Shown here: in pieces, positions 1-64,000 of the stretch
Layout: the number at the start of each line of letters is the position of its first letter
Position numbering within the stretch: the stretch's first letter is position 1
DNA from: a virus
Reading direction: 5' to 3' (one strand)
DNA length: 64,000 bases
Virus record (IMG/VR): IMGVR_UViG_3300047444_000577
Coordinates: 1 to 64,000 of that record
The notes under the pieces: model-generated
The model's input: only the letters and a program-made list of their open reading frames with translations
Told to the model about the DNA's origin: nothing
Database searches by the model: none
Position numbers and translations under genes: made by a program

Positions 1-275
1 CCGGGCACGTGGACGTAGTACGTGACCGCCGGGCATGCCGCAGTCGGGGACACGTGCGTCATGGGGGTGGTCTGCACCGTCTCGGTACGGTTCTGGGTGA
101 CGGTCGGATGGGGGCTGGCACTGGAATCCCCTTCCGAAGTCGGGGTCGCTGTCGAGGAAATTCCGATACGGTCTCCGGGAGAATTCCGATCCGGAATCAC
201 GGCAATTCCGACCACCGGAACGGCGAGAATTCCAATTACCGCAGCGGTGCGGGCGATGCCCTTTCCGATACTCAC
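1..275 (-). CDS. Membrane-anchored Ser/Thr/Pro-rich hypothetical protein (3' end truncated by window)
   Basis: GTG at 275 overlaps the upstream stop (GTGA). Manual translation MSIGKGIARTAAVIGILAVPVVGIAVIPDRNS... stays open to the window edge and has an N-terminal hydrophobic helix. Confidence 0.55.
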   Translation of the reverse strand, partial: MSIGKGIARTAAVIGILAVPVVGIAVIPDRNSPGDRIGISSTATPTSEGDSSASPHPTVTQNRTETVQTTPMTHVSPTAACPAVTYYVHVP

Positions 276-421
276 AGAATCACCGTTCCGTAGCCGTCGC
301 AGTGGACGCAGTCTGCCCCGTCGCGGTCCTCGCCGGTCCCGTGGCAACGCTTGCACTCGATCTCGTCAGGCGCGAAGTCCTGCGGATCGTGGGAAAAGTG
401 CTCATCCCGGTAGATGGTCAT
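272..421 (-). CDS. Small protein (49 aa) with DnaJ-type CxxCxGxG zinc-finger pair
   Basis: Manual translation MTIYRDEHFSHDPQDFAPDEIECKRCHGTGEDRDGADCVHCDGYGTVIL; below the ORF-track cutoff. Confidence 0.65.
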   Translation of the reverse strand: MTIYRDEHFSHDPQDFAPDEIECKRCHGTGEDRDGADCVHCDGYGTVIL

Positions 422-430
422 GTGAAGTAC

Positions 431-1960
431 TTACTCTCCCTGCTGGACGTGGACAGTTGGGATATCGACGATCTCCGCGTCGATGAAGCCCTGTTCGATC
501 ATGTTGTCGGCGAGTACGGGACGCTCCAACGCGGAAGCCGTCTCGCCCGCCTCGCGCCCGAAGATCCGGCTGAACATGCCAGCCTGCGCGTTGCCCTTGG
601 CTTCGACCTTGATGGAGAACGAGTCCTGCTCCAGCTCGGTCTTGACCTTGATCATCTTTTGGAGCCGGTCGAGTTCACCGGACAGGTTCGGATCCGCATA
701 TCCGCCGGTCAGGTCCTCCGCCATCTTCATGAACATCACCCGCTGGCCCTGCATCTCGATGAGCGAGTTCTGCAGTGCCTGCATCTGCGGGCGGGTCTTG
801 ATCTGGATCGGGATGTCGTAGGCGCAGTTGGTAGCCGGGTCGTAGGCCGGGCACTTCGTGGACAGGAAGCAGGAGGAGCAGACGCGCTGGGAGTGGCTGC
901 GAAGGGCAACCAGTGGGATGTCACGCTCTTTGTTCATCCCGTCCAGGTCGGTGTAGGCCTCCTTCTCCTGCACCACTCCCATGACCGGCAAGTTGATACG
1001 CGGGCGCTCTTTTCGGACCATTGCAGTTGATCCGCCATTGAGGGTTTCCGTACCCTCGGTACCAACTTCACCCCCACCCATTTGCGAGAAACCCGAAAGT
1101 AGCCCGGAGGGGGAAGTAGTAACTGGATCGGCTGGGACAGGTCCGTTGCCGCTGACGCTGGCCGCCAACTGCTGCCACGACCACAAGGTGAACCGCAGGA
1201 CCTCGTCGTTGTCCCCGGCCTCGATGCGCTCCGCGTCGAATCCTGCTTCGATGAAAAGCGTGCGGTGCCTTTTCCGGGCCTGGTCCTTGTATTTCTTGGG
1301 ATACCGCTTCAATTCCCGGCCGGTCCACACAATGGTGTCCCCGTATTGCGACGGGGAAAGCCAGGACGTCGATGCCACGGAATCCCAATTCACCGCCGCC
1401 ATTTCCGTTGGCTTGGTCATCGCGACACCGTGGAGCAGCGTTCCGTACTTCCGGGTGATCTCGTTGAGCACCGGGGTGAGGTTGCGGCCGTCGAGGTCGG
1501 TCTGCGCGACACCGACGCGCTTGTAGCGCTGGGCAAGTCGGTCGAGGTCGTCGATGCCCCACTCGGCGTGCCAGATGGGCAGGAACTTGTCGTCCGGGAT
1601 GTCGTCCCAGAAGTCCTCGCGCATGGCCTGGATCCACTCGCGTCCGAGAACGATGGCGTCGAACTCGGACACCATATGAAGCGCGTCGATGTTCTGCTGG
1701 ACGAAGGACATGTAGTGCGCGGCGATGTCCTTGAGTTCCCCGACGGTGTACTTGTCCTCGTCGGCCTTGTTGACCGTATAGGCACCGGAGTCTAGGAACA
1801 CCTTCTGGTTGGGCAGGTAGTGCTCCCCGATCAGCCAGGGCCGCGCAAACTTCGTCCTTCGCCTCAGGCCCATATAGGAGAGGGAGACGTTCTCGATCCC
1901 CTCCTCGGCCAACATCTTGCGCCAGCCAGGTATTTCCGAACCCCCAAAATAAAGGTCCAT
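431..1960 (-). CDS. TGT/DpdA-like (queuine tRNA-ribosyltransferase-like TIM-barrel) protein with C-terminal Cys cluster
   Basis: 509 aa. Motifs LYFGG, VFLDSGAYT, LHGVAMT and DSVASTSW resemble phage TGT-like proteins; CSSCFLSTKC...C lies in the C-terminal extension. Confidence 0.5.
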   Translation of the reverse strand: MDLYFGGSEIPGWRKMLAEEGIENVSLSYMGLRRRTKFARPWLIGEHYLPNQKVFLDSGAYTVNKADEDKYTVGELKDIAAHYMSFVQQNIDALHMVSEFDAIVLGREWIQAMREDFWDDIPDDKFLPIWHAEWGIDDLDRLAQRYKRVGVAQTDLDGRNLTPVLNEITRKYGTLLHGVAMTKPTEMAAVNWDSVASTSWLSPSQYGDTIVWTGRELKRYPKKYKDQARKRHRTLFIEAGFDAERIEAGDNDEVLRFTLWSWQQLAASVSGNGPVPADPVTTSPSGLLSGFSQMGGGEVGTEGTETLNGGSTAMVRKERPRINLPVMGVVQEKEAYTDLDGMNKERDIPLVALRSHSQRVCSSCFLSTKCPAYDPATNCAYDIPIQIKTRPQMQALQNSLIEMQGQRVMFMKMAEDLTGGYADPNLSGELDRLQKMIKVKTELEQDSFSIKVEAKGNAQAGMFSRIFGREAGETASALERPVLADNMIEQGFIDAEIVDIPTVHVQQGE

Positions 1961-2049
1961 GACGAGTGGGTTCTCCAGGTTGTTGTCGCCGGATTAGCCG
2001 GGTAGAAAGACCCTATGCCATTCCGGGCCACGAATGGGAAAGCGGGAGG

Positions 2050-3366
2050 CTACTCCCCGAACTGCTGCTTGTTCTTCGGGGTCGCTGCGCTGTGGCCTTC
2101 CGTGGTCAGCGAGTGGTACTGCTGGACCCGACCGCTCGCACCCTTCCGCACCTCGGAGGTCAGCAGACCCCGCTCCTTCAGACCGTGCACCACGGCAGGG
2201 GCGGCCACCACCTTGCCCGCCAACTGGTGATGGGCGTTGTCGATGGCGTGCTGCAGGTGAATGGGAAGTGTTCCGCTCGCTGCAGGCCTGGCGGACCGGT
2301 TCGGCGCAGCCGTGGGAGCGGGCGACGGAGTGGTCCTCTTGGCTGCCTTGGGTGAGGCGGTCGGCGTCGCGGTAGGTGTGGGCGCGGGTGCGGACGGGAT
2401 GGTATGTCCGGGCTGCAGAGCGCTCTTGGGGAACAGGCCGGGCTGGGTCACCCGGGGGCCTGCCGACTGCGAGGGTGCCGGAGCAGGGGCCTGCTTGGCC
2501 GGAGCGCTTCTCTCCAGCGTGTTCGCCGAGAACAGACCCGGCTGGGACATGCGCGGCTTGGACGACGGCTGCACGGGGGCGCTGACAGGCACTGACCTCT
2601 GTGGAGCGGCCGGGTCTGCCTGTGCGCTCGGCGACTTCGGCTTGGCAGTGCGGGCCACGGGAGTCGCGGCGGCCTTGGAGGCGGGGGCCTTTGGGGTTGT
2701 CCCTCCCTGGGCGGCGAACGGCTTGTTCCCCTGTTGCAGGTCGACCGGCTTCTGGGAGGGAAATGACCCGTCCCACCCACCTGCGCTGCTGCGGGGTCGA
2801 GGGGGCTGCGGGGCAGCGGAAGCACGGCTCCCGAACTGCTCCTGGGAATGAACCGGTCCGGAGGGCGGGGTGGTCGAGGAGGCTCCCTGTCGGGGGCCGA
2901 ACGCTGCTGCGACGTCATCGTGGGCGCTGGGAATGTGTCGCTGCGCCTGGATCTCGTCCATCCGGGCGTTGAAGGTATGAAGCAGGTCGCCTGCCGCGCC
3001 GGAGTAGTTGGCCTTGTGCTCGCCGCGTAGGCGGTCGAGCGCCTCACCGGAGCGCTGCATGACGCGTTCGTGGTGGGCCTGGTCATTGGCCTCGGTCGTA
3101 GCGTCGCTGTGCCTGGAGGCGAGTTTGCCCCCCATCCTCGTGGCCCACGCGTTCTGCGCCGGGCCGGACATCTTGGTCTCGGAGCCGGGCAGGACGGACT
3201 GAGTTGTCGGTGCCTTCGGGGCAGCGGTGGCGGTGGCGGGGGCGGGGGCGGTCTGGCCAGTGCCCCGGCCGCGTCCGGCTGTCTTCTTGGCCCTGGACCC
3301 GAACTGCGGGGAGTGCAGGCGCGCGGCGAATGCGGCGGCGTACCCGTGGATCGAATCAGCGCTCAT
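2050..3366 (-). CDS. Ala/Pro/Gln-rich low-complexity hypothetical protein
   Basis: 438-aa ORF overlapping the upstream gene end; repeated QFG and QPGLF motifs. Confidence 0.7.
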   Translation of the reverse strand: MSADSIHGYAAAFAARLHSPQFGSRAKKTAGRGRGTGQTAPAPATATAAPKAPTTQSVLPGSETKMSGPAQNAWATRMGGKLASRHSDATTEANDQAHHERVMQRSGEALDRLRGEHKANYSGAAGDLLHTFNARMDEIQAQRHIPSAHDDVAAAFGPRQGASSTTPPSGPVHSQEQFGSRASAAPQPPRPRSSAGGWDGSFPSQKPVDLQQGNKPFAAQGGTTPKAPASKAAATPVARTAKPKSPSAQADPAAPQRSVPVSAPVQPSSKPRMSQPGLFSANTLERSAPAKQAPAPAPSQSAGPRVTQPGLFPKSALQPGHTIPSAPAPTPTATPTASPKAAKRTTPSPAPTAAPNRSARPAASGTLPIHLQHAIDNAHHQLAGKVVAAPAVVHGLKERGLLTSEVRKGASGRVQQYHSLTTEGHSAATPKNKQQFGE

Positions 3367-3655
3367 GGCTGGAGTCCCTTCGTATGAAGTAGAGGTAGCG
3401 GTGCCCGGCAGCCAGGGAGATCAGGAAGCCGATGTTGATGAGGGACCGGCTCGACGCTGTCGAGGTCCAGAACAGGGCGCAGAAGAGGGTCACGTTGGTG
3501 CTGTAGATGAACAGCGCTACGGCCAGCCAGCGCTCGATGGCGTGGAGTACGGGCCAGACCGGCAGGGTGGCCCGTAGCAGCAGGGCGGCGAATGCTGCCC
3601 CGGTAATCGCGTTGAGGATGCGACATACGCTGATGAACGTCAGGAAGGTGTTCAT
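3356..3655 (-). CDS. Small multi-pass membrane protein (99 aa)
   Basis: ATG at 3655 (MNTFLTFISV...) overlaps the upstream stop; about 3 hydrophobic segments. Confidence 0.65.
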   Translation of the reverse strand: MNTFLTFISVCRILNAITGAAFAALLLRATLPVWPVLHAIERWLAVALFIYSTNVTLFCALFWTSTASSRSLINIGFLISLAAGHRYLYFIRRDSSHER

Positions 3656-4146
3656 AGGGTCTCCAGGAAGGGGCGCTGGTCTTCTTCGCGTAGTGCTCGT
3701 TGTCGCTCCACCTCGTCGACCAGTTCCGACCAGGGGGTGACGGTCTCCCGGTAGTCGGGGCGGAAGCGGGGGGAGGAGTAGTTGGGGTGCAGGTAGTTCA
3801 GGACCCCGGTGCCCCGGCTCATCACGTGGGCGGCGATCTGCGGGTTGGGTTCGATCAGCAGCTCTACGTGGCATCCGGCCTGACGTAGCCGGGACAGTTG
3901 CTGCATCCGGGCCTCGGAGGGGTCCTCGGGGTCTCTCAGGTGCGGGACGCCGAGGTAGGTGTGCTTGTCGAAGCCGTTGACGTGCAGCCAGTGCTTGACC
4001 GCGTCGGTGTCGGTGCGGTCGGTCAGGACAGCGACCTTGTATGCCTCCGCCAGGCCCAGGTACAGCCGGTGGCCCTGGGTGATGACGCCTTCGCCGACTT
4101 CTTTGGCCAGCACGCCCTCCAGGACGATGGCCACGGTGGCGCTCAT
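3652..4146 (-). CDS. Degenerate HAD-like protein (164 aa)
   Basis: ATG at 4146 (ATGA overlap). TVAIVLEGVLA resembles HAD motif I without the Asp; VAVLT resembles motif II. Confidence 0.5.
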   Translation of the reverse strand: MSATVAIVLEGVLAKEVGEGVITQGHRLYLGLAEAYKVAVLTDRTDTDAVKHWLHVNGFDKHTYLGVPHLRDPEDPSEARMQQLSRLRQAGCHVELLIEPNPQIAAHVMSRGTGVLNYLHPNYSSPRFRPDYRETVTPWSELVDEVERQRALREEDQRPFLETL

Positions 4147-5138
4147 GGCTGCCGCCTGTGGGAGGTGTTCCACAGGGCGGCCTTGGCCAAGGCGGTGGCC
4201 GCGTCGTCCAGGGGCCCGCCGTACAGGGAGGTCTCGTTGGCCTTGCGGGCTTCGGAGCCCATCGTGGCGATGGAGTTGAGGGCCTGGACGGTGCCCGCTT
4301 GCTTGTGGGCCTGCCAGCGGAAGTTGGCGTAGTCGCCGTAGCCGGATCCGCCGGGGCCGAAGGCGGCGTGGCGGCCGAGGTGGATGGCGTCGAACAGGGC
4401 CTTGGCGTGGTCGACGACCACCTTCTGCGAGGCCATGGCGTTGTGCCACGCCGGAGAGTTGACCGGTGTCTGGGCTGCCTGGGAGCGCAGCAGGTTGTAC
4501 CGCCCCACCAGCATGTCCGCCTGCTTCTGCTCGTCCTGGACGGCGTTCCACCACTCGGCCGGGTAGAGGCTGCGCGGATCGGCGGGCAGCTCGGGCGGCC
4601 GGATGTCCCAGCGGTCGTGGGTGAGGTTGTAGGCCGCGTAGGGGTGGATTCCCTGGATGCTGGAAGCGGTGGTGTCGGGGTTGAGGTAGTACGTGACCTC
4701 GTATGTCTGTCCGTTGAAGTCGGTGGTGGCGGTGGTGGGCCACAGCAGTGACTTGAGGTCGGAATTGACGAGGTCGGATACCTCTATTTCGGACAGTCCC
4801 TGATAGGAGGGGTTGTCCTGGTAGAAGCGCGGGTAGTCGACGCCGAGGAGGACGTCCAGGTCACCATTTCCCCGGTCTCCCGCCCATTGGTAGGAGATTC
4901 CGGATCCGGCCAGCCACACGGTCGACCAGGCGTGGGGGTTGGTGAATCTGGGACGCCAGAACCCGTACAGGACGCCGAGGATATGGTCGCGCACGGCGGG
5001 CTTGATGTGCTGCCCGTCGAAGATGTGCGGGTCAAGGACCTTCTGGGGTGTGATGAAGTACCCGGAGGCCCCCGAGTGGATATCAGGCTGCGCTTCCGTG
5101 GTTACCGCTCGATTGAGATAGAACTCGTATCCGGCCAT
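4143..5138 (-). CDS. Pol-beta superfamily nucleotidyltransferase
   Basis: WLAGSGISYQW...GDLDVLLGVD (hGS...DxD signature). Confidence 0.7.
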   Translation of the reverse strand: MAGYEFYLNRAVTTEAQPDIHSGASGYFITPQKVLDPHIFDGQHIKPAVRDHILGVLYGFWRPRFTNPHAWSTVWLAGSGISYQWAGDRGNGDLDVLLGVDYPRFYQDNPSYQGLSEIEVSDLVNSDLKSLLWPTTATTDFNGQTYEVTYYLNPDTTASSIQGIHPYAAYNLTHDRWDIRPPELPADPRSLYPAEWWNAVQDEQKQADMLVGRYNLLRSQAAQTPVNSPAWHNAMASQKVVVDHAKALFDAIHLGRHAAFGPGGSGYGDYANFRWQAHKQAGTVQALNSIATMGSEARKANETSLYGGPLDDAATALAKAALWNTSHRRQP

Positions 5139-5162
5139 GAATATGAGTCTATCCGGAAATGG

Positions 5163-5201
5163 CTAAGCCCCCGATTCCAGTAAAGGCAATCGGGGGCTTA
5201 G
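5163..5201. terminator. Intergenic stem-loop, probable terminator
   Basis: CTAAGCCCCCGATT...AATCGGGGGCTTAG perfect 14-bp stem. Confidence 0.6.
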
Positions 5202-5252
5202 TAGTTGCTATTTAGCCGTTGGGGTATTCGGGGATCCCATAGCCCTTAGCGG

Positions 5253-5660
5253 CTAGATCCCGTTGTGCGGCAGTTGGAGCCGATGGCGGATGGCGGACTC
5301 CTCCGCCTTGGCCTGCATGGCCTGGCCCATCTGCAGCATCTGCATCTGGGTCCGCTGGGCGGTCTCCATGACCTGGATGTCCTTCTGCACCACGGCGCAG
5401 GCCCCGAACATGTCGTCGGGGGTGGCCTGTCGCTGCGGGCGGAAGTCGGCGGAGAGGTCGTGGGTGGAGACGACCGCGCCGTCGGTGCCGATGACGACCA
5501 GGAACGCGGTGGTGACCGGGATGCCGGGGTCGATCTCGTCGTCGGTGGGAGGGTTGTCCTCGGCCATGCGCGCCAGAGCCTCCTCCTGCTCGGGCGTCAG
5601 GGTATGAAGCGTCTCGGCGGGGGCGGTGGGGGTGTTCTGGCCGATGATCGGAATGCTCAT
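5253..5660 (-). CDS. Hypothetical protein (135 aa)
   Basis: ATG at 5660 (MSIPIIGQN) preceded by a GGAG RBS. Confidence 0.7.
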   Translation of the reverse strand: MSIPIIGQNTPTAPAETLHTLTPEQEEALARMAEDNPPTDDEIDPGIPVTTAFLVVIGTDGAVVSTHDLSADFRPQRQATPDDMFGACAVVQKDIQVMETAQRTQMQMLQMGQAMQAKAEESAIRHRLQLPHNGI

Positions 5661-5701
5661 GTGTGCTCCATTTCGTGGTGCGGGTTGGGTTCCGAGTGGG
5701 G

Positions 5702-6202
5702 CTACTTGTTGTACAGCCCGGCCTTCTTGCGCGCGGCGGTGACGACGAGGCTGTGGACCGGGCAGAAGTTGCAGGTGTAGACGTCGCTGGCCGACCGGTA
5801 CTTGGGCAGCCCGGCGGCCTTGCGCTCCGCTGCGGTGCCGGGAGTGAGGCGCTTGCTGTCGGTCTTGTAGTCGCTGCAGTCGGGGTTGCGGTTGTGTGCC
5901 CGGAAGCACGCGTGGGCGTCCTCCTGGAACGTGTTCTTGGTGGCGTAGTACTCCGCGTTGAACCCCGTCTGACCGGACTTCTCCCGGATCTGCGCTTCGA
6001 TGGTCGCGCGGGTCGAGGGGACGTCCCAGTGGCTCTTGTCGACGCGGTGCAGGTGGCCGAAGTGCTCGTTGCCGTCGGGGAAGCGGTGGGCCTTGAGCAG
6101 TGCCTCAAGGAGGAAGTCCCGCTTCGGGTCGCCCTCGTAGTCGGGGAGTTCCTCCAGGGTCTTGCAGGTGTTGCACTGCAGCAGGCGGACGTGCTCAGCC
6201 AT
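5702..6202 (-). CDS. Hypothetical protein with Cys/His metal-binding motifs
   Basis: CNTC...H...H and C..H...C...CNFC; GGAAGGAAG RBS. Confidence 0.75.
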   Translation of the reverse strand: MAEHVRLLQCNTCKTLEELPDYEGDPKRDFLLEALLKAHRFPDGNEHFGHLHRVDKSHWDVPSTRATIEAQIREKSGQTGFNAEYYATKNTFQEDAHACFRAHNRNPDCSDYKTDSKRLTPGTAAERKAAGLPKYRSASDVYTCNFCPVHSLVVTAARKKAGLYNK

Positions 6203-6241
6203 GTCTTCCTTCCGGATTGGTTCCGTTGTCTCGAAACAATA

Positions 6242-6280
6242 GCATCCCCACTACTGTTTCGAAACCAGTAGTGGGGATGC
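6242..6280. terminator. Stem-loop downstream of endolysin
   Basis: GCATCCCCACTACTG...CAGTAGTGGGGATGC 15-bp stem. Confidence 0.65.
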
Positions 6281-6295
6281 AGTAGTGCTTGGTGC

Positions 6296-7276
6296 CTACT
6301 TGCCGGTGGCCAGGTAGCGTCCGAGTAGGACGTAGGAGTCCCCCGCCGACGCGCCCTGGATGGCGACCTGCTTGCCGGAGACGACGACCTGGCCCGCCTT
6401 GGCGTGAGTGAAGCCGATCGCCGCGTTGGCCGCGCTGCCGACCGCGATGACGACGTCACCGGCAGCAAGAGCCGCCTTGGCCACGTCCAGACGACCGGTG
6501 GCGACTGTCCCGCTGGGCTGGAAGGCGTCGGTCGCAGCCGCAGCCGTCAGGGAGTCGAGCGCCTCGCCGAAAATGACCATGGTGTATGCCTTCGCAGGAG
6601 CCGGGATGGGCTTGGGGATCGGGGCCGGGATGGGCTTGGGGATGGGCGCAGGAACAGGAGGCCTGACGACCGGGTGCGGAATGGCCAGTGCGGCCCAGGT
6701 GTGGAGGTCACCGTTGAGCAGGTTGTTGTCCACGCCGCCGATGATCCCGTACTGGTGCACGGTCCAGGTGGACCAGCCCTCGGTGTTCGGGTGTCCCGCT
6801 GGCGCGTTGGGATCCGCGATCCACAGCGGGTACGAGCGCAACTGCGCCTGGTGCGCCGGGCTGAGGACCGCCAGGATCTCCGCCGCGTAGGAGCGGTAGG
6901 TGTAGAACATCGGGCTCGCGCCGGTCTTGGCCTTGACGTGGGCGAGCCAGTTCAGGGCGTACAGCGCGCGCTGACCGATAGTGCCCTCGGCTGCTTCCAG
7001 GTCCAGTGCGAGGACATCGCCCGGCTTGGCCTTGGCGGAGGCGAGGAAGTGGTCCGCCTCCTTGATCGGATCCTGGGCGGGGTGAGCGAAGTGGTAGTGA
7101 CCCACCGCCTTCCCCGCCTTGCGCGCAGCGGCGACGATCCCGTCGTGGGTGGGGTCGCCTGTGTGCTCACCCTCGCTGGCCTTGGCCAGGATGAAACTGT
7201 TGTTGCGGCTGGCGACGGCCGCAGCCGACGAGCCAGCGGAGTTGTTGTCGGAGAGGTCGACACCGTGGAGAGCCAT
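6296..7276 (-). CDS. Endolysin, GH25 muramidase with Pro-rich linker and C-terminal putative cell-wall-binding domain
   Basis: ATG at 7276. Motifs GVDLS, KASEG, GHYHF, ALDLE, LWIA and HQY are typical of GH25; PIPKPIPAP linker. Confidence 0.85.
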   Translation of the reverse strand: MALHGVDLSDNNSAGSSAAAVASRNNSFILAKASEGEHTGDPTHDGIVAAARKAGKAVGHYHFAHPAQDPIKEADHFLASAKAKPGDVLALDLEAAEGTIGQRALYALNWLAHVKAKTGASPMFYTYRSYAAEILAVLSPAHQAQLRSYPLWIADPNAPAGHPNTEGWSTWTVHQYGIIGGVDNNLLNGDLHTWAALAIPHPVVRPPVPAPIPKPIPAPIPKPIPAPAKAYTMVIFGEALDSLTAAAATDAFQPSGTVATGRLDVAKAALAAGDVVIAVGSAANAAIGFTHAKAGQVVVSGKQVAIQGASAGDSYVLLGRYLATGK

Positions 7277-7281
7277 CGAAT

Positions 7282-7530
7282 TCAGAATCCTGCCTGCGCT
7301 GGTGGGGTCGGCACGTAGTTGGGGGTGCGCACCGGCTTGCCGTCGGGGCGCATCTTGATCGCGGCCTCGTGGCGGCTGTAGTACACGTCGTTGAGGTCGG
7401 CTCGGCTGCGTACGGTCAGCGAGTGGGTGGCCCCCTCGCCGCCACGGTCGACGACGATCTTGTTGTACTTGCCGTCGGTAGCGCCTTCGTCCATTTCGGC
7501 GTTCATGCTGCGGGAGGGTGGGTACGCCAT
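7282..7530 (-). CDS. Hypothetical protein (82 aa)
   Basis: ORF tiles tightly with neighbours (TAATG overlap). Confidence 0.65.
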   Translation of the reverse strand: MAYPPSRSMNAEMDEGATDGKYNKIVVDRGGEGATHSLTVRSRADLNDVYYSRHEAAIKMRPDGKPVRTPNYVPTPPAQAGF

Positions 7531-7700
7531 TACTTGGCTCGCTTTCCAGTGCCGTTCTGGCCGGTTGCGGTGTGGAACTCAGTGGACAGCGAGGACTTGG
7601 CCGACCCGGTGGAGCCGACACGGGCGACGTGGACGACATTGTCGCCCTTTCCCGGTCCGCGCTTGTCGTCGGCCCGATGCGCTTTCTTGTGCTCGGCCAT
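7530..7700 (-). CDS. Small basic hypothetical protein (56 aa)
   Basis: Manual translation MAEHKKAHRADDKRGPGKGDNV...KRAK; TGATG and TAATG overlaps on both sides. Confidence 0.6.
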   Translation of the reverse strand: MAEHKKAHRADDKRGPGKGDNVVHVARVGSTGSAKSSLSTEFHTATGQNGTGKRAK

Positions 7701-8002
7701 CAGAATCCCCCCAGGGTCGGCCTTGAGCTTCCAGAATATCCGCCACTGCCACCCGTTCCGTTAACGGGCGCACGATACACGGAGTTGATGTGGAGTACGT
7801 CCTGAATTCCCAGCGCCGTGGTGCGGTAACCGAACCTCGGAGGAAACAGCGGACGCACGACAGGGGCAGGTGGGCTTTGCAACGCAAGAACTGCCCCAGG
7901 AATGTTGGCAACGGCCAGAGAGTCCGTGACGATCCTCTCGGGGAGGGACTGCCACGGACTCATCCGGCTGTAAACGCTATCGGCGTTCTGCATATCAGCC
8001 AC
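7700..8002 (-). CDS. Hypothetical protein (100 aa)
   Basis: ORF tiles within the operon. Confidence 0.6.
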   Translation of the reverse strand: MADMQNADSVYSRMSPWQSLPERIVTDSLAVANIPGAVLALQSPPAPVVRPLFPPRFGYRTTALGIQDVLHINSVYRAPVNGTGGSGGYSGSSRPTLGGF

Positions 8003-8108
8003 CCGATCCCTGTGTCTTGGCCGCAGCCTTCTCGGACTGCAGCGGACCCTTCGGGGTGGCCTTCTTGATCGCGGCGACCTGGTCCTCGAATTCCTTCTTG
8101 CGGGACAC
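7995..8108 (-). CDS. Very small basic hypothetical protein (37 aa)
   Basis: GTG at 8108 after a GGAGG RBS; MSRKKEFEDQVAAIKKATPKG... Confidence 0.5.
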   Translation of the reverse strand: MSRKKEFEDQVAAIKKATPKGPLQSEKAAAKTQGSGG

Positions 8109-8110
8109 CG

Positions 8111-8659
8111 CTACCTCCACTGGTCCGGCGAGTTGTATAGAGACGCCGACGGCAGCAGCTTCTTGAGCCGCTGCTGGCGGACTGGGTCGATCTCGGCCAT
8201 GACCTCGGAGATCCCGTACTTCTGCTGCAGCGCGGCCATCTCGGCGGGTGACAAAGCGTTGACTTTGCCACCGTGGGCCAGGCGCTCGACGGGATTGCCC
8301 TTCTGCGTCCACTTGAGGCCCTTGGCCTGGTAGACCAGACCGGCCTGCGGATTGACTCCCCCGGTGTCGGGCCACGAGTAGTCGCCGTTGTCGAGCTTGT
8401 CGCCCTTATGTACACCGCGCTGGTAGGACCGGTCGTTCAAGCGCTTCTGGACGCCCTTCAGCAGGCGGTCCTGACGACGGTCGGTGATCGTTCCCAGGTA
8501 GCCGTCGGGATACTCCGCCGACGGGGCTCGGGCACCCATGGCGGCCCGCCGGGCATCCAGCGGGTCGCGGAAGGTGAGCGCGTCGGTACCGGCTCCACCA
8601 TTGGCCCGCACAATGGATCCGGGCTGGCCGTCGGCGAGGTATTGCCAGTTACTGCTCAT
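8111..8659 (-). CDS. Hypothetical protein (182 aa)
   Basis: ORF with GGGAG RBS; tiles in the operon. Confidence 0.7.
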   Translation of the reverse strand: MSSNWQYLADGQPGSIVRANGGAGTDALTFRDPLDARRAAMGARAPSAEYPDGYLGTITDRRQDRLLKGVQKRLNDRSYQRGVHKGDKLDNGDYSWPDTGGVNPQAGLVYQAKGLKWTQKGNPVERLAHGGKVNALSPAEMAALQQKYGISEVMAEIDPVRQQRLKKLLPSASLYNSPDQWR

Positions 8660-8673
8660 GGATGCGCTGCTCC

Positions 8674-9009
8674 CTACGCTCCCTGGCGGTACTGACGCCG
8701 GAGGTAGAAGTCGCGGTTGCCGATGGCCGACGGCACGGTGACGGTGTTGCGCTGGACATCGTTGGCGGCAGCCGCGTTGGCCGCGTACAGTGTCGCGGTC
8801 GGGTGCAGGGAAGCACCCATGCGCTCCTGGATGTTCGCCTTGTGCGAGGCGGTAGCGGCCTCCAGGAACCCACCCTTGGCCTCACCGGTCTTCTTGACCG
8901 ACTTGCCCTTGATGGGCTTGGCCACGTTGCCGAGGGTCGCGGCAGAGGTGCCCATGGTCGGCCGCAGCGACGGGTTGTCCGTCGACACGATGCTGTTCTT
9001 CTTGGCCAC
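8674..9009 (-). CDS. Basic hypothetical protein (111 aa)
   Basis: GTG at 9009 after AAGGAG. Confidence 0.65.
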   Translation of the reverse strand: MAKKNSIVSTDNPSLRPTMGTSAATLGNVAKPIKGKSVKKTGEAKGGFLEAATASHKANIQERMGASLHPTATLYAANAAAANDVQRNTVTVPSAIGNRDFYLRRQYRQGA

Positions 9010-9019
9010 GAGGGCTCCT

Positions 9020-9295
9020 TTATCCGCCGATGGTTCGGTAGGGGTTCTTGTCGATCCACTGCCGCTGGTCGTATGTCTGGCTCGACGCACCGTTGGGTGT
9101 CGGGGCGGTCCCTCCGCCAATGCGCCGCCGGTCGTAGTCGCCAGTGGACAGGCCGTTGCTGGAACCGCGCACCTGCGCCTGGTCGAAAACCGAGGTCGCA
9201 CCGAAGGAAACCGGCTGGACCGGTGCGGACGGATACTTTGTCTCCATTGCACCGGCTGAGAATGAGCCGACGCGACCGTCCGCTACACCATCCAT
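9020..9295 (-). CDS. Hypothetical protein (91 aa)
   Basis: ATG at 9295 after GGAGG. Confidence 0.6.
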   Translation of the reverse strand: MDGVADGRVGSFSAGAMETKYPSAPVQPVSFGATSVFDQAQVRGSSNGLSTGDYDRRRIGGGTAPTPNGASSQTYDQRQWIDKNPYRTIGG

Positions 9296-9356
9296 TTTCG
9301 CCTCCACAGGATCACCCTCCAGTGTAAGTACGGAGGGGATAACTCTGGGAATTGCG

Positions 9357-9653
9357 TCAGTGCACGAGAATGCGCAGCGTCAGGGCGCTGATCTCTCCGT
9401 CGGGCATCTGCACGGTGGTGAAACCGGGGCGGCAGTCGAGGACGATTCCCCGAGGTGCCACGAAACTGTTGGCGATGGCGATGGCCTTCATGGACTGGTT
9501 CACCGCACCGGCTCCGATGGCGCGCAGGGTCACCCGCTTCCCGTCGTAAACGGCATGCGAGATCGCGCTGGCCAGACTGGCGGCAGAGGACGAGGACTTT
9601 ACCCGCAGGGTGGCCTCGTTACCGCCCCCCTCGTCGTCGATTTGAACAACCAT
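9357..9653 (-). CDS. spoVS: SpoVS-family (Alba-like) protein
   Basis: LRVKSSS..SLASAI...LRAIGAGAVNQSMKAIAIA matches the SpoVS signature IGAGAVNQAxKAxAIA. Confidence 0.8.
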   Translation of the reverse strand: MVVQIDDEGGGNEATLRVKSSSSAASLASAISHAVYDGKRVTLRAIGAGAVNQSMKAIAIANSFVAPRGIVLDCRPGFTTVQMPDGEISALTLRILVH

Positions 9654-9722
9654 TGGTGTCTCCTGTTATTCCGAGTAGCATCTTTTCGAGAATACGGTCG
9701 GACAGGAAAGCCGTGATAATGA

Positions 9723-9761
9723 CAGCAGGCCCCGGGGTTGGCAATCACCCGGGGCCTGCTG
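9723..9761. terminator. Stem-loop after Endo VII gene
   Basis: CAGCAGGCCCCGGG...CCCGGGGCCTGCTG 14-bp stem. Confidence 0.6.
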
Positions 9762-9773
9762 CGTATCTAGTTG

Positions 9774-10208
9774 TTACTCCGGCGCGTAGAAGGTGCCGAT
9801 GGCCAGAGCGGGAGGGTTCAGGAGGTAGTCCTTGGCCCGGTCGAAGAACTGCGGGTCGTCGCGAGCATGGCCGAGCAGGGTGTTGCACGGTCGGCAGAGC
9901 AGCCCGCGCACGATCAGGGTCTTGTGGTCATGGTCGACCGACAGTTTCCTGGTCTTCCCCGTTGCCCGCCGACAGAGGGGGCAACGGCCGTCCTGGTGGG
10001 CGTAGATCCGGTCGTAGTCCCCGTCCCCGAGCCCGTAGACCCTCTGGGATCGTTTCTCGTGAGCGGCCTTCTTGCGCCGGTCTCTCTCCTCGCGCCAGTG
10101 GGTGGCGCATCGGGGTCCGGGGTTGGGGGCGGGCCTGCGCTGCCGGGCAGGTGGTGGGAAGCCTCCCCACTCGGCAGCGCAGTCCTTGCAGACCTTTGGC
10201 TCCGTCAC
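9774..10208 (-). CDS. Recombination endonuclease VII family nuclease
   Basis: QDGRCPLC...LSVDHDH...VRGLLCRPCNTLLG. Confidence 0.85.
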   Translation of the reverse strand: MTEPKVCKDCAAEWGGFPPPARQRRPAPNPGPRCATHWREERDRRKKAAHEKRSQRVYGLGDGDYDRIYAHQDGRCPLCRRATGKTRKLSVDHDHKTLIVRGLLCRPCNTLLGHARDDPQFFDRAKDYLLNPPALAIGTFYAPE

Positions 10209-10534
10209 TCGTCCGGTAGGTCTTCGAACATGGGGAGCCGGACGCCCTGGGCGACCCAGCCCTTGTCAGGCCGGTTCTTGAGGATCCCGTACACCGCCCA
10301 GTAGCAGTTCGTCGGCACCTCCAGCGGCCCACGCCCGAAGGCCGCTACCGAGACCCCGTCGATGTGCTGGTAGCGGATCTCGGGGATCTTCTCCCACAGG
10401 GAGACCTCGGTGCCGTAGCGCTCCAGCATGAGAGCCAGCGCCTGCTTCTTCTCCTCCGGCGTGGGGTGTCCCCAGTAGCCCCAACCCACCTCATAGATGG
10501 GTCGTGCGGTGGTCGCATCGTGAAGGTTGCTCAT
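10205..10534 (-). CDS. Hypothetical protein (109 aa)
   Basis: ATG at 10534 after GAGAGG; overlaps the next start. Confidence 0.6.
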   Translation of the reverse strand: MSNLHDATTARPIYEVGWGYWGHPTPEEKKQALALMLERYGTEVSLWEKIPEIRYQHIDGVSVAAFGRGPLEVPTNCYWAVYGILKNRPDKGWVAQGVRLPMFEDLPDE

Positions 10535-10544
10535 GCCGCCCCTC

Positions 10545-11171
10545 TCAGGCCTGCGCGAGGATGTTGTGGACGGTGGTATGAAGCGTGTTGAGGTCACCGT
10601 TGTTGTTCAGGTGCACGTCGAACCACCTGTCCGGGAGGGGCTTCTCCGACCGGTGGTCGTTGACCGCGCCGTAGCCGGGCCGCTCGACCTTGATGAGCAG
10701 CGCGAGGTTCTTGTCCAGGGCCTGGTGTTCGTTCTCGAAGCGCAGGTCAGTGAAGACGTACCGCTTCTCGGGGTTCAGGTTCTTGAAGGCGGCGTTGACC
10801 CACACGTCCTGGGAGATCAGTTCTCGGCCGACCTCGGTGCCGAGGACCTGGAGCATGCGGCGGATCTCGCCGTCGAGGCTGCGCTTGGCCTCTTCCCAGC
10901 CGATCTCGTCCACGATGTCCTTGACGCGGAACTCGCGGCCGTAGGAGTCGCATCGGACGATGGGGTTGAGGATGTAGAGGGCGTTGCGCAGGACGTCGGC
11001 GAAGGCGCGGCGCTCGTAGCCGTACTCGGCCAGGATCTTGGCGATGGCGTCCTTGCCCGTGCCCGGGTAGCCGTGCAGGCCGACGAGCCTCGGCAGCCGG
11101 TCCAGGATGACGTCCTGGCGGAAGGCCTTGTTCAGGGCCGCGTCGGTGATGGTGGCGGTGTTGGTGGTCAA
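10545..11171 (-). CDS. Deoxynucleoside monophosphate kinase
   Basis: P-loop GYPGTGKD, AFAD, RRMLQVLGTEVGR, TDLRFENE. Confidence 0.85.
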   Translation of the reverse strand: MTTNTATITDAALNKAFRQDVILDRLPRLVGLHGYPGTGKDAIAKILAEYGYERRAFADVLRNALYILNPIVRCDSYGREFRVKDIVDEIGWEEAKRSLDGEIRRMLQVLGTEVGRELISQDVWVNAAFKNLNPEKRYVFTDLRFENEHQALDKNLALLIKVERPGYGAVNDHRSEKPLPDRWFDVHLNNNGDLNTLHTTVHNILAQA

Positions 11172-11611
11172 CGCAGTTCCTCAGTGGTGGTGTCGTTGGT
11201 GTCGGCAGTCGGGGGGTTCCACGGACCGACGGGGTGCTCGGCAGGCACCGGGTCGAGCCCCATGCTGCTGAGGGCGGTGTCCATGACCACGGGGATCTTC
11301 CACAGCGCCTGACGGGCCCGGACGACGTCCTCGTTGCGCGCGTTCTCCAACTGGACGAGCGTTTGGAACTGGCCATGCCAGCGGCCCGTCATCCAGTCGG
11401 TCTTGACGATGAGCGGAGTCACCGCAGTGACAAGGTTGGTCGCCTGGCTCTCGGTCTCCTTTACGCGTGCTTTCGCGGCGAGGAGTTCGATGCGGGTCAG
11501 CCGGTACTCGTCGGTCAGCGTTTCGAGTCGCTGCTGCAGCCGGTAGATGACCCATCCGCTGGCGGCGATGGCGCACAGGAAGACCCAGATGACTACGATT
11601 GCGGCGATCAC
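11168..11611 (-). CDS. Membrane-anchored coiled-coil protein
   Basis: N-terminal TM helix followed by a heptad-like region. Confidence 0.65.
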   Translation of the reverse strand: MIAAIVVIWVFLCAIAASGWVIYRLQQRLETLTDEYRLTRIELLAAKARVKETESQATNLVTAVTPLIVKTDWMTGRWHGQFQTLVQLENARNEDVVRARQALWKIPVVMDTALSSMGLDPVPAEHPVGPWNPPTADTNDTTTEELR

Positions 11612-12318
11612 GGGGCGACCCTTCCGTTGGCGTTCCAGGCGACGTAGGTGTGCGGGAAGTAGTTGGCGAACCGGTACTCCATGTGCCGCGCGACCATCTC
11701 GATCTCCCGCAGCGGGTAGGACGGGAAGTGCGCGTCCGCGTCCGTGGTGCGCAGGCTCAGGAAGTGCATGAGCGAGCGCGGGTTGCAGGTGGCGTAGAAG
11801 GAGGTGAAGAGGTTGAGCGGCAGGACGTTGCGGGCGACCTCCCTGGCGATTCCCGCGCGGAGCATCTGCTCGTAGGCTCCCCAGGCGACGTGGATTACCT
11901 CGTCGTTCACCCGGTCCAGCAACTCGTGCTGGTCAGGGGTGCCGGGAACGAAGGAGTACTCCCCCGGCTTGCCCTTCTGGCGCAGGTTTCGCTCCGGGCC
12001 GGGTACGTAGAAGACGGGCTCCAGTTCCTTGTACCGGCCGCTGGTCTCGTTGTAGGACCATCCGACGCGATGACGCATGAACTCTCGGGCCACGAAGATG
12101 GGGGCCTCGACCAGGAAGGTCATGGAGCCGTGTTCGAACGGGCTGCCGTGGCGGTTCTTCATCAGGTAGTTGATGAGTCCCTGGGCCTCCCCCGACTCCG
12201 CCGAAGCGGAGCCGAGGGTGGACACGCGGGCCGCCTTGCAGATCAGAGTGTCGCTCCCGGCCAGGGAGTCCGGTACGAGCGCCGCCGAGACGTCGGAGCG
12301 GGTCTTGAGGAGGGTCAC
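11608..12318 (-). CDS. thyX: FAD-dependent thymidylate synthase
   Basis: HGSPFEH and REFMRHRVGWSYNETSGRY (ThyX motif RHRx7SxR). Confidence 0.95.
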   Translation of the reverse strand: MTLLKTRSDVSAALVPDSLAGSDTLICKAARVSTLGSASAESGEAQGLINYLMKNRHGSPFEHGSMTFLVEAPIFVAREFMRHRVGWSYNETSGRYKELEPVFYVPGPERNLRQKGKPGEYSFVPGTPDQHELLDRVNDEVIHVAWGAYEQMLRAGIAREVARNVLPLNLFTSFYATCNPRSLMHFLSLRTTDADAHFPSYPLREIEMVARHMEYRFANYFPHTYVAWNANGRVAP

Positions 12319-12992
12319 TTGGACGCCTTCACCTGGCTCTTGGGCTTCTCATCGCCCTTGATCGTGACCTTGAAGTAGGAACCGGCCGCGACGTGGAACA
12401 GGATGATGCCCTCGGGGTCCATGAAGCCCGGTGCGATGAGGGAGCCTTCCGACTCCAAGGTATGAAGCGCGTCGTCGACAGCCGCGTTGAGGTACTGGCC
12501 GTCGAAGACCGAGATCACTGGGACCACGGTCACCTCCGGCGGCGCAGGCTTGGCCTTGGGGAAGGTCTCGGTGTACCTGTCGTCGATCTCGGGGTCGCGG
12601 ACGTCGTACCAGCGGTCGACGTTGAACAGCGCGAAGCGCTTCTCACTCAGGCCGTAGCCGGTCTGGATGCCGGAGCCGAACCACTCGCCGTAGTGCTTGC
12701 CGACGCCTAGCGCGACCAGTCCCTCAGCGTTGGCCCAGACCCAGGCCGCGAAGCCGAAGTTGTCGTTCTCGGGGCTGAGCCAGCGGTTGCGGCTACCCGC
12801 CCTGACTGCGTAGGCAGTGCCGTTCGCGAATACCAGTCGCTTCGGGATGTTGGGGTCCTGCGCCGCTCCGTCGGCCTCGACGATATCGATCAGGCCGTTG
12901 GTGCCGTTGATCTTCTCGGTCGCGATGACCCTGCGGTGGAGCCGTGGGATGGGCCGGAACTTGGGGTAGGTCTCGGTAGAGGTGTGCGTCAT
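12315..12992 (-). CDS. RNA ligase (Rnl2-like)
   Basis: ATEKINGTN (motif I), GSRNR, YGEW, FALFN, PEGII. Confidence 0.75.
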   Translation of the reverse strand: MTHTSTETYPKFRPIPRLHRRVIATEKINGTNGLIDIVEADGAAQDPNIPKRLVFANGTAYAVRAGSRNRWLSPENDNFGFAAWVWANAEGLVALGVGKHYGEWFGSGIQTGYGLSEKRFALFNVDRWYDVRDPEIDDRYTETFPKAKPAPPEVTVVPVISVFDGQYLNAAVDDALHTLESEGSLIAPGFMDPEGIILFHVAAGSYFKVTIKGDEKPKSQVKASK

Positions 12993-13000
12993 GTGGTGGG

Positions 13001-13450
13001 TCAGTCCCTCTCGTAGGCTTCGAAGGCGGTTATGGGGACTCCGAACCGGTAGTCCTCACCGTTCCTCACGGTGCGCCTGCTTAGTATTGCTTTCTTCTTA
13101 TCGGTTCGCAAGACCATTTCACGATCGGTATCTACGAACTCGATCCACTCGGCCGCACCCAGGGCTCGGTTCCACTCGTCGACGTCGTACAGGACGTAGT
13201 CCTCGTTGCGCGCGTCCTTCTGGGTCACACCGCTGTGCTGGTACAGGCGCAGCATCCAGTCCAGCTTGCCGACGGCGTAGCGGCGGTCGCCGCGCTGGAC
13301 GGTGATGGTGTCCTTGTGGTGGCTCAGCAGGGTGCGCGGGGCTCCCGTAGGGGCCTGCCCCCTCCAGGTCCACGGTGGGCGCGGCTGCTGGAAGGGGGCG
13401 ATCTCCGGGATGGGTTCGGCTTCGGTGTAGCGGCGGCGTACGGTCCTCAC
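13001..13450 (-). CDS. Hypothetical protein
   Basis: GTGA overlap with the upstream stop; fills the gap. Confidence 0.55.
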   Translation of the reverse strand: MRTVRRRYTEAEPIPEIAPFQQPRPPWTWRGQAPTGAPRTLLSHHKDTITVQRGDRRYAVGKLDWMLRLYQHSGVTQKDARNEDYVLYDVDEWNRALGAAEWIEFVDTDREMVLRTDKKKAILSRRTVRNGEDYRFGVPITAFEAYERD

Positions 13451-13956
13451 GCGGACCACCTGCTCGCGCGGGAGTCGCGGTCGGATCGGCCGACCCGGCG
13501 GGTCAGTTCACGGCTGAGCAAAGTGGCCCTCCGGTCGGCTGAGTCGTAGATGGTCTGGAGCATGCGCCGGTAGGCGAAGGCGGTCTGCTTGTCCTCCTGG
13601 GCCTTGACGTACTCGGGGTCCTCGAAGGCCCGCGCCTTGGCCGCTGTCACTGTCTTCTCGGAGGCGTTCTTGACGGCGGATAGGGCCTTATGGCGTTCGA
13701 GTGTGTCGGCGCACGACTTTTCGTCCACCTCCGCTGCCGCCAGTCGTCCCCCCGTGTACTCCACCCACGACGACATCCTCGTGAACAGCGACATCAGCGC
13801 TCCGTCGCTTAGTTCGGTGGGATCCTCCGGCAGTTCGGGGACGTCTCCCTCCGGCCTCGGCGGCAGGTACAGGTCCTCCCGCTCCAGTCGCCGGGTCGCC
13901 CTCTGGGAGGGTGTCTGCACCGCGTCCCAGCCCTTGCGCGCTACTGCTCTCGGCAT
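13447..13956 (-). CDS. Helical/coiled-coil hypothetical protein (169 aa)
   Basis: ATG after GGGAG; recombination-gene context. Confidence 0.7.
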   Translation of the reverse strand: MPRAVARKGWDAVQTPSQRATRRLEREDLYLPPRPEGDVPELPEDPTELSDGALMSLFTRMSSWVEYTGGRLAAAEVDEKSCADTLERHKALSAVKNASEKTVTAAKARAFEDPEYVKAQEDKQTAFAYRRMLQTIYDSADRRATLLSRELTRRVGRSDRDSRASRWSA

Positions 13957-14872
13957 CGCTCTCCCAGCATGTCGATTTGAACGGACACTCCTTGCAGACG
14001 GCCCTGTCCTGCCCGGTGTGCTCCGGTCGCGGTGGTGGTTTGCCCTTCTTCAAGGCGTACTTGATGTCGAGAGCCGACTCCAGGAGGGGGGCCGAGATCT
14101 CGGGGTTGTACTGGATGGAGAACTCTTTGTGCGCCTGGTTGGCCTTGTACTCGTAGAGGAAGATCACCTTGTCGAAGGGCAGCCCCATCTCCTTGCACAG
14201 CGCGAGGTAGATCTGGGTCTGCCGGATGTGGCTGCCGAAGGGTCGGCGAAGGTCCTTCCACAGCCCGTCGGTGTCGATGACGGTCTTGCCGTCCTCAGTC
14301 TTCACGGTGTACTTGCGCAGCAATTCGGGGTTATCGAATCGGACCGTGCCATTGCCGATGCTCTTGACCTCGACCAGTGCGTCCAGGTCCTCGACCGCAC
14401 CGTCCTCGTGCCCGGCGATGAGGTACTTCTCCTCCGCCTCCAGGGGCACCTCGCGGTACTCCAGGAAGTGGTTCTCGAATCCGGTGGTGTTGTAGCACTC
14501 ATCGCAGGTCTTCTGACCACCTGTGCCGATCTCCGAGTAGCCGCAGGTCGGGCAGACCCACTTGCCCCACAGGCGGCCCATCTGCTGCAGCCACTTCTGC
14601 CACTTGAAGTGGATCGCGTGGCCCTCTTCGAACACCGTCTCCAACTGCGCGGAGAACTTGCGGTTGCTCTCGGGGGTGGCCCCCGCCAGCCTGTAGTAGG
14701 TCGAGCGGGGGCACCAGTCGGACTTGGCCATCTCGGACGGGTGGATGATGTCCTGCCGCCGGTCGGTGGGCTTGTCGTGCTCGGCGAGCAGGTGGGCGTG
14801 GATGTCGCCGAGGAGGAGGGTCTTACTCTTCTTCGTGTCCGCCAGGGAGGCGATCCGGCCCGTCGGTTTCAG
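13688..14872 (-). CDS. Cas4-like PD-(D/E)xK exonuclease
   Basis: HPSE...WCPR, EGHAIH, GHEDG...VEVKS, QTQIY, CKECPFKSTC. Start uncertain (CTG at 14872 after GAGGAGG). Confidence 0.8.
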   Translation of the reverse strand: MKPTGRIASLADTKKSKTLLLGDIHAHLLAEHDKPTDRRQDIIHPSEMAKSDWCPRSTYYRLAGATPESNRKFSAQLETVFEEGHAIHFKWQKWLQQMGRLWGKWVCPTCGYSEIGTGGQKTCDECYNTTGFENHFLEYREVPLEAEEKYLIAGHEDGAVEDLDALVEVKSIGNGTVRFDNPELLRKYTVKTEDGKTVIDTDGLWKDLRRPFGSHIRQTQIYLALCKEMGLPFDKVIFLYEYKANQAHKEFSIQYNPEISAPLLESALDIKYALKKGKPPPRPEHTGQDRAVCKECPFKSTCWESDAESSSAQGLGRGADTLPEGDPATGAGGPVPAAEAGGRRPRTAGGSHRTKRRSADVAVHEDVVVGGVHGGTTGGSGGGRKVVRRHTRTP

Positions 14873-15254
14873 CGGCCTCCTCGTCGTCCCAGAAGTTGCT
14901 CGGGAGCCTCTCCGGCCACTCGCGTTCGAGGTCTTGCCGGGTGGGGGCACTGTCGAAACTCCAGAGTTCTCTCGGTATGAATCGCCGGATGTAGGCGCGC
15001 TCCAGTGCGTCGGTGCCGCCCCACGTGCCGTAGTGCTCGTTGTTGACCAGGGCGAAGGTCAGACACTGTTCGCGGAGCGGGCAGACGCGTTGGGTATAGG
15101 TGCCGTTGCAGATGTGCTTGGCCTGGGCCTCACTGCCCCCGCCGTCCCCGAAGAAGTCGTCGTGCTCGCGTGTCGGCGGGAACTTGAGGCAGGCAGCGGC
15201 ATTGTCGGGGTTGCCCGCGCCGTTCCATTCGGGGGCGGGGATTCGGAGCCTCAT
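14823..15254 (-). CDS. whiB: WhiB-family transcriptional regulator
   Basis: AAC...FF...AKHIC...CPLREQCL..AL...YGTWGG. Confidence 0.85.
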   Translation of the reverse strand: MRLRIPAPEWNGAGNPDNAAACLKFPPTREHDDFFGDGGGSEAQAKHICNGTYTQRVCPLREQCLTFALVNNEHYGTWGGTDALERAYIRRFIPRELWSFDSAPTRQDLEREWPERLPSNFWDDEEAAETDGPDRLPGGHEEE

Positions 15255-15601
15255 GACCACGGCAGGACCGCGTCTTCTTCGGAGCCCGGGTAGGCGAGTG
15301 CGTGCAGGGAGAGGAAGTGCTCCTCTGACATCGTGATCCAGGTCCTTCCGCTGGCCATCTGGATTCCGAAGAGCATTTCCCTGTCGTCGATCAGGGCCTG
15401 CTTCTCTGCGGTGATCAGTTCTGCGTCTTTGAGCGGGTACTGGCTCTTGCCGGTGATCTTGTACTCGGCGCTGTACTGCGGGGTCCTCACGTCGTTCTTG
15501 CGGACCCAGCCGTTTCCGCTACCGGCGTTCACCGTTCCGCCGAGGAGTCTCGCGGCCCGACGTTCCTGCCTCTGGCTCTTCTTCAACATGCTTTCCGCCA
15601 T
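15251..15601 (-). CDS. Holliday junction resolvase-like PD-(D/E)xK nuclease
   Basis: QERRAA...GSGNGW..KNDVR....AEYK. Confidence 0.6.
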   Translation of the reverse strand: MAESMLKKSQRQERRAARLLGGTVNAGSGNGWVRKNDVRTPQYSAEYKITGKSQYPLKDAELITAEKQALIDDREMLFGIQMASGRTWITMSEEHFLSLHALAYPGSEEDAVLPWS

Positions 15602-15737
15602 AAGCAGCCTCCAGGAGATCGGCGAGGACAGTGAACTTCTCGTGGGAGCGGTCCTGGCGGCGCGACTGGCGCAGGCCGAGGATGAGGATGTACAGGGCTG
15701 CGACACCCAGAAGGGCGGCGAGCACGGCCGCGATCAT
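15519..15737 (-). CDS. Small membrane protein
   Basis: ATGA overlap with the recA stop; N-terminal TM helix; 3' end overlaps the next gene. Confidence 0.5.
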   Translation of the reverse strand: MIAAVLAALLGVAALYILILGLRQSRRQDRSHEKFTVLADLLEAAYGGKHVEEEPEAGTSGRETPRRNGERR

Positions 15738-16927
15738 GCGGCCTCGGTATGAAGCGTCTCGGGGTCCGGCTCGGCTGCCTTCGATCGGCGGGTGACCTTC
15801 TTGGTGCCGGTGTTCTCGGCGGCCTCCAGGTCCTCCTCGGAGATGCTCCGCTCGTCGGCGTGGGTCGAGGCCTCAAGCACCAACTGGTAGACACGGTCCA
15901 GGAGTTCCGGGTCCTCGCGCAGCGCGGTGAGGGTGGTCTCCTTGCTGTGCCAGCGCAGTACCGGCTTGCCCTTGGCGTCGTACTCGCCGTTGTGGATCTC
16001 GTAGTACGCCCCGGCGCGCTTGAGGACGTCGAAGAGGATCCCCATGGTCATGATCTCTTTGGCGGTGTCGTACTCTCCGCGCCGGAAGTTCAGGTAGGGG
16101 GCGGACCGGAAGTAGGCGTCGATGGTCGCGATCTGCTGCGGGGCAGCGGACTTGTTCTTGATCGTCTTGACCTTGATGACCTGGCCGACGTTGACCTTGC
16201 CCTTGCCCGGCCGGGCCTCGACGATGAACATGTCGCGGCGGACCTCGACGCGGGTGTAGAAGGCGTAGTTCTTGGCGTTGCCGCCCGGCGTGGTCGTCGG
16301 GGTACCGTGCGGGCTGAACTTGCCGATGGCGTCTCGGTATTGGTTGATCACGATGCCTAGCATCGGCCGGTCGGTGGCGTCCGTCAGGGACCTCTTGGTC
16401 GCCGCGCCGCTCTTGCGGAAGAACTTGCCTGTCAGGCGTGCGCCGAGAGCCATGGTGGCCTCGTCCATGTCCTTTTCCGACTCCTCGTCCGGGATCAGTG
16501 CCGGGTAGGAGTCGAGGACGATCATGTCGACCGAGCGGGACGTGGCGAAGTCCAGCATGGTCTGGTAGGCGAACTCCATCGCCTGGGTCGGCACGACGAC
16601 TACGCGGTCGTTGTCGACGCCCAGGGCCTCGGCCTGGTCGGTGTCGTAGTGCTCGGCCGCGATCCACAGGCAGGTGAAGTCGGGGTCCTGCTTCTGGTTG
16701 GCTGCCAGGGTCTTGTAGACGACGAAGGTCTTGCCGTGGGACTCGCGTCCGATGACCTCGACCCACTGGTTGCCAGGCCAGCCACCGCCGAGGGCGATGT
16801 CGAGCGAGAGGGAGCCGGAGGTGAAACGCTTGGCCACCCTCATGTCGGAGGCGAAGCAGATGGTTCCCGCCCCCTGCTCCTTGTTGACCCTGGCGATGAG
16901 CGCGAGGGCGTCCTTGTTGATGGTCAA
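15734..16927 (-). CDS. recA: RecA/UvsX-like recombinase
   Basis: SGSLSLDIALGGG, Walker A GRESHGKT, IVLDS, INQYR, TTPGGNA. Confidence 0.92.
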   Translation of the reverse strand: MTINKDALALIARVNKEQGAGTICFASDMRVAKRFTSGSLSLDIALGGGWPGNQWVEVIGRESHGKTFVVYKTLAANQKQDPDFTCLWIAAEHYDTDQAEALGVDNDRVVVVPTQAMEFAYQTMLDFATSRSVDMIVLDSYPALIPDEESEKDMDEATMALGARLTGKFFRKSGAATKRSLTDATDRPMLGIVINQYRDAIGKFSPHGTPTTTPGGNAKNYAFYTRVEVRRDMFIVEARPGKGKVNVGQVIKVKTIKNKSAAPQQIATIDAYFRSAPYLNFRRGEYDTAKEIMTMGILFDVLKRAGAYYEIHNGEYDAKGKPVLRWHSKETTLTALREDPELLDRVYQLVLEASTHADERSISEEDLEAAENTGTKKVTRRSKAAEPDPETLHTEAA

Positions 16928-16986
16928 CAGGGGCCCCCGTAGGTATGAAGCGTCACGCAGCAGTACTCCTAATCCGATAAAGAAGA

Positions 16987-17027
16987 ACCGGTAGTTCCAA
17001 TACCATATCTGGCAGGGAACTACCGGT
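16987..17027 (-). terminator. Probable intrinsic terminator after RNR gene
   Basis: ACCGGTAGTTCC...GGAACTACCGGT stem followed by TCTTCTTT on the minus strand. Confidence 0.6.
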
Positions 17028-17079
17028 CCACCGAAGTATCAACTAGTTGATGAAGAACTTTCAGTTAGTACGGAGCAGG

Positions 17080-19029
17080 TCAGGCCGCGACCAGGTCGAC
17101 CACGTCACAGGCCCCGGCGACACACGCGAGTTCCTGGCTGCCGGTGGTCTGGTCGGTCACCTCGTAGTAGGACAGGTCCGACCACTCCACCCGTCCGGAC
17201 GACTCCACCAGCGCCTCGTACAACTGCTGCGTGCACTCCTCGTAGGGGGCCTGCACGTAGGTGTGGTCGGAGTAGGGCAGGAAGGAGACACCGGAGATCT
17301 CATCCAGGTGCTCCCACACCCACGCCCCCACTTCCACCCACTCCTCCGGGCGCACCGAGATGGTCACCGACGGCTTGTGCTCGCACCAGAACCGCTGATA
17401 GGTCAGCCAGGTCTCCAGGTGCTCGATCGCCGAGAGGTCGTCGCGCACCACGGCGTTGTCGGAGGCGCGCTGCGGGAAGGCGAACACCCACGCGGAAGCG
17501 TTGTAGGCGTCCTCCTCGTGGGGGATCTCCGCGTCGATGAGCACGGAGGAGATCGGGTCCTTCTTGTCCACGCGCACGCGGCGGACGTAGAACCGCGCGT
17601 GCTTCGGGTGCAGGCCGGACTCACAGTCCACCAACTGGCTGACGGTGCCGGACGGCTTAACGCAGGTGATGGCGTCGCTCGCCGGGATACCGAGCCGCTT
17701 GGCCTCGACCGCATTGGCCTGGCGGGCCACCAGTCGGAGGTCGACCAGGTAGAGCGCGGTGAGGCCACCGTTCCTGCCGTTGATGCGGTGATTACCGTAC
17801 ACCCCGGTCAGACTCACCCCGAGCAGCCGCTCCTCCTCCGCGTTCTTGCGGAACTCCTCGCGCAGGTAGGGGTAGTCGGTCAGGGTCGACTGCCAGGTAC
17901 CGAGGACGGTGGCGAGCCGGACCTTGCGCTCCAGGTCAGGGATGGTGTCCTCCGGCCGGACCACAACCTCGGACAGGTTGCAGAAGGAGAACGGCTTGAG
18001 AATGATCTCCGAGCACGGGTTGGTCCCGTAGTCGACGTCCGGGCTGCGGTGCCCGTACAGGGCTGCCTGCCTCTGGGCTGCGCCACGGTGGAAGATGCCC
18101 CGCTCACCGCTGCCGGAGGCGATGATGTTGTCCCACTCCTTGTTGAAGGTGTCGGCGTGCATGCCGTCGGTGTAGACGGCGGAGTTGTTTGCCAGGGCAC
18201 GGTACGGGTGCTCCTCCCACCACTCCCCTGACTTTGCCTGCGCCATCTCCTGGTCGTCCAGGTCGGACAGGGAGATCATCGCCGACCGACGGACGCCGCC
18301 GACGACGACCACGGAGGCGATCTTGCATGCCAGGTCGTGGGCCTCGATGGGCCGGAACTTGCGACCCTTGGCGCGGTGGAACAGGTCGACGGTGAACTGG
18401 AACAGGTCGTCGAGCGGAGCGGGCCCGGAGGCACGGCCTCCGAAAGTATGAAGTCGTGCTCCGGCCGGACGCACCTTGGTCAGGTCCCATCCGGGGATGA
18501 ACCCCTCCCACAGCCAGTGGAGCAGGTCGCGGAACGCTAGGGCCCAGCCCTCCTTGCTGTCCTGAACCACGATGCGGAGCGGCCTGTCAGCCGGGATGAG
18601 CAAATCCGGCACTGCTGGCAGTTGGTCGATGTACTGCTTCTCGACGCTGTAACCGACCCCGGTGCCGTTCATGAGGATGTACAGCAGCTCGTCGAAGGCC
18701 TTGGCGTCCTGCAGGGGCAAGTACGAGCAGTTGAACCCTGCGATGTTGGAGCGCTCCAGCGCCTCGCCTGCGGTCATCAGCGCGCGCATGGAGGGCATGA
18801 TCTCGTGGTTCAGGATGGCCCGGCGGACCTCGTGCACAAGACCGGCGTCGGCGATGTAGTTGTGCTCGATGAACAACTGGTTGGCCATGAAGGCCAGGTA
18901 TCGGTCGACCGTCTCCGTCCAGGTCTCCCGCCGTCCCTTGTCCGCGTCCCAGCGGGCGTAGCGGGACTTGGCGATGAAGGAGCGGAAGGGGTCGGCGATG
19001 TCACCGGAGGCGGTCAGCAGGTCAGTCAC
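17080..19029 (-). CDS. nrdJ: Class II (B12-dependent) ribonucleotide reductase
   Basis: GTG at 19029. PSMRAL, FNCSY, GGVRRSA, TNPCSEI, TCVKPSGT and C-terminal CVAGAC; no small subunit nearby. Confidence 0.9.
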   Translation of the reverse strand: MTDLLTASGDIADPFRSFIAKSRYARWDADKGRRETWTETVDRYLAFMANQLFIEHNYIADAGLVHEVRRAILNHEIMPSMRALMTAGEALERSNIAGFNCSYLPLQDAKAFDELLYILMNGTGVGYSVEKQYIDQLPAVPDLLIPADRPLRIVVQDSKEGWALAFRDLLHWLWEGFIPGWDLTKVRPAGARLHTFGGRASGPAPLDDLFQFTVDLFHRAKGRKFRPIEAHDLACKIASVVVVGGVRRSAMISLSDLDDQEMAQAKSGEWWEEHPYRALANNSAVYTDGMHADTFNKEWDNIIASGSGERGIFHRGAAQRQAALYGHRSPDVDYGTNPCSEIILKPFSFCNLSEVVVRPEDTIPDLERKVRLATVLGTWQSTLTDYPYLREEFRKNAEEERLLGVSLTGVYGNHRINGRNGGLTALYLVDLRLVARQANAVEAKRLGIPASDAITCVKPSGTVSQLVDCESGLHPKHARFYVRRVRVDKKDPISSVLIDAEIPHEEDAYNASAWVFAFPQRASDNAVVRDDLSAIEHLETWLTYQRFWCEHKPSVTISVRPEEWVEVGAWVWEHLDEISGVSFLPYSDHTYVQAPYEECTQQLYEALVESSGRVEWSDLSYYEVTDQTTGSQELACVAGACDVVDLVAA

Positions 19030-19072
19030 CTGTTGTGTCCATTCACTAGCGTGGTTGTTGGGGCTCAGGTGT

Positions 19073-19561
19073 TCAGGAGTCGCCACGGATGAGCATGTGC
19101 GGGTTGTAGTTGCTCCGCCCGTTCGCTCCGCCCTGCGCGGTCTGCTTGGTGGGTGTGGATGCAGCCTGTCCGGGGCCGCCGGACGGGACGCCCACGGCGC
19201 TCTGGTGGAAGCGGTCGTTGAAGCCGCACTCCTGGCAGCGTGGCGTCGACTTAGGGTGCTCCGGGGAGCGGAAGTAATCCCCGGATCCACAGTCAGGGCA
19301 CTGCCCGGACTGCTTGAGCACCTTCGCCTTCTTCGGGACGTGGTGCGGATCCCTGAGCAGGTCGCCGATGTGCTTCTGCTGCCCGTCGTCCTGGACCGGC
19401 TGGTACTGCTGCTGTGGCACTGTCTGCTGGTGCTGTGCCGGGGCGGGGTGGTAGGGCTGAGGCGTAGCCCACCACGGTCCGCTGGCCTGCTGCTGCGGGG
19501 CAGCGGGGGCCGGGGCGACCGGTGCCGCTCCGCCCAGTGCCTTAGCCCAGAAGTTGCTCAC
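19073..19561 (-). CDS. Hypothetical protein with zinc ribbon
   Basis: GTG at 19561; CPDCGS...CQECG; Gln/Pro-rich N-terminus. Confidence 0.7.
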   Translation of the reverse strand: MSNFWAKALGGAAPVAPAPAAPQQQASGPWWATPQPYHPAPAQHQQTVPQQQYQPVQDDGQQKHIGDLLRDPHHVPKKAKVLKQSGQCPDCGSGDYFRSPEHPKSTPRCQECGFNDRFHQSAVGVPSGGPGQAASTPTKQTAQGGANGRSNYNPHMLIRGDS

Positions 19562-19988
19562 CGATTTGCACTCCGTCCGTGTACGAGATGAGACCCATGT
19601 CGAGAAGGTTCGCGAGCACCGCGTAGACAGCGCTCCGAACAACGCGGGAATGGTGATGCTGCAGCCCTAGGGCCGTTTCCTCATCCACCTGATTGCCTGA
19701 GTTAACCAGCATAGCGCTGGCAGTAATGCCGGAAACCAATGGAACGAGGATCTCCAGGAGACCGGACATCGGTTCCAGATTTTGGAGCCTTTGATGGCTT
19801 GCGACGTGCTCCATCTCGGCGACGTCCGCACTGTCCGGGATCAGCCCCATCAGGGGAAGCATCTCCGAGACCGAGGGGCAGGGAACGATGTCCCATAGCA
19901 GCCGCTTGACCAGCATCTGCGGGGAGTACAGGACGACCTGCGGCTCCGCAGTCTCCTCGTTCTTCTTCTTGCGCCTGAATATGCTCAC
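19542..19988 (-). CDS. Hypothetical protein (148 aa)
   Basis: GTGA overlap with the polA stop. Confidence 0.65.
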   Translation of the reverse strand: MSIFRRKKKNEETAEPQVVLYSPQMLVKRLLWDIVPCPSVSEMLPLMGLIPDSADVAEMEHVASHQRLQNLEPMSGLLEILVPLVSGITASAMLVNSGNQVDEETALGLQHHHSRVVRSAVYAVLANLLDMGLISYTDGVQIGEQLLG

Positions 19989-21967
19989 TTAGCCTCACTC
20001 CAGCGGTTCACGATCTTGACGTCGGACGAAAGCGGAACCCGGAGGAGTTTCTGTATGTCCGCGCCGAGCATGGCTTCCTTGACGAGAGATGCGCATTCCT
20101 CTGCGCGGCTTTCGGGGGCGAGTACGACCAATTCGTCGTGGACCGACAGAATCAGGCGCATATCCTCCGGCAGCAGGTTGTTCAGCCGGATCATCGCCAG
20201 TTTGATGAGATCGGCTGCCGATCCCTGGATCAGACTGTTGACTGCCTGGCGCTCCGCTCCCATGCGCAGCCCGTTGCTGGACGACAGGATCATCGGCAGG
20301 CGGCGCTTGCGTCCGAGCAGCGTGCGGAGGTAAGGAGGGCGACGGGACCGGCAGACCCGGATGACGTCGTCCTTGAACCGGTAGATCTCGGGGAACTGCT
20401 TCTGGTGGATCTCCAGGAAGCGCTTGGCTTCCTTGACGGTGATCCCTGCCATGGAGGCGACCTTGTCCGGTCCCGCTCCGTAGACCACGGCGAAGTTGAT
20501 GCCCTTGGCGACCTGGCGCAGGTTGATGGCCTCGCGGTCGCCTGCCTTCACCCGGGCCATGAACTTGACCGGGTCCTCGCCGATCAGCGCTGCGGCGGTG
20601 GCCGAGTGGGGGTCGACACCCTTCATGAACCCGTCGTAGAGAGCACCACGGCCAATGAAGTGCGCGAGCACCACCAGCTCGATCTGCCCGTAGTCAGCGA
20701 CGACCAGCTTGAAGCCGGACGGTGCAACGAAGAGTCCTCGGATCCTCTTACCGAGGTCGGTGTCTGGTCGGGGGATGTTCTGGAGGTTGGGTTCCCTGCA
20801 CGAGAAACGCCCGGTGACGGTCCCGTACTGGACGAAGTCGGCGTGGATGCGTCCGTCGAAGATCCTGCGAGGCTTGTCCGGGTCTCCCTCGACGCCGAGG
20901 TAGGCCAGCGGGTATCCGAGCAGCTTGCTGACTTCCGCGTAGCCGGACATCGCCTTGACGACTGCGTTGTTGGGGTGTGCTTCCAGCGAGTCGGAGTCGG
21001 TGGAGTAGTCCGAGTAGGTCAGCTCCTTCCCGGCCTCCCGCTTCTTCTTTCCGCCGTCGGTCAACTTGAAGGGCTTGAGCCCCTGCCCGCCCTCGGACTT
21101 GGGTGCGTACAGGACCTTCGCCTTCTGGGCGGGGGCGTTGATGTTGAAGCGCTGCCCTGCCGCGCGGTAGATGTCAGCCTCGACCTCGACCAGGCGCTCG
21201 GACATGTCGTCGACCAGCTCGTGCATGGCAGCCTCGTCGACCGGGGCTCCGGTGACACCCATGTCGAGAAGGACACCGAGGACGTCCATCTCCAGTTGCC
21301 GGACATGGGTCAGGCCCTGGTCCTGGATGCGTCGCTGGAACTGCTTCCACAGCAGCCAGGTGTACTTGGAGTCCATGTAGGCGTAGTGGGCGACCTTGGA
21401 GAAGGGGAACTTCTCCACGCCCACCTTGCCGACGTGCTCGTTGTCGTAGTCGACCTTGTAGTAGCGCTTGACGAGGGACTTGAGGTCCTTCTGCTTCATG
21501 TTCTCGTCGAGGAGCCACTGCAGGACGATCGTGTCGCTGTACTCCGGCGGGGCTATCTCGCCGAAATACTTTGCCGTGGAGATCAGGTCGAAGGTCGCGT
21601 TGTGCGCGATCTTGATCTTGTCCTCGGCGAAGAACAGCGGCTTGAGGATGGAGAACACCTCGCTGGGGAGCATCTGCTCCGGCGGCGCGTCGAAGACGGC
21701 GGGGATCTGCTCGAACTTCCTGGTGACCTTGTTCAGCTTGCGTGTGGCCTTGCTGATCAGCACGTCGCCGTTGGGGTGCCCGAAGGGGATGGCGTAGGCC
21801 ATGCCGTCGGTGGCCAGGGACAGCCAGTTGGCGACGTTCTGGGTGGGCACGTTGCGGTACTCGCCCATGGTCTCGATGTCGAACGAGAAGGCCGGGCGCT
21901 CCATGAAGCGCTCGACCACGGTATGAAGTCGATCGGGGGTCAGGATGACGGAGTCGCGGATGTTCAT
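19985..21967 (-). CDS. polA: DNA polymerase, family A, with 3'-5' exonuclease
   Basis: ATG at 21967. FDIET, HNATFD, YAYMD, TGRFSC..PNLQNIP, ADYGQIEL, RQVAKGINFAVVYG, VHDE. Confidence 0.95.
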   Translation of the reverse strand: MNIRDSVILTPDRLHTVVERFMERPAFSFDIETMGEYRNVPTQNVANWLSLATDGMAYAIPFGHPNGDVLISKATRKLNKVTRKFEQIPAVFDAPPEQMLPSEVFSILKPLFFAEDKIKIAHNATFDLISTAKYFGEIAPPEYSDTIVLQWLLDENMKQKDLKSLVKRYYKVDYDNEHVGKVGVEKFPFSKVAHYAYMDSKYTWLLWKQFQRRIQDQGLTHVRQLEMDVLGVLLDMGVTGAPVDEAAMHELVDDMSERLVEVEADIYRAAGQRFNINAPAQKAKVLYAPKSEGGQGLKPFKLTDGGKKKREAGKELTYSDYSTDSDSLEAHPNNAVVKAMSGYAEVSKLLGYPLAYLGVEGDPDKPRRIFDGRIHADFVQYGTVTGRFSCREPNLQNIPRPDTDLGKRIRGLFVAPSGFKLVVADYGQIELVVLAHFIGRGALYDGFMKGVDPHSATAAALIGEDPVKFMARVKAGDREAINLRQVAKGINFAVVYGAGPDKVASMAGITVKEAKRFLEIHQKQFPEIYRFKDDVIRVCRSRRPPYLRTLLGRKRRLPMILSSSNGLRMGAERQAVNSLIQGSAADLIKLAMIRLNNLLPEDMRLILSVHDELVVLAPESRAEECASLVKEAMLGADIQKLLRVPLSSDVKIVNRWSEAK

Positions 21968-22146
21968 CGGACGTCGTCCTCGCTCACGACGACGGAACTG
22001 CTCGTAGTCGTCCAGCCGGTGAGGTCGTCGCGGTCGCAGAAACCTCCCTCTATCCAGGACTCGGTGACGTCGAGCAGTTCGTCCGGGCTGTAGTAGTCGC
22101 CCTCGTAGGTCACTTCGAGCGTCATCGTGAGGATCTTCTTGCTCAC
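21964..22146 (-). CDS. Small acidic hypothetical protein (60 aa)
   Basis: GTG after AGGAGG; ATGA overlap with polA. Confidence 0.65.
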   Translation of the reverse strand: MSKKILTMTLEVTYEGDYYSPDELLDVTESWIEGGFCDRDDLTGWTTTSSSVVVSEDDVR

Positions 22147-22221
22147 GAGTACCTCCTGTGGTGGTTGGGGAAGCTGAGGGGGAGGCCCCGGCAGTTGCCC
22201 GGACCTCCCCCGAGGGGTTGA

Positions 22222-23031
22222 TCAGTCGTTCAGGATCTCGGCGGCGATGGCCTTGAGTTCCGCGCGGGTGTTGACCTGGACCGCGTTCTCGTCGTACGCC
22301 TTGGCCTCGAACTCCTCCAGGTCCTCGTCGGTCAGGGGGTCGGTGTCCCAGTCCCCCTCCAGGTCGCGCTCCTTGACCGGCCGGATGAAGTAGGTGGTCT
22401 TCTTGTTCTTGCGTTCCTTGCTGACCGAGAAGTAGAGGTCGTCCCGGTTGATCGGGGCCGTCTTCTTGTTCTTGGAGAAGTTCTTGAGGATGTCGGCGAT
22501 GGTCGGGCCGACCTTCCACATCTTCAACTCCGGTGACTCCGGGTCGGTGAAGTCGACGACGTTGAAGCACACCTGCTGGCTGGGCTTGTCCCCGGCGTCA
22601 TCGCACAGGGGGCACTTGCTCTCCAGGCAGGTCCAGGAGCGCTTGCCCTGGCGCTCGATCCAGTGCTGGAGGTAGACGAAGAACGGCTCGTCGTCGAGGA
22701 ACTTGACGATCACCTCGTCGTCGGTGACCTTGAAGTCCGTCGGGAAGGAGGAGGTGGCGGACTTGGTCTTCTCGTAGGAGCCCCAGCCCTTTCCGCCGAC
22801 CTTCGGAGCGGGTTCGTCGTCCTCGTCGTCGTCCTCGGAGGAGCGTCGCGACCGGCGGGAAGGCGCAGCGGCCTTCTCAGTATGAAGCGACTCGCGGCGC
22901 GAGCCCCGGCGGGAGCCGCGTGCCGGGCGCTCATCCTCCTCATCGTCCTCGGGGAGGTTGGTGTCCTCCGGCTCCGGACTGTAGGCCTCGGTGTCGCGGG
23001 TGGTGCGGCGGCGGGTGAGCGTGCGAGGCAT
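22222..23031 (-). CDS. Single-stranded DNA-binding protein (gp32-like)
   Basis: VKFLDD..F....HW...TC...CPLC core; position between helicases and polymerase. Confidence 0.65.
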   Translation of the reverse strand: MPRTLTRRRTTRDTEAYSPEPEDTNLPEDDEEDERPARGSRRGSRRESLHTEKAAAPSRRSRRSSEDDDEDDEPAPKVGGKGWGSYEKTKSATSSFPTDFKVTDDEVIVKFLDDEPFFVYLQHWIERQGKRSWTCLESKCPLCDDAGDKPSQQVCFNVVDFTDPESPELKMWKVGPTIADILKNFSKNKKTAPINRDDLYFSVSKERKNKKTTYFIRPVKERDLEGDWDTDPLTDEDLEEFEAKAYDENAVQVNTRAELKAIAAEILND

Positions 23032-23271
23032 CTAGTTGGTCTCCTGCTGGTAGAGGTGGATGAAGGAGTTGCCCTCATCGGTGTTCACGCGGGCCTCTTC
23101 GAGGTCGGCCGCGAGGGACTGGTCCATGAACTGGTCGGCGATCCGGTCGAGGTCCTGGAGGGTCTTCGCCTTGGGGAAGTCGTCGGTGCTGATGTCAGCC
23201 TCCGCGCCGAATTCCACCCATTCGAAGTTGCCCATGCTCACGTGGAACTTGCGGGTCTTTTTGATCCTCAC
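23032..23271 (-). CDS. Hypothetical protein (79 aa)
   Basis: GTGA overlap; MRIKKTRKFHVSMGNFEW... Confidence 0.65.
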   Translation of the reverse strand: MRIKKTRKFHVSMGNFEWVEFGAEADISTDDFPKAKTLQDLDRIADQFMDQSLAADLEEARVNTDEGNSFIHLYQQETN

Positions 23272-23723
23272 TGCTCCACCAGTCGCTTGAAGAGGTCGGT
23301 GACCCGGGCGGTGAACTGCGTGGACTTGAGGGCCTTCTGGTGGGAGACCAGTACGCCCTCCTCGTGCGCGATGCGCACCATGCCCTCGACCTGTGCGCGG
23401 GTGTACAGGCGGCGTCGACCACGGGGGTCGTCGTCCCGGCCGGGTGACTGGTAGGTGCTCTTGGGGATGATCCCCTCCCTCTCCCACTTGCGGATGGTCA
23501 CCGGCTGGCGGCCCAGTGCGCGGGCGAGGTGTCCGACGGTGAAGAACTCGGTCTCCACTCCGGCCACCACGTACTTGCGTGGCTTCGCGTCCCAGTCGGC
23601 CGCCGACTTGGCGACCTCGGTATGAAGCCGGTTCGGGTGTCGGACGATCGGCCGGGAGGATCCGGGGTAGTACTGCTCGCCGATGGCGGCGAACTCCTCG
23701 TCGATCTGCAGGGCGGTGCTCAT
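23268..23723 (-). CDS. MerR-like HTH DNA-binding protein
   Basis: FTVGHLARALGRQPVTIRKWEREGIIP...RRLYT. Confidence 0.8.
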   Translation of the reverse strand: MSTALQIDEEFAAIGEQYYPGSSRPIVRHPNRLHTEVAKSAADWDAKPRKYVVAGVETEFFTVGHLARALGRQPVTIRKWEREGIIPKSTYQSPGRDDDPRGRRRLYTRAQVEGMVRIAHEEGVLVSHQKALKSTQFTARVTDLFKRLVEQ

Positions 23724-23737
23724 GTGGTGGTGGTGTC

Positions 23738-24115
23738 CTATCCGTAGTGCGTGGCGAGAAGCCAGTGAGGCTGTGCCTGCTGGGGCTGGAGCCCTAGGAC
23801 TTCCAGGGCCTTGGCCAGGATCTTGTGGTGCTCGTCGGTGATCTTGGGCAGGTCCACTTCGGCGACCCAGTTCTTGTGCAGGTAGGGTCCGACCAGCAGC
23901 ATGTAGCCGGTGTATCCGCTGCTGCTGTTGCCGTACTGCTTGAAGGTAGTGCCGTGCACCCCGGCCTTGGCGAGTACCACGTTGGCGGACTCCGCCAGGC
24001 CCTCGTCCTCGTCGTACCAGGGGAGTTCCTCGGGGTCGTAGATGAGTTTGTACTCCCCCTCGTCCCCGCCGAGGTCATAGCCGTAGCCGAGGGTTGCGTA
24101 GGCGTGGGATCCCAT
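23738..24115 (-). CDS. Hypothetical protein (125 aa)
   Basis: ORF tiles in the operon. Confidence 0.7.
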   Translation of the reverse strand: MGSHAYATLGYGYDLGGDEGEYKLIYDPEELPWYDEDEGLAESANVVLAKAGVHGTTFKQYGNSSSGYTGYMLLVGPYLHKNWVAEVDLPKITDEHHKILAKALEVLGLQPQQAQPHWLLATHYG

Positions 24116-24116
24116 G

Positions 24117-24593
24117 TCAGCCCCGGATCGGCTTGAAGGCGAACGAGACGGACTCGGTGAACAGCGCGTCCAGTTCGTCTTCGGTGATCAGTCCCTCCTG
24201 CTGCAGGACGTACAGCTCGTCCTGGTCCAGCACGGTGGTGGTGACCTCCTTGAAGACCCGGTCCGTCAGGCCCTTCTTGTTGGCCAGGGTCTCGACGGCG
24301 TCCACGTCCAGGCCGATCGAGGTGCGCCGCTCGCGCTTGACGGAGGTGAACTTCTGCCCGTTGACCTCGACCGGCTCGGGCAGGTCCCAGAACTTGCTGC
24401 CCTTCTCGTCGGTCTCGCCGTGGGCGTCCACGAAGGTGCTGATCTCGTCGCGCAGGTGGTTCTTGCGGGTGACGACCTGGGTTTCCTGGAACTTGAGGAC
24501 CAGGAACTCGCGGACCTTGGCCAGCGGGTTGTCCCCGGCGAGGGAGATGGGCCGCTCGATGCGGCGGGTGGTGCGACGTTCGACGGTAGCCAT
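24117..24593 (-). CDS. Hypothetical protein (158 aa)
   Basis: ORF with AGAAGGAG upstream; strong GC3 bias. Confidence 0.75.
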   Translation of the reverse strand: MATVERRTTRRIERPISLAGDNPLAKVREFLVLKFQETQVVTRKNHLRDEISTFVDAHGETDEKGSKFWDLPEPVEVNGQKFTSVKRERRTSIGLDVDAVETLANKKGLTDRVFKEVTTTVLDQDELYVLQQEGLITEDELDALFTESVSFAFKPIRG

Positions 24594-24688
24594 AGAGCGG
24601 TGGGCTCTCCTTCTACAGAGTAGTTGCTGCCTTGCGTGTTATCGACAGTACCGTATCGGTACGACATTGTCGATTCAGTACTACCGAT

Positions 24689-25009
24689 TCAGTGCCGCGC
24701 ATCCCAGTGGAGCGCGTCGCTGTCCCGCTGGTCAACGCGCAGCGCGGTCTCCACCCGGTCGACATAGACGGTGACGACCTTGGCGGTGGCGGGGTCGATG
24801 ACAGCGACGATGCCGTTGCGTACGTGGCGCACTTGCCCGGCGACGCGGCCGGAGCGGTAGGTATGAAGCGGCTTGGCGGCTGCGAGCAGCACGTCCTCGA
24901 CGGTCCAGCCCTTGGCAGCGGCCTGCTGCTGGGCATGGAGGGTGAGTCGGTAGGGGCTCGGGTTCTCAGTGGTCCAGTTGATTCCCAGGGCTTCGGCGAT
25001 GGTGGTCAT
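24689..25009 (-). CDS. DUF4258-like small protein (putative RNase/toxin fold)
   Basis: YRLTLHAQQQ....GWTVEDV...VVTVY pattern; AAGGAG RBS. Confidence 0.5.
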   Translation of the reverse strand: MTTIAEALGINWTTENPSPYRLTLHAQQQAAAKGWTVEDVLLAAAKPLHTYRSGRVAGQVRHVRNGIVAVIDPATAKVVTVYVDRVETALRVDQRDSDALHWDARH

Positions 25010-25049
25010 TTCTAGCTCCTTCGCAAGGGTGTTCGTCCGTCTGGTAAGG

Positions 25050-25079
25050 ACAGTAGATGTGGCTGACTCCGCTTGTCAA
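25050..25079 (-). promoter_or_regulatory. Sigma70/HrdB-type promoter
   Basis: TTGACA-18 bp-TACTGT on the minus strand upstream of 25009. Confidence 0.7.
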
Positions 25080-25144
25080 TCACTTAGCCGCAAGTACTTT
25101 ACAAGCGATTCACAAGCCATCCGTCGATGGTCCGCACCCTGGTG

Positions 25145-26788
25145 CTACGCGGCTTCCAGGCACTGAGTCAGGCTCACGACGTCGTTCTCGATGCGTCCCT
25201 TGTCGTCCGCGCCCCGGCCGTCAGTGATGGCCGCACCGATGCGCCGCTTGTGCGCGAGCATGGACAGCTTCCGGGGCTCGGTGGTGCCCGCCGTGATGGC
25301 GTTGAGGACGTAGATGTTCTTGAACTTGCTCGACGCCCGGTCGTGCCGCTTGTTGATCTGGTCCTGCTTGCCGGAGGACCACGCGAGGTCGTAGTTGATG
25401 AGGTAGTTGGCCATCCACAAGTCGGTGCCGAAGGCTCCGGCGTGGCTGGACAGGAACACCCGGCACTCGGGGTCGGTCTCGAAGCGGTTGGCTGCGAACG
25501 CCTTTGCGCCCGCGCTCATCCGGCCGGTGTAGGTGACAGCACTGTCCGCAGGCAACCGGTCGGCCAGCAGTTCCAACATGTCAGGGTTGACCGAGAACAC
25601 GACGACCTTGTTGCCCGGTGTGGCCAGGATCCGCTCCAGCGTGTCCAGGACCGTGTCCATCTTCGGATGGGTGGTCACGTCGTCCAGGACACCGCCCTTC
25701 CAGATCTCGTAGCAGTACTTGGAGCCGGTCCAGGACTTCTTCTGGATACCGGTCTGCCGCCACGTCTCGGCCTCCTCGAAGCGCTGGCCGGACCAGCGGA
25801 TGAGGTCGGGGTGGTTCAGCAGCATGTCCAGCGCCTGCATGCGGGCCATGATCTTGCCCTGGGCGCTGCTCTCGTTGGGGGTGTCGCCTCCGTGGTAGTG
25901 GGAGAACAGGTCGAAGCCACCCGTGACCGGTCCTGCCGCGCGCAGTTCAGCCAGCAGGTCGTCGGAGATCCGCTTGTAGGCCTTGCGGGTGCGGGCGTCG
26001 AGCACGACGGGGATGTTGCTCTCCTGCACCTCCGGCAGGAAAGGACGCACGTCGTCGTCCAGGCGCGTCTTGCGCACCATGGCTTCGGAGAGTTTGGCGT
26101 GCAGCACGGGCAGGTTCTTGTACTTCTGCACCCCTCCGAAGCGGTTGCGCACGATGTACGACTTGTCGTACAGGTCGAACCGGCCCAGCACGTCTTCGTC
26201 GACCCACTGCATGATGCTGAACAGCTCTTCCGGCCGCCCGTTCTCGACCGGGGTGCCGGTCAACGCGTAGCGGTGGGGAGCGGTGAGTCGCTTGATCTTG
26301 CGGGTGCGCTGGGCCTTGAACGTCTTGATGGCGGTGGCCTCGTCCAGGACGATGCACTCCGGCTTGATCCGGCGCACCCAGTTCCAGTCGTTGACGACGT
26401 TCTCGTAGCCCATGATCACGTAGTCGGGCTTGTACGCCTTGACCTTGGTGTACAGGCCGTTGCGCTTCTTGGTGTCGCCGTCGATGAGGATGCAGTACTC
26501 CTCCGTCGGGACGGTGATCTCCTGAGTCTGTCCGTCCTCCCGAACCTTGATGACGCGTGTGCGGACGTCGGTGAGTTTGGCTATCTGCTTGGCCCACTGG
26601 TACTTCAGCGAGGCCGGGACGACGATGACGGCGGTGTTCACCTCCCCCAGTTCGATGAGGTCCTCTATGGCCGCGAGCGCGATCGGGGTTTTCCCCAGGC
26701 CCATCTCGTAGGCGATCAGGAGGGAGCCGCGCTCGACGGCCCGGTCGACTGCTTCCTCCTGGTAGGTATGAAGGTCGATGGTCAGCAT
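25145..26788 (-). CDS. SNF2-family helicase
   Basis: ATG at 26788. EMGLGKT, VLDEA, LTGTPVEN, helicase C-terminal motifs. Confidence 0.9.
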   Translation of the reverse strand: MLTIDLHTYQEEAVDRAVERGSLLIAYEMGLGKTPIALAAIEDLIELGEVNTAVIVVPASLKYQWAKQIAKLTDVRTRVIKVREDGQTQEITVPTEEYCILIDGDTKKRNGLYTKVKAYKPDYVIMGYENVVNDWNWVRRIKPECIVLDEATAIKTFKAQRTRKIKRLTAPHRYALTGTPVENGRPEELFSIMQWVDEDVLGRFDLYDKSYIVRNRFGGVQKYKNLPVLHAKLSEAMVRKTRLDDDVRPFLPEVQESNIPVVLDARTRKAYKRISDDLLAELRAAGPVTGGFDLFSHYHGGDTPNESSAQGKIMARMQALDMLLNHPDLIRWSGQRFEEAETWRQTGIQKKSWTGSKYCYEIWKGGVLDDVTTHPKMDTVLDTLERILATPGNKVVVFSVNPDMLELLADRLPADSAVTYTGRMSAGAKAFAANRFETDPECRVFLSSHAGAFGTDLWMANYLINYDLAWSSGKQDQINKRHDRASSKFKNIYVLNAITAGTTEPRKLSMLAHKRRIGAAITDGRGADDKGRIENDVVSLTQCLEAA

Positions 26789-27081
26789 TGGGCGTACCAC
26801 CGGTTGAACGATCCCTGGGTCCGGGGCTTGCGGCTGCGGGGCAGGGGTGGCGTGTAGACGCTCCATACGAGGTGCTCCGGGTTGACGCACTTCGGACGTC
26901 GGCACTTTCGGTGCTTCGGTCGCATGTCCCCGGCGGTGAGGTAGGCGAGGATCTCCTTACCCGCGTAGGTGTGCTTGCTGATGGCGCATGACTGGAAGAG
27001 CAGGCAGTCGCTGTCGGGGTCGGGCTGCACGCGGTCCCAGAATCCTGGGTCCAGGTGCTCGTAGCCTTCGGGGGCTTGCAC
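26782..27081 (-). CDS. Small HNH-like endonuclease (possibly degenerate)
   Basis: GTG at 27081 after AGGAG; FWDRV...DC...HRKCRRPKCVNPEHL. Confidence 0.6.
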   Translation of the reverse strand: MQAPEGYEHLDPGFWDRVQPDPDSDCLLFQSCAISKHTYAGKEILAYLTAGDMRPKHRKCRRPKCVNPEHLVWSVYTPPLPRSRKPRTQGSFNRWYAQC

Positions 27082-27092
27082 GGGCTGTCTCC

Positions 27093-28055
27093 TTAGAAGC
27101 GTGCGAGGACGCTCGGGTAGGCGTTGCGGACGGCGTTCTTGATTGCGTCGGCACCCATCTCGCCGATGTCCTTCGCGGAGGTGCCGGAGTAGTCCAGGAA
27201 CTTGAGCGCCAGTCCCCGGCGGGACCAGTCCTTGCGGAGCCGTTCGCTGTCCTTGGCCCCGGCCGCGTCGTTGTCGAGGGCGATGACGACGGTGTCGAAG
27301 TGGTCCCGGATCAGGGACATCTGGGCATCGGAGACCCCGGAGCCGAAGGAGGCCAGACCTGCGGTGAAGCCGCACGCGCGCAGCCGGACCACGTCCAGTG
27401 GCGACTCGACCAGGATGGCCTGGTCACTCTCGTAGGTATGAAGCCCGAAGAGCGTCTTGGACTTGGTCATGCTGTTGGGTCGGTTGCGGAAGTAGCGGGC
27501 GTTCTTCTCCTGCCAGCCCCACAGCTTGCCGGTATCGGGGTCGCGGACGGGGATGATCCACATGCTGCGTTCGGTGTCCCACAGCACTCCGGTGGCTTCA
27601 CAGTGCTCCGGCATGATCAGGCGCTTTGAGCACTCGGCTATGGGCGGGGTGACGAACAGGGCGAGGCTGGCCTCGTTGATCTGGGTGGTCGTGTCGACCT
27701 TGTCAGGGGTTGCCTCCTTCTTCGCCAGGAATTTCTTGACTCGCTCGATTCCCCCGCGCTTTCGGACCCACAGGACCGCGTCGGCGTAGGGGATTTCGAG
27801 CATGTCCTTCACCAGGATGATGAAAGGGCCCTGATAGCCGCACGAAAAGCAGTTGAAATAGCCAGCGTCGTAGTTGATAGAGAAGGATGGGTGCTTGTCT
27901 TCCTTGCCGGTGCGCGCCAAATGCATGGGGCACGGCATGTGTATTTCGTCGCCTTGGACCTTGTAGGCCAGGCCGATCTCGTCGAGGCAGCCGGTGACGT
28001 TACCTGGAATAGGTGTGCCGACTACGTCCCATCCGGATGCCTTAGCGCGAGGCAT
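27093..28055 (-). CDS. DNA primase (zinc finger + TOPRIM)
   Basis: CPMH...PSFS...CFSC, LVESPLD, ALDNDAAG. Confidence 0.9.
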   Translation of the reverse strand: MPRAKASGWDVVGTPIPGNVTGCLDEIGLAYKVQGDEIHMPCPMHLARTGKEDKHPSFSINYDAGYFNCFSCGYQGPFIILVKDMLEIPYADAVLWVRKRGGIERVKKFLAKKEATPDKVDTTTQINEASLALFVTPPIAECSKRLIMPEHCEATGVLWDTERSMWIIPVRDPDTGKLWGWQEKNARYFRNRPNSMTKSKTLFGLHTYESDQAILVESPLDVVRLRACGFTAGLASFGSGVSDAQMSLIRDHFDTVVIALDNDAAGAKDSERLRKDWSRRGLALKFLDYSGTSAKDIGEMGADAIKNAVRNAYPSVLARF

Positions 28056-28058
28056 GGG

Positions 28059-28307
28059 CTACCTCCTTTCTGAATATGTCTTGGCCATCCAGAGTATTTC
28101 CTCGGCGTCCCTGCGAGCCCAGAAGGTCCCGTAGATTACGAAGTCGAAGTCGCGCATTCCGCGCAGTTTGTACGCCTCGCTGGCGTAGGTGAGCAGCCGG
28201 TCGTGAGGATTCCGGCCGTTGTCGATGCACCAGTACCGAAACTGCTGGTAGGTGCCTGCCAATACCACGGTGCGCCGGTCAGTACGAGGCTCCGACGTAT
28301 CCGTCAC
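28059..28307 (-). CDS. Hypothetical protein (82 aa)
   Basis: GTG at 28307 after GGAGGAG. Confidence 0.55.
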   Translation of the reverse strand: MTDTSEPRTDRRTVVLAGTYQQFRYWCIDNGRNPHDRLLTYASEAYKLRGMRDFDFVIYGTFWARRDAEEILWMAKTYSERR

Positions 28308-29550
28308 TGTTCTGCTCCTCCATTCCGGCGAACGGGTCCTCGTTGAGTTCTTCGAACTTCCCGCATGTCCAATCCCACTGGACGTAGGTCTCCAGGGGCG
28401 GGCAGTTTCGGGCCAGGACGACCTTGATCTTGTTGATGTTCTCGTCGTCGGTCTTTTCCACACCGAGAATGACGTCGGAGTCCTGGGCGAACGAAGAGGA
28501 GTACCCGATCGAGTCGGAGGTGATGCCCTTCTTCTTGTTCATCTTCCACTCCAGGACCTGGGTGGAAATCATGATGGGGAGTTGCCGGTTCTTGGCCATT
28601 CTCTTGAACCCACGGGTGAGGTTTGTGAGCGCCTGCGGAGAGCCCTGCGCCTCGCCGAGTTCGTCCTGCATCATGTAGATGCCGTCGATGATGACGATGT
28701 CCGGCCGGTGCGCGTCGATCTTCGCGTCCACCCCGGAAAGCGTGGTCGCGTTCATGGAGTCGGACGAGAGAATGAAACTCGGCATGCTCTCGATTTCCCG
28801 AATGGCCTTTTCCAGCTTGTCCCATTCGGCCTTCTTGAGCGTGCCATTCCGCAGGCGGGCATGTGCGATCCCGGCGCGGATGGAGTCGTAGCGCTCCTCC
28901 TGCTCCTCGTTGCTCATCTCGAAGCCGATGAACAGGACCTTCACGCCGTACAGGTGCGCGGCCATTGCGGCCAGCAGGAGCAGCGTCGACTTGCCAGCCT
29001 TGGGCGGGCCGACGAAGGTGATCAACTGCTCCTTCTGCGCGCCCTGGGTGGCCCGGTCGATGGTCTTGAAACCGGTGGGGATGCCGCGCAGCCCGTCGGG
29101 CAGGTCCTTGAGGGCGAGGTAGCGCGCCAGGCGTTCCGTGCCAGTCGTGGTGAGGTCCGTGTCACGGGAGTTGGGCACTGCCGAGGCGATGGCTGCCAGC
29201 GTCCGCGACAGCGCCTCCATGGCCGCCTGTGCGTTGTTCTCCTCGTGTGCGTCGACCGAAGCGGCCAGGCCCTCCTCCAGGAGGGCCAAAGTATGAAGTT
29301 CCCGGATGCGGTCGGTCAGGACCTGCATCGTGTCTTCGACCTTGGCGAACTTGTACGTGGGGAAGTCGTTGCGGATGGTGGTCAGCGAGGGGACCTCGCC
29401 GTAGGTGCCCTTGTGCCGCATGATCGCCTTGAAGACGACCTTGTTGTCGGGGTCCTGGAAGAAGGCGGGGGTCACGCCCGCGTCGGCCACCGCTGCCAGG
29501 TCTCTGTCCTGGATGATCCGGGAGACCAGCAGCCGTTCGAAGTCAGCCAA
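28279..29550 (-). CDS. dnaB: DnaB-like replicative helicase
   Basis: GIPTGF, GPPKAGKS, FEMS, IIDGIYMM, SSFAQDSD. Confidence 0.9.
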   Translation of the reverse strand: MADFERLLVSRIIQDRDLAAVADAGVTPAFFQDPDNKVVFKAIMRHKGTYGEVPSLTTIRNDFPTYKFAKVEDTMQVLTDRIRELHTLALLEEGLAASVDAHEENNAQAAMEALSRTLAAIASAVPNSRDTDLTTTGTERLARYLALKDLPDGLRGIPTGFKTIDRATQGAQKEQLITFVGPPKAGKSTLLLLAAMAAHLYGVKVLFIGFEMSNEEQEERYDSIRAGIAHARLRNGTLKKAEWDKLEKAIREIESMPSFILSSDSMNATTLSGVDAKIDAHRPDIVIIDGIYMMQDELGEAQGSPQALTNLTRGFKRMAKNRQLPIMISTQVLEWKMNKKKGITSDSIGYSSSFAQDSDVILGVEKTDDENINKIKVVLARNCPPLETYVQWDWTCGKFEELNEDPFAGMEEQNSDGYVGASY

Positions 29551-30007
29551 AGAGGGATCCGATCAGTGTGGTGGGGTGGGCTGGCAGGGTGCGCCCCTTG
29601 CTGCCGAACATGAGGTGGTTCTCGTTGTCGAAGATGGCTGCGACGTCGGGCATGTGGGCGATGCGGCGGGCCAGCTTCTTCGGGTCGTCGGCCCACACCC
29701 GCCCGATGGGCAGGCCTTCGGTGTCCAGCCGCTCGGTCAGCGCCTCGGCGAACTCCTCACCCAGGTAGGTGACGACGTCGACCGAGTACTTGTAACGCCA
29801 GGTGGTGTCCCAGATGACGTGCGCCAGTTGCTCGTTGATGGTGTAGGAGTTGATGGCCCGCTTCACCTGCGCCGACTTGCTCCCGAACTGGCGGCGCATC
29901 AGCTCGACGACTCGGGAGTCTGGCTTGTCCGGCAGGAGTCCGAGCATGCCCTCGAAGGCGATGACCAGGCGTGGGCTGACCTCGTTCGAGATGTTTCCGC
30001 GCTCCAT
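29543..30007 (-). CDS. Degenerate HAD-like hypothetical protein
   Basis: RLVIAFEGML, DVVT, AIFD; pattern similar to 3652-4146. Confidence 0.5.
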   Translation of the reverse strand: MERGNISNEVSPRLVIAFEGMLGLLPDKPDSRVVELMRRQFGSKSAQVKRAINSYTINEQLAHVIWDTTWRYKYSVDVVTYLGEEFAEALTERLDTEGLPIGRVWADDPKKLARRIAHMPDVAAIFDNENHLMFGSKGRTLPAHPTTLIGSLFG

Positions 30008-30040
30008 CAGCCAGCCCCGAGTTTGTAGGAACCCTCCAGT

Positions 30041-30700
30041 TCACTGGCCACGACGGTCCCCTCCCACCACGGTGATGTGCGTGAAAGCGCCTTGGATGAA
30101 GGACCCCATGGAGGGGTTGTAGATGTCCCCCCACCGGCTGGGCGGGACGTTGGTGGTGACCAGGGTCGGACGGGCCTCTCGGTGCCGCAGGCGCAGCAGG
30201 TCGTCCAGCAGCCCTTCGGCGTAGCCGGTCTTGGTCTTGTGCTCTTTGCCGACGTCGTCCAGGAGGAGGACGGGTGCCTTCTCGGCCGCCACGATCTTGT
30301 CCTGGATCTCCCACCAGCGGGCGACCGCCTCCGGCTCGCGCCGGTCCTGCAGGCCCATCTTCTCGATGGACAGCTTGACGTAGTCGGCGTAGGCCAGCCA
30401 CGCGACCGGCAGGCGTCGTGTGAAGTAGATCTCCAGGAGCGTGGCGGTGGCCAGGGTGGTCTTGCCGGTGCCGGGAGGGCCGACCAGCAGCAGCCCCTTG
30501 CCGATGTCGCCCCAGTTGGCGGGGTACTCATCCAGGGGGCGCTTGTCGGTGACGTAGTGGTCCCGGAGGTTCTCGGTGAAGTGCTGGCAGACCGCCTTGC
30601 CCGGCGCGTCCGCCAACGTATGAAGCCGGAGCGCTTTGTAGTGCGCCGGGATACCGAACTCCTTGAGGCGCAGCGCATGGACCCGAGGGTCAGTCGCCAT
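30041..30700 (-). CDS. DnaC/IstB-like helicase loader ATPase
   Basis: GPPGTGKT, LLLDDVGKE, TLVTTN. Confidence 0.88.
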   Translation of the reverse strand: MATDPRVHALRLKEFGIPAHYKALRLHTLADAPGKAVCQHFTENLRDHYVTDKRPLDEYPANWGDIGKGLLLVGPPGTGKTTLATATLLEIYFTRRLPVAWLAYADYVKLSIEKMGLQDRREPEAVARWWEIQDKIVAAEKAPVLLLDDVGKEHKTKTGYAEGLLDDLLRLRHREARPTLVTTNVPPSRWGDIYNPSMGSFIQGAFTHITVVGGDRRGQ

Positions 30701-30823
30701 CGGTGGGTACCTCCTGTGGTGGTTGTTTCAACGGACAGAATGCTAACACGGTTACCGATTCATTGGTACTGATTCAGAACGCAGAGAGAGACGGGCCGCC
30801 GAAGCAGCCCGCCTCTCGGGACG

Positions 30824-31909
30824 TCAGGCCCAGTAGTCCTCGTTGAACCGGTTGGCCTCCACCTGGTCCACGGCCTGCGCCTTGCCCGTGCGCTGGGTCA
30901 GCAGTCCCCGTGCGGCCAGGAAGTCCTTCCAGGCGACCGTGCTGTCCGACCGCTGCCACGAGGGCGACCAGTAGGTGATGATCATCTGCCGGATCTCCTG
31001 CCGCTCCGTGCCCTGCGCCATCCACCGGCCGAAGTTCCCCGCGAGGGCTCCGAGGTTGGTGGAGCCGGGGACCGGGTGGCCCACGTCCTGGGCCCGGCTG
31101 TCGAAGAACTCGGCCAATTCTTCTGACGGCCGCTTAGAGCGCGGTTTACGGCCTCGCCGGACCGGAGGGGCCAGGTCGTCGTCAGAAGCCGGGAGACGGC
31201 GGCCTGGGGCCTGCGCCGCGCCCTCCTCGTCCAGGGTCTGGGCTACGACGTAGGCCGGGTCGAGTTCCCGCTCGGCCTGGGCCGCTTCCTCCGCCATCTG
31301 CTTCCGGGACTTCTTGCGGACACTGCTGCCGAGAGGTCTCACCGCATCCCAGCCCTTCCCGCCCGGCCTGGCGGGAACCTCCTCGGCATGCTTGGCACCC
31401 GACCGCGCCGACCGGCGCGGTGGAGAAGACGTAGTCTTCTCTATTTCTCTATTACTAGTTGGGTAGTTAGGTATTAGTACTACAGGCCCTGGAAACCCGT
31501 CTTCGGAAGCCCCCTCCTTAGTTGGTATATCCCAACTAGTTTCCGACGCCTGGAAATCCGTTGTTGGTACGTTCTCCGGAGACGGTTTCTCAGGCTCCGG
31601 AAAGTCCCGCACAACAGTGACGGTCTCCCATAGCCACTTGCCCGACTCCGGGTCGAGGTACTGCTCCCTCTCCTGGGTCATGTATCCCGCTTCGCGAAGT
31701 TCCCGCAGGGCCGTGCGAACGGCGTCCCGCCCCTCCCTGGGTTCGTCCCGGGCACCGGGCAGGTCCGTGGTCCGTGTCTCCCAGTCGTCCGGCTTGGCCA
31801 GCAGGAAGGCCAGCACGCCGCGAGCCCGGTAGGACAGGCGGTCGTCGCACAGTGTTGAGTTGGGGATGGTGGTGTAGCCCTTGGTGCGCTTGACACGCAG
31901 AATGCTCAC
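30824..31909 (-). CDS. Phage replication initiator (N-terminal wHTH)
   Basis: YTTIPN...D.RLSYRARGVLAFLL.KPDDW...GRDAVRTALREL..AGY; directly upstream of the DnaC-like loader. Confidence 0.75.
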   Translation of the reverse strand: MSILRVKRTKGYTTIPNSTLCDDRLSYRARGVLAFLLAKPDDWETRTTDLPGARDEPREGRDAVRTALRELREAGYMTQEREQYLDPESGKWLWETVTVVRDFPEPEKPSPENVPTTDFQASETSWDIPTKEGASEDGFPGPVVLIPNYPTSNREIEKTTSSPPRRSARSGAKHAEEVPARPGGKGWDAVRPLGSSVRKKSRKQMAEEAAQAERELDPAYVVAQTLDEEGAAQAPGRRLPASDDDLAPPVRRGRKPRSKRPSEELAEFFDSRAQDVGHPVPGSTNLGALAGNFGRWMAQGTERQEIRQMIITYWSPSWQRSDSTVAWKDFLAARGLLTQRTGKAQAVDQVEANRFNEDYWA

Positions 31910-32047
31910 AGGCGGATCCGATAAGTATGAAGCGGTAGTGCCATGGTAGTTTGGCTCACGTTCCGGGGTTTGTGGTGGGCTCCGGGGTGGGCGAAGGCCC
32001 CAGCACTGGCTTGAGGTTTCCTCGCCGGTACTGGGGCCTTCGCGTTG

Positions 32048-33226
32048 CTACTCGGCGGGCAGTTCCAGACCCTGCTCCTCGATCTCCGCCCGGGTCAGTT
32101 CCACGACCTTCGATCCGGCCGGGATCCGTCCACGCCCGCGCCGCGTCAGGTTGCCCTCCGCGTCCTCCAGGTAGGCGTAGGTCTTGGACTCGTCACGCGG
32201 CCGTCCACGACGCCGCCGGGGGGACGCCTGGTCCTCCTCGACCTCCGCCTCCTGCTCGGCCTTCTCCTGGGTCGCCAGGGCCTTGTAGCCCGCCGCCTGC
32301 TTCGGGTCCTCCCCGAGGGTATGAAGCGCCTTCTGCAGCAGTTCCGTCAGCGGCCGGTAGGGCTCGGTGGCCTGGTTGATCACCGCGTTGCGCTCGTCCT
32401 CCAGCCGGAAGACCTTGTAGGCGCTCTCCAGGGCCGTGCGCACCAGCAGCAGGTCGACCTCCGTGTCCGACACCGGGGCGGTGTTCTGCTGGACCTTGTG
32501 GGCCGCGCGGGAGACCTCCTCCTCCAGGCTCTGCGGCTCCTCGGCCGCCTCCGGCTCCGCCTTGCGCCGCGAGCGGCGGGCGGGCTTCTCCGGCTCGGCT
32601 GCGGGCTTGGGTGAGCAGTCCTCCTCCGTCAGCGGCTCCTCCTCCGGCTCGGCCAACTCCGGCTCTGCCTTACGGCCACGGCGACGGCCACGTGCGGGCT
32701 TCTCCTCCTCCGGCTCCGGCTCGGGTTCCGGCTCGGGCTCCTCGTCGGGCGACTCGAAACTGATGTCGTCGAGCCCGGCGGACAGGTCCTTGGCCTTGAT
32801 GCCAGCCTGCTCGGCCGCGTCCAGCAGCAGTTCGGCTTCCTCGCTGCCGTCCCCCCACAGAAGGATGAGGTGCTTTTCGCCCTCGGCCTTTTGGAGGAGT
32901 TCCACAACCTTGGCCGTGACGTTGTCGACGACCTCGGTGTCCTCGGCGTCGCGCAAGATCTTGTCGACGGCGCGGTTCTTCACCTTGTCGGTGACCGCGA
33001 CGAAGGGGAGGTCGGCGTACTCGACCCACTCCAGCACGGTCTCGATGCCGTCGGACAGGTGTTCCTTGGTGAGCGGGAAGATCAGGGTGACCTCCCGGTC
33101 GGTCGGCTCGGGCCAACCGTCCGCGTCCTCGTCCCCGAGGCCCACGAAGTCGTTGAGCAGCGCCTTGACGTTGTCGATGTCGACGTCGCCGGAGCCTGCG
33201 AAGGCCAGGGTGATGGGAGTGCTCAA
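32048..33226 (-). CDS. Acidic protein with C-terminal AT-hook/RGR DNA-binding motifs
   Basis: 392 aa; (EP)n linker; RRRRGRPR and RRGRGRIP near the C-terminus. Confidence 0.7.
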   Translation of the reverse strand: MSTPITLAFAGSGDVDIDNVKALLNDFVGLGDEDADGWPEPTDREVTLIFPLTKEHLSDGIETVLEWVEYADLPFVAVTDKVKNRAVDKILRDAEDTEVVDNVTAKVVELLQKAEGEKHLILLWGDGSEEAELLLDAAEQAGIKAKDLSAGLDDISFESPDEEPEPEPEPEPEEEKPARGRRRGRKAEPELAEPEEEPLTEEDCSPKPAAEPEKPARRSRRKAEPEAAEEPQSLEEEVSRAAHKVQQNTAPVSDTEVDLLLVRTALESAYKVFRLEDERNAVINQATEPYRPLTELLQKALHTLGEDPKQAAGYKALATQEKAEQEAEVEEDQASPRRRRGRPRDESKTYAYLEDAEGNLTRRGRGRIPAGSKVVELTRAEIEEQGLELPAE

Positions 33227-33274
33227 GTCTGCTCCTGTGTGGTGTCGTTGCCGCCGGTCCCGGCGACGTGAATG

Positions 33275-33303
33275 ACATTACTAGTTACTGATTCCAAATG
33301 CAA
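33275..33303 (-). promoter_or_regulatory. Sigma70-type promoter at the start of the replication block
   Basis: TTGCAT-17 bp-TAATGT immediately after the terminator hairpin. Confidence 0.55.
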
Positions 33304-33332
33304 GAAACCCCCGATTTGGAACCGGGGGTTTC
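33304..33332 (-). terminator. Terminator ending the structural/holin operon
   Basis: GAAACCCCCG...CGGGGGTTTC stem followed by TT. Confidence 0.65.
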
Positions 33333-33347
33333 AGGCTGATTGACACG

Positions 33348-33629
33348 TCAGGGCAGGTCAGGAACCCTGCGGCCGGAGGGTCGGCGGGGAAGTCGGAACG
33401 GTGCGGGTTCAGTGACCTGGCTGCGTACCCGAAGGTGCAGCAGGGCCACCACCCCGGCCGCCGCTACGGATACCAGCCATGGTGCGGGAAGTCGCTGCGC
33501 CTCGTAGGCCAGGCCAACAACGGCCAGGGGCTGCAGACCGGCGGGCAGGCCCACGGGGAGGACTTCGAGCAGCCATTCCCACGCAGTGAAGGTGGCCAGG
33601 CACAGCAGCAGCACGTGGAGCCAGTCCAT
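33348..33629 (-). CDS. Small membrane protein (holin-associated)
   Basis: Hydrophobic helices; follows the putative holin. Confidence 0.6.
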   Translation of the reverse strand: MDWLHVLLLCLATFTAWEWLLEVLPVGLPAGLQPLAVVGLAYEAQRLPAPWLVSVAAAGVVALLHLRVRSQVTEPAPFRLPRRPSGRRVPDLP

Positions 33630-33631
33630 GG

Positions 33632-34186
33632 TCAGATACCGGGCTGCGCCGGAAGGACGGCAGTGGGGTCCGACACCTGCGGGAACAGTGCGGTCACCAC
33701 AGGGGCGGCCACGGCCTCGACGGTCTGCACCGCCTGGGCGACGACCGGGATCTGCGCGACTTCCTCGGCGGCCCCCTGCAGCAGGTCGGTGCTCAGCGGG
33801 AAGTCGTTGACAGGACTGGTGTCCTCGCCCTGGGTCAGTGCGTTGTAGTCGACCAGCACCTCGGGGTCTACGTGCAGCAGGCTCTCAGCGTCCCGGACGA
33901 GCGTGTCCTGCAGCCAGCCGAACCACCGGTACTTCTTGAGCAGCGAGTGGTAGAAGGCGGTGCCGGTGAGCCAGGCGAGGAAGGACGCCACGACGGCCGG
34001 AACCCAGTACAGGTGCTTCGGGTCGGACTGGTAGACCGCGCCGAAGCCGGTGCCGACGGCCAGGACCATGTGGGCGATGCCCTTGACGGTGCTGTTGGTC
34101 GACTTCTTGGTGAGCAGTGCCACGATCGCCGGGAGGACTAGACCGAGTGCCAGGGCGGCGACGTCGGAGTAGTTGGTGGGAGGCAT
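33632..34186 (-). CDS. Putative holin
   Basis: Three N-terminal TM segments; lies at the end of the tail operon. Confidence 0.6.
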   Translation of the reverse strand: MPPTNYSDVAALALGLVLPAIVALLTKKSTNSTVKGIAHMVLAVGTGFGAVYQSDPKHLYWVPAVVASFLAWLTGTAFYHSLLKKYRWFGWLQDTLVRDAESLLHVDPEVLVDYNALTQGEDTSPVNDFPLSTDLLQGAAEEVAQIPVVAQAVQTVEAVAAPVVTALFPQVSDPTAVLPAQPGI

Positions 34187-34209
34187 GTTTCTCCTGTACT
34201 GGTTGGTGG

Positions 34210-35430
34210 TTACTGGGTAGGCAGTACCGCATACAGCGGAACGGCCGAAGAGATTCCCAAGGGAGTATTCTCGTTGAGAAGTGTCTGCACGAGGTAACCG
34301 CGCTCCACCCGGTTCTCGTAGTAGTAGGAGCGGGCCTGGTTAACGGTTCCTCCCGCTTCCCACAGATAGTCGGGGCCGCCGTTGCCGTCGAAGTAGGGGC
34401 GGGCGGAGGAGCCTTCCTCGATGAGGATCCCGTCCGCCCAGAAGATGCTCGGGACACCTGCCGTCATCGTGGAGCGGACCACGTTCAGCCCCACGTTGGT
34501 GGTCTGGGCCAGCGCCGTGAAGGTGACGGTGACCACGCGCCAGCGACCGTTGGTCGGATCCGCCGGGGCGTGGGTGTAGGCCGTGGTCGACAACTGGACC
34601 GAAGTGGTGTTGTCGACCCAGGGGCTGATCTCTCCGCAGGACTGCGCGACGGACACACGGGCGCTGAGGGTGTAGGTGCGTCCGGGGATCAGGCCGGTCA
34701 CCTGGAGCGAGGTGCCGCTGTCCAGTGTTCCGCTGGACGGTGCAGTCACCTTGAGGGCCTGGGTGCCCCGCCAGCAGAAGGCGTCGGCCGCCAGGGTGGC
34801 ACCGCTGACCGAGGAGTAGCCGGTGATCCCGGACTCCATGTTCGGGTTGGTCGCGTAGTTGAGCCGGGACGGCTTGATGATGACCTGGATCTGGCGGGCC
34901 ATGGAGTAGGCGCTGGGGAGGCTCGCTCCCAGGGGCGCGGTCTCCAACTGCACAGCGTCGAGCAGTTGGAGACCGTTGGCGTTCATGCTCGCGAACTTGA
35001 AGCCCACGCTCGCGTAGGCGGCCTTCTTCCACGCGTAGCCCCCGCCGGACACGGGGTAGTCCTGGGGGGCGGTGACGACCGCGTACTGGCGGTTGTAGGA
35101 GCCGGACGCGGCCGAGGTCAGGCTTCCGCTGGTGGCTCCGAGCATGGCCATGGCCGGGTCGATGCCGCCGAAGGGGTAGTGGGCGAAGTCCTTGAAGGCG
35201 GCGTAGGGGATGCGCAGGGAGGCCTTGAGGGTGCCCTGGAGGCTGATCTGCCCGGCCATCGGGACCAGTGGCTTCGGCCGGGGAACGGTCGCCGAGATGG
35301 TGCCTTCGAAAGAGATCCCGCCATCCAGCGCGGGGCTGTAGACGGTGTAGATCGCAGCGGCGATGTTGCCGCCGAAGGTGAGGGTCGGGGCGAAGTCGTC
35401 GCCGCCGACGGTGAACGAGAGGGTGGTCAT
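34210..35430 (-). CDS. Minor tail protein with carbohydrate-binding-like domain
   Basis: NYATNPNMESG...GRTYTLSA...YFDG pattern. Confidence 0.65.
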   Translation of the reverse strand: MTTLSFTVGGDDFAPTLTFGGNIAAAIYTVYSPALDGGISFEGTISATVPRPKPLVPMAGQISLQGTLKASLRIPYAAFKDFAHYPFGGIDPAMAMLGATSGSLTSAASGSYNRQYAVVTAPQDYPVSGGGYAWKKAAYASVGFKFASMNANGLQLLDAVQLETAPLGASLPSAYSMARQIQVIIKPSRLNYATNPNMESGITGYSSVSGATLAADAFCWRGTQALKVTAPSSGTLDSGTSLQVTGLIPGRTYTLSARVSVAQSCGEISPWVDNTTSVQLSTTAYTHAPADPTNGRWRVVTVTFTALAQTTNVGLNVVRSTMTAGVPSIFWADGILIEEGSSARPYFDGNGGPDYLWEAGGTVNQARSYYYENRVERGYLVQTLLNENTPLGISSAVPLYAVLPTQ

Positions 35431-37409
35431 TACCTCACCTCCATGCCCACGCCGGTTGCCGAGGACAGGGTGGAGTCCGTGATCGAGAGCACTTGGGTTC
35501 CGTTGCGTAGGACGGAAATGCTGGAGCCGTTGTACGACACCGTCATACGGTCACCGTCCTGGAAGGTCTGGGAATAGGCGGTACTGGTGGGCACTCCGGC
35601 CGAGTAGCGCTGCAGCGATGAACGTCCGGCGAACCAGTAGTTCGAGGTGTCGGACATGCGAAAGACCAGGCCCTGCTGCTGCGCTCCCGAGGGAGATGTG
35701 GCGAGTGTGACGGCCACGGTGCCGTTCGCATTACCGGTGAAATACGCCGTAGCCCGACCGCTGCCGGACGGGTATGACACTCCCCCGTCGTATCCGCCGG
35801 ACGTCCAGGCTCCTGAGCCGATGGACCATGTCGCTCCACCGACGTCTGTCGTACGACCCGACCAGGCGGCCCAGTTCTGGGTGAAGGAGTCGAGGTAGTT
35901 GAACGCTGGCAGGGCGTCGCTGTAGAGGGCGGTGATGAGGCCGCCGTGGCTGTCGTAGAACTCTACGAAGGGGTACACGGCCACCTGCTGGCTGGATGCC
36001 GTCTGGGTGTAGCCGGACAGGCACAGCCGGGTGCGTTCGTCGTAGCCGAGGGGGATCCAGTACGCGTTGGCGGTCGCGTTGCTCGGAGGGCTGGTGTTCT
36101 GACTGACTGCGAGTGCCTGGTACGAGCGGCCGTGGAACGTCACCAGGTCACCGGGCTGGTAGAAGACCCCGGGATCCCAGGCGGCAGTGGCGTAGGGAAT
36201 GGGGATGCCCCACAGGACCGGCTGCTGGGGGTCCATCGTGGACTGCCCGGCCAGCTTGGCGACCGAGCGCACGCCCATCGTGGCGATCGAGGAGCCGGAG
36301 TTGTTGTTCCGCACCACCAGTGCGTTGCCCGCCTGGCTGGTCGGGTTGGTGGCGTCCTGCACACCGACGAAGACCTGGACCGCGTTGGTGCCCGGAGCCA
36401 CTCCAGCGGTGAAGGAGACCTCCTCCCAGCCCGCGATGTTGCCGTTGGAGTTGACCAAGGTGGCATCGGTGCTGGCCGACACAACCGTCCAGTAGGCGTT
36501 GGAAGAGCCGGTGCCGGTAGGGACCTGCGCCTGCCCGTACGCCCCGCTGGAACCGGCCGCGTAGAGGTAGCTCCCGAACTGCACGCGCTCGCCGGAGGCG
36601 TAGTTCACGCCCGCATCCCAGATCGGGTAGATCGGGTGGTTGAAAGACGCCTGGTCATCGCTCAGCATCAGGTTGGGCCCGATCCGAAGGTCGGTGTCCC
36701 AGCCGGTGGTCTCCGCGATCAGGGAGCGGAGCTGCTCCAGGGTGCCCTTCTGCCGTCCCAGAGTTGCCGCGTCGCGGACGCGCTGGCGGAACAGGTAGGC
36801 GGGGGCGGAGGCCTCGTACTGGATGCCGAACTGGGCGGCCATCTGCTGGATGTTGTCGAACCGGGTGCGCCAGGCGTCGTTGGTGTACCGGGTGCTGTCG
36901 TAGTAGGTCTTGACGATGTCCAGGCCGAAGCCGAAGACCGACAGGAACGGCAGCAGGTAGGGGTTGGCGGTGTTGCTGTCGTCGGTGACTGCGTTGCCCG
37001 GAGTGACGTCGACCTTGTAGAAGTCGGGGACGAGGTCGTACAGGGCCTGTGTGTAGCCGCAGTCCTTCGGCATCAGCGCTGAGACGGTACCTGCCCGGCT
37101 CCACTGGCCGGAGACGCTGATGAAGATCGTGTAGTAGAGCCACTGCCCACCGACGGTGCCCTGGTCGACGAAGGTCGTCGTCAGGTGGTTGACATCCAGG
37201 AGGATCTCTCCGTCGTTCTCGTTGACGGCCCAGCCGTAGCGGTTGCGCAGCAGCCGCATCGTGTCCCAGGTCCCGGCGGGTGCTGTCCACGACAGCAGGA
37301 CGGTGGAGTAGTCGGCGGGTGTGGCGGTGACCGGGGACACGTCGAAGTCGGGGCGGATGTCCGTCCCGTAGGTGTCCTGCCCGTAGAAACTCTGACCGTA
37401 GGTCGCCAT
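35430..37409 (-). CDS. Baseplate wedge/tail protein (P2 gpI-like) with CBM5/12-like repeats
   Basis: RQRVRDA...RQKGT; WDAGVNYASGERV and WDPGVFYQPGDLV repeats. Confidence 0.7.
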   Translation of the reverse strand: MATYGQSFYGQDTYGTDIRPDFDVSPVTATPADYSTVLLSWTAPAGTWDTMRLLRNRYGWAVNENDGEILLDVNHLTTTFVDQGTVGGQWLYYTIFISVSGQWSRAGTVSALMPKDCGYTQALYDLVPDFYKVDVTPGNAVTDDSNTANPYLLPFLSVFGFGLDIVKTYYDSTRYTNDAWRTRFDNIQQMAAQFGIQYEASAPAYLFRQRVRDAATLGRQKGTLEQLRSLIAETTGWDTDLRIGPNLMLSDDQASFNHPIYPIWDAGVNYASGERVQFGSYLYAAGSSGAYGQAQVPTGTGSSNAYWTVVSASTDATLVNSNGNIAGWEEVSFTAGVAPGTNAVQVFVGVQDATNPTSQAGNALVVRNNNSGSSIATMGVRSVAKLAGQSTMDPQQPVLWGIPIPYATAAWDPGVFYQPGDLVTFHGRSYQALAVSQNTSPPSNATANAYWIPLGYDERTRLCLSGYTQTASSQQVAVYPFVEFYDSHGGLITALYSDALPAFNYLDSFTQNWAAWSGRTTDVGGATWSIGSGAWTSGGYDGGVSYPSGSGRATAYFTGNANGTVAVTLATSPSGAQQQGLVFRMSDTSNYWFAGRSSLQRYSAGVPTSTAYSQTFQDGDRMTVSYNGSSISVLRNGTQVLSITDSTLSSATGVGMEVR

Positions 37410-37415
37410 GCCAGG

Positions 37416-38051
37416 TCACATCTCCCGGATCATCGCGGCGCTCATCGACAGGTCGGACAACCCCTGCCACACACCGACCATGGGGTGGTAGACCTGGAAG
37501 TTGATTTTGACGCCCGCAGTGACGGGGCCCATCCAGGTCAGGGACATGTGGGTGTTGCCGTCGTAGGTGGGGATCCCGTCCTGGGAGGAGATCGTCAGAC
37601 CGTTCAGTTCGATGCTGATCTGACGGTCCTTGGTCTGGTAGGCACCTGTTCCACCGGTCCAGATCGCAGCCGTGGTGACGATCCACCAACCGCTTCGGTT
37701 GGTGGTGATGGCGGAGCCGTTGAACAGGCCTTCGGGGTCGTAGTACGACCTCGGCGCGGGCCAGGCGATGTTCTTGGCGCTGCCTCCGCCCTTGTAGGAG
37801 TCGGTGGACTTGCCCAGGTAGATCGCGGGGACACCCGCGCCGCGCTGGATGGCGGACATGCGCGCACCGACGGACGCCCACGAGTTGGTACGCATCTTGA
37901 GGGAACTGTCGGCGGCCGGGTTGAGCCCGAGGGTCTGCTCGATTGCGGCGATCTCGAACTGCAGATCGTTGACGTGGCTGGCATCCACGTCGTCCAGGAG
38001 GTTCCTGTGCGTCGTGAACTGCTTGTACTGGAATGGGTATGCAGCGGCCAT
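37416..38051 (-). CDS. Tail/baseplate-associated protein (211 aa)
   Basis: ATG at 38051 (TGATG overlap); VDASHVNDLQFEIAAIEQTLG. Confidence 0.65.
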   Translation of the reverse strand: MAAAYPFQYKQFTTHRNLLDDVDASHVNDLQFEIAAIEQTLGLNPAADSSLKMRTNSWASVGARMSAIQRGAGVPAIYLGKSTDSYKGGGSAKNIAWPAPRSYYDPEGLFNGSAITTNRSGWWIVTTAAIWTGGTGAYQTKDRQISIELNGLTISSQDGIPTYDGNTHMSLTWMGPVTAGVKINFQVYHPMVGVWQGLSDLSMSAAMIREM

Positions 38052-39538
38052 CAGCCGATACCTCCGGTCATGGTGATGTTGCTGATGCTGCCGATCTTGG
38101 GGATCTCCCACGCGCGGAAGATGACGTCGGCGGTACCGGTCTGGGCTGCGTCTGCGCGCGCGACCATGGGGATGGCCACGTAGCGGACCCCGTCCACGGC
38201 GGAGATCGTCTTGTAGAAGTCGGAGAGGGTTATGCGCATGCCGAAGTCGACGTTGGCGAAGGAAAGCATGGTGCTCAGTGCCTGCTGGACGTCGTACAGC
38301 ACGGTGGCGCGGGAGTAGCGCGGCCAGCACTCGATGGTGACGGGGCTGCCGGAGGTGCCGATGTTGACCGCGACGACTGTGGGTCCGCTCACTGTGACGG
38401 TCGACCCGGCCAGCGCCTTGGACTGCAGGGTGTTCTGGACCTTGGTCAGCACGGTGGCCGAGGGGATTCCACCGTCAGGGCCGATCACGTAGGCGGAGAT
38501 CGAGGTGTAGGTGGAGGCGACCGCCTTGGCGCGCACGATTCCGGGGATGGTCAGTGCCAGGTCGGAGAAGTCGGCGAGGGTCACGCACCGGTCCTGGGTG
38601 CGGAACGTACGCGGGGCGTTCGCCCGGATCTGCTCGTTGGTCTCGGGGTCAGCTCCGCCGCTCATGGCCGTGGACAGGGCGGTTCCCGCGCCGTTCAGGG
38701 CGATGGACACGCCGGTAAGGGTTCCGGAGGCGATGGCGTTGACCGCACCGGCTCCTACGTTGCCGAGGACCCCGCCGCCGACCCGGTAGGTGGCGTACAC
38801 CGTCAGTTGGTTGGTGGGGATCGCACCGTTGAGGTCGTCGCCGAAGCGCACCCATGTGGATCCGGCCTCGTCCAGGAACGTCACGAAGACGCGGTCGGAG
38901 GGCTCGGCATCGACGATGAAGTCGATCGGTGTCCACTGCACCGGGCCGTTGACGTCGTCGACGAAGACCTGCACCGTGCCTGTGATCACGGGGACATCGG
39001 GCAGCCGGAACTCCTGCACGGGCAGGCCGGTGGACGTGCCGATGTTGACCAGGCTTCGGGTGACGCCCTGGGTGACCGTGACGGTTGCCGTTCCGCCGTT
39101 GAGGGGGACGGTCACGGCCTGGTCGGTCTCGTAGGTGACCGGGCTGTCGATGGCGTCGATGTAGTCCGTGACGACCTGGGTGCCTGCGGGGACGATCACC
39201 GCAGGGCCGGGATTGGAGGTCTGGAAGGTCACCGACCCAACGGCGGGAACACCGTTTCCGGGGTTGTATCCGAGCAGGTCGGCGATCTGCAGCAGGGACA
39301 GCCGCTGCGTGGCGGTGGGCAGGAAGGCCTCTTGGCTGATCCGGTCGCCGTAGTAGGACAGGTTGTCACCCATGTAGGAGAACAACTCGACCATGAGTAC
39401 GCCGAAGTCCCCCTCGGAGGAGGGGTTCCACTGGGGGAAGGCGCGGGCCGCGTAGTCGAGCAGGCTCGCCTTGAAGCCCTCGTAGTCCCGACTGGTGTAG
39501 TCCACGGCGGGAGTATCGGGAGGCGTGGGTGTACTCAT
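38051..39538 (-). CDS. Baseplate J-like wedge protein
   Basis: DYTSRDY, EAFLPTA, VRFGD, GGADPET, DRCVTLADF. Confidence 0.9.
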   Translation of the reverse strand: MSTPTPPDTPAVDYTSRDYEGFKASLLDYAARAFPQWNPSSEGDFGVLMVELFSYMGDNLSYYGDRISQEAFLPTATQRLSLLQIADLLGYNPGNGVPAVGSVTFQTSNPGPAVIVPAGTQVVTDYIDAIDSPVTYETDQAVTVPLNGGTATVTVTQGVTRSLVNIGTSTGLPVQEFRLPDVPVITGTVQVFVDDVNGPVQWTPIDFIVDAEPSDRVFVTFLDEAGSTWVRFGDDLNGAIPTNQLTVYATYRVGGGVLGNVGAGAVNAIASGTLTGVSIALNGAGTALSTAMSGGADPETNEQIRANAPRTFRTQDRCVTLADFSDLALTIPGIVRAKAVASTYTSISAYVIGPDGGIPSATVLTKVQNTLQSKALAGSTVTVSGPTVVAVNIGTSGSPVTIECWPRYSRATVLYDVQQALSTMLSFANVDFGMRITLSDFYKTISAVDGVRYVAIPMVARADAAQTGTADVIFRAWEIPKIGSISNITMTGGIG

Positions 39539-39954
39539 CCGGCGATTACCTCGCTAACGGTGCCGCCCACCTGGACGACAGCGGTGTTGGTCTGCAGTGC
39601 GAGGCTGGAGGGGGACGTTCCTGCCTCGCGGCGTATGTAGTCGACCTCGATGCGTGCCAGCGAGAGCTGGGAGGCGTCGGGGATCGGGGTGGCCTGCCGA
39701 AGCACGACGCCCGGTTCGTAGGTGGAGAACGCGGCCGTGACGGCGCGGCTGATCTCCTGGGCGATGAAGGCGCTGCCGGGCTCGAACAGCAGATCGGCCA
39801 CGGCGACACCGTAGGTAGGAAGCATCACGCGCTCACCTGGCTGCGTGCCGATAAGCGCCTTCACGTGCTGGGCGATCTGCCTGTCCGGGTCCGATTCAAC
39901 GGCAATGGACCCGTCGGACGTCAGGCGAAAGGGAATCGCTATCTCGGTAGGCAT
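39535..39954 (-). CDS. Baseplate gpW/gp25-like protein
   Basis: TQPGERVMLPTYG...YEP. Confidence 0.88.
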   Translation of the reverse strand: MPTEIAIPFRLTSDGSIAVESDPDRQIAQHVKALIGTQPGERVMLPTYGVAVADLLFEPGSAFIAQEISRAVTAAFSTYEPGVVLRQATPIPDASQLSLARIEVDYIRREAGTSPSSLALQTNTAVVQVGGTVSEVIAG

Positions 39955-40013
39955 GACTGCATTCTCCCAGGAACAGCAGATTAGCTGTTATCGCTCTCAG
40001 TCGCGGGCACGAA

Positions 40014-40048
40014 AAGGACGGCCCGGAAGAATTCACCGGACCGTCCTT
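40014..40048 (-). terminator. Stem-loop after spike gene
   Basis: AAGGACGG.CCGG...CCGG.CCGTCCTT with a T-run on the minus strand. Confidence 0.5.
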
Positions 40049-40062
40049 CGATTGCACGGGTA

Positions 40063-42495
40063 TCAGGAAAGGTTGCCCAGCGGGATCTCTGCGTCGACGC
40101 TGAAGAGGTCACCTGTAGCGATGGCTGCGGCATCGTGCGAGGTACCGACCGCGTCACTCCAGTACAAGGACACGGTGCCGTCCGTGTTCAGTGCCATGAC
40201 GACACGGGTGTTCTTAAGGACACCCGTGGATGTGCGGTTGGTGACGCTGAAGAAACGCTGTGTCTTAGTCCGGTACGCGGCTGGGACCGCAGTGGCGAAA
40301 ACAGTGAAAGCAGACGCCGAGGTGAGCGCGCTTCCGGTGTAGTGGAAATTGCCGGTCCATCGGACGCCGTCCGTGGGGGTAAGGCGGTATCTCAGGGTGT
40401 CCGAGACGAAACCGGTGGCCGTTACCGTGGGGGTCTGCCACCCGGCAGCAACCCCGGTCGAGTCGCACTTGATGACGTTGCCGGAGAGGTACAGGTCAGC
40501 CGCTGCGGACTGCAGAGTTTCGAGAAGAACCATACGCGGCGTGGTCGCCTGCCCCGTGGCAGTACCACCGACTCCGGACTGGTAGAACGCCTGGAGCCTG
40601 ACAGGCACATCCTCGCCACCGTTGGGGCTGGTGAGGATCAGTTGCCCCGGGAAGTTGGGCGGTCCGAGGTTGCTGACGGAGGAGATGGAAGCACCCGTGG
40701 GTGTGATGGTGCTGGTGCCCGCGTTGTAGTCACCCCATGTGAGTTGGGCCCCGCCCATTTTGAGGTACGAGCCGCTGCTTCCCGGGACGTAGGAGATGAT
40801 GTCGCCGTTCGCACCGCCGACCTCGTCCAGCACGTTTCCGCTGCTGTCGTAGACGTGCACTCCGGTGGAGTTCATGACGGTCCGAGCACCCGACGTACCG
40901 GTCTGCAGGGTCGCCCCGGTGATCGTCATGCCGTCGATGGCGGTGGCGACCAGGTGCGCGGTCTTGATCGAACCACCCTGGATCTGCGTTGACCCAAGCA
41001 CCGGGCGGACGATGATGTTGTCGTACCAGGCGGTCACGGCCGTGGTGTTGAAGATCTGCAGTTTCACGTAGCAACTCACCGTCCCGGCCGGGGCGGTGTA
41101 GGTGCTGCTCATCGTGTGCCAGGCACCGTCCAGCGTCGCGGGCGCTTGGAGCGCGCCGTAGGAGATGTCCGCGCCGGAGGCGTTGACCCACGCGATGTAG
41201 ATCTTCTGTACGACGCCAGTGGAGCCGGTCAGCACGGTGGCCGACCAGTCGGTCTGCAGGTAGAACTGGTCGCCGGGCGCGGCCGGGACCTTGGACAGCA
41301 GGGACAGTTCGATCGTGGTGGCCGAGCCGAAGGTAGCGTTGACCTTGATCGACTTCGCCCCGCCGTTGAACTTCGTAGTGTCGAGCGACCAGGAGGACCC
41401 GGCTGCGGCGACCTGCGCTGCACCTACCGCCCCCTCGAACCCGCCGTCCGGCAGCATGTTGGAGGCCACCCCGGAGATGACCATCTTGGTGGCGTCGATG
41501 CTGCCTGCTGCGATGGCCACGGCCGTGATGGAACCGGCGGCTATCTGGTTGGCTGTCACCGAGTTGGCCGCCAGGTCCGCCGTCCCCGCCTTCAGCGCGG
41601 TTCCCGAGGCGGTAGCGGATGCCGCGCTGGCGAAGCCGGTCTGGGAGACGGCGATCAGTCGGTAGAAGTAGGCACTGCCGTAGTTCTGCACCGAGTCGTA
41701 GACCCAGTCCGCACCGGTCAGTGTGGCCACCGTGCTGGGGCTGGTGAAGCCAGACGTGGTGTCCCGTTGGACCTGCACGTGATCGAAGAACGCGGGCATC
41801 GGGAAGCCGGAGTGATCCAGTCCGTCCCAGGTGATGCGCAGTCCGCCCAGGACGCCCAGGACCACCGGGGTCGAGGGGACGGGCGGGGGCGAACTGGAGG
41901 AGCCGGTGATGATGTCGGCTGACGTCCACAGCGAGGTGTTGCCGCTGGTGTCGATCGCCTGCACGCGGACCGTGACGTCCACGCCGGTATGAAGCCCGTC
42001 GATGATCACCAGGGTGTCCTCGGTTACCGTCCCGCCGACCCAGGTGGTGCCGTCGTAGGAGGACTGCAGGAGGTAGTGCGAGAGGTCCGTGAGCGGGGTG
42101 CCGTCCTGGTTCTCGGTCGGCGCTACCCAACTGGCCTGCACCCGGGCTTGGGTGATGCCCTCGGCGGTTGTGTAGGGCGACGTGGTGAGCGCCAGGGACG
42201 TCGGCTGCTTGGGTGGCTCATGGGTGATCAGCCCAAGGCCACCGAGTTGGTCCTGGACGTTCTTGATACCCAGCGGGCTGTACACCGGCTGGGTGATGTC
42301 GCCGCCGGAGAACTGGACCCACAGGGTCCCGCCGACGGGAGGCACGGTGTTGGTGGGTGAAGAGGGAGATGCCCAGGCGCTTTCCGCACTGCCGAGGATC
42401 TGCGGGATGAGCATGGTGACGCGGGCCTGGTTGAGCGGGTCCGCGTTATTGGCGACGCTCCCCTGGTACATACCCAGGACAGGGCTAGCCGACAT
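40063..42495 (-). CDS. Baseplate spike (gp5/VgrG OB-fold) fused to Fn3, CBM-like and fibre domains
   Basis: ATG at 42495. YQGSV.NNADP...RV...PQ...WA...P.VG..WVQF.GGD..PV; Fn3-like repeats follow. Confidence 0.75.
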   Translation of the reverse strand: MSASPVLGMYQGSVANNADPLNQARVTMLIPQILGSAESAWASPSSPTNTVPPVGGTLWVQFSGGDITQPVYSPLGIKNVQDQLGGLGLITHEPPKQPTSLALTTSPYTTAEGITQARVQASWVAPTENQDGTPLTDLSHYLLQSSYDGTTWVGGTVTEDTLVIIDGLHTGVDVTVRVQAIDTSGNTSLWTSADIITGSSSSPPPVPSTPVVLGVLGGLRITWDGLDHSGFPMPAFFDHVQVQRDTTSGFTSPSTVATLTGADWVYDSVQNYGSAYFYRLIAVSQTGFASAASATASGTALKAGTADLAANSVTANQIAAGSITAVAIAAGSIDATKMVISGVASNMLPDGGFEGAVGAAQVAAAGSSWSLDTTKFNGGAKSIKVNATFGSATTIELSLLSKVPAAPGDQFYLQTDWSATVLTGSTGVVQKIYIAWVNASGADISYGALQAPATLDGAWHTMSSTYTAPAGTVSCYVKLQIFNTTAVTAWYDNIIVRPVLGSTQIQGGSIKTAHLVATAIDGMTITGATLQTGTSGARTVMNSTGVHVYDSSGNVLDEVGGANGDIISYVPGSSGSYLKMGGAQLTWGDYNAGTSTITPTGASISSVSNLGPPNFPGQLILTSPNGGEDVPVRLQAFYQSGVGGTATGQATTPRMVLLETLQSAAADLYLSGNVIKCDSTGVAAGWQTPTVTATGFVSDTLRYRLTPTDGVRWTGNFHYTGSALTSASAFTVFATAVPAAYRTKTQRFFSVTNRTSTGVLKNTRVVMALNTDGTVSLYWSDAVGTSHDAAAIATGDLFSVDAEIPLGNLS

Positions 42496-43633
42496 TGATG
42501 TCCTCCAGAATGCTGGACTCCCAGAACTGCTTGTTGCGCAGCACTGCTGGCACGGTGTCAAACTTGAAGCGCTTATTGACATCGCTCTTAAATGTTACCG
42601 AGTAGGGCTGGTCTCTTTCCGCATCAATGGTCGTGGTGAAAAGCAGCCCGCTATTGGTTTTGTCGCGGTTTATGAGGTGCTTCGTCGAGGTGACCAGCCA
42701 GCGTCCGCGCATATCCGGGGAAACAGAGGCCCCACCAATTCCCACCAGGGATCCTGGTATGACCTTGGCGGTGCCGTACACCTCCGCCCGCATCGTGATC
42801 CAGCCGCTCGACGCGCGCGTGCGCGCGTCCATCAGGGCCTGCGCGTCGGCGTAGTTGTTCACCGCGCGCGACGTCGTGATCGAATTCAGGAACGTGGCCG
42901 TACCGGCAGCGGCAGAGGACGACGCCTTGATGGCCTTGCCTGTGCGCGCGTCCACCCCGGATATCGTGCTGGTGCCTGTCGTCCCCGAGGCGCGGGGAAC
43001 CATCGTCCCTGCCAGGATCGACAGGTTCTGCAGGGTGTCGTAGATCCCCGGCTGCTGGCTCCGGGAGAACACCGGGATGTCCTGCACGGGCTGGCCCAGC
43101 AGCAGGATGCGCGGATCCAGGAAGTAGAGAGTCGCCCCCTCCACCCAGCAGTTGAACCCCACCTCGTCGGCCAGGTCCTGCAGCAGCTCGAAGTCGGACT
43201 GCCCGCCCTGCGCCCAGTACGTGAGCCGCCGGGCCGATGGAGAGATGACCGTGCGCAGCCCATTGGCCCGGCCCACCTGCCGCGCGATGGAGGTCGGGCT
43301 GACGTTCTTCCACGACCGCGTGCGCTGGGTGTTCAGCGGCAGTGTGGTGCCGATGCACACATACCGGGTCGACACCGACCGCGAGCCGTTCGAGGACAGC
43401 CCGTTGGAGTGGTGCACGTACCCGTACCAGCGCACGATGTCGTTGGGGCTGCGACCGTAGTCCAGCACCACCGGGGTCAGCTCGGCGTAGGCTCTCTTCG
43501 CGGCGGAGGTGACCACGTCCACGATGGCCATGGAGTGCACCCCGTATCCCTCGCGGACCTCCACGCGGGAGACGTAGTCGGCGATGCGGTCCGTACCGAT
43601 GGTCAGCCGGACGACGGGCGGTTGCTCAGACAC
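42485..43633 (-). CDS. Baseplate hub (gpD/late-control-like)
   Basis: Q.GQSDFELLQDLA..VGF; position between tail-X and spike genes. Confidence 0.75.
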   Translation of the reverse strand: MSEQPPVVRLTIGTDRIADYVSRVEVREGYGVHSMAIVDVVTSAAKRAYAELTPVVLDYGRSPNDIVRWYGYVHHSNGLSSNGSRSVSTRYVCIGTTLPLNTQRTRSWKNVSPTSIARQVGRANGLRTVISPSARRLTYWAQGGQSDFELLQDLADEVGFNCWVEGATLYFLDPRILLLGQPVQDIPVFSRSQQPGIYDTLQNLSILAGTMVPRASGTTGTSTISGVDARTGKAIKASSSAAAGTATFLNSITTSRAVNNYADAQALMDARTRASSGWITMRAEVYGTAKVIPGSLVGIGGASVSPDMRGRWLVTSTKHLINRDKTNSGLLFTTTIDAERDQPYSVTFKSDVNKRFKFDTVPAVLRNKQFWESSILEDINVG

Positions 43634-43898
43634 TGGGGATCCTGATGGTCTGTCCGGCGGTCAGGACCGTGAAGTCGAGGATCTCCGGGTTGGCGTCGGC
43701 GATCTCCCACCACAGGTGGGGGTCTCCGTAGTACTGCTGCGCGAGCAGGTCCAGCCGGTCCGATCCGGTCACCTGGTGGTAGGTGAAGGTGAACGCCCAC
43801 TCCTTGGCCTGGGAGGGCACCACCGTCAGGTTCGGTCCCCTGCTGGAGGAGACCAGAGCGAGCGTCGAATCGGCGTAGCGCGAGGAGGAAGTGATCAT
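43626..43898 (-). CDS. LysM/tail-X-like baseplate protein
   Basis: DRLDLLAQQYYGDPHLWWEIADANP...GQTIRIP. Confidence 0.85.
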   Translation of the reverse strand: MITSSSRYADSTLALVSSSRGPNLTVVPSQAKEWAFTFTYHQVTGSDRLDLLAQQYYGDPHLWWEIADANPEILDFTVLTAGQTIRIPSV

Positions 43899-44656
43899 CG
43901 TCCGGCCTTCCCCGAGTTGCCTGTGCTTCCCGTGTGCGGGGTGAACGAGGGGAAGGCGTAAGGATTGCCACTCGGAGGCGTCGGCAGGAGGTTCATCGTG
44001 ACGGACACCTGTCCGCGCTGGGGAACCATGCTCTGCGTCCAGTGGGTGTACTGCACGTCCAGCTCGGTGATGAACCCGTAGTAGGACAGGCTGGACCCGA
44101 TGACGGCGTACGCGGGAGTGTTGACCATCGGTCCGGCCGGGCCCCCCGAAAACGCGCCCTTCTGGAGACCGCTCAGCGCCGTCGCGTCGGCAGCCGTGCC
44201 CTGGGCAGGGAGCGTCATCGGTGCCGCGATGCCCGTGATCTTGTACAGCGACAGCACGTCGTAGGCGACCCCGTACAGCGGGACCTGGATCCGGGCGTCA
44301 CCGGTCAGTTTCGAGGAGTCCCACAGCTCATAGGTGCGGTCGAACAGAAGCGTGAAGTTCACGCTCTGCGAAAGCGGCATGAGGAAAACCCCGGACGTCA
44401 CGTCGTCCGGCACCTGCGAATTAGGGTCCGCGAGAACGTTGCTGTCCACCGAGTGCGCAACGTTCAGCACACTCGGGTTGTACAGGAAATTGCAGCGGTA
44501 CCGAACGTTGTTGATCGGCTTCTCCGCAATGATGAAGCCCCTCGTCAACTTCGGACCGCCGGTCCTACCGTCGTCGTAATTACTGGTGCTTTGTATGAAC
44601 GGAATCGCGGTAATTCGCGGATCGAAAGGACCGTTGTCCATTATGGAACTAGCCAT
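43895..44656 (-). CDS. Tail tube initiator-like protein
   Basis: FLYNPS, FTLLFDRT, YYGFI..LDVQYTHW; follows the tape measure gene. Confidence 0.65.
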   Translation of the reverse strand: MASSIMDNGPFDPRITAIPFIQSTSNYDDGRTGGPKLTRGFIIAEKPINNVRYRCNFLYNPSVLNVAHSVDSNVLADPNSQVPDDVTSGVFLMPLSQSVNFTLLFDRTYELWDSSKLTGDARIQVPLYGVAYDVLSLYKITGIAAPMTLPAQGTAADATALSGLQKGAFSGGPAGPMVNTPAYAVIGSSLSYYGFITELDVQYTHWTQSMVPQRGQVSVTMNLLPTPPSGNPYAFPSFTPHTGSTGNSGKAGR

Positions 44657-47600
44657 TAACTCTTTCCTGACGCGATGAGGTTGATCCGCTTGTCCTCGGC
44701 GAGTGCCCGCATGAACTGGCTCGCCGCGTCACGGGCTGACTGCTGGTCCATCACGCCCTGCACCTGCACAGTGATCGCGCCAGGGTGGAAGTTGAGCGTC
44801 GCCGCTCCGCCCTTCGCACCCGCGCCACCGATCCCACCGACGATCGGCGAGTTGCTGGCCAGCGCCTTGCGGAACGCCTCGGCCTGGTACTGGGGCAGGA
44901 TCATCTCGCCCTTGTGGACCCGCGCCGTCTGGTCGACGTCGATGTTCGTCGAGCCCACCGCGTAACCCTTGTAGGCACCGCCGTTGGACACGGACCTCAC
45001 GCCGGGGATGTTGGCCAGCGAACCGTAGCGACTCTCCCCGTAGCGGACACCAGCGATGATGTTGTCGACCGGGTTCCAGATGTTCTTGTGACCAGCGATG
45101 GACCACTGACTGAACGTCGAGTCGATCGTCTGCATGACACCCTTGGAGGGGTGCCCCGCCTTGGCGTTGGAGTCCCAGTTGTTCTGAGCCCTCGGGTTTC
45201 CACCGGACTCGCCCATGGCGATCGTGTTGACGAACGCCTCATTCTGCGGGGTGTCCTGGTGCAGGATCCCCAGGGCGGTGGAGATCCAGTTCTTCAGCGA
45301 CCCGGACGGCATCGCACCGGCCGCCTGGCTACCGTTGCTGGTGGTCTTGGTCGTGCCCTGATGCGCACCGACACCGGAGCCGACGCTGGCCGAGCCGATG
45401 GAGGAGATACCGGCCGCAATCGCGTTGACCTCCTCCGTGGACCCGTAAGAACCCGTGTCACCGCCAAAGCCCATGGAGGACAGCCGGTTGGACTTCGACC
45501 CCGCCGTGTCGCTGTTGCTGTTGGTCTGGTCGCCCATGCTTCCGACCGACCCCAGGATCCGCCGAGCGTTGGTGAACTCGCCCGGGGAGAAGGAGCGGAT
45601 GCGCACGGTAGCACCCGTGTGCGGAGCCTCCAGGCACTTCCCGTTGCCCACGCACATGACGACGTGGTGGGCCGGATTGCCCACGAACATCAGGTCTCCC
45701 GCGCGCACAGCGTTGAGAGGCACCTCAGTGCCAACGCCCTGCTGCTGCGCGGCCGTACGGGGCAGAGAGACACCGATCTGCTTGAAGATGTACTGAGTCA
45801 GGCCAGAGCAGTCGAAGGACGACTGAGGAGAGTTGCCACCCCACTTGTAGGGCATCCCGAGGAACCTCTTGCCGATCGAGATGACCGCCGACGCGGTCTT
45901 ACCCGCGCCCTGCGTTCCCGTAGCCACAGAAGCCCCTCCAGCACCCGTGGCGGTACCGCCAGAGGCACCACCGGGGTTACCGTCACCGGAGGCGTTCGAA
46001 GGGTGCGACCGGTCCCACTGCAGACCGAGCGCCTTGAGTTCGGCAGCCTTCTGCGCCTTCGTCGCATGGGTGTGGTCCTTCTGCCCGTGAAGACCGAAGA
46101 GCCAGTCCGCCATACTCGCGTCCAGGAAGGACTTCTTGCTCTTGGTCAGGTCCCCGCTGTGCGACTTATCCAGGGTGCGCGCGGTGGTGCCACCCGCAGC
46201 CGAAGCCGCCAGCGCGGCCCACCCCACCGGACCCGCCGCAATGGCAGCGCTCTCCCCCGCGACCGCCGTGCCGGTGACGGCAACACCCTCACTCGCAGCA
46301 GTGGCCGCCGACGCTGCCGACCGGGCGGTACGCAACCTGCCCAGTGCCCCGATGCCCCGCACCGCACCGTACGCACCCAGGCCCGAGGACAGGCTGGACC
46401 CAACGAGCGAACCCGCCCCACCGGAGAACCCCAGCGCACTGTTCGCACCCGTGGCATTGAGCACGCCCTGCAGCGCGGTGGAGAAGTCATCCAGGTACTT
46501 CGTCGCCGTCTGCAGACCAGACGTGAAGGAGTCGTTGATGTTGACGTCCTGGTTGCGCAACGTCCCGGCACGAGTCTGCAGGGTGTTGGCGGTCGAACCA
46601 CCGATCTGCCACTTGTTCAACTGGTTCAACGCGCTCTTGGAACCTGCGTCAGCCTTGTTGGCCACACTGGTGTACGCCGTCGCCGAGGAGCCGTGAGTCT
46701 GCGCCAGCAGCATCCCGCGCAGCTCGCCCTTGACCAGTTGGACGGTATTGGGATCCAGGCCCCACGAATTGATCGACTGGTTCAGGCCCGACGCGGGGTC
46801 ATCCAGCGTCGACGACAACTGCTGCGCGTTCTTGACGTTCTTCAACTGCGGGAACTGCCGGTAGATCTGCTGGGCAACCTGCCGGGGCGTCTGCTTCTGG
46901 CCGCCGACGATGGTGCTGATACCCATCCCGCGCAGCATGTTGTACGAACCGGCCTGCCACAGGGACGCACTGCCCGCAGCCCGCTGCGCCTGCGACATAC
47001 CCGGGTTCATGTACCCCGAGGTACCGGTGACGTAGTTCCACTGGGTGTTGAACCCCGGGGTGTTGCCCGACAGGCCCTGCCCGGCCAGCGTCCCATAGGC
47101 CGACGCGGCGTCCGTGGTGGACTGGGCTGTGTAGTTGTTACGAAACGCCTGATTGCGCAGCGCCTGCCACGACGAAGCGGAACCCTGGGCAGCCTGGTAG
47201 GCGGTGGTCTGCATGACCACCTGGTCCGGCAGCTTCTGCTGCCCCCAACTCACCAGGGTCGAGGCAGCGCCTCCCAGGCCGTACGACCTTCCCTGGTTGG
47301 CGCGACCACGACCGCCCCAACCACCGTTGTTGGCCCCGCCACCACCCTGCGAGCCCCCTGTGAAGGAGGACCCACCACCGTTGGGCGTACCGGAATTACG
47401 CGAGCCCCGGGAACGAGTCGGCGCGGTCGACGGAGCATCCGCACCACCATTCGACCGACCGTGCCCGTAGTTGCTGCTCCCATTCCACACGTCGTTGGCC
47501 AGCAGCCCGAAACCACGAGCCCTCGACATCTGCCCGACGCCAGAAGAGACGCCCTGCAGACCCCTGGTCAGGTCATTGATGGTACGGGTAAGGGACGAGA

Positions 47601-47667
47601 TCGCATCCTGGGCCTTGTTAACCCCGAGGATCGGTCCCGCCCCTGCCGTCGTGCTTTCATCCGCCAT
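44656..47667 (-). CDS. Tape measure protein with NlpC/P60 and lytic transglycosylase domains
   Basis: 1003 aa; PYKWGG..FDCSGL..HHV (NlpC/P60); ESGGNPRAQNNWDSNA...GVMQ (SLT). Confidence 0.85.
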   Translation of the reverse strand: MADESTTAGAGPILGVNKAQDAISSLTRTINDLTRGLQGVSSGVGQMSRARGFGLLANDVWNGSSNYGHGRSNGGADAPSTAPTRSRGSRNSGTPNGGGSSFTGGSQGGGGANNGGWGGRGRANQGRSYGLGGAASTLVSWGQQKLPDQVVMQTTAYQAAQGSASSWQALRNQAFRNNYTAQSTTDAASAYGTLAGQGLSGNTPGFNTQWNYVTGTSGYMNPGMSQAQRAAGSASLWQAGSYNMLRGMGISTIVGGQKQTPRQVAQQIYRQFPQLKNVKNAQQLSSTLDDPASGLNQSINSWGLDPNTVQLVKGELRGMLLAQTHGSSATAYTSVANKADAGSKSALNQLNKWQIGGSTANTLQTRAGTLRNQDVNINDSFTSGLQTATKYLDDFSTALQGVLNATGANSALGFSGGAGSLVGSSLSSGLGAYGAVRGIGALGRLRTARSAASAATAASEGVAVTGTAVAGESAAIAAGPVGWAALAASAAGGTTARTLDKSHSGDLTKSKKSFLDASMADWLFGLHGQKDHTHATKAQKAAELKALGLQWDRSHPSNASGDGNPGGASGGTATGAGGASVATGTQGAGKTASAVISIGKRFLGMPYKWGGNSPQSSFDCSGLTQYIFKQIGVSLPRTAAQQQGVGTEVPLNAVRAGDLMFVGNPAHHVVMCVGNGKCLEAPHTGATVRIRSFSPGEFTNARRILGSVGSMGDQTNSNSDTAGSKSNRLSSMGFGGDTGSYGSTEEVNAIAAGISSIGSASVGSGVGAHQGTTKTTSNGSQAAGAMPSGSLKNWISTALGILHQDTPQNEAFVNTIAMGESGGNPRAQNNWDSNAKAGHPSKGVMQTIDSTFSQWSIAGHKNIWNPVDNIIAGVRYGESRYGSLANIPGVRSVSNGGAYKGYAVGSTNIDVDQTARVHKGEMILPQYQAEAFRKALASNSPIVGGIGGAGAKGGAATLNFHPGAITVQVQGVMDQQSARDAASQFMRALAEDKRINLIASGKS

Positions 47668-47833
47668 TTTCAGCCTCAGCCACTCGCCTATTTCGCTGCG
47701 CCCTGAACCATTCCACCCAGTGCAGACGCTCGCGCACGGACAACCGGCGTATTTCGCTGAGGCTCCATGCCGGGCTCAGTTCCACTAGTTGCTCGTATTC
47801 GAAATACGTGTCGTGGTAGTTACAGGCCCTGAA
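47657..47833 (-). CDS. Tail assembly chaperone, C-terminal (frameshifted) part
   Basis: +1 frame relative to 47820-48686; WSLSEIRRLSVRERLHW is typical of a second chaperone frame; no obvious RBS/ATG of its own. Confidence 0.6.
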   Translation of the reverse strand, partial: FRACNYHDTYFEYEQLVELSPAWSLSEIRRLSVRERLHWVEWFRAQRNRRVAEAENGG

Positions 47834-48686
47834 ACAGATCCCCCGCACTGATGTACAAGGGGACCTCCTTACCGCACGCTTCATGCGTGAACTTGATGTC
47901 ATTGTACTGAGGGCCGGGTTGCTTTTGCTCAATGGCATCCAGGATCGACCGGCGGTCGACGATCCCCAGAGAGCGCGCGAATTCAGCATTGCTGCTGACT
48001 GCCGTCTCGGTGCCATTTGCCGTGACGACGGATATCAGACACCGGGAAAGCAGAAGGGTGTCCTGCTCGGACGCGGTGGTGCGCTCGGCGACAGCCAGTA
48101 CAGCGTCCTGGTCCGAGCCGACGGGGAGCCGGACGAACGCCTTTCTTCCGTTGCGCAGGGGCACCTCGAAGATGCGCTGGGAGGGGTCGTCCATGCGGCG
48201 CACGGGGATCTCGTCGAGCGTGACCGACAGCCGGAACTCCTCGCCGCAGTGCATGCAGGAGAACTTGTCCCAGACGATCTCGTCGCCGAAGGTGGCGCGC
48301 CGGATCTCCAAGAGCAGGTTGTCCCGGTCGCCGAGCAAGAGGTTGCTGAGCACGGACTGGCTGGCCTGCTGATCGCCGATCGAGACAGTCCCGCAGGCCA
48401 GGAGCGTGGAGACGAACTTACCCAAACCGGCCTGCCTGGCCTTGGCGATGGCTTCCTCGTCTGCGCCGGTCAGTTCGCGAACCTCGGCGTCGTACCGAAC
48501 TGAGGCGAAGTCCCCACCCGAGACGTAGCCTCCCGGCAGGCGGAAACTGCCACCTGCCGGGAGGGGGATCTCGGGCTTGACGACCTGTCCCTCCCCGTTC
48601 TGCATCGCCGCCGAAATAGCGGCATTGGCGAGACCGGGGTTCATGAGGGGGTTGGTGTACCCCCCGGTATGAAGGTCGTTAGCCAC
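47820..48686 (-). CDS. Tail assembly chaperone / gp26-like protein
   Basis: VRELTGADEEAI, GDRD.LLL.IRRATFG, CMHCG; lies between tube and tape measure genes. Confidence 0.75.
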   Translation of the reverse strand: MANDLHTGGYTNPLMNPGLANAAISAAMQNGEGQVVKPEIPLPAGGSFRLPGGYVSGGDFASVRYDAEVRELTGADEEAIAKARQAGLGKFVSTLLACGTVSIGDQQASQSVLSNLLLGDRDNLLLEIRRATFGDEIVWDKFSCMHCGEEFRLSVTLDEIPVRRMDDPSQRIFEVPLRNGRKAFVRLPVGSDQDAVLAVAERTTASEQDTLLLSRCLISVVTANGTETAVSSNAEFARSLGIVDRRSILDAIEQKQPGPQYNDIKFTHEACGKEVPLYISAGDLFQGL

Positions 48687-48723
48687 GGATAGTGCTCCTA
48701 ATCGTGTCGTGTTTCGGCGCTAG

Positions 48724-49566
48724 TTAGAAACTAACGTCTTGCGTTCCCGTACTGGTAGCCAGGGCGAACTCGAACCCTTCGTGGGCCAGGGTCATCTGCT
48801 GGACGATGATCGCGTTGGCTCCGGCGTCGAGGTCGGACCAGGCTATTGCGGTCGGCCACGCGTTCCAGACGCGGAACGAGGCCTTGACCGGCGGGTTCGG
48901 AACGGTGACCGGGAAATCCAGGACGTTGATGGTGACCATCTGCCGGAACTCCGCACCGGGCTTGCCAGTTCCCGTTCCCTGGATGACGGTGAACAACTGC
49001 CGCATCCAGTCCATCATCTGCGTGTCGCCGATCGCCATGCCCTTGGACAGGGTGATCGGAGCGAAGTCGGACTGACCCATTCTGTTACCCCTCCGATTCC
49101 TCGGAGTGGGCCGATCATTTCTGTCGGCCTCTTACGCTCTCGCGCAAGATCGGAACTATATCTTGATCCCGGAGGGATCTCCCGTACATAGTCTCTGAAC
49201 CTTCCCCATTTGACAGGGGCTCGGCTGCTGATTTTCCCTACCCTGATCTTTTCGAACCATCACGCCTAGGCTTTCGCCTTACGTTGTGGTGACCAGGTCT
49301 AACAGGACGTTCCAGCAATTCTCGGGATTATCCTGCGCAACTTACGCTGCGAGGGCCCAATCGCTCATAGGCATCTTCTGCGTGGTCGTATTCATACCGC
49401 CTTCGCGGTATGGAATGACCTCGGTCGTGACGTTGAGGCCGGACACGGACATGAAGCCCATGCGGGCGAAGCCCTTGATGTCCGGGTGCTGGATCTGCAC
49501 CTGGAACTTGAAGTTGCGGAGGGGGTCCGTGGCGATGTGCCCCACGGACGGCGTGACCTTGGCCAT
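48724..49566 (-). CDS. Tail tube protein (T4 gp19-like), spliced: join(49369..49566, 48724..49077), 183 aa
   Basis: Exon 1 DPLRNFKF...GF..VSGL...YREGGMNTTTQKMP joins in frame to exon 2 GQSDFAPITLSKG...NAWP..DLDA...LAHEG. Confidence 0.9.
49078..49368 (-). ncRNA. Group I intron (291 nt, ORF-less) in tail tube gene
   Basis: 5' exon ends in U (CCU|); intron ends in G. P AAUUGCUGGAA, Q AAUCAGCAG, R GUUCAGAGACUA, S AAGAUAUAGUUCC. P1 GCCU/GGGC; P10 GAUU/GGUC. Confidence 0.93.
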
Positions 49567-49578
49567 GGTTTCTTCTCC

Positions 49579-51117
49579 TTACGAGGTGGACGTGGCGGTG
49601 CTGGACGCGCCGCTGTACTGGCCGACCTCGATGACGATGTACTCGGCGGGGTTGAGCAGGGCGACGCCGACCTGGACGTTGACCTGGCCGTTCTGCACGG
49701 AGGTCGGCGTGTTGTTGGTCGCGTCGCAGATCACGAAGAAGGCCTGGCTCGGGGTCGACCCGGACAGCACGCCTATCTGCAGGAGCGTCATCAGGTACTG
49801 GGTGACGACTGCCGAGACCTGGGACCAGAGGATCTCGTCGTTGGGCTCGAACACCGCGAAAGCCGTGGTGTCGACCAGCCCCTTCTCGATCATCATCAGA
49901 GAGCGCCGGATGGACACGTAGCGGTCCGGCATGCCAGCCGACAGGGTCCGTGCGCCGTAGATGACGAACCCCACCCCCGGGAGGCTCTTGATGACGTTGA
50001 CGCCCGCCACGTTCAGGGAGTCCTGGTCGGTGGAGGAGAACCGGAACTGCAGGTCGAGAACACCCCGCAAGGCCGTGTCGGGACCGGCCGGAGGCTTCTG
50101 CACACCACGCGAGGCGTCGGTGCGCGCGTACTGGCCCAGCACCGCTCCGCCTGGGGGCAGCAGCCTGGCGCTGCCGTTGGCCAGCGTGGCGGGGTCGTTG
50201 ACGATCAGCCACGGCCCGTAGATGGCCACGTGCGAGGAAGACGTCAGTGAACCCGCGCCGGTCGCCTGACCTAGCAGGGTGACAGTGTAGGAGGCCTCGG
50301 TGTCCGACGAGGAAGCCTTCGCCCCGTCCACGACCACGAACACGTTGCCCTGGGCCTCAGCCCAGGCGATGACAGCGTTCAGGTTGGTCGAGTCGGTGAC
50401 GCCGGGGAGGTTGAGAACCAGGTTGTCCGTCAGCACACTCAGGCGCTCGGTCGCGGCAACCAGGTCCACCGAAGCGGTTCCCTCGGTGCCACCGATCAGC
50501 GGCGTACCGGTCTGCACGGCCGGGGCGTGGGTGGCGTCCCACGCTGTGGTCAGGAGCGACTGGATCTGGATGTACGCCGAGCCCGTCACCGGACTGTTGA
50601 TCAGCGCGGTCGCGTTGCGGGAGTCGGCCGGGTCCAGGGAGACGTCGGTGAAGCGCTCCTTTGCGAACGCGCTGGAGGTACCGCCGACGTAGACGACCAG
50701 GTCGAAGCGACCGGCCCCCGCAGCACTGGCGACGACGTCGAGGAAGATCTCGTTGCCCCACGTCCCCGGGGAGATCGCGGAGACCTTGAGGGTGCCCTCT
50801 GGGGTGGTCTCGGTGTCCATCAGGGTGACGGTGGCCGTGGCTGCGTCCGAGGCAGCCGCGCGCACCACGTAGCAGCCGCTGCCACCATTGTTGAAGTACT
50901 GGTAGACCGCGAACGGCAACAGGTCAGACGTGTCTCCGAAGCCGCCGTAGATGGACACGTACTGGGAGAAGGAGGACACCAGGGTCGGTGCCAGTGGCCC
51001 GCCCTGCTTGCAGGTGCCGACGAACGCGGCGCTGGACGCACCGGGAGTCGTCGCGGCCTGCGCGAGAGGGGTCAGCGTCTCGTTCAGGTAGACGCCTGGC
51101 CGCTTGTAAACGGTCAT
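49579..51117 (-). CDS. Contractile tail sheath protein
   Basis: YKRPGVY, YFNNGG..CYVVR, YGPW, GARTL...YVSIRR, FEPND. Confidence 0.95.
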   Translation of the reverse strand: MTVYKRPGVYLNETLTPLAQAATTPGASSAAFVGTCKQGGPLAPTLVSSFSQYVSIYGGFGDTSDLLPFAVYQYFNNGGSGCYVVRAAASDAATATVTLMDTETTPEGTLKVSAISPGTWGNEIFLDVVASAAGAGRFDLVVYVGGTSSAFAKERFTDVSLDPADSRNATALINSPVTGSAYIQIQSLLTTAWDATHAPAVQTGTPLIGGTEGTASVDLVAATERLSVLTDNLVLNLPGVTDSTNLNAVIAWAEAQGNVFVVVDGAKASSSDTEASYTVTLLGQATGAGSLTSSSHVAIYGPWLIVNDPATLANGSARLLPPGGAVLGQYARTDASRGVQKPPAGPDTALRGVLDLQFRFSSTDQDSLNVAGVNVIKSLPGVGFVIYGARTLSAGMPDRYVSIRRSLMMIEKGLVDTTAFAVFEPNDEILWSQVSAVVTQYLMTLLQIGVLSGSTPSQAFFVICDATNNTPTSVQNGQVNVQVGVALLNPAEYIVIEVGQYSGASSTATSTS

Positions 51118-51151
51118 GGATGCTCTTTCCTACTGTGAGAAATTCCTGGGG

Positions 51152-51808
51152 TTACGAATTCGATTCCAGGTAGGCAGTACCAGATACGTTGTCCGTGTAG
51201 TACTCGTGGGTCAGATGGACGGTCTGGACCGCCCCATAGGCGACAGCCGTTTCGGGGAGCATTTCGCTGGCCACGGAGATCAGGTATTCCCGACGGAACA
51301 ACCGCTTGCCGTCGCTGTCCCGGGTACTAACCACCTCGGGGCCGCCGAGAAGGTCGAGCGTGCGGACCGTCCCGTCCTCCGGAATTTCCAGGAAACCGAA
51401 TCGCGCAGGAATGTAGATTCGCTGCGCGAGCGTGGCTGCCAGGGAAATGTCGTGCCAGGATTCGCGGGTGTACACGAGGATCCGATAGCGGAGGTTGTAC
51501 GGGACGGGGTAGTCCATCTGGTACGGCGACTTCGTCACGTCCCACCCGCTGGCGGCGGGATCCCACCAGGTCGTAGCCCCCTCGGGGGCGTACGGGAGGT
51601 ACGTCTGGCCACGGTGCTCGCGGTCGTCGGCCTTCTCGATCCCAGCGTGCTCGATGACGATCAGCGGAAATGTCTGCTGAGCCAATTCCGATTCGGGCAC
51701 GCGATAGCGCACCGCGACGGGACGTCCCTCGGGTGCGTTTGCGTCGGTGACTGTGAGACCGGTGAGTTTCACCTTGACGGCGCGGTCCTCATTGATGAGC
51801 CACGGCAT
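51152..51808 (-). CDS. Tail completion/terminator-like protein
   Basis: Position upstream of the sheath; PVPYNLRY.I..Y.R pattern. Confidence 0.6.
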   Translation of the reverse strand: MPWLINEDRAVKVKLTGLTVTDANAPEGRPVAVRYRVPESELAQQTFPLIVIEHAGIEKADDREHRGQTYLPYAPEGATTWWDPAASGWDVTKSPYQMDYPVPYNLRYRILVYTRESWHDISLAATLAQRIYIPARFGFLEIPEDGTVRTLDLLGGPEVVSTRDSDGKRLFRREYLISVASEMLPETAVAYGAVQTVHLTHEYYTDNVSGTAYLESNS

Positions 51809-51900
51809 ACTTGTCGGCCTCGCTCGGGAAACTGATCGGCTGGTTTGTCCAGCTCAATTAGGATCTCAAGAAGGCCGACCAAGTTTGTAAGCCGCTTGTG

Positions 51901-53841
51901 CTAGACGGGGTACCAGACACCGCCGATGGACGACAGCGTCACATGCTGCCCGGGGGTATTCAGCACATACGTGCCCACCGTTCCCCCGATGGTTTCGCCG
52001 GACGCCGCATTGAGGGTGACCGTATTGGCGGTCGCGTCCTTCTTGACCACCCGGTATTCCATCGGAGCCGACACGGCCGTAGGAACACTGACAGTCAGGT
52101 TCCCTCCGGAGGCGTCCACCCCCAGCGTCCGGTCGATCGCGTTGAGCGTGGCAGCGGCGTTGGTGGTGCGGGTGCTGTTGGGCAGCTTCCCGTTGGTCTG
52201 CAGCATCCCGCAGGCCGGGTAGGTCAGGTTGAACAGACTCGGATCGAACATACCGAACCAAGTGACATGCCCCAGTGCGGCAGCCATCGTCCCGGCGGAG
52301 TCGGCGTCGATCGTGGGGTTGGCTGACTCCGTGTCCAGGACGCCGACGGTGAGGAAGGGGCCATAACCCTCGGATCCCTGTCCGCGCAGGTAGATCTGAC
52401 GAGAACACGCCTCAATGCTGGCGTGGTTGACGACGATGCCGTGGGTGGCCCCCACACTCCCCCAGTAGGTGCCCTCCGCCACCAGCCCCGCCCAGTGGTA
52501 CAGCAGCCTGATGGAGGTGACGTACGTGTGCTCGGTGGCCCACAGTCCATAGGTGAAGCCACTGATCGTGACGTCGTCGACCATGCAGCGGTCGTTGTTG
52601 CCCGAAGCGGGCATCAGCACACCCGCGCACAGCCCCGTGCCCAGCAGGCTGGAGTTGGCGAAGTCGTTACCTGCCACCGTGCCGGTGGTGCCGATACCGA
52701 CACGCCGCAGGCCCAGGTTGGCGATACCCCGGCCGTCGATGCCGGAAGGGTGCAGACCATACGTGGTGTGCGGGACCAGGATCGTGATGTCCTCGAAGTC
52801 CACCGCGAGGTTGGAGAACACGCCAGGTGCCTGCCCGTACCCGTTCGTCGGGGTGGGACCACCGATCACGGATATGTATCCGTTGGCGTTGATCGCAGTG
52901 CTCTGCGCACCGGGGCCGGAGAACGGGGGGAGGAACGACACCAGGGTGGAGCCGCTGAACTGCGGGACGGTCGCGTTCCAGTGGGGGACGGCGCAGCCAA
53001 TGCCGAAGCCCTTCCAGCGCAGAGCGTTCTTGTCGAGCGTGTCCAGGTTGTTCGGCAGCGTGATCTGCGCGTTGCCCTTGGTGGTGCCTCCCGTCACCGG
53101 CTGGCCGTCGATGCCGTAGAACTGGCCTCCTGTGGGGGGCGGTACCAGGATCGTGGCAGTCTTGGAGTTGGCCACGGCCCAGGCGTAAGCGGCGTCAGCG
53201 CAATTCTGGAAGGCCGCGCGGTCGCCCGTTGCGATCAGCACCCGAGCACCGGTCACGGTCACCGCCGCGCTGAGGGAAAGCGTGACGGATGAGGGACTGA
53301 TGTACTGGGTGATCTGCGCGACGTGGGAGACGACACCCACCCCGGCAGCACCGTGGACGATGACCCACTGGTTGACCGACTGCGGCGTGAAGGGGGCGCT
53401 ACTGGGGAGGTTGAGTACGTTGGTCAGAGAGTTGATGCCCGCGTCCATGTAGATGCGGCCATCACCCTTGGCCCCGTAGTCCAGGACGCTGAACTCCCAG
53501 GGCCGGATCTTGGAGTACCTGGTCGCCGCGTCCGCCTTGGCCGCAGCGATGTCGGCCAGTTCCTGGGTGCCATCGACCTTGCTGCTAGCCAAGCCTGAGA
53601 CAGTGGTGTGAAGCCCCGCCAGGTCAGCAGCCGTGGTGTTGTGACTGCTCTGCAGAGCAGCGACGTCAGCGGCTTCCTGCGTTGTGTCTATCTTGCTGGT
53701 GGCCAGGCCGGTCACCGTCGTATGAAGCCCGGCGAGGTCGGCGGCCGTGGCGATCTCGTTGTTGTCCAGGGTGGTCAGGTCGGCGTTCAGCGCGACGTCC
53801 CAGCCGGTGGAGCCCTTCGCGGGCAGCGACACATTGCTCAT
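51901..53841 (-). CDS. Tailspike/fibre with pectate-lyase-like beta-helix
   Basis: ATG at 53841; SVLDYGAKGDG...DRAAFQ..D cap motif; tandem N-terminal helical repeat. Confidence 0.7.
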   Translation of the reverse strand: MSNVSLPAKGSTGWDVALNADLTTLDNNEIATAADLAGLHTTVTGLATSKIDTTQEAADVAALQSSHNTTAADLAGLHTTVSGLASSKVDGTQELADIAAAKADAATRYSKIRPWEFSVLDYGAKGDGRIYMDAGINSLTNVLNLPSSAPFTPQSVNQWVIVHGAAGVGVVSHVAQITQYISPSSVTLSLSAAVTVTGARVLIATGDRAAFQNCADAAYAWAVANSKTATILVPPPTGGQFYGIDGQPVTGGTTKGNAQITLPNNLDTLDKNALRWKGFGIGCAVPHWNATVPQFSGSTLVSFLPPFSGPGAQSTAINANGYISVIGGPTPTNGYGQAPGVFSNLAVDFEDITILVPHTTYGLHPSGIDGRGIANLGLRRVGIGTTGTVAGNDFANSSLLGTGLCAGVLMPASGNNDRCMVDDVTISGFTYGLWATEHTYVTSIRLLYHWAGLVAEGTYWGSVGATHGIVVNHASIEACSRQIYLRGQGSEGYGPFLTVGVLDTESANPTIDADSAGTMAAALGHVTWFGMFDPSLFNLTYPACGMLQTNGKLPNSTRTTNAAATLNAIDRTLGVDASGGNLTVSVPTAVSAPMEYRVVKKDATANTVTLNAASGETIGGTVGTYVLNTPGQHVTLSSIGGVWYPV

Positions 53842-53843
53842 GC

Positions 53844-54413
53844 TCAAACTCCGTAGGGGGTGACGCCGTAGCCGCCGTTGCCGTAACCGCTGGGGGGTAC
53901 CGGCTGCGACCAGTGTGCGAACTGTGTGTCGTTGACCAGCTCGTCCGCCTTCAACTGGACGCACTCCAGGCCGACGATGATGTCCCGGTTCTTGATCTGT
54001 CCGAGGATGGCGGCCGACTCCACCCGGAAGACCTTGGTGTCGTAGACGATGCGGTCCGTCAGGTACCTCTGGTTGTCGATGTCCAGGTCGGTGAACCCCA
54101 TCCGGCGAAGAGCGTCGAAACTGCACGTGACGTGCAGGTTGTTCACCGTGTACAGGCCCTGTGTCGTGTCGTCCGCCGGACTCTGACTGTGGGCCACGTG
54201 CAGGGCCGGAACGCGGAACGGTCCGTGGAAGACCTTCCCGGCCCCAGTGCCTTCGTCGTACAGGTCATCGCCCAGCGCGTCGGCGTAGGCGAAGCGGTAG
54301 TAGTCGATGCGCTCTCCGACCTCGGTCTGACGACCGCGAAGCGCACCCATGATGTGGGTGGTCTCGAAGTCGACGTTGAACCGGCCGTGCGTCTTCCAAT
54401 CCATGCGGCCCAC
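53844..54413 (-). CDS. Head closure/neck protein
   Basis: Position and size; DRIVYD.KVFRV. Confidence 0.6.
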   Translation of the reverse strand: MGRMDWKTHGRFNVDFETTHIMGALRGRQTEVGERIDYYRFAYADALGDDLYDEGTGAGKVFHGPFRVPALHVAHSQSPADDTTQGLYTVNNLHVTCSFDALRRMGFTDLDIDNQRYLTDRIVYDTKVFRVESAAILGQIKNRDIIVGLECVQLKADELVNDTQFAHWSQPVPPSGYGNGGYGVTPYGV

Positions 54414-54418
54414 TCAGA

Positions 54419-55237
54419 TCACCAGTACCCGTTGATGGTCTGGGTGGGGATCCCGGACTCGTCGTCGTTCTGGTGGCCTGGGCCGATTGGAGGCAGGATC
54501 CGCTGGGGCAGCGAGTAGTCGTCGAACTCGCGCTCTCGGTACAGCGGCACCAGACGGTTGGTGGTGCGTGAGACCCGGCGCAGGTTCGTGACCTCGATCG
54601 TGAATAGGCCCACGCCCAGCTTCTGGCAGAGCATGGCGTAGCGGTCCGTCGTCGCAGCGATCTGAGTCTGCAACTGCGCGAACCGCTGACCCCGGTCGAC
54701 GGTCGTACCGTCCGAGGTCTGCACGTTGATGTCGGTGGCCGCGTCCGTCGACAGCGTCCACATCGCCTCGATCGAGGCGAGCAGCGCGACGAGCAGCTCT
54801 TCCTCCGCAGGGAGGTTCGCGACCGTCACCTGGCGCTCGTCGTAGCGGATGAATCCGTTGGCGTCCTGGTAGCGCGTCGAGACGGTACGCCCCTTGGTGT
54901 GCTGCGCGAGGGCGTCCGTGACCTTCTGGGTCAACTCCTCGTCCGAGAAGAGTCCATAGGAGTTCCCGGCGACCAGCAGGAGCACATCGACAGGCAGGGG
55001 TACCGTCAGGTCGATGATGCCGTTGAGGTCGTCCAGCGTGTAGTCGGCCGGGGTGGCGAGGGTGGTCTGCGTGGTGCCTGTGAGGGAGACCACGGACAGT
55101 CCGGTGGTGGAGATGTTCTGGGCGCTCAGCTCGTACTGGAGAACATCCCCCGTGCCCCGAAGGGTGTCGCGGAACGGCTGCAGGCGGTCGCCTATCTCCC
55201 CGCGTACGCGCGTGACCAGGTCGGTCATAGTAGCCAT
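54419..55237 (-). CDS. Head-to-tail adaptor-like protein
   Basis: LVTRVR.EIGD...LFSDEEL pattern; position. Confidence 0.6.
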   Translation of the reverse strand: MATMTDLVTRVRGEIGDRLQPFRDTLRGTGDVLQYELSAQNISTTGLSVVSLTGTTQTTLATPADYTLDDLNGIIDLTVPLPVDVLLLVAGNSYGLFSDEELTQKVTDALAQHTKGRTVSTRYQDANGFIRYDERQVTVANLPAEEELLVALLASIEAMWTLSTDAATDINVQTSDGTTVDRGQRFAQLQTQIAATTDRYAMLCQKLGVGLFTIEVTNLRRVSRTTNRLVPLYREREFDDYSLPQRILPPIGPGHQNDDESGIPTQTINGYW

Positions 55238-55250
55238 TCCGCGACCCCTC

Positions 55251-55670
55251 TCAGGATCCGTTGAGCGTCAGAAGGCCAGCGGCGATCTGGAGGGACTCGG
55301 CGGTGACGGCGAGCATCGGCGAAGCGATAGGCCAGACGTACATCACGTCCACGCCGGTCGTGCCGGTGGCCGCAGAGACCAGTGCGGCGTAGGAGGCCGC
55401 GTCGGTCATGTCCGCCGTGAATGGGCCGTAGAACAGCAGCGCGCTGTTCTGGGTGGTCATCGGGGTGCCGGACGGAGCCGTCCACACCACCTGCTGGCGC
55501 GCGTACCCGGGGGTCGTGATCTCGGCCAGCGTGGAGGCGTCGGTCAGCGGTGAGCCCGGGTCCGCAGTGAGCAGAGCCAGGTAGGTGTTGCGCGTGGTGG
55601 TCCGCGCGATTGCCCGGCCCGTGAGAAGGTCCAGGGCATTGGCCGCCCACACAGCGTTGGTACCGGACAT
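55251..55670 (-). CDS. Virion structural protein (139 aa)
   Basis: YLALLTADP...GYARQ.V.W pattern, common in virion-associated proteins. Confidence 0.65.
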   Translation of the reverse strand: MSGTNAVWAANALDLLTGRAIARTTTRNTYLALLTADPGSPLTDASTLAEITTPGYARQQVVWTAPSGTPMTTQNSALLFYGPFTADMTDAASYAALVSAATGTTGVDVMYVWPIASPMLAVTAESLQIAAGLLTLNGS

Positions 55671-55966
55671 CAGGCGTCCACCTTCTTGAACATCCGCAGG
55701 AAGTCGGACACGTGCAGGGAGAACAGACGCCGGGCGGTACCGGGGGCGTGCGTGCCCTCGTCGGTGATGACGTGGGTGGCGTGCTCATGCGACAGCACGA
55801 CCGAAGCCTCACCCGCGTGTCCGACGCCAGCGGTACCCGCCTCGTGGACGGCCTCGAACTGCACGACCGAGCCGTTGGGGATGTGGCCCATGCCAGAGCC
55901 GAGGCCCTCGGGGCTGTCGAGCACGAAGGAGTCACCGGCCACCGGGGCCGGAACAGGGGTAGTCAT
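55670..55966 (-). CDS. Hypothetical protein (98 aa)
   Basis: AGGAG RBS; TGATG overlap. Confidence 0.65.
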   Translation of the reverse strand: MTTPVPAPVAGDSFVLDSPEGLGSGMGHIPNGSVVQFEAVHEAGTAGVGHAGEASVVLSHEHATHVITDEGTHAPGTARRLFSLHVSDFLRMFKKVDA

Positions 55967-55986
55967 GAAGGAGGTCTCCTACTGGC

Positions 55987-56367
55987 TCAGTGCCAGATGT
56001 ATCCGAGGTCGTCCAGGTGGTCGTACAGCGGCTTCGGGGCGCGGTAGCGGATGCCCTCCTCGAAGTCGTAGTGCTGGCCGTGGCCGAAGGTCATTTGCTC
56101 GATGGTGGAGTTGACGCGGAACTCGCGCAGCGGCACCTCGACGTCGACCGTGTCGGAGACCTCGATCGCGGATGGGGCCGGAGGCGGGGTCATGTCGCGG
56201 GGAAGGACGTCGTGGACGGTGTCGTCACGCTCAGCCGCAGCCGCCTCGTTCATGAGGGAGATCTCGTTCTCGCGCCGCTTCAGTTCCTCGGCGTTCTCCT
56301 TGGCCAGCATGGCCTTGTTGCGGCCGGTGAGGTCACCAGGGCGAGCGACATTTCGTGCAGTAGGCAT
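55987..56367 (-). CDS. Hypothetical virion-module protein (126 aa)
   Basis: GGAG RBS; follows the capsid gene. Confidence 0.7.
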   Translation of the reverse strand: MPTARNVARPGDLTGRNKAMLAKENAEELKRRENEISLMNEAAAAERDDTVHDVLPRDMTPPPAPSAIEVSDTVDVEVPLREFRVNSTIEQMTFGHGQHYDFEEGIRYRAPKPLYDHLDDLGYIWH

Positions 56368-56422
56368 TCAGTTCTCCGGATTCGGAACTCGTAGCAGTGA
56401 ATCAGTACAAGGCTAACGAGAA

Positions 56423-56454
56423 AGGGGAGCCGCACGTTAAAGTGCGGCTCCCCT
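56423..56454 (-). terminator. Terminator downstream of major capsid gene
   Basis: AGGGGAGCCGCAC...GTGCGGCTCCCCT stem followed by T-rich sequence. Confidence 0.7.
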
Positions 56455-56510
56455 ATCGGGTCTTGATGCTGTCACCAACTCAGCAGGCGGGGCCTTGCGG
56501 CGGCGCTAAC

Positions 56511-58343
56511 TCAGTTGGTCTCGGCGATCAGGACGGCCTGGTCGGTGATGAGGCCAAGGCCCCAGATCGCGTACCAGGCGAGTGCGTGCTCTCGCATTCT
56601 GTTACCCCTCCGGTCTCCCGGAGTGGGCTGGTCATTTCTGCCAGCCTCTGCATGTCTCCATGCAGATCCGAACTATATCTTCACCCGCGTGGGGTGACCC
56701 GTACATAGTCTGTGAACCTTCCCCAGCTAAAGGGCTCGGCTGCTGATTATCCCTACCCTCAGATTTTCAAGCGTTCACGCTCAGACTTTCGTCTCACGTT
56801 GTAGCTCTGAGGTCTAGCAGGACGTCCCAGCAATTCTCGGGTTGTTCACTGACAGATTGCTCTGTCAGGCGGCCAAAGTGAAACCGAAGTCGAGGATGCC
56901 GCCGTCGCGCAGTTCCACCGGGAGGGAGATCGCGTGCCCGAAGGCGTTGTCGCCCAGGAAGATGCTCTGGTAGACCGTCTTCCCCAGTGCGTTGGTGAAC
57001 TGCTTCACCTGCGTGGTCTCGATGAACACCACGTCGTTGAGGCGGCCGATCTCGCCGATCATGAACGAGCCCGGGGCCGCGTACTTGGTGACCTCGATCC
57101 ACTCGGGGTCATCGCGCAACTGCCGCGACTGGTGCGGGTGGACGAACGCCACGTACGTGTCCCCCAAGCGGGGGACGTTCTTGGTGCTCAGTGTCTCGGT
57201 GGCGTCCTTGGTGAGGGCCGCCGTGAAACTGAAGGTGCCGTCCAGCAGGTCAGTGCCGGTGGCGGCGGTGCCGTGCGAGTACTGCGCCATGACGCCGAAC
57301 GCGCTGGTCTGGGCGTACTTGTTGTAGCCCCAGATCTTGCTCGACGCCTGCAGGAGGGTGTCCCGCGCGGACTGGTCGAGGTAGAGCGCCATGTTTCGCG
57401 TTCTGTTACCCCTCCGGATTTCTCCGAAGTGGGCTGGTCATTTCTGCCAGCCTCTACAGGTTTCCCTGTAGACCCGAACATCTCTTGACCCTCTCGGGTC
57501 TCCCGTGCATGTTCTGTGAACCTTCCCCAGTTAAGGGGCTCGGCTGCTGATTGTCCCTACCCTCTTCTTCTCAAACCATCGCGCTCGGGCTTTCGCCCCA
57601 CGCTGTGGTGAAGAGGTCTAGCAGGATGTTCCAGCAATTCTCGGGATTTTCACTGAGAGGTTTCCCTCTCAGGCGGCCAAAGTGAGACCGAGCAGACGCG
57701 AGGCCGAGGCCATCACGTCGTCGAAGGACGCGTTGAGCAGGAGTTCGGAGACGGCGACCGCGTAGCCGTGCTCAGCCACCGTGATGGAGAACTGAGAGGC
57801 CGACAGGGCGTTGGTCTGCATCCGAACGCCTTCGACCAACTGGGAAGCGGCTCCCAAATTGTTGTACCTCATGAAGTTGATTTGGAGACCGGGCTGAACA
57901 CCCAACTCCGTCTTCTTCACGGCGAACTGCTCGACAATTCGCGATTGTTACCCGCTGGCTGCGGGGCCAAAGCATTTCTGTCTGGCTCTTGCACTTTTCC
58001 ATCGTGCAAGTTCGGACTATATTTTCATCTCCAGTACCGACCTACTGCCCATCTAAAGGCTGGAACTGTTGGAGATGCCTCGCGTGTAGTCTCTACGGAG
58101 TCCCAGATGTTGGGTTCCCTCGGTATTCCCCATTCGCCCATTTGGAGGGGTTCACCGATACAGCGTGGTTCTCACTGACCCATCACTGGATCAGGCGGCC
58201 CGAGACCGGAGGATCGGCATGCTCTGGAACAGGATCTCCTTGGACCAGATGGTCTGGATCGCCGCACCGAGCGTGCTGTTGGCACCCGAGTAGTTCGTCG
58301 GCGAGGCCGACAGGTTCGGGGTACCGGTGATTGCACTGGGCAT
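56511..58343 (-). CDS. Major capsid protein (N4-gp56-like), spliced: join(58205..58343, 57687..57934, 56883..57398, 56511..56594), 328 aa
   Basis: Exons of 139+248+516+84 nt join in frame: ...MPILR-F-EQFAVKKTELG...SRLLG|RNMALYLD...GILDFG|REHALAWYAIWG...ETN*. AAAAGGA RBS; follows the scaffold gene. Confidence 0.92.
56595..56882 (-). ncRNA. Group I intron 3 of major capsid gene (288 nt, ORF-less)
   Basis: Boundaries CGGU|...G|CGA. P AAUUGCUGGGA, Q AAUCAGCAG, R GUUCACAGACUA, S AAGAUAUAGUUCG; IGS GGCCG. Confidence 0.93.
57399..57686 (-). ncRNA. Group I intron 2 of major capsid gene (288 nt, ORF-less)
   Basis: Boundaries CGGU|...G|CGA. P AAUUGCUGGAA, Q AAUCAGCAG, R GUUCACAGAACA, S AAGAGAUGUUCG (compensatory P7). 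Confidence 0.93.
57935..58204 (-). ncRNA. Group I intron 1 of major capsid gene (270 nt, ORF-less, different core type)
   Basis: Boundaries CGGU|...G|UCGAG. P UAUCGGUGAA, Q AAUACCGAG, R CGUAGAGACUA, S AAAAUAUAGUCC; P10 CUCGG/UCGAG. Confidence 0.92.
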
Positions 58344-58375
58344 GTGTCAGTCCTTTTGTTGCGGGTACTCGTGGA

Positions 58376-59221
58376 TTACGAGTACAGTCCACGCTGGTTA
58401 CCGGCCGACTGGCCGATCCCCAACTGGCCCCGAATCTTGGCGTATTCCGACATCGGCATGTCCTTCAGGTCGCTGACGGAGTACGACTTGTGTCCCGGTT
58501 CAGAGTCCATTGGTCCAGTCGTGGCATATCCCGTAGGGCTGACTCCACGCATCTGCGAGCGCTGCTGAATCGCAGCCTGCTGAACAGACTCAAGAATAGC
58601 CTGAGTCTTTCCCTTGAGGGTATTCAGGCTTTCCTCGACCTGCTCCGGCGAATTGCCGGTCACGAGGTCGAGAAGTTCTGGGGCGATGTTGTCCTGCTCC
58701 TCGCCGACGCGGCGCTGGATGTAGGACTGCAGGGCGTTGAACTCCTGCTCCTTCGCGAAGAGGGCGCGCTCGTTCTCGCGATCCGCCTCGAACTGGGCGA
58801 AGCGGCTGTTCCACTCCGCCTCCTTGGCCGCCAGGAGGTCCTTGGCGGACATCTCCTGCTCGGCCTGAGTGCGGGCGGCCTCCTGGGCCTGGCGCTGCCG
58901 CTCTGCCTCGGCCTCCTGGGCCTCCTCCCGCGCCTTGCGCTGGGCCTCGATCTCGTCCAGGAACTTCTTGTTCTGGGTCTCGACCGTGTCCAGGCGCTTG
59001 TACAACTTGTCCTTCTCCTCCTGCCGCGCCCGCTCGATGTCCGCAGCAGTGAAGCGCGGCTCAGCGGGGGCCGGAGTCGGCGGGGGGACGACCGGGATGG
59101 TGATGACCGGCTCGCCGGGCTCAGGTGCGCCGCCAGCGATGTTGTAGATCGGCGAGCCGTTCTTGCGGTGGCCCAGCACGGTCATGGCGGGCAGGGAAAT
59201 GCCCGAGGTATGAAGCGGCAT
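58376..59221 (-). CDS. Capsid scaffolding protein
   Basis: ATG at 59221 after AGGAG; long coiled coil; C-terminal MPMSEYAKIR..LG; lies between portal and capsid genes. Confidence 0.8.
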   Translation of the reverse strand: MPLHTSGISLPAMTVLGHRKNGSPIYNIAGGAPEPGEPVITIPVVPPPTPAPAEPRFTAADIERARQEEKDKLYKRLDTVETQNKKFLDEIEAQRKAREEAQEAEAERQRQAQEAARTQAEQEMSAKDLLAAKEAEWNSRFAQFEADRENERALFAKEQEFNALQSYIQRRVGEEQDNIAPELLDLVTGNSPEQVEESLNTLKGKTQAILESVQQAAIQQRSQMRGVSPTGYATTGPMDSEPGHKSYSVSDLKDMPMSEYAKIRGQLGIGQSAGNQRGLYS

Positions 59222-59234
59222 TCGCTTTCGACTC

Positions 59235-60953
59235 CTAGTCGGTATCTGTGTCCGGATTTCGGCGGAGTCCCGCTCTGGGGCCATACGCCTGTGTCACGAT
59301 CTCGTTGATCATTTTCTGAACCTCGGGTGCTGTAATGGACCCGAGATCGAGTCCACCGGGGAGCGACACCGGATTCGGACCCCCAGGCGCATTGATCGGG
59401 TTACCGGCCGCATCCGTCTGAGGTGCAGGCGCATCCACCCCATCCGGTGGCATTCCCGTCAACGAGAGAATAGCCGAGTCGAACTGCGCCTTTAGCATGC
59501 GCAATGCGGCCTGCTGCTTGGCGTCCTCGATCTGCTCCTCGAATATCTCCCTGACCTTCTCGTCGGGGAACTCCTCGCCCAGTGTGTGCAGCGCCCCGCG
59601 CATCGACTCCAGACCCAGGGACATCTTCACCTGGATCTCGTTCAGCGCGATGAGAACGTCGACAGGGAGAGGTGCTGGCCATTCGCACTCGGTGAAGTAG
59701 GCCATGGGATCCCGGACGTCCACCATCGTTGGCTGGTCGCTCTTCATGATTCCCTCGGTGGAGGGATCGTAGAGGCGCGTCTCAGGCTCGAAGGTGAACA
59801 GGGTCTTGAGGATCAAGTTGTTGATCTTCTGCAAGCCGACGGAATACTGCAGACGCTTCTGGTCGTATTTGGCCATCATGGGCCGGAACTGGATTGCCAG
59901 GGCGACACCCGACGTGTTGCTCACGGCCTGCATCTGACCAAGTGCGGTCTCTGGAACACCCGTGATCTCGTGCATGGAACGCTTGAGGAGTTCCAGGTAC
60001 GCGAGAGGACCATTCAGGTCCATCCCGGACTCCAGATTGAACACCTGGGCGTCCTTCGGGAGTCCTCCCCACACCTTGCGTGGGCCGCGCTCCAGGTTGC
60101 TCGCCTTCGCGCCCGTGATGATCGTTACGGGGGCCGCACCGTAGTTGATGATGTCGCTGATATCGGTGGCCTTCTCGTTGTACTCACGATTCAGGCTGAT
60201 GATGTCGGCGATGTCGGAAAGGCCCCAAGGAGATCCGGAGACCTGGGTGTTCGCGATGTGGACGACGGGGATGACACCGAGCGGGTTGGGCCGGGAGTCG
60301 ATCAGCTCGTCATCCAGGTACTCCTCGATGACGTCGTCGGTCAGCACCTCGACGTAGGTGCGCACACTTCGCGTCCCGTCCTCGCCGGTCGACCAGAAGC
60401 GGTATTTCAGTTTGAAGCGGATCAGCCGGTCCCGCGAATGGGGGTGCCACTCGGGGAAGCAAAAGGCTGAGTTGAGCGGAAGGATCTTGACCTGCCCCGG
60501 CTGCTTCTGTCCCAGACTGTCTACGTATTCGGGGGCGTAGGCGACCTTCACAAAGGAATCGCCACTGACACCTCCCTGCTGGCCCATCTCCCACAGGAGC
60601 TGGTGCTTGGAGTTGTCGACCTCCCAGGCCCGCTTGAGCAGGGCTGGGATGATGTGCTCGTACTCCTTGACGCTCTTGAAGTGAACGCCTCGGCCGAAAG
60701 TGAAGTTGAGGATGTAGTCGGCGAACGCCTTCACGTAGTTGAACGTGAGTTGCGGCTCGCCAGCCTCGCGCCGGAACGCCCAGTGGTGACCCAAGTAATA
60801 TGCGAAGTTCTGGGCATAGCGGTTAAGGCGTGGGCCGTGTACCTCAAACTCTTCGTCCGCCAACTCAACCAGCCCGAGGGGCGAGATCTGGACCGTGAGG
60901 TCCGACTGCCCGGCCCGCTGGCTAGGGCTGGCGAAGGAGATGGCTTGACTCAT
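59235..60953 (-). CDS. Portal protein (SPP1 gp6-like)
   Basis: NYVKAFAD, GVSGD, NPLGVIPVVHI.N, WGLSDI, NTSGVAL. Confidence 0.9.
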   Translation of the reverse strand: MSQAISFASPSQRAGQSDLTVQISPLGLVELADEEFEVHGPRLNRYAQNFAYYLGHHWAFRREAGEPQLTFNYVKAFADYILNFTFGRGVHFKSVKEYEHIIPALLKRAWEVDNSKHQLLWEMGQQGGVSGDSFVKVAYAPEYVDSLGQKQPGQVKILPLNSAFCFPEWHPHSRDRLIRFKLKYRFWSTGEDGTRSVRTYVEVLTDDVIEEYLDDELIDSRPNPLGVIPVVHIANTQVSGSPWGLSDIADIISLNREYNEKATDISDIINYGAAPVTIITGAKASNLERGPRKVWGGLPKDAQVFNLESGMDLNGPLAYLELLKRSMHEITGVPETALGQMQAVSNTSGVALAIQFRPMMAKYDQKRLQYSVGLQKINNLILKTLFTFEPETRLYDPSTEGIMKSDQPTMVDVRDPMAYFTECEWPAPLPVDVLIALNEIQVKMSLGLESMRGALHTLGEEFPDEKVREIFEEQIEDAKQQAALRMLKAQFDSAILSLTGMPPDGVDAPAPQTDAAGNPINAPGGPNPVSLPGGLDLGSITAPEVQKMINEIVTQAYGPRAGLRRNPDTDTD

Positions 60954-60969
60954 CGCGTGGGACTCCGAC

Positions 60970-61260
60970 TCAGATTTCGATCAGGCGCGTGGGGGTGAGG
61001 TTCCGCGTCGCGCGCTTGGCCTCGCGGCGGCTCCCGAAGGGGTCACCGCGCTGAATGACGTCTCCGCTGGGCAGGACCTCGTGCACGGCGTACTGGCGCG
61101 TGCGGCTGCCGTCCTCTGCCTCGACGGGAGTGCCACGTACGAGGTATCGGTCGTCGATGAGGCGTTTACCTACGGTCTCGCCCTGGTGCAGGCCGAGTCG
61201 TGGGACTACCTCATCGACGGTCGCCTTGGGGGTCCTGCGGCGGTCGTGGAAGGCGACCAT
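60970..61260 (-). CDS. Hypothetical protein (96 aa)
   Basis: ORF tiles in the operon. Confidence 0.6.
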   Translation of the reverse strand: MVAFHDRRRTPKATVDEVVPRLGLHQGETVGKRLIDDRYLVRGTPVEAEDGSRTRQYAVHEVLPSGDVIQRGDPFGSRREAKRATRNLTPTRLIEI

Positions 61261-61262
61261 GC

Positions 61263-61664
61263 TCAGTCGTCAACCACGGCGGGGTTGATCCGCTGGTACC
61301 GGCCGCCGGAGCGGTCGACCTGCTCGTAGGAGACGCTGGCGTAGTCGGTGAAGGAGCCCTCCGCGAAGCCGCTCAGGTAGGTCGGTGCCTCGACCCAGGC
61401 TGCGGAGCCGACGTGCGCGCGCTCGGCCATGGTCTCCTGCGGAGACTTCTCGTAGACGTTCGCGTTGTGGTTGGGCCTGCCGGGCGCGGTGAGGTAGCCC
61501 TGCATGACCCCCTTGGCGAACTCCGATGGCACGTCGGTGTCGGTGGCCACGCCCTCTTCGAACCTGAGGGGACCGCGCCTGACCGAGTTCGACGCCATCT
61601 TGCGCTCGTAGACAGCGCCTGCCCGCTCCTGGACCTGGGGGTCGGGCGCGATATTTCCAGCCAT
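61263..61664 (-). CDS. Hypothetical virion-module protein (133 aa)
   Basis: GAGGA RBS; GPLRFEEGVATDTDVP. Confidence 0.7.
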   Translation of the reverse strand: MAGNIAPDPQVQERAGAVYERKMASNSVRRGPLRFEEGVATDTDVPSEFAKGVMQGYLTAPGRPNHNANVYEKSPQETMAERAHVGSAAWVEAPTYLSGFAEGSFTDYASVSYEQVDRSGGRYQRINPAVVDD

Positions 61665-61727
61665 TCCGTAATCCTCTTTCGATAGCGAGGTAACGGAATA
61701 AGCGTATGAGTAATGCAGAACCGGTTG

Positions 61728-62156
61728 TTAACTAGTGGTAGCCGCCGGAAGCGTGAAAAGGCTGGCCGGAGAGGTGGTCGCCGAGGGTACCTGGATGTCG
61801 TATTCCGTGCCCCCGGGGAAGCACTCCTTGACGTGCCAGGAGAAAGCCGGGGAAACACCGACGACATCAGTGGCCAGCAACGAGATCGTCAACAGTCCCT
61901 TCTCGATCCGCGAGTTAACCTCGTGGAGCCACACAACGGTGTCGCCGTCGGTCACCCGCTGCACGGACGGGGTGAACCGGACCATGGAGCCGTTCAGCGC
62001 GTTGCCCTGGTCGTCCACGTACTTCGCGGTCACCTGTACGACAGTGAAGTTGGTGGGGAGAGACGTGGGTGGCGTCTCCGGTCCCGCAACGGTGGAGGCC
62101 TGCTGCGCCGTCCAGCCCGGGGAGCCCCATTCGTCGCCGTACCAGTCGTTTGCCAT
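61728..62156 (-). CDS. Hypothetical beta-rich protein (142 aa)
   Basis: ATG at 62156 after AGGA. Confidence 0.6.
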   Translation of the reverse strand: MANDWYGDEWGSPGWTAQQASTVAGPETPPTSLPTNFTVVQVTAKYVDDQGNALNGSMVRFTPSVQRVTDGDTVVWLHEVNSRIEKGLLTISLLATDVVGVSPAFSWHVKECFPGGTEYDIQVPSATTSPASLFTLPAATTS

Positions 62157-62170
62157 CGGGGGTCCTGTCG

Positions 62171-63736
62171 TTAGCGGAAGGGAGATCGAGAGACCTCGAC
62201 CTCGGGCAGGGTGAAGTCCTTGGTGAGCACGCATGCCAGCGCGAGGGAGTCGGCGTAGTCGTCGTGGGCGTCGGCCGCCTTAGGTGCTTCGGCCAGGACG
62301 TAGGGGCCCTCGAATTTCTTCTCCAGGTCTTCCATCTGCTGCCTGAACCTTTTGTACGTTTTGAGGCGTCGCGTGTAGGCGTGGGCGGGCCAGGAGAGCA
62401 GCCCTCGGTCCATCAGTTCCATCAGGTGCTTCCAGCGCTTGGACTGCTCGGGTCGCTGGGAGGACAGGGGCACGATGTGTATGTCCGGCATCAGAACCTG
62501 CAGGCGCGAAAGGACGACGTCGCCCACACCGCCCTCGTCGACTCCGACGGCGTAGACGGAGTAGGAGCGCACGAACTCCACGATTCGGAAGTACTGCTCC
62601 TCCCAGGCCATGCCGCCCAGGTCCATCCAGTTCAGCACCCGGTGCTCGTAGTACCCGTACTCGTCGGGCCGGTCCCACCTCACCCACACCGCCGTGACGA
62701 TGGTGGAGTCCTGCTTGCGGGCGGGGTCGATGCCGATGACGACGTGGCTCTTGTGGTAACTCTTCACCGCCTGCATGGACGTGTCGCCGAGTTCGTCCAG
62801 GCGCTCCGAGGTGGTGAACATGCCCTTGTCCAGGAGCCACATGAGCCTGTAGGACAGTTTGAACTCGTCGCTGTCCTCGCCGATGCGCAGAAGTTCCTTG
62901 TTGACGAACTTCTTGTAGTTGGCGTTCCACTTGGAGACCTCGCGCCAGTCGGCGTCGAAGTGGTTCTGGCGGGCCCCGCGCCGGGTGGCAGTGCGCTTGT
63001 TGATCTGGATCTGGTTGTAGAACACGCCCTTCTCGTAAGTGGGCGTGCCGGTGAAGCACATCGTGGCGTTGGTCGAGGCACCCATCGGGCCGATCGACTT
63101 GTTCACCATCTTCTCGTCCGCGCCCTGGCACTCGTCGATCAAGATCAAGTGGTAGGTGCGTCCTTCGATGGTGGCGCGGGGGTGGCACGTCTGCTTGCGC
63201 ACCAGCGAGCCGGAGCGCTTGAGGGACAGCGAGCGGCCCTTGCCCTGGATCGAGTCGTCGATCTCGGGGTCGGCCAGGACTGCCAGGGCGTGCTCACTGG
63301 TCAGTCGGGCCACGATTCGCCCGTAGAGGTTGTCGGCCTGCTCCTCGACCGGCGCGAAGGCTCCGACCCAGAGGCCCTCCTTGTACTTGCCCAGGAGGTC
63401 AGGGAACAGCTTCGCGAGCCGAGGGAACATGATCATGCAGGCGGCGACAACGTTGGCCACCGTCTCGGACTTACCGGACTGGCGGGAGAACAGGGCAGTG
63501 AGAGTGGCCCCGTCGTTGATGATCAGGGACTCGATCAGGCGGGCTGCAAAGGGGCGCTGGTAGCCGTACAGCGGGTGGCCAGAGACCTCATCGACCACGA
63601 GGAGCATCTTGGCCACGAGTTGGTCGACAAAGGCCTGGCTTGTCTCATCGAGGATGACCTCGGTGTCCAGGCGCGCTTGGTGCTCTTCGTCGGTCTCATC
63701 GCTGATGACGTCGTAGTCGTAGTCTTCTGCCTCCAT
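62171..63736 (-). CDS. Terminase large subunit
   Basis: LYGYQ, SRQSGKS, ILIDECQ, TGTP, GIDPA..QDST, HDDYADS. Confidence 0.93.
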   Translation of the reverse strand: MEAEDYDYDVISDETDEEHQARLDTEVILDETSQAFVDQLVAKMLLVVDEVSGHPLYGYQRPFAARLIESLIINDGATLTALFSRQSGKSETVANVVAACMIMFPRLAKLFPDLLGKYKEGLWVGAFAPVEEQADNLYGRIVARLTSEHALAVLADPEIDDSIQGKGRSLSLKRSGSLVRKQTCHPRATIEGRTYHLILIDECQGADEKMVNKSIGPMGASTNATMCFTGTPTYEKGVFYNQIQINKRTATRRGARQNHFDADWREVSKWNANYKKFVNKELLRIGEDSDEFKLSYRLMWLLDKGMFTTSERLDELGDTSMQAVKSYHKSHVVIGIDPARKQDSTIVTAVWVRWDRPDEYGYYEHRVLNWMDLGGMAWEEQYFRIVEFVRSYSVYAVGVDEGGVGDVVLSRLQVLMPDIHIVPLSSQRPEQSKRWKHLMELMDRGLLSWPAHAYTRRLKTYKRFRQQMEDLEKKFEGPYVLAEAPKAADAHDDYADSLALACVLTKDFTLPEVEVSRSPFR

Positions 63737-63813
63737 AACGGAACACGCCCAATCCCAAACCCGGTTTTGCTATCCGGATTCGAGATTAGGCGTATTCAGC
63801 TACCGCTTTGTAA

Positions 63814-63999
63814 TTATCGGTTCTCGGGTCGAACGTCCCGCTCTTTCGCGATCTGTGCGGCGCGCTGCCGGGTGAACCCGAACATCTCCCCCAGGGACGC
63901 GAAGGAGTACTTCCGCGTCAGGTACACCGCGTACATCAACGCATCCCGTGCCTCGGAAGCGCTGGCCGGATAATCGGTGGCGCAGCGGATATCGCAGTA
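63814..63999 (-). CDS. HTH DNA-binding protein, C-terminal part (5' end outside window)
   Basis: Manual translation ...YSFASLGEMFGFTRQRAAQIAKERDVRPENR*. Confidence 0.55.
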   Translation of the reverse strand, partial: YCDIRCATDYPASASEARDALMYAVYLTRKYSFASLGEMFGFTRQRAAQIAKERDVRPENR

Positions 64000-64000
64000 G

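Follow-up and report, generated by a model that had tools for sequence, protein, structure and literature searches.

A temperate Streptomyces phage and its relatives carry an eight-nucleotide word, GTATGAAG, which tracks the coding strand, is read in a single frame (CTT-CAT-AYN) with hardly an exception, is conserved at the nucleotide level, occurs also in leader mini-ORFs, and is followed by an RNA hairpin at a locked position. In a sister clade the word is changed by one letter genome-wide. We propose, with moderate confidence, that the word acts as an RNA signal, recognized during translation by the ribosome and a putative lineage-specific factor, and that it would work only when translated in frame. 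The phage genome (G000) comprises 98,440 bp, and the window considered here is its first 64,000 nt. The phage encodes a tyrosine integrase and a serine recombinase, and its relatives are prophages.

Abundance, orientation and reading frame of the word

Exact matching identified 22 copies of the word in the window, all on the + strand and at the positions listed in the original prediction, compared to a mean of 0.41 and a maximum of 2 in the shuffle null; 18 of them are localized left of 33 kb, also as predicted. The absence of reverse copies, noted earlier by eye, is true for the window, while the whole genome contains 31 forward copies and one reverse copy. The latter is in frame within a + strand ORF upstream of the serine recombinase gene, both in G000 and in relatives, so that orientation follows transcription and not the genome strand.

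One-mismatch variants occur approximately at the chance level in G000, the sole exception being C>T at position 8 (CTTCATAT), which contributes two more copies, one of them in the window, and is enriched in relatives. In total, this phage has approximately 33 copies, found in genes and leader mini-ORFs and always on the sense strand; throughout the group, the number of sites per genome is about 30–40. The copy-bearing genes, mostly those of replication, recombination and the virion, constitute about a quarter of the phage genes, hence the earlier estimate of about one copy per gene was too high. Within genes, copies are shifted toward the 5' end (median relative position 0.21, KS p=0.006), and predicted terminators or operons do not correspond one-to-one to the copies.

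The frame lock has a single exception: of 128 genic copies in five related genomes, 127 read CTT-CAT-AYN. In the window (Table 1), the earlier assignment of frames is reproduced: 19 copies in called genes read CTT-CAT-ACN, the copy at 3382 is in another frame, and those at 16943 and 31925 are outside called genes. For G000, the codon-aware null yields 0.02–0.03 expected copies in frame 0, 0.17 in frame 1 and 0.04 in frame 2, compared to 27, 1 and 0 observed, and the only off-frame copy, with its weak hairpin (–4.8 kcal), is thus at the chance level for its frame. The predicted enrichment also holds when synonymous codons are shuffled (28 copies observed, mean 1.2 and maximum 6 in shuffles). 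The word accounts for a strong excess of Leu-His-Thr and for rare-codon clusters otherwise resembling annotation noise. The respective codon counts are 46 for ATA, 58 for TCA, 62 for non-motif CAT and 110 for non-motif CTT, and only two TTA codons are present in this genome. The proteome contains 11 FI[LPHQR] and nine [SPTA]SY tripeptides silently convertible to the word, and only one carries it.

At orthologous sites the rare T-ending codons are kept while the Thr wobble base drifts, and motif-less relatives encode LH(T/P/A) as CTG-CAC, which bears out the suggestion of a hitherto undescribed cis-signal selected at the nucleotide level. Sites are gained and lost by substitution, not by insertion, and homologues align without gaps across both the word and the hairpin, unlike what is expected for a mobile mini-insertion of the MITE or byp type. 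In one relative, G001, eight copies have been gained at non-orthologous places, all of them in frame.

Table 1. Copies of the word in the window. Strand is that of the sense reading; offset is the first paired base of the hairpin after the third codon
Copy	Strand	Location	Hairpin	Remark
1674..1681	-	frame 0 in gene 431-1960 (gene start 1960)	1640-1672, offset 1, –18.4 kcal	variant CTT-CAT-ATN (Leu-His-Ile/Met)
2975..2982	-	codon 129 of gene 2050-3366 (no Pfam match)	2944-2968	kept as CTTCATACC in G004-G006
3382..3389	-	16 nt upstream of ATG, gene 2050-3366		only off-frame genic copy, TTC-ATA-CGA
5602..5609	-	codon 18 of gene 5253-5660	5571-5596	
10576..10583	-	codon 197 of 208, dNMP kinase gene 10545-11171	10537-10572, offset 3	
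12460..12467	-	codon 176, RNA ligase gene 12315-12992	12441-12456, offset 3	
15747..15754	-	codon 392 of 397, recA (15734-16927)	15723-15746	13 nt before stop
16943-16950	-	recA leader mini-ORF 16924..16956		GTG-ACG-CTT-CAT-ACC-TAC-GGG-GGC-CCC-TGT-TGA (MTLHTYGGPC*)
18446..18453	-	codon 193, class II ribonucleotide reductase gene 17080-19029	18413-18442, offset 3	CTTCGTAC in G006
21921..21928	-	codon 14, DNA polymerase A gene 19985-21967	21890-21917, offset 3	
22880..22887	-	codon 49 of gene 22222-23031	GAAGGC/GCCTTC	
23620..23627	-	codon 33, MerR-like gene 23268-23723	23589-23615	
24861..24868	-	codon 48 of gene 24689-25009	24820-24855	
26766..26773	-	codon 6, SNF2 helicase gene 25145-26788 (Pfam)		gained in this genome only; CTG-CAC-ACG or CTG-CAC-CCG (LHT/LHP) in relatives
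27436..27443	-	codon 205, primase gene 27093-28055	27402-27432, offset 3	AGC-CGC-GCG in G001
29291..29298	-	codon 85, DnaB helicase gene 28279-29550	29254-29287, offset 3, –22 kcal	
30618..30625	-	codon 26, AAA/IstB-like gene 30041-30700	30583-30617, –25.5 kcal	
31925-31932	-	leader mini-ORF 31906..31944		MALPLHTYRIRL*
32319..32326	-	codon 301 of gene 32048-33226		CTTCATAT in G006
41987..41994	-	codon 168, baseplate hub/spike gene 40063-42495	41963-41984, offset 2	
48667..48674	-	codon 5, T4-type baseplate gene 47820-48686 (MANDLHT...)	GGGGGGT/ACCCCCT	orthologous copy in 75%-identity contigs L009, L010
53720..53727	-	codon 39 of gene 51901-53841	53698-53716, offset 3	
59208..59215	-	codon 3 of gene 58376-59221 (MPLHT...)	59171-59204, offset 3	AAG-CGA-CAC in G001; gene directly downstream of portal gene

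Leader mini-ORFs, downstream hairpin and the sister clade

The two intergenic copies had been regarded as evidence that the frame is irrelevant; this argument fails, as both are in frame inside conserved mini-ORFs. The recA leader mini-ORF is preceded by an AGGAG Shine-Dalgarno sequence 9 nt upstream and, immediately upstream, by a terminator-like hairpin; its TGA overlaps the TTG start of recA (TTGA), and the leader peptide is kept as M(T/R)LHTYGGPC* in G004-G006 and nine further contigs. The TGA of the second mini-ORF overlaps the GTG (GTGA) of ORF 30824-31909, the putative initiator of the original prediction, which has no Pfam match; this mini-ORF is kept as M..(S/P)LHTYR...* in G004-G006. 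Upstream of recA, the serine recombinase gene and the putative initiator, the word also identifies genuine small leader ORFs.

The hairpin begins 2 nt past the third codon, that is, with the first paired base at offset 3. Exactly this offset is found in 22 out of 48 groups of orthologous sites, compared to 2 out of 48 upstream controls, and the summed consensus energy is –545 vs –148 in these controls. For G000 the downstream 40 nt fold with –13.2 vs –10.3 kcal (p=1.7e-4). Stems start at offset 3 in 34% of sites and in 13% of controls, and in the pairing profile AUAC is unpaired and positions +11 to +14 are paired. Sense folding energy is weakly favoured over antisense (p=0.03), this comparison being biased by the hairpin choice. 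Each site has a loop of its own, the hairpins of some copies are weak, and no Rfam family matches the cassette.

At the DNA polymerase A site (21921), formal pair counting over 17 orthologues gives 94% paired cells and three pairs changed on both sides, a result equalled in one of 500 shuffles; its invariant U-G pairs would become C-A on the other strand. At the DnaB helicase site (29291) we observe a compensatory pair, GGCCCTCC/GGAGGGCC here and GGCCCTGC/GCAGGGCC in relatives. The stems listed in Table 1 for 22880 and 48667 are replaced in relatives by GGAGGC/GCCTCC and GAGGGGTT/AACCCTCT, respectively, the former site being outside the formal pair counting because its stem register shifts between relatives. 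Over all site groups two-sided changes are not in excess (33 vs 35 pairs in upstream controls), so that the case for the hairpin rests mainly on position, stability and such individual examples.

In the sister clade the same codons read CTT-AAT-AYN, a one-letter change from CAT to AAT, and this clade has CTTAATAY at the codons of 12 out of 18 alignable G000 sites. In the RecA tree the AAT type forms a single clade nested inside the CAT-type phages, indicating that the CAT type is ancestral; when the CAT-type prophage nearest to the AAT clade was compared with both types, the signal was swamped by mosaicism. All AAT-type copies (35 out of 35) are in the same frame; as this word produces TAA in one of the other frames and TTA in another, coding constraints could account for the frame lock of this type. 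A word of this kind is lacking in more distant relatives. The word is phage-specific: in a lysogen, 41 sense copies are present in the 100-kb prophage and approximately 67, counting both strands, in the other 10.6 Mb, where the excess is at most about two-fold and affects both strands.

The proposed translational reading and its alternatives

On the sense strand, the proposed cassette would comprise (S-S-R) CUU CAU AYN, a 2-nt spacer and a 5–11-bp hairpin of arbitrary sequence. With CUU in the P site and CAU in the A site, the foot of the hairpin would be located at the mRNA entrance, 5 nt downstream of the codon in the A site, a geometry that seems to be that of known pausing and frameshift cassettes. 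Ribosomes may dwell at the cassette, and a sequence-specific trans-acting factor, probably phage-encoded, would then decide whether translation continues. The control would extend jointly to about a quarter of the genes and to the leader mini-ORFs coupled to recA, the serine recombinase gene and the putative initiator, either throttling or licensing them, and which of the two is conjectural. A lineage-specific factor is proposed since the sister clade carries the changed word at the same places.

Speculatively, the word could be a translational counterpart of stoperators, acting in silencing or immunity, with the word itself being lineage-specific. A more detailed version of this scheme, possible though rather doubtful, is that of "translational stoperators": a factor made by the prophage or early in infection would arrest ribosomes at the in-frame word, held by the hairpin at the mRNA entrance, silencing or timing approximately 30–40 lytic genes at once, and the transition from CAU to AAU would create a new immunity or specificity group. 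To our knowledge, the genome-wide control words described in phages operate at the DNA level (operators, stoperators, late promoters) or in RNA that is not translated; if our reading holds, a word effective solely through in-frame reading by the ribosome would constitute a new layer of phage gene control, and the CAU and AAU types might provide a pair of orthogonal translational switches for Streptomyces engineering.

No reader of the word was found among phage tRNAs, guide RNAs and clade-specific proteins. G000 encodes tRNAs for Asn, Leu(CAA) and Pro, and no phage tRNA tracks the word. Five out of seven CAT-type genomes and none of five AAT-type ones encode an odd 86-nt tRNA-His(GTG), which has a long variable arm; this tRNA is not required, as it is absent from G000 and the sister genome G026. 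The sense strand contains no 6-nt complement of the word, save for the recombinase-leader copy. Phylogenetic profiling yielded approximately 20 clade-specific proteins, and those scanned have no informative Pfam match except ThyX and an integrase. Several candidates were discarded: a 408-aa protein resembles a YonJ-type metallophosphoesterase, a ProQ_C-like protein (93603-93977) is missing from G006 and the AAT-type genomes, and SpoVS-like proteins are present also in motif-less relatives. We found no published description of the motif; a search with the octamer string returned only primer noise, and a topical search surfaced a UUA/bldA phage paper and nothing on this word.

Of the options listed in the original prediction, only the mRNA-level one fits, while Chi-like sites, packaging or translocation polarity and duplex-DNA stoperators fit poorly, since they leave the frame lock, the mini-ORFs and the position-locked RNA hairpin unexplained. 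Within the mRNA level, the word might be a ribosome-independent site of an RNA-binding protein or endoribonuclease, involved in mRNA processing, stabilisation or decay, with the frame lock as a coding by-product. An AU-rich word unpaired beside a GC-rich hairpin agrees with this, as does the lineage switch, expected for a protein with changed specificity, and the AAT word in the other sense frames would give TAA or the near-forbidden TTA. Still, the CAT type, ancestral in the RecA tree, is freely codable in the other two frames and yet shows the 127:1 ratio, all eight non-orthologous gains in G001 are in frame, and the intergenic copies lie within mini-ORFs that have a start codon and a Shine-Dalgarno sequence of their own; we consider this explanation unlikely.

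An immunity repressor recognizing the oriented 8-bp word in duplex DNA or on the non-template strand and blocking RNA polymerase could account for approximately 30–40 sites per genome that are uniformly oriented with respect to transcription and whose consensus switches between sister lineages (cf. PMC6550527), in a temperate phage whose relatives are prophages. We find it improbable, because the frame lock, the mini-ORFs and the position-locked hairpin with its sense-strand U-G pairs would be purposeless for duplex DNA; moreover, 8 bp is short for a repressor site, and the sites occur at any depth inside ORFs.

The word resembles the known CUU frameshift heptamers, CUU-UGA-C of prfB and CUU-AGG-C of Ty1. 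Like these, it begins with CUU, and its hairpin starts 5 nt past the codon following CUU, so that alternative products might arise by +1 frameshifting or bypass at a programmed site, tRNA-Leu moving from CUU onto UUC. This is very unlikely, as the ORFs run on in frame 0 for hundreds of codons with homologues aligned straight through, the +1 and –1 frames show neither enriched stops after the word, as a frameshift-abort design would have, nor another design feature, the AAT type would have to slip onto UUA, and the word is found in at least thirty functionally unrelated genes. Finally, a polar DNA signal for Chi-like recombination, packaging or a translocase, suggested by an exact octamer over-represented on one genome strand, is hardly credible given that the single reverse copy follows the gene direction, that the frame lock, hairpin and mini-ORFs are present, and that the host chromosome, with its at most about two-fold excess on both strands, does not behave as expected for host Chi.

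Comparison with known systems

In Cluster A mycobacteriophages (L5, Bxb1), the immunity repressor binds stoperators, 13-bp sites in duplex DNA, to stop RNA polymerase (PMC6550527). Similarly to the word described here, stoperators number in the dozens, are asymmetric, are scattered across the genome of a temperate phage and all point the same way with respect to transcription, and their consensus differs between related lineages, implying a co-evolving reader. Unlike stoperators, the word is 8 nt long, occupies one frame of the ORFs that contain it, precedes an RNA hairpin, has its intergenic copies in mini-ORFs, and is linked to no repressor gene. Independence of frame and RNA structure, expected of stoperators, is contradicted by the 127:1 ratio, the hairpin and the mini-ORFs.

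Frameshift and pause cassettes (prfB, Ty1, the dnaX heptamer with its 3' stem-loop) share with our cassette a frame-specific codon string, a short spacer and a stem-loop of arbitrary sequence, and in two classic cases also the initial CUU. The stimulatory structure typical of them at 5–9 nt downstream is present here, but the word lacks an X_XXY_YYZ repeat, CUU is not followed by a slow or stop codon, and we see neither a functional product nor a designed stop in a shifted frame. Such cassettes occur once per gene in special genes and yield a new-frame product, whereas here 30–40 copies reside in ordinary genes and frame 0 continues.

In bacterial SECIS elements, a specific in-frame codon of an ORF is likewise closely followed by a hairpin, and reading relies on the ribosome and a dedicated trans factor, such as the one proposed here. 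SECIS, however, recodes UGA and has conserved loop features bound by SelB, while in our case the loops are not conserved, there is no stop codon, and the presence of the word is not matched by that of any special tRNA or elongation factor.

A UUA-triggered bypass has been proposed for the terminase gene of the Streptomyces phage phiHau3, in the context of bldA/UUA control, and the adpA leader contains a mini-ORF with a rare codon just upstream of the main start codon (PMC10732093). The phiHau3 case also involves a Streptomyces phage with rare codons and nearby RNA structure forming a translational control point. It differs in that a single gene, which has a coding gap, contains one or two UUA sites; in the phages studied here UUA is not read in frame, and an exact 8-nt word is distributed genome-wide in gapless genes.

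Abundance, strand and reading frame of the word

The original prediction had listed 22 copies of GTATGAAG in the window, all on the plus strand, and every one of them was found at its position; dinucleotide shuffles of the window yield 0.41 copies on average and two at maximum. In the whole 98,440-bp record (64.6% G+C; hereinafter G000) there are 31 forward copies and one reverse copy, and this is by far the most enriched octamer. As nearly all genes are on the minus strand, the word in mRNA is CUUCAUAC. One-mismatch variants of GTATGAAG are at the chance level, with the exception of the C-to-T change at position 8, the resulting CTTCATAT being present in two copies in G000 and in seven to eight copies in close relatives.

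Among copies in called genes of G000, 27 out of 28 read CTT-CAT-ACN. The sole reverse copy (65880) is also in frame, in a small plus-strand ORF upstream of the plus-strand gene of a large serine recombinase, and therefore, of the two determinants considered in the original prediction, transcription and genome strand, it is the gene direction that sets the orientation. With the word read as CTT-CAT, TTC-ATA, or TCA-TAC, a codon-usage model predicts 0.02–0.03, 0.17, and 0.04 copies, respectively. The enrichment also holds against the codon-aware null proposed earlier, as shuffling of synonymous codons with the proteins kept produces 1.2 copies on average and six at maximum, compared to 28 observed. 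The most over-represented tripeptide is Leu-His-Thr (30 observed, 3.8 expected), and just three of its occurrences use other codons, which is the number expected by chance. The proteome contains 11 F-I-[LPHQR] and nine [SPTA]-S-Y tripeptides that could be converted by silent changes to the word in the other frames, and only one has it. In five related genomes 127 copies are in frame and one is out of frame, with no antisense copies.

Two copies previously considered intergenic, at 16943 and 31925, turned out to be inside mini-ORFs, both in frame. The former is in the 10-codon ORF GTG-ACG-CTT-CAT-ACC-TAC-GGG-GGC-CCC-TGT-TGA with the Shine-Dalgarno box AGGAG 9 nt upstream; its TGA is overlapped by the recA TTG start, and the peptide of this recA leader, M(T/R)LHTYGGPC*, is kept in relatives. 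The latter is inside MALPLHTYRIRL*, whose TGA is overlapped by the GTG of ORF 30824-31909, earlier called the initiator, for which no Pfam match is observed. Further word-bearing mini-ORFs are found in relatives (MRLHTRAVA*, MKTIRLHT*, VKRLHTY...); wherever the word falls outside a gene, a small gene is built around it. In the interval that separates the reductase gene from the recA leader mini-ORF we also observe a 12-bp inverted repeat, ACCGGTAGTTCC...GGAACTACCGGT, with a T-rich run after it (–29.9 kcal); the repeat is kept in relatives and looks like a terminator or, possibly, is an operator.

Distribution, site turnover and the one-letter switch

G000 is the genome of a temperate Streptomyces phage of the myovirus type, whose tail sheath protein shares 47–49% identity with that of the BRock group of Streptomyces phages, and it encodes a tyrosine integrase and a large serine recombinase. 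Its relatives are found as proviruses and as a prophage of Streptomyces sp. NPDC002088. The close relatives G004–G007 have 28–39 sense copies and 0–1 reverse copies, and the word is absent from BRock, pSt2308, and the related genomes G002, G008, G012, and G013. The NPDC002088 lysogen has 41 sense copies in the 100-kb prophage and about 67 copies, on both strands, in the other 10.6 Mb, hence the host uses the word little or not at all.

At orthologous sites of G004–G006, whose helicase protein is 83–84% identical to that of G000, CTTCATAC is exact, while the Thr wobble base drifts (ACC, ACT, ACG), and where relatives lack the word at a site, LH(T/P/A) is encoded by the ordinary CTG-CAC. In agreement with the original prediction, selection is thus at the nucleotide level, and the sites turn over. 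The more distant genome G001 has eight copies, all in frame, at non-orthologous places, and unrelated codons, e.g., AGC-CGC-GCG or AGG-CAC-AAG, at the sites of G000. As these alignments contain no gaps, the word arises by substitution in existing coding sequence, and its origin by insertion of a mobile element is ruled out.

Contigs with RecA about 80% identical have CTTAATAY (Leu-Asn-Thr/Ile) instead, with 9–15 copies per 20 kb and no CTTCATA. The complete provirus G009 of this AAT type has 40 sense copies and one reverse copy of CTTAATAY, all 35 genic copies being in frame; it has CTTAATAY at the same codons for 12 of 18 alignable sites of G000 (13 of 22 in the opposite direction), and in one alignment of CAT- and AAT-type sites the flanks of the switched word are otherwise identical. 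In a quick tree of RecA, a single gene from mosaic genomes, the AAT type is monophyletic (support 95) and lies within the CAT-type (CTTCATAY) phages, with the CAT-type prophage of NPDC002088 as its sister. This prophage has a tandem site (L187:16147-16175), where one AAT word, CTTAATAC, is located 21 nt upstream of the CAT word, CTTCATAC, and the counterpart of this site in G009 (63013-63044) has two CTTAATAC copies; the mixed site may have been left behind by the switch of the word. A simultaneous change of the word across dozens of sites implies a reader of matching specificity; ribosome kinetics alone would need no such coordination.

A further relative, G011 (contigs L160–L164), whose RecA is 58% identical, is enriched in another in-frame word, CTT-CTA-G (28 copies in frame 0), along with other NNT-CTA words (GAT-CTA, GTT-CTA). 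This may be a related codon-pair phenomenon; G011 encodes tRNA-Leu(UAG).

The downstream hairpin

The 40 nt following the word in G000 fold with –13.2 kcal, compared to –10.3 for in-frame genic controls (p=1.7e-4). The 5' arm of the hairpin begins 2 nt past the third codon (offset 3 from the 8-mer) in 34% of 148 sites vs. 13% of controls, and at offsets 2–4 in 61% vs. 30%. Judged by pairing probabilities, AUAC-N is single-stranded (about 0.8), and pairing occurs at +11 to +14. In consensus folding of 48 orthologous site groups, each with at least four distinct sequences, the summed energy is –545 downstream of the word and –148 in upstream controls; pairing starts at offset 3 in 22 of the 48 groups and in two of the 48 controls.

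Some stems are changed on both sides, e.g., GGCCCTCC/GGAGGGCC to GGCCCTGC/GCAGGGCC, which costs a Glu-to-Gln change, and GAAGGC/GCCTTC to GGAGGC/GCCTCC. At the DNA polymerase site (17 orthologues), 94% of cells are paired vs. 29–56% in slid controls, and three pairs are changed on both sides, reached by one of 500 shuffles; U-G pairs are invariant there, and the other strand would give C-A mismatches. Over all site groups two-sided pair changes show no excess (33 pairs vs. 35 in the control), and stems at several copies are weak.

The codon before the word tends to S-S-R, and 81% of sites have a purine at –1 (43% expected); the +8 base is mostly C, and the stem usually starts with G at +11 and +12. 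The copies are biased to the 5' ends of genes (median relative position 0.21, KS p=0.006).

Candidate readers and interpretation

The sense strand contains no guide-like complement of the word, and no tRNA tracks it. An unusual 86-nt tRNA-His(GTG), with G-1/C73, a 6-bp anticodon stem, and a long variable arm, is present in five of seven CAT-type and none of five AAT-type genomes holding the tRNA cluster; it does not track the word, being missing from G000 and its sister G026. This tRNA was lost from the G000/G026 lineage and from the whole AAT-type clade. Clade-specific proteins have no informative domains. ProQ_C-like and SpoVS-like proteins were rejected since their distribution does not track the word; the Phage_ProQ_C_like protein, with a domain of the RNA-chaperone type, is encoded in G000, G004, G005, and the NPDC002088 prophage, and is not found in G006 or AAT-type genomes. 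The window and relatives also contain a gene of the RNA ligase family, which commonly points to tRNA repair; the gene has a word copy, and a second ligase-like ORF is observed in relatives (G004, near position 666).

Coordinates of features of the phage and its relatives
Feature	Location	Strand	Comment
Inverted repeat	window 16965-17015	-	upstream of recA leader mini-ORF
RNA ligase family gene	window 12315-12992		
Group I intron matches (three, Rfam, above gathering score)	window 49131-49417, 56648-56890, 57454-57694	-	tail-tube and capsid region
Short exon-like ORFs, the only gene-caller ORFs around the intron matches	48724-49080, 49342-49566, 56511-56597, 56865-57392, 57669-57920, 58191-58343		
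Tyrosine integrase	G000 64653-65732	-	just beyond window, divergent from serine recombinase
Large serine recombinase, DUF4096 tail	G000 66126-68159	+	preceded by small ORF with the only plus-strand-gene word copy
126-aa protein, Pfam Phage_ProQ_C_like match	G000 93603-93977 (contig L101:9603-9977)	-	
86-nt tRNA-His(GTG)	G004 101737-101822; contig L189:12645-12730; also G005, G006, G025		adjoins phage tRNA-Asn

The signal is assigned to RNA by the strand lock, the hairpin, and its U-G pairs on the sense strand, and to translation by the frame lock and the mini-ORFs; a sequence-specific trans factor is needed to account for the coordinated switch. Given this combination, and as there is no sign of a shifted-frame product or a designed stop at the cassettes of word and hairpin, we favor a pause-and-decide cassette, by which a single factor would restrain or permit many phage genes jointly. 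When CUU occupies the P site and CAU the A site, the start of the stem would fall 5 nt past the A-site codon, as it does in known stimulators of pausing and frameshifting.

A possible alternative is a ribosome-independent RNA-binding or processing site. Its weak point is that the ancestral CAT type is frame-locked although nothing hinders coding in its other frames; in the derived AAT type, TAA and TTA would force the frame regardless. The data are poorly explained by mobile mini-elements and by the DNA-level options, among them those of the original prediction: duplex-DNA repressor sites (stoperator-like), Chi-like sites, and packaging or translocase signals.

Literature searches yielded no published description of the word or the cassette. 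This analysis adds the phylogenetic limits of the word, the position of the AAT type inside the CAT type, the background count in the lysogen, and the negative results for candidate readers. The nearest concept is the rare-codon (UUA) control in Streptomyces, with a bypass proposed in the phiHau3 terminase gene (PMC10732093). By analogy, the parallel with stoperators, the repressor sites of Cluster A mycobacteriophages (PMC6550527), suggests that the cassettes could provide immunity-like silencing.

Follow-up and report, generated by a model that had tools for sequence, protein, structure and literature searches.

What interrupts the tail tube gene of this phage, how did it come to lie there, and can a whole tube protein still be made across it? 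The gene, an essential one, is that of a rhizosphere-soil myophage of about 98 kb that is BRock/GiJojo-like (Streptomyces-type) and whose structural genes lie on the minus strand and share about 70% nucleotide identity with the Streptomyces myophages BRock and GiJojo. The window that we analyzed, a stretch of 64,000 nucleotides, comprises the opening 64 kb of an IMG/VR record of 98,440 bp whose completeness was judged to be 99%. The window sequence recurs in several rhizosphere metagenomes, and 0.99-1.00 of sampled words were recovered in five rhizosphere runs, which may be one campaign or the very samples that yielded the record. The split tube gene is adjoined by the sheath gene (49579-51117; PF04984, PF17482) on one side and by a gene for a T4_baseplate-family protein (47820-48686) on the other. 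Beyond the latter, a 1003-aa open reading frame (44656-47667) occupies the position of BRock gp134, which is annotated as 'endolysin' in the BRock record.

Both halves of the interrupted gene are recognizable as tail tube. Exon 1 (49369-49566, minus strand) encodes 66 aa (MAKV...TTQKMP), its last base being the U of a CCU codon, and exon 2 (48724-49077, minus strand) encodes 117 aa followed by a stop and starts with GQSDF (GQSDFAPITLSK...). The two exons were delimited with the PF06841 profile and by alignment with homologues, GiJojo gp81 and BRock gp137 in the case of exon 1. Exon 1 matches profile positions 1-45 of PF06841, the T4 gp19 tail tube family (38.5 bits, E = 1.2e-9), and exon 2 matches positions 47-134 (52.9 bits, E = 4.5e-14), each scoring above the cut-off of 28.2 bits; the profile is therefore continuous over the junction and has been cut cleanly in two. 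When joined, the exons give a full-length match to this T4 gp19-type family.

In GiJojo gp81 and BRock gp137, the protein runs uninterrupted across the junction (YREGGMNTTTQKMPGQSDF(A/S)PITLS). Over the 25-position junction block GiJojo is identical to the window at 25/25 positions and BRock carries one substitution, and the nucleotide alignment with the two phages contains a single gap of exactly 291 nt. The original prediction had placed a 291-nt insertion between QKMP and GQSDF, and the exact gap relative to these intron-less homologues confirms it, at 49368-49078 on the minus strand. Protein continuity alone lets the boundaries slide by one base. Following the rule that the exon ends in U and the intron in G, we chose CCU/...G/GGU (a slash marks a junction or insertion site throughout), which gives an ORF-less insert that begins AUGAGC and has its omega-G at 49078. 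The in-frame TAA expected nine codons in was found at 49344-49342, as the ninth codon of the insert, after eight codons.

Contigs of four other rhizosphere runs, mapped on 48400-49900, contain the site in both its states. In relatives about 90-95% identical to the window, 49077 is joined straight to 49370 in rhizosphere DNA contigs, and the intron-less junction alleles read CCC/GGT (a single base replaced), CCC/GGA and CCG/GGG. Intron-bearing contigs with 0 differences from the window cover both junctions in other runs (for example, 49065-49471), which rules out an assembly artefact. Taken together, the intron-less and the zero-difference intron-bearing contigs demonstrate that the insertion is real, precise and optional among close relatives. 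The intron-bearing phage is a minor variant in the samples of four of the rhizosphere runs (X6-X9), where intron-less alleles of relatives have contig depths of 18-860 versus 4-8 for intron-bearing ones, figures that serve as a rough guide.

We searched the sequence with Infernal and the Rfam group I model. RF00028 matched 49131-49417 (minus strand) with 54.3 bits (E = 5.1e-11, or 1.9e-14 against the genome alone), above its gathering score of 50 bits. The match does not take in the last two hairpins, ending 53 nt before the actual 3' boundary. The Rfam alignment set P1 on a hairpin in the exon (49412-49393) and the end of the intron at 49131, and both placements were overruled by the homology-fixed boundaries. 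The hairpin itself is a perfect 8-bp helix with a GAAG loop, inside exon 1 at 49393-49412 (minus strand; codons YREGGM), 24 nt before the 5' splice site. It is probably a by-product of the codons, and it could affect the folding of P1.

Folded alone, the intron has a minimum free energy of -116.3 kcal/mol (z = -5.42), and 0 of 200 shuffles folded as well. The minimum free energy structure independently yields P2, P4, P5 with a branched extension, P6, P8, P9, P9.1 and P9.2. We also aligned 32 near-full-length members of the intron family and wrote out by hand the pairs from P2 to P9.2 together with those of the P7 pseudoknot. Across the 32 members and 83 pairs, 95.0% of cells are paired. Column shuffles give 78.3%, with 0 of 500 reaching the observed value, and the figure falls to 33-47% in controls in which the partner strand was slid. 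Compensatory changes are found in 51 of the 83 pairs, some of them in the P3/P7 pseudoknot, and every helix is intact in the tube intron. The family is a structurally constrained ribozyme.

All helices of the tube intron lie on the minus strand. The P2 hairpin (49332-49354) has a GUAA loop that holds the in-frame TAA (helix 96.9% paired, 6/8 pairs compensatory). The 5' strand of P3, UCCCG (49323-49327), pairs with CGGGA at 49184-49180 (100% paired, 3/5 compensatory), and the fold and family covariation both give a P4-P5-P6 domain (49199-49317) whose branched P5 extension (49307-49236) includes a GAAA loop at 49275-49272. The 5' strand of P7, GAGACUA (the R element, 49189-49195), contains a bulged A and belongs to a pseudoknot helix that is 98.2% paired (3/6 compensatory); its 3' strand, UAGUUCC (the S element, 49152-49158), has one extra U relative to most members. 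P8 (49165-49179) has compensatory changes in 5/6 pairs, and the terminal hairpins P9 (49149-49130), P9.1 (49129-49109) and P9.2 (49106-49091), spanning 49091-49149, have them in 17/20. The P, Q, R and S elements, P3, the GAAA-capped P5 extension and the P9 hairpins had all been predicted, and each is present where it was placed. The accompanying claim, that the helices covary with capsid introns 2 and 3 of the same genome, likewise held, with 25 of 88 pairs compensatory among the three copies.

Within P7 of the tube intron, G176-C216 is the presumed G-binding pair, A175 is bulged and the extra U215, beside that pair, breaks the 3' strand. This extra U is common only to the tube intron, capsid intron 3 (56666-56672 region, minus strand) and L013_3728; the other 29 of the 32 members read UAG-UCC or an equivalent. 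A long-range pairing offered by RNAalifold, between CCU at the start of P2 and the GGG before UAACAG, was dropped because its 5' side never varies. The tube intron is like RF00028 and the T4 td, nrdB and sunY introns in its P/Q/R/S core, P3-P7 pseudoknot, 5' U.G and omega-G, and it differs from them in its periphery, with a branched P5 extension plus P9.1 and P9.2. P7.1/P7.2 hairpins are typical of subgroup IA phage introns; only UGUA lies between the P7 5' strand and the P3 3' strand of the tube intron, so these hairpins are absent from it. The insert is a group I intron that splits the tail tube gene.

What fits this intron to this gene? The internal guide lies at 49355-49362 (minus strand), where GAUU (49362-49359) is followed by GGGC (49358-49355), the latter directly 5' of P2. 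Reading the sequence directly bore out the proposed fit to the tube site. GGGC forms P1 with exon GCCU, leaving the exon-terminal U49369 in a U.G wobble with G49358 at the splice site, and GAUU forms P10 with GGUC through four pairs (two G-U, one U-A and one C-G). P1, lengthened by a pair between intron A1 and U10, has 4 exon-side pairs and one intron-side pair. With P1 of this length and two G-U pairs among the four of P10, specificity must be low unless something else contributes to it. The capsid exon 4 of the phage itself carries an empty GCCU/GGUA at 56579-56572 (minus strand), in the Ala-Trp codons of REHALAWY; since that site is unoccupied, a 4+4-nt guide is insufficient for occupancy.

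Guides elsewhere in the family change with their exons. We restricted this comparison to junctions verified by protein homology. Automated splice-site and guide calls, which gave wrong junctions for some rows (capsid intron 3 and L121, for example), were set aside; GC-rich DNA leaves several frames open, which makes such calls noisy. In capsid introns 2 and 3 the guide GCCG faces the exon end CGGU, in the capsid intron of contig L061 GCCAC faces GUGGU, in the L017 intron GCCU faces AGGU and in the L108 intron GCGA faces UCGU. At least five guide variants in the family match their own exon ends at junctions fixed independently by protein homology, and this covariation of guide and exon speaks for the P1 assignment as well as for the notion of retargeting. 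In L017 (1475-1775) and L108 (4887-5188), family introns lie four codons apart in homologous genes (…NF(T/V)VAKVDVTAMG…), so that each serves as the intron-less reference of the other. Judged from these sequences, the pair appears to be a clean natural example of retargeting to a neighboring site.

The tube intron is one of four in this genome, the other three of which split the major capsid gene (56511-58343, minus strand), whose exon blocks align end to end with GiJojo gp71 and BRock gp147. Capsid introns 2 (57686-57399) and 3 (56882-56595), each 288 nt and on the minus strand, are also matched by RF00028, at 57454-57694 and 56648-56890. Capsid intron 1 (about 58205-57936, minus strand), in which a different core occurs with the 3' hairpins of the family, has a sub-threshold match at 57988-58219. 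Aligned with one another, the tube intron and capsid introns 2 and 3 have 83% mean column identity; the prediction that the three belong to one family is upheld by this alignment, by their shared covariation and by a clade in the core columns, described below.

Beyond this phage, a scan of IMG/VR found at least 113 contigs with the core 17-mer AATCAGCAGCCGAGCCC. An nhmmer profile search gave 183 matches in the contigs listed (L010-L122), with up to 9 on one contig (L119), and among these contigs L119, L063, L034, L047 and L105 each carry at least five intron copies. The family occupies at least seven insertion sites in one capsid gene family, among them MPILR/, FMV/KKT, RLLG/RNMA, YLDG/, RLNDVV/FIE, LDFG/REHA and REHALA/WY. 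The last of these is filled in L054, L013, L113, L121, L037, L093 and L084 by introns with the tube-type GGGC guide.

We looked for machinery that might move the intron. There is no ORF of 60 aa or more on either strand within 49078-49368, where internal ORFs reach 30 and 35 aa at most, and searches of the 98-kb genome found no HNH, HNH_3 or GIY-YIG gene, which makes the route of mobility conjectural. The introns of L023 and L032 do carry a 640-680-nt insert, at about profile position 199, between P7 and P9, and its product has an Endonuclease_7 domain (PF02945, E about 1e-20). The window contains one free-standing 144-aa Endonuclease_7 ORF (PF02945; 9774-10208, minus strand), the nuclease domain of which is 36-38% identical to the intron-borne ones of L023 and L032. 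Two roles are conceivable for its product, resolvase and trans-acting homing endonuclease.

Having placed the intron in its family, we turn to how it reached the tube gene. Scanning IMG/VR with exon 2 recovered 55 relatives at 65-82% aa identity, and the tube intron is absent from all 55 of these closer relatives. Three of the 55 carry the exact flanks of the window (AUGCCU/GGUCAGUCC) and are therefore empty perfect sites. An orthologous intron occurs in the distant provirus L065 (G001; a 94.8-kb record), which has a 298-nt intron at the identical QKMP/GQSDF site; between L065 and the window the tube protein is only 54-61% identical and the intron about 80% identical. The L065 tube intron shares the GGGC guide, its P10 (GACU) pairs slightly better, and the provirus also has a capsid intron at the site of window intron 1, with none at sites 2 and 3. 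A distribution as patchy as this speaks for horizontal acquisition at a specific site and against vertical inheritance. Arrival might have occurred by reverse splicing, by recombination into the GCCU/GGU site, or with the help of an endonuclease acting in trans.

A source closer at hand would be the capsid gene, if capsid intron 2 or 3 had been copied into the tube gene within this genome and the guide of the copy then retuned by point mutations. Core columns agree with such an origin: there the tube intron is nested with capsid introns 2 and 3 in a 14-row clade (94/85) inside a 97/97 clade. So do the 83% mean column identity of the three window copies and the case of contig L109, which holds two introns at different sites as sisters (100/99) and shows that intragenomic spread occurs. 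However, a maximum-likelihood tree of 33 whole introns separated the window tube intron, the L065 tube intron and the L061 capsid intron (RLNDVV/FIETT) from the other 30 (UFBoot 98), which makes introns of other contigs the nearest relatives, and the L065 provirus carries its tube intron without capsid introns 2 or 3.

The two ends of the molecule also disagree. Over the first 41 nt, comprising the guide and P2, the tube intron is only 44-47% identical to capsid introns 2 and 3 of the window but 61-68% identical to the REHALA/WY capsid lineage of other contigs, and the P3-P9 core has the opposite preference. AU tests rejected placing tube and REHALA/WY introns together in the core columns (p = 0.004) and rejected placing the tube introns with their core neighbors in 27 P2 columns (p-AU 1.7e-5), with groups that were named after a tree was seen, P2 columns that are few and paired, and an unrooted tree. 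On this evidence, we consider a point-mutated copy made within this genome to be an unlikely origin for the tube intron.

The incongruence between P2 and core is suggestive of an exchange of modules, or else of a GCCU-targeting intron that transposed and whose core was then homogenized. The target of the REHALA/WY lineage, UUGCCU/GGUAC, has the 8-mer UGCCUGGU in common with the tube site. Because the guide and P2 group with that lineage, retuning by point mutation and either an exchange of modules or transposition to a similar site are equally likely. Guide change on a constant background also occurs, since the L061 capsid intron and the L065 tube intron have near-identical P2 sequences and different guides (GCCAC for GUGGU, and GGGC for GCCU). 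The original prediction that one ribozyme lineage entered two structural genes by changing its guide is consistent with the 97/97 core clade and with the L061/L065 pair; what does not follow is that the retargeting happened in this genome, given that L065 has the tube intron and lacks capsid introns 2 and 3.

However it arrived, can the intron leave the transcript? Beside the fold family, the boundaries, the covariation, the guide complementarity and the optionality in DNA observed above, we infer catalysis and splicing in vivo: 49368-49078 is very probably a functional, spliced group I intron. The late transcript would carry the intron, and ribosomes on unspliced RNA would be halted by the UAA of the P2 loop. 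The RNA would fold into the P3-P9 core, with P1 formed by exon GCCU and guide GGGC and the U.G at the cleavage site, and free guanosine would cut after U49369. P10 (GAUU/GGUC) would then line up exon 2, and the 3'-OH of exon 1 would attack after omega-G 49078. The predicted product has a CCU-GGU junction and encodes a 183-aa tube protein with the junction peptide MPGQSDFAPITLSK.

A decayed intron that no longer splices would leave the tube gene broken and the contig a defective phage, and one could read the extra U in the 3' strand of P7 in this way, as well as the far greater depth of intron-less alleles in runs X6-X9 (18-860 versus 4-8, as a rough guide). Yet the core helices are all intact and are maintained by compensatory changes, the insert passes the RF00028 gathering score, and both exon frames are open and conserved. 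The genome is 99% complete, and the same sequence recurs in five rhizosphere runs (0.99-1.00 of sampled words), which may be one campaign or the very samples that yielded it. We regard decay as very improbable. That the tube is built from two unspliced polypeptides, exon 1 read to the UAA in P2 and exon 2 re-initiated at AUG 49080-49078 (74-aa and 118-aa products), is scarcely credible: a 118-aa ATG ORF does exist at 48724-49080, with GGAGG 9 nt before the AUG at a plausible Shine-Dalgarno distance, but the AUG is unconserved (CUG at the same place in L065, ACG in capsid intron 2), GGAGG forms the 3' strand of P9.2, a helix supported by covariation, and the split would fall inside a 25-residue motif that is unbroken in about 60 homologues with the junction examined. 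As a separate matter of annotation, the intron's 3' end (49078-49095, minus strand; ...GGAGGGGUAACAGAAUG) presents a Shine-Dalgarno-like GGAGG and an AUG in frame with exon 2, so that ORF finders call exon 2 as a stand-alone 118-aa gene.

A spliced intron in the tube gene would have company among known phages. In cluster J mycobacteriophages, LittleE has a capsid intron and BAKA and Optimus have a minor-tail intron (Pope et al., 2013; PMC3706429). The minor-tail intron is 265 bp and ORF-less, has 156 bp at 98% in common with the capsid intron, and, like it, is spliced as judged by RT-PCR (PMC3706429). The present phage is likewise one of high-GC actinobacteria, its capsid and tail genes contain group I-type introns that follow an exon U and end in G, and one intron lineage is found in two of its structural genes. 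Capsid intron 1 of the window has about 70% nucleotide similarity to the tail-gene (minor-tail intron) region of cluster J phages such as Redno2 and Optimus, and in the annotation of Redno2 the gp35 CDS is joined from two pieces. Unlike the present phage, cluster J phages are siphoviruses, and their interrupted tail gene encodes a minor tail protein, not the tube; the window differs further in having four introns in one genome, with copies in two genes bearing different guides. A blastn search with the tube intron gave no cluster J match.

Tube genes themselves are interrupted in a Staphylococcus phage and a Bacillus prophage. In Staphylococcus phage Twort, orf142, a group I intron host, was later identified as the tail tube gene (PMC11878797). 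As in the window, a myovirus tail tube gene is interrupted by group I introns, which in Twort are self-splicing; the differences are a low-GC Firmicute host, three introns in the tube gene and reported exon skipping. The Twort introns carry no ORF. Twort was absent from the blastn matches to our tube gene, and no sequence relationship was found. A prophage of Bacillus weihenstephanensis KBAB4 / B. cereus B4264 has an in-frame group I intron in its tail tube gene (Tourasse and Kolsto, 2008; PMC2504315), and an early stop within the first 27 nt, in P1/P2, is a common feature (PMC2504315). The intron in the tube gene and the early stop are alike in the present phage, where the TAA lies in the P2 loop, whereas the intron sequence is unrelated and the Bacillus case is a single intron. 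Among 50,697 isolated-phage records, blastn with the tube gene returned core-element matches only (PhiPA3 and a Vibrio phage) and no close intron relative. A literature search on Streptomyces phage introns returned only genome announcements stating that none were found, and no paper describing such introns.

Group I introns of phage capsid, tail and tail-tube genes have already been published, and the tube intron adds a well-documented case to a phenomenon already known. It leaves the known picture of phage introns unchanged and extends it to Streptomyces-type myophages. In this phage and its relatives, gene callers will list the tube gene as two truncated ORFs and miss the capsid gene, and, since the intron family is present in at least 113 IMG/VR contigs, many structural genes of soil phages are probably mis-annotated in the same way. 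If all four introns of this genome are spliced, their presence in two genes for highly abundant virion proteins would imply that splicing is very efficient.

The interest lies mainly in the family-scale pattern and not in the single intron. With at least seven capsid sites plus the tube site and five verified guides, the family offers a natural series for the retargeting of endonuclease-less introns, and occupied and empty tube alleles occur side by side in the same soils. It is conceivable, and we put this forward tentatively, that a very large, mostly endonuclease-free family spreads through the capsid and tail genes of soil actinophages, retargeting itself by way of a minimal guide of about 4+4 nt and swapping guide-plus-P2 between co-resident introns by recombination. 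If that is true, the family would be a natural, modular and effectively programmable retargeting system that works by reverse splicing.

Follow-up and report, generated by a model that had tools for sequence, protein, structure and literature searches.

Predicted ORF-less group I introns interrupt the major capsid and tail-tube genes of an uncultured rhizosphere phage

The 98,440-bp genome of an uncultured phage with a contractile tail, recovered from rhizosphere samples, carries three predicted ORF-less group I introns in its only major capsid gene and a fourth in its tail-tube gene, an architecture that our analysis of the sequence confirmed. Taken together, the evidence makes it highly probable that these are self-splicing introns behaving as selfish mobile elements, and not a conserved regulatory device. 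Coordinates refer to the window, that is, the whole analysed stretch of 64,000 nucleotides (positions 1 to 64,000 of the IMG/VR record IMGVR_UViG_3300047444_000577). A sequence-only reading of the same DNA had described the capsid introns and had further suggested that splicing gates head and tail production; the structural part of that interpretation stood, whereas the functional part found no support.

The claim that no intact capsid ORF exists held up, the gene being split into four pieces on the minus strand (Table 1). Excision of the three intervening inserts yields 987 nt that encode 328 aa and a terminal stop, the frame being otherwise open, across junctions that read CGGT-TCGAG, CGGT-CGAAAC and CGGT-CGAGAG, exactly as had been proposed. 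The translation of exon 1 begins with MPSAITG and ends with MPILR, and an AAGGA ribosome-binding site lies 8 nt 5' of it, while a T-rich tail (5 T in 8 bases) follows the stem of the terminator-like hairpin beyond the capsid stop. When the exons were joined, the product aligned without gaps at all junctions to BRock gp147 and GiJojo gp71 of Streptomyces phages, the capsid gene being kin to those of the BRock group, and it formed a single HSP (q1-328) with 70 uninterrupted orthologues in IMG/VR at identities of up to 94%. Core-less mini-introns beside the full ones are absent from the gene, as these alignments show no additional insert in any exon. Its assignment as a capsid is in line with a PF13252 match of 28.8 bits (cut-off 23 bits), a match of the phrog_1357 major head protein profile to exon 3 (E 1.4e-29), and a portal gene close by, as would fit a portal-scaffold-capsid order. 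A separate intact gene that might supply the virion was sought and not found, since the 99%-complete genome holds one capsid copy. The capsid dN/dS was 0.09-0.15 overall and low in each exon, at about 0.04-0.09 for exon 2 against its orthologues, with dN = 0 and dS 0.23-0.58 for exon 4 against eight orthologues. A megablast search of 56300-58500 against 50,697 phage records returned no matches, so the phage has no close cultured relative among them.

Table 1. Positions in the window of the interrupted capsid and tail-tube genes, their predicted introns and other genes referred to in the text.
Feature	Coordinates	Strand	Description
Capsid exon 1	58205..58343	-	139 nt; M1-R46 and first base of the F47 codon
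Intron 1	57935..58204	-	270 nt; ORF-less group I, family B core (Baka-like)
Capsid exon 2	57687..57934	-	248 nt; F47-G129
Intron 2	57399..57686	-	288 nt; ORF-less group I, family A
Capsid exon 3	56883..57398	-	516 nt; R130-G301
Intron 3	56595..56882	-	288 nt; ORF-less group I, family A; intron 2 paralogue with the same guide
Capsid exon 4	56511..56594	-	84 nt; R302-N328 and TGA
Terminator-like hairpin (intrinsic type)	56423..56454	-	13 bp, 10 G-C; 3' of the capsid stop
Tail-tube exon 1	49369..49566	-	66 aa, ending in QKMP; PF06841 (T4 gp19) profile positions 1-45
Intron 4	49078..49368	-	291 nt; ORF-less group I, family A core, different guide
Tail-tube exon 2	48724..49077	-	117 aa and stop, beginning with GQSDF; PF06841 profile positions 47-134
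Portal gene	59235-60953		
polA	19985-22570		Single ORF
Class II RNR gene	17080-19290		Single ORF
Endonuclease_7 gene	9819-10055		92 bits

Each capsid insert bears the marks attributed to it by the earlier reading: it is preceded by an exon U, ends in G, forms P1 and P10 pairings, and reaches an in-frame stop (UGA in each case) only 4, 5 and 5 codons into introns 1, 2 and 3, respectively. The same P1, exon CGGU with guide GCCG, serves all three introns, and P10 pairs UCGAG with CUCGG in intron 1, CGAA with UUUG in intron 2 and CGAG with UUUG in intron 3. The covariance-model check that had been suggested for group I membership came out as predicted, with RF00028 matching all three inserts over the full model (positions 1-253) at 57988-58219 (38.5 bits, E = 9.4e-8), 57454-57694 (53.0 bits) and 56648-56890 (70.8 bits). 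Introns 2 and 3, which are mutually 82% identical, reach the 50-bit gathering score of this model; intron 1 does not, and its membership rests on approximately 70% identity to the spliced intron of phage Baka and on the covariation in alignment A2. Intron 1 is also 84-85% identical to the same-site introns of two related loci (L062 and L063). An intron-borne endonuclease had been ruled out by the earlier reading, in agreement with intron lengths of 270-291 nt and ORFs of at most about 40 aa, and the GC content of the introns lies below that of the exons. Two core families are present, intron 1 being Baka-like and introns 2, 3 and 4 being paralogues.

Covarying stems, likewise claimed before, were evident in both families. 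Compensatory changes were present at 33 of 72 pairs in family B (alignment A2, six sequences; 94.6% of cells paired) and at 27 of 80 pairs in family A (alignment A3, four sequences; 98.4% of cells paired), values that none of 500 shuffles equalled, and slid controls gave 2-10 pairs. The core helices P3-P9 are kept by compensatory changes, with the P7 pseudoknot strand read by eye only; P10 (helix 1) covaries with the 3' exon in family A; and the RNAalifold models contain no P7.1/P7.2 insert. The guide tracks the exon in all ten related introns (CGGU/GCCG, UGGU/GCCG, UCCU/GGGG, GCCU/GGGC and GGCGGU/GCCGCC). All four introns of the phage end in G, with a P10 of 4-5 bp and a short P1 of 4 bp that includes a G.U wobble. 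The structural reading of the capsid and tube introns as group I is strongly supported, by covariance-model matches, covariation, collinearity with intron-less orthologues and the homology of intron 1 to a spliced intron.

In the mechanism that we propose, each intron would fold into a group I ribozyme within the late transcript, and the four bases that close the exon (CGGU in the capsid gene, GCCU in the tube gene) would pair with the internal guide near the 5' end of the intron. The G.U wobble would mark the cut site, where free guanosine attacks, P10 would align the downstream exon by its first 4-5 bases, and ligation of the exons after the terminal G would generate the 987-nt ORF and thereby the 328-aa capsid protein. 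We infer that the introns do splice, and efficiently. The in-frame stops, located 4-8 codons into the introns at the P1/P2 border, may serve to halt ribosomes before they unfold the ribozyme.

The tail-tube gene, which has the sheath gene immediately 5' of it, follows the same plan with a single intron, and both of its exons score above the PF06841 cut-off. Intron 4 pairs exon GCCU with GGGC in P1 and GGUC with GAUU in P10, has an in-frame UAA after 8 codons, and matches RF00028 with 54.3 bits over model positions 1-253, which is above the gathering score. Its boundaries were set from our own reading of the sequence together with the P1 and P10 pairings, and 49368/49369 was chosen because only this position restores the gp19 frame and has a guide pairing. 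The P1 placement given by Rfam (start 49417) was rejected as a chance exon hairpin. An RF00028 scan of the entire 98,440-bp genome returned these four introns and no further one. The observation that structural genes, namely capsid and tube, are the ones targeted was borne out, with polA and the class II RNR gene each a single ORF. As a consequence of this architecture, gene callers will read a complete phage as one without a capsid gene and with a broken tube gene, when the true capsid product is a protein of 328 aa from four exons.

The guides suggest how such introns may come to occupy their sites. Introns 2 and 3 have guide modules that are 83% identical, and both lie at CGGU^CGA in one gene, while the guide module of intron 4 is common to the capsid-W310 introns of three related loci (L018, L097 and L163), all located at GCCU^GGU. 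From these sequences the introns appear to be mosaic, in that recombination has shuffled the P1-P2 targeting module separately from the catalytic core. Intron-less orthologues mostly do not have the required exon U or CGGU (at site 2, GGT occurs in 2 of 70), so that agreement of the exon wobble positions with the guide is confined to genes that carry an intron. More than 113 loci in IMG/VR have the AATCAGCAGCCGAGCC core of the family.

Site choice by guide-exon pairing is the most likely interpretation of these patterns: new sites would be picked either by integration of the reverse-splicing type or by recombination that survives where the guide fits, and relatives would pass introns to one another at a given site by ordinary homologous recombination during co-infection. 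On reverse splicing specifically as the route we are evenly divided. It needs reverse transcription, and according to a review (PMC3984707) direct evidence for it exists in no system; a search of the phage genome for an RVT_1 domain was negative. We tentatively propose, as a plausible but by no means favoured account, that ORF-less introns reach new sites by guide-directed integration, with late mRNA or a single-stranded target followed by recombination, and that the P1-P2 module is swapped between unrelated cores. If this is true, the capsid genes of the lineage would preserve, in nature, the traces of introns transposing under RNA guidance within protein-coding genes, a process so far supported circumstantially and only for rRNA genes.

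Homing at the DNA level, in which a nuclease acting in trans (the EndoVII-family protein of the phage itself or the nuclease of a co-infecting phage) cuts empty sites and repair copies the intron, is an unlikely though serious alternative. Phages provide documented cases in which free-standing nucleases drive the collaborative homing of ORF-less introns (PMC3984707), every capsid site falls within a conserved block, as is usual for homing sites, and the window does contain an Endonuclease_7 gene (Table 1). The multi-intron locus L157 of IMG/VR, whose four-intron gene resolves only to phrog_13692 (unknown function), includes an EndoVII ORF adjacent to the introns, one of which contains a NUMOD3 ORF. 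However, some 46 kb separate the Endonuclease_7 gene of the window from the capsid gene, and the two closest relatives without introns (G001 and G002) carry the Endonuclease_7 gene as well, which makes its product a likely resolvase, one that could in principle act as a homing nuclease in trans. Searches of the genome for HNH, HNH_3, GIY-YIG and LAGLIDADG_3 domains, and hence for a homing-endonuclease ORF of these kinds, were negative. Moreover, a nuclease alone does not account for same-guide paralogues at separate sites that have only the 7-nt guide target in common.

Occupancy among relatives was sporadic. None of eight complete or near-complete relatives (CheckV 86-100%) had a group I intron, and neither did two fragments (66% and 75% complete); among ten related records, nine were free of introns and the tenth (63% complete) had one. 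Two of the intron-free complete genomes have capsids 90-92% identical to that of the phage. Related capsid genes were uninterrupted in 148 of approximately 160 cases, with interrupted relatives numbering 5 of 80 and 1 of 80 in two comparisons, and those that were interrupted had one or two introns each at differing sites. Across the capsid family, seven distinct sites were found (aa 33/34, 38/39, 46/47, 52/53, 129/130, 301/302 and 309/310). Given these intron-free relatives, mostly uninterrupted capsid genes and differing sites, the introns appear to be dispensable and sporadic and to have moved recently, a pattern typical of selfish elements. They were probably acquired within the lineage; the nearest orthologue without introns, with about 85% DNA identity, is too distant to date the gain. 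Intron 1 is 85% identical to the L063 intron when the host genes are only 72% identical, which fits a mobile element, although this excess of intron similarity could reflect constraint on the ribozyme rather than transfer.

The same distribution speaks against the earlier claim of a gate, a checkpoint or a means of hiding from defences. In such a scheme, four ribozyme reactions would time head and tail synthesis, make it conditional on guanosine, Mg2+ or metabolic state, or delay the appearance of defence triggers. Such a gate would be consistent with the location of all four introns in the capsid and tube genes, which are late structural genes with high expression, and of none in DNA-metabolism genes, with the early in-frame stop kept in all four, and with the dependence of group I splicing on a guanosine cofactor and on the translation state (general knowledge; reviewed in PMC3984707). 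Yet a device of this kind is hard to reconcile with intron-free relatives that include complete genomes with nearly the same capsid, and with occupancy and sites that vary from one relative to another; in-frame stops are common to phage group I introns generally, and the spliced protein is unchanged and therefore still exposed to any protein-sensing defence. We consider a regulatory gate highly improbable, and the capsid and tube introns do not reveal a new regulatory principle so much as a known kind of selfish element. A side effect of the introns on timing is compatible with our data, which contain nothing in its favour.

The capsid gene might also be dead, with at least one intron no longer splicing and the contig derived from a satellite-dependent element or a defective phage, a reading to which we give very little credence. 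It would accommodate the low score of intron 1 relative to the Rfam threshold and the minimal P1 helices, and splicing in this phage is a prediction from sequence. Against it, purifying selection acts strongly on every exon and none contains a stop or a frameshift, every core helix is preserved (95-98% of cells paired), the gene is the sole capsid gene of a 99%-complete genome, and the intron-bearing allele was assembled identically in several rhizosphere runs.

Logan contigs from rhizosphere runs, 100% identical to the window, bridge every exon/intron border at a depth about that of the flanks, and at least five public runs contain 89% or more of the window stretch. In contigs from alleles without introns, stretches of 270, 288-289 and 292 (+4) nt are missing at the three capsid sites, 288-289 nt being the figure for the intron 3 site, and one metagenome contig omits exactly the span of intron 1. 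A joint between 56809 and 57629, which would delete exon 3, was set aside on account of its depth of 2.9, a side of 26 nt and 16 foreign letters, and is treated as an assembly or recombination oddity and not as evidence. Wrong stitching of intron-like repeats into the capsid gene, an idea to which the 82% identity of introns 2 and 3 and this single low-depth contig might lend themselves, has a negligible probability in view of the independent contigs across each border, the five runs, and the recurrence of the architecture, with same-site introns, in unrelated samples (L062, L063, L163 and L221).

Phage capsid and tube genes with several introns have already been published, for the crAss-like Zeta group and for Twort. 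In crAss-like phages of the Zeta and Delta groups, Yutin et al. (2021, PMC7886860) found the major capsid protein gene broken into five fragments, with domains of group I introns in three of the four separators, and left open adaptation versus an outbreak of mobile elements. The likeness is that of a phage major capsid gene broken by several group I introns; however, the crAss-like introns were recognised via endonuclease ORFs, in phages of Bacteroidota with recoded stop codons, whereas the window has ORF-less introns of 270-291 nt in an actinophage-like lineage that uses the standard code. According to PMC11878797, which cites Landthaler & Shub (1999), orf142 of Staphylococcus phage Twort, later recognised as the tail tube gene, contains three self-splicing group I introns and undergoes exon skipping, and splicing was demonstrated in vitro and in vivo. 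Twort therefore offers, as far as that account goes, a late structural gene with three small group I introns, comparable to the capsid gene here and matched in function by the interrupted tube gene of the window; it differs in the host phylum, in having introns in DNA-metabolism genes as well, and in the lack of any detected sequence relationship. By analogy, exon skipping is conceivable in the capsid gene of the window, given its common 5' splice-site sequences; loss of exon 3, with exon 2 joined to exon 4, would remove 172 aa in frame. In Bastillevirinae, which are Bacillus phages, a single gene can contain as many as three group I introns, and exon skipping has been observed (NAR 2025, PMC11878797), with introns averaging approximately 800 nt, mostly equipped with endonucleases, in genes for DNA polymerase, terminase and nucleotide metabolism, and not, unlike those of the window, in capsid or tail genes.

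Related introns at different sites of one gene, with sites that fit the internal guide, are also known from rDNA, where spread of group I introns by reverse splicing was proposed (Bhattacharya et al. 2005 and others, as summarised in PMC3984707). The evidence is circumstantial in both settings; as summarised there, the rDNA cases concern eukaryotic rRNA genes, whereas those of the window concern protein-coding phage mRNAs with no evident reverse transcriptase. Published surveys place phage introns mostly in DNA-metabolism genes, and the present phage provides a clean case of multiple ORF-less introns in structural genes of an actinophage-like lineage. The lineage forms a tractable comparative set, with alleles that carry or lack introns in the same soil samples, same-guide paralogues at different sites and mosaic introns, and one that can be used to test group I transposition by reverse splicing, a long-standing and unproven idea.

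A close counterpart with demonstrated splicing is found in Cluster J mycobacteriophages, for which Pope et al. (2013, PMC3706429) established intron splicing in Baka and LittleE by RT-PCR and N-terminal sequencing. The intron of Baka measures 265 nt, has no ORF, is preceded by an exon U and has a terminal G (PMC3706429). The intron in the minor tail gene of Baka and Optimus is approximately 70% identical to intron 1 over nt 32-242 (211 nt), with a structure maintained by compensatory changes. Cluster J genes have one intron each, and the capsid intron of LittleE carries an endonuclease gene, in contrast to the window, where three introns of two core families, known from their sequence, are predicted in one capsid gene and a fourth in the tube gene, none of them with an ORF. 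A further similarity was seen in Bacillus phage SP-15 (KT624200), in whose annotation the major capsid CDS consists of two joined pieces on either side of an endonuclease ORF; that region is 77% identical to the core of intron 3 over 110 nt.

The head-gene block of this virus record (98,440 bp in full, CheckV 99% complete, with the window as its first 64 kb) includes a capsid region in which, as the sequence-only reading had claimed, no intact capsid ORF exists: only four open pieces were found, and excising the three inserts between them yielded 987 nt encoding 328 aa and a terminal stop, free of internal stops. Exon 3 was present as a single copy in a search of the whole genome, so no second capsid gene is able to supply the virion. 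With dN/dS values of 0.09-0.15 against eight orthologues, low for every exon, the capsid gene looks alive. GC content was ~0.62-0.67 in the capsid exons versus ~0.53-0.57 in introns 1-3 (56500-58300), a dip that can serve as an easy compositional marker of similar insertions where the phage genome is GC-rich.

Coordinates of the features of the phage and of two related loci, followed by the occupied capsid insertion sites
Feature	Position	Strand	Remarks
Terminase	62171-63736	minus	first in order in head-gene block
Portal	59235-60953	minus	SPP1_portal match
Scaffold-like ORF	between portal and capsid region	minus	302 aa
Capsid exon 1	58343-58205	minus	open piece
Intron 1	57935-58204	minus	270 nt
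Capsid exon 2	57934-57687	minus	open piece
Intron 2	57399-57686	minus	288 nt
Capsid exon 3	57398-56883	minus	open piece
Intron 3	56595-56882	minus	288 nt
Capsid exon 4	56594-56511	minus	open piece
Strong terminator-like hairpin	56454-56423	minus	3' of capsid stop
Tube exon 1 (...QKMP)	49566-49369	minus	T4 gp19 tail-tube profile positions 1-45
Intron 4 (tube)	49078-49368	minus	291 nt
Tube exon 2 (GQSDF...)	49077-48724	minus	T4 gp19 profile positions 47-134
Endonuclease VII-family gene	9774-10208	minus	domain 9819-10055, 92 bits
L097	3575-5290		capsid introns at aa 52/53 and 309/310
L163	1450-3185		capsid introns at aa 46/47 and 309/310
Capsid site	aa 33/34		L077
Capsid site	aa 38/39		L081
Capsid site	aa 46/47		this phage, L062, L063, L163, L221
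Capsid site	aa 52/53		L097
Capsid site	aa 129/130		this phage
Capsid site	aa 301/302		this phage
Capsid site	aa 309/310		L018, L097, L163

Judged by sequence comparison, the intron boundaries in the capsid gene are exact. The spliced capsid aligned gap-free at all three junctions (MPILR/FEQFAV, SRLLG/RNMA and ILDFG/REHALAW) with the uninterrupted capsid proteins of the Streptomyces phages BRock and GiJojo, and of the 80 relatives that exon 3 retrieved from IMG/VR, 70 gave a single continuous tblastn match over residues 1-328 (identity up to 94%). Every capsid exon/intron border was bridged by 100%-identical contigs in four public rhizosphere metagenome runs, and diverged contigs (85-95%) from the same four runs skipped 270 nt (57935-58204) at the intron 1 site, 292 nt with 4 letters between at intron 2, and 288-289 nt at intron 3, which indicates that intron-less alleles coexist within the same samples. 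One low-depth contig of a public rhizosphere run (X1; 2.9x) fuses intron 3 position 56809 to the equivalent intron 2 position 57629, a joint that would delete exon 3 and may stem from recombination of the two paralogues or from misassembly. A capsid orthologue on a metagenome contig (L241:2106-3052; Ga0182038_10039647) shifts frame at residue 89/90; an intron there was rejected because nothing is inserted, leaving a frameshift or sequencing error.

That the inserts are group I introns is strongly supported, and we regard it as very probable. The Rfam group I model RF00028 matched introns 3, 2 and 1 over its whole length at 70.8, 53.0 and 38.5 bits, respectively; the intron 1 score has E = 9e-8 but falls short of the 50-bit gathering threshold. 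A fourth match (54.3 bits) lay in the tube gene at 49131-49417, and the scan of the 98,440-bp genome returned nothing beyond these four. The features first read from the sequence held throughout: a U ends the exon before each intron and a G ends the intron, a 4-bp P1 (5' exon end with guide) and a 4-5-bp P10 (3' exon with guide region) were located by script in each, translation running into introns 1, 2, 3 and 4 would meet an early in-frame stop after 4, 5, 5 and 8 codons, and an ORF of endonuclease size is absent from every insert. The P1 guide sits 5-10 nt inside the intron and P10 uses bases just 5' of it, with P1 pairs of CGGU/GCCG in the three capsid introns and GCCU/GGGC in the tube intron. 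In the tube gene, which has the sheath gene directly upstream, the boundary was set at 49369/49368, where the reading frame is recovered and the guide can pair; Rfam's P1 placement was rejected as a chance hairpin within the exon. We infer that these introns are spliced.

The cores form two families, A and B, with a between-family identity of only 45-54%. Family A was aligned from introns 2, 3 and 4 and the capsid intron (L018:2041-2337) of L018, an IMG/VR or metagenome locus, and family B from intron 1, introns of four further such loci (L062, L063, L077 and L081) and the Baka intron. By RNAalifold, whose figures are flattered by the use of one set of alignments both to derive and to score the structures, family A has 80 pairs, with compensatory double changes in 27 and 98.4% of cells paired, and family B 72 pairs, with double changes in 33 and 94.6% of cells paired. 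The proposed covarying stems were borne out, as the observed values were reached by 0 of 500 shuffles in either family, and sliding the partner by 1-3 columns left just 2-10 double-change pairs in both. The main helices of both families match those of the independent Rfam model, and the family A P10 helix covaries with the 3' exon. Over nt 32-242, intron 1 shares ~70% identity with the ORF-less minor-tail-gene intron of the Cluster J mycobacteriophages Baka and Optimus, whose removal from mRNA was demonstrated by RT-PCR (PMC3706429). Introns similar to the core of introns 2-4 occur in Vibrio ICP1, in Xanthomonas jumbo phages and in the capsid gene of Bacillus phage SP-15; the annotation of the SP-15 gene is a join on either side of an endonuclease ORF.

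Among ten related virus records searched with RF00028, nine had no intron, eight of these being 86-100% complete and the intron-free records including BRock and two complete genomes with capsids 90-92% identical to the present one; the tenth (63% complete) has one, located in its capsid gene. Interrupted related capsid genes were rare in IMG/VR and JGI/ENA metagenomes (6/160, one intron each), and the more distant L097 and L163 (capsid ~57% identical), found via the intron motif, carry two each; three, in this phage, is the highest count per gene found in the capsid lineage. Seven insertion sites are occupied across the capsid family, and conservation around the three used here is high (94th, 86th and 71st percentile among windows of 10 aa).

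Introns 2 and 3 have 5' modules (guide plus P2) that are 83% identical, both at CGGU^CGA, while the intron 4 module is common to the W310-site capsid introns of L018, L097 and L163, all at GCCU^GGU, with 69% identity to the L018 guide/P2 segment. For the P5 extension the pairing is different, with intron 3 closest to L018 (96%) and intron 2 to intron 4 (77%), a conflict that implies recombination between family-A intron copies. The GGCCGCCUGA-P2-UCAGUGA module is the same in introns 1, 2 and 3, although the intron 1 core is unrelated, and the site-46/47 intron of L163 is a hybrid of an intron-1-type guide/P2 module and a family-A core. No HNH, HNH_3, GIY-YIG or LAGLIDADG_3 domain and no reverse transcriptase was found in the phage genome. 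Intron-less orthologues have GGT in 2/70 at site 2 and CGCT in 32/70 at site 1; the wobble base before the sites is usually not U without an intron, so guide and exon agree only at occupied sites. Shared guide modules at shared targets, the mosaicism, the nuclease negatives and the wobble pattern fit a choice of sites by guide pairing, through reverse-splicing-type integration or through recombinants surviving only where the guide fits; circumstantial evidence of like kind exists for guide-directed spread of rDNA introns (PMC3984707). Homing in trans by an unrecognised or foreign nuclease is a serious rival. The genome's sole candidate trans-acting nuclease is the free-standing Endonuclease VII-family gene, probably encoding a junction resolvase, which is shared with the two closest relatives lacking introns but absent from three more distant ones.

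The further proposal that four ribozyme reactions gate head and tail production, as a checkpoint or to evade host defences, fared poorly and is very unlikely: such a role predicts conserved introns, whereas the nearest relatives lack them, their occurrence is sporadic and their sites vary; the spliced protein is unchanged, and defences that sense protein would detect it in the normal way. The CGGU/GCCG pairing common to all three capsid introns makes exon skipping conceivable as a possible cost of carrying them; loss of exon 3 in this way would keep the frame, and skipping has been demonstrated in Twort orf142 and in polymerase genes of Bastillevirinae (PMC11878797).

Phage capsid and tail genes with group I introns are a known kind, to which this capsid gene adds another case; published examples are the LittleE capsid gene and the Baka tail gene (PMC3706429). 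Twort orf142, with three introns, has since been recognised as a tail-tube gene (PMC11878797), and the crAss-like Zeta-group capsid gene lies in five fragments with group I intron domains in three of four separators (PMC7886860). What sets this case apart is that one actinophage-like capsid gene holds three ORF-less introns, drawn from two core families and with a common targeting module, and that the tube gene holds a retargeted paralogue; its main value is as comparative material for work on reverse splicing and as a lesson for annotation. In another uncultured phage (L157:1996-5135, minus; IMG/VR UViG_3300041809_000076), four RF00028 matches of 46-67 bits within ~3.2 kb mark introns that split a phrog_13692 gene of unknown function into at least three exons, with a NUMOD3/HTH ORF inside one intron and an Endonuclease VII ORF just downstream (L157:1160-1732).
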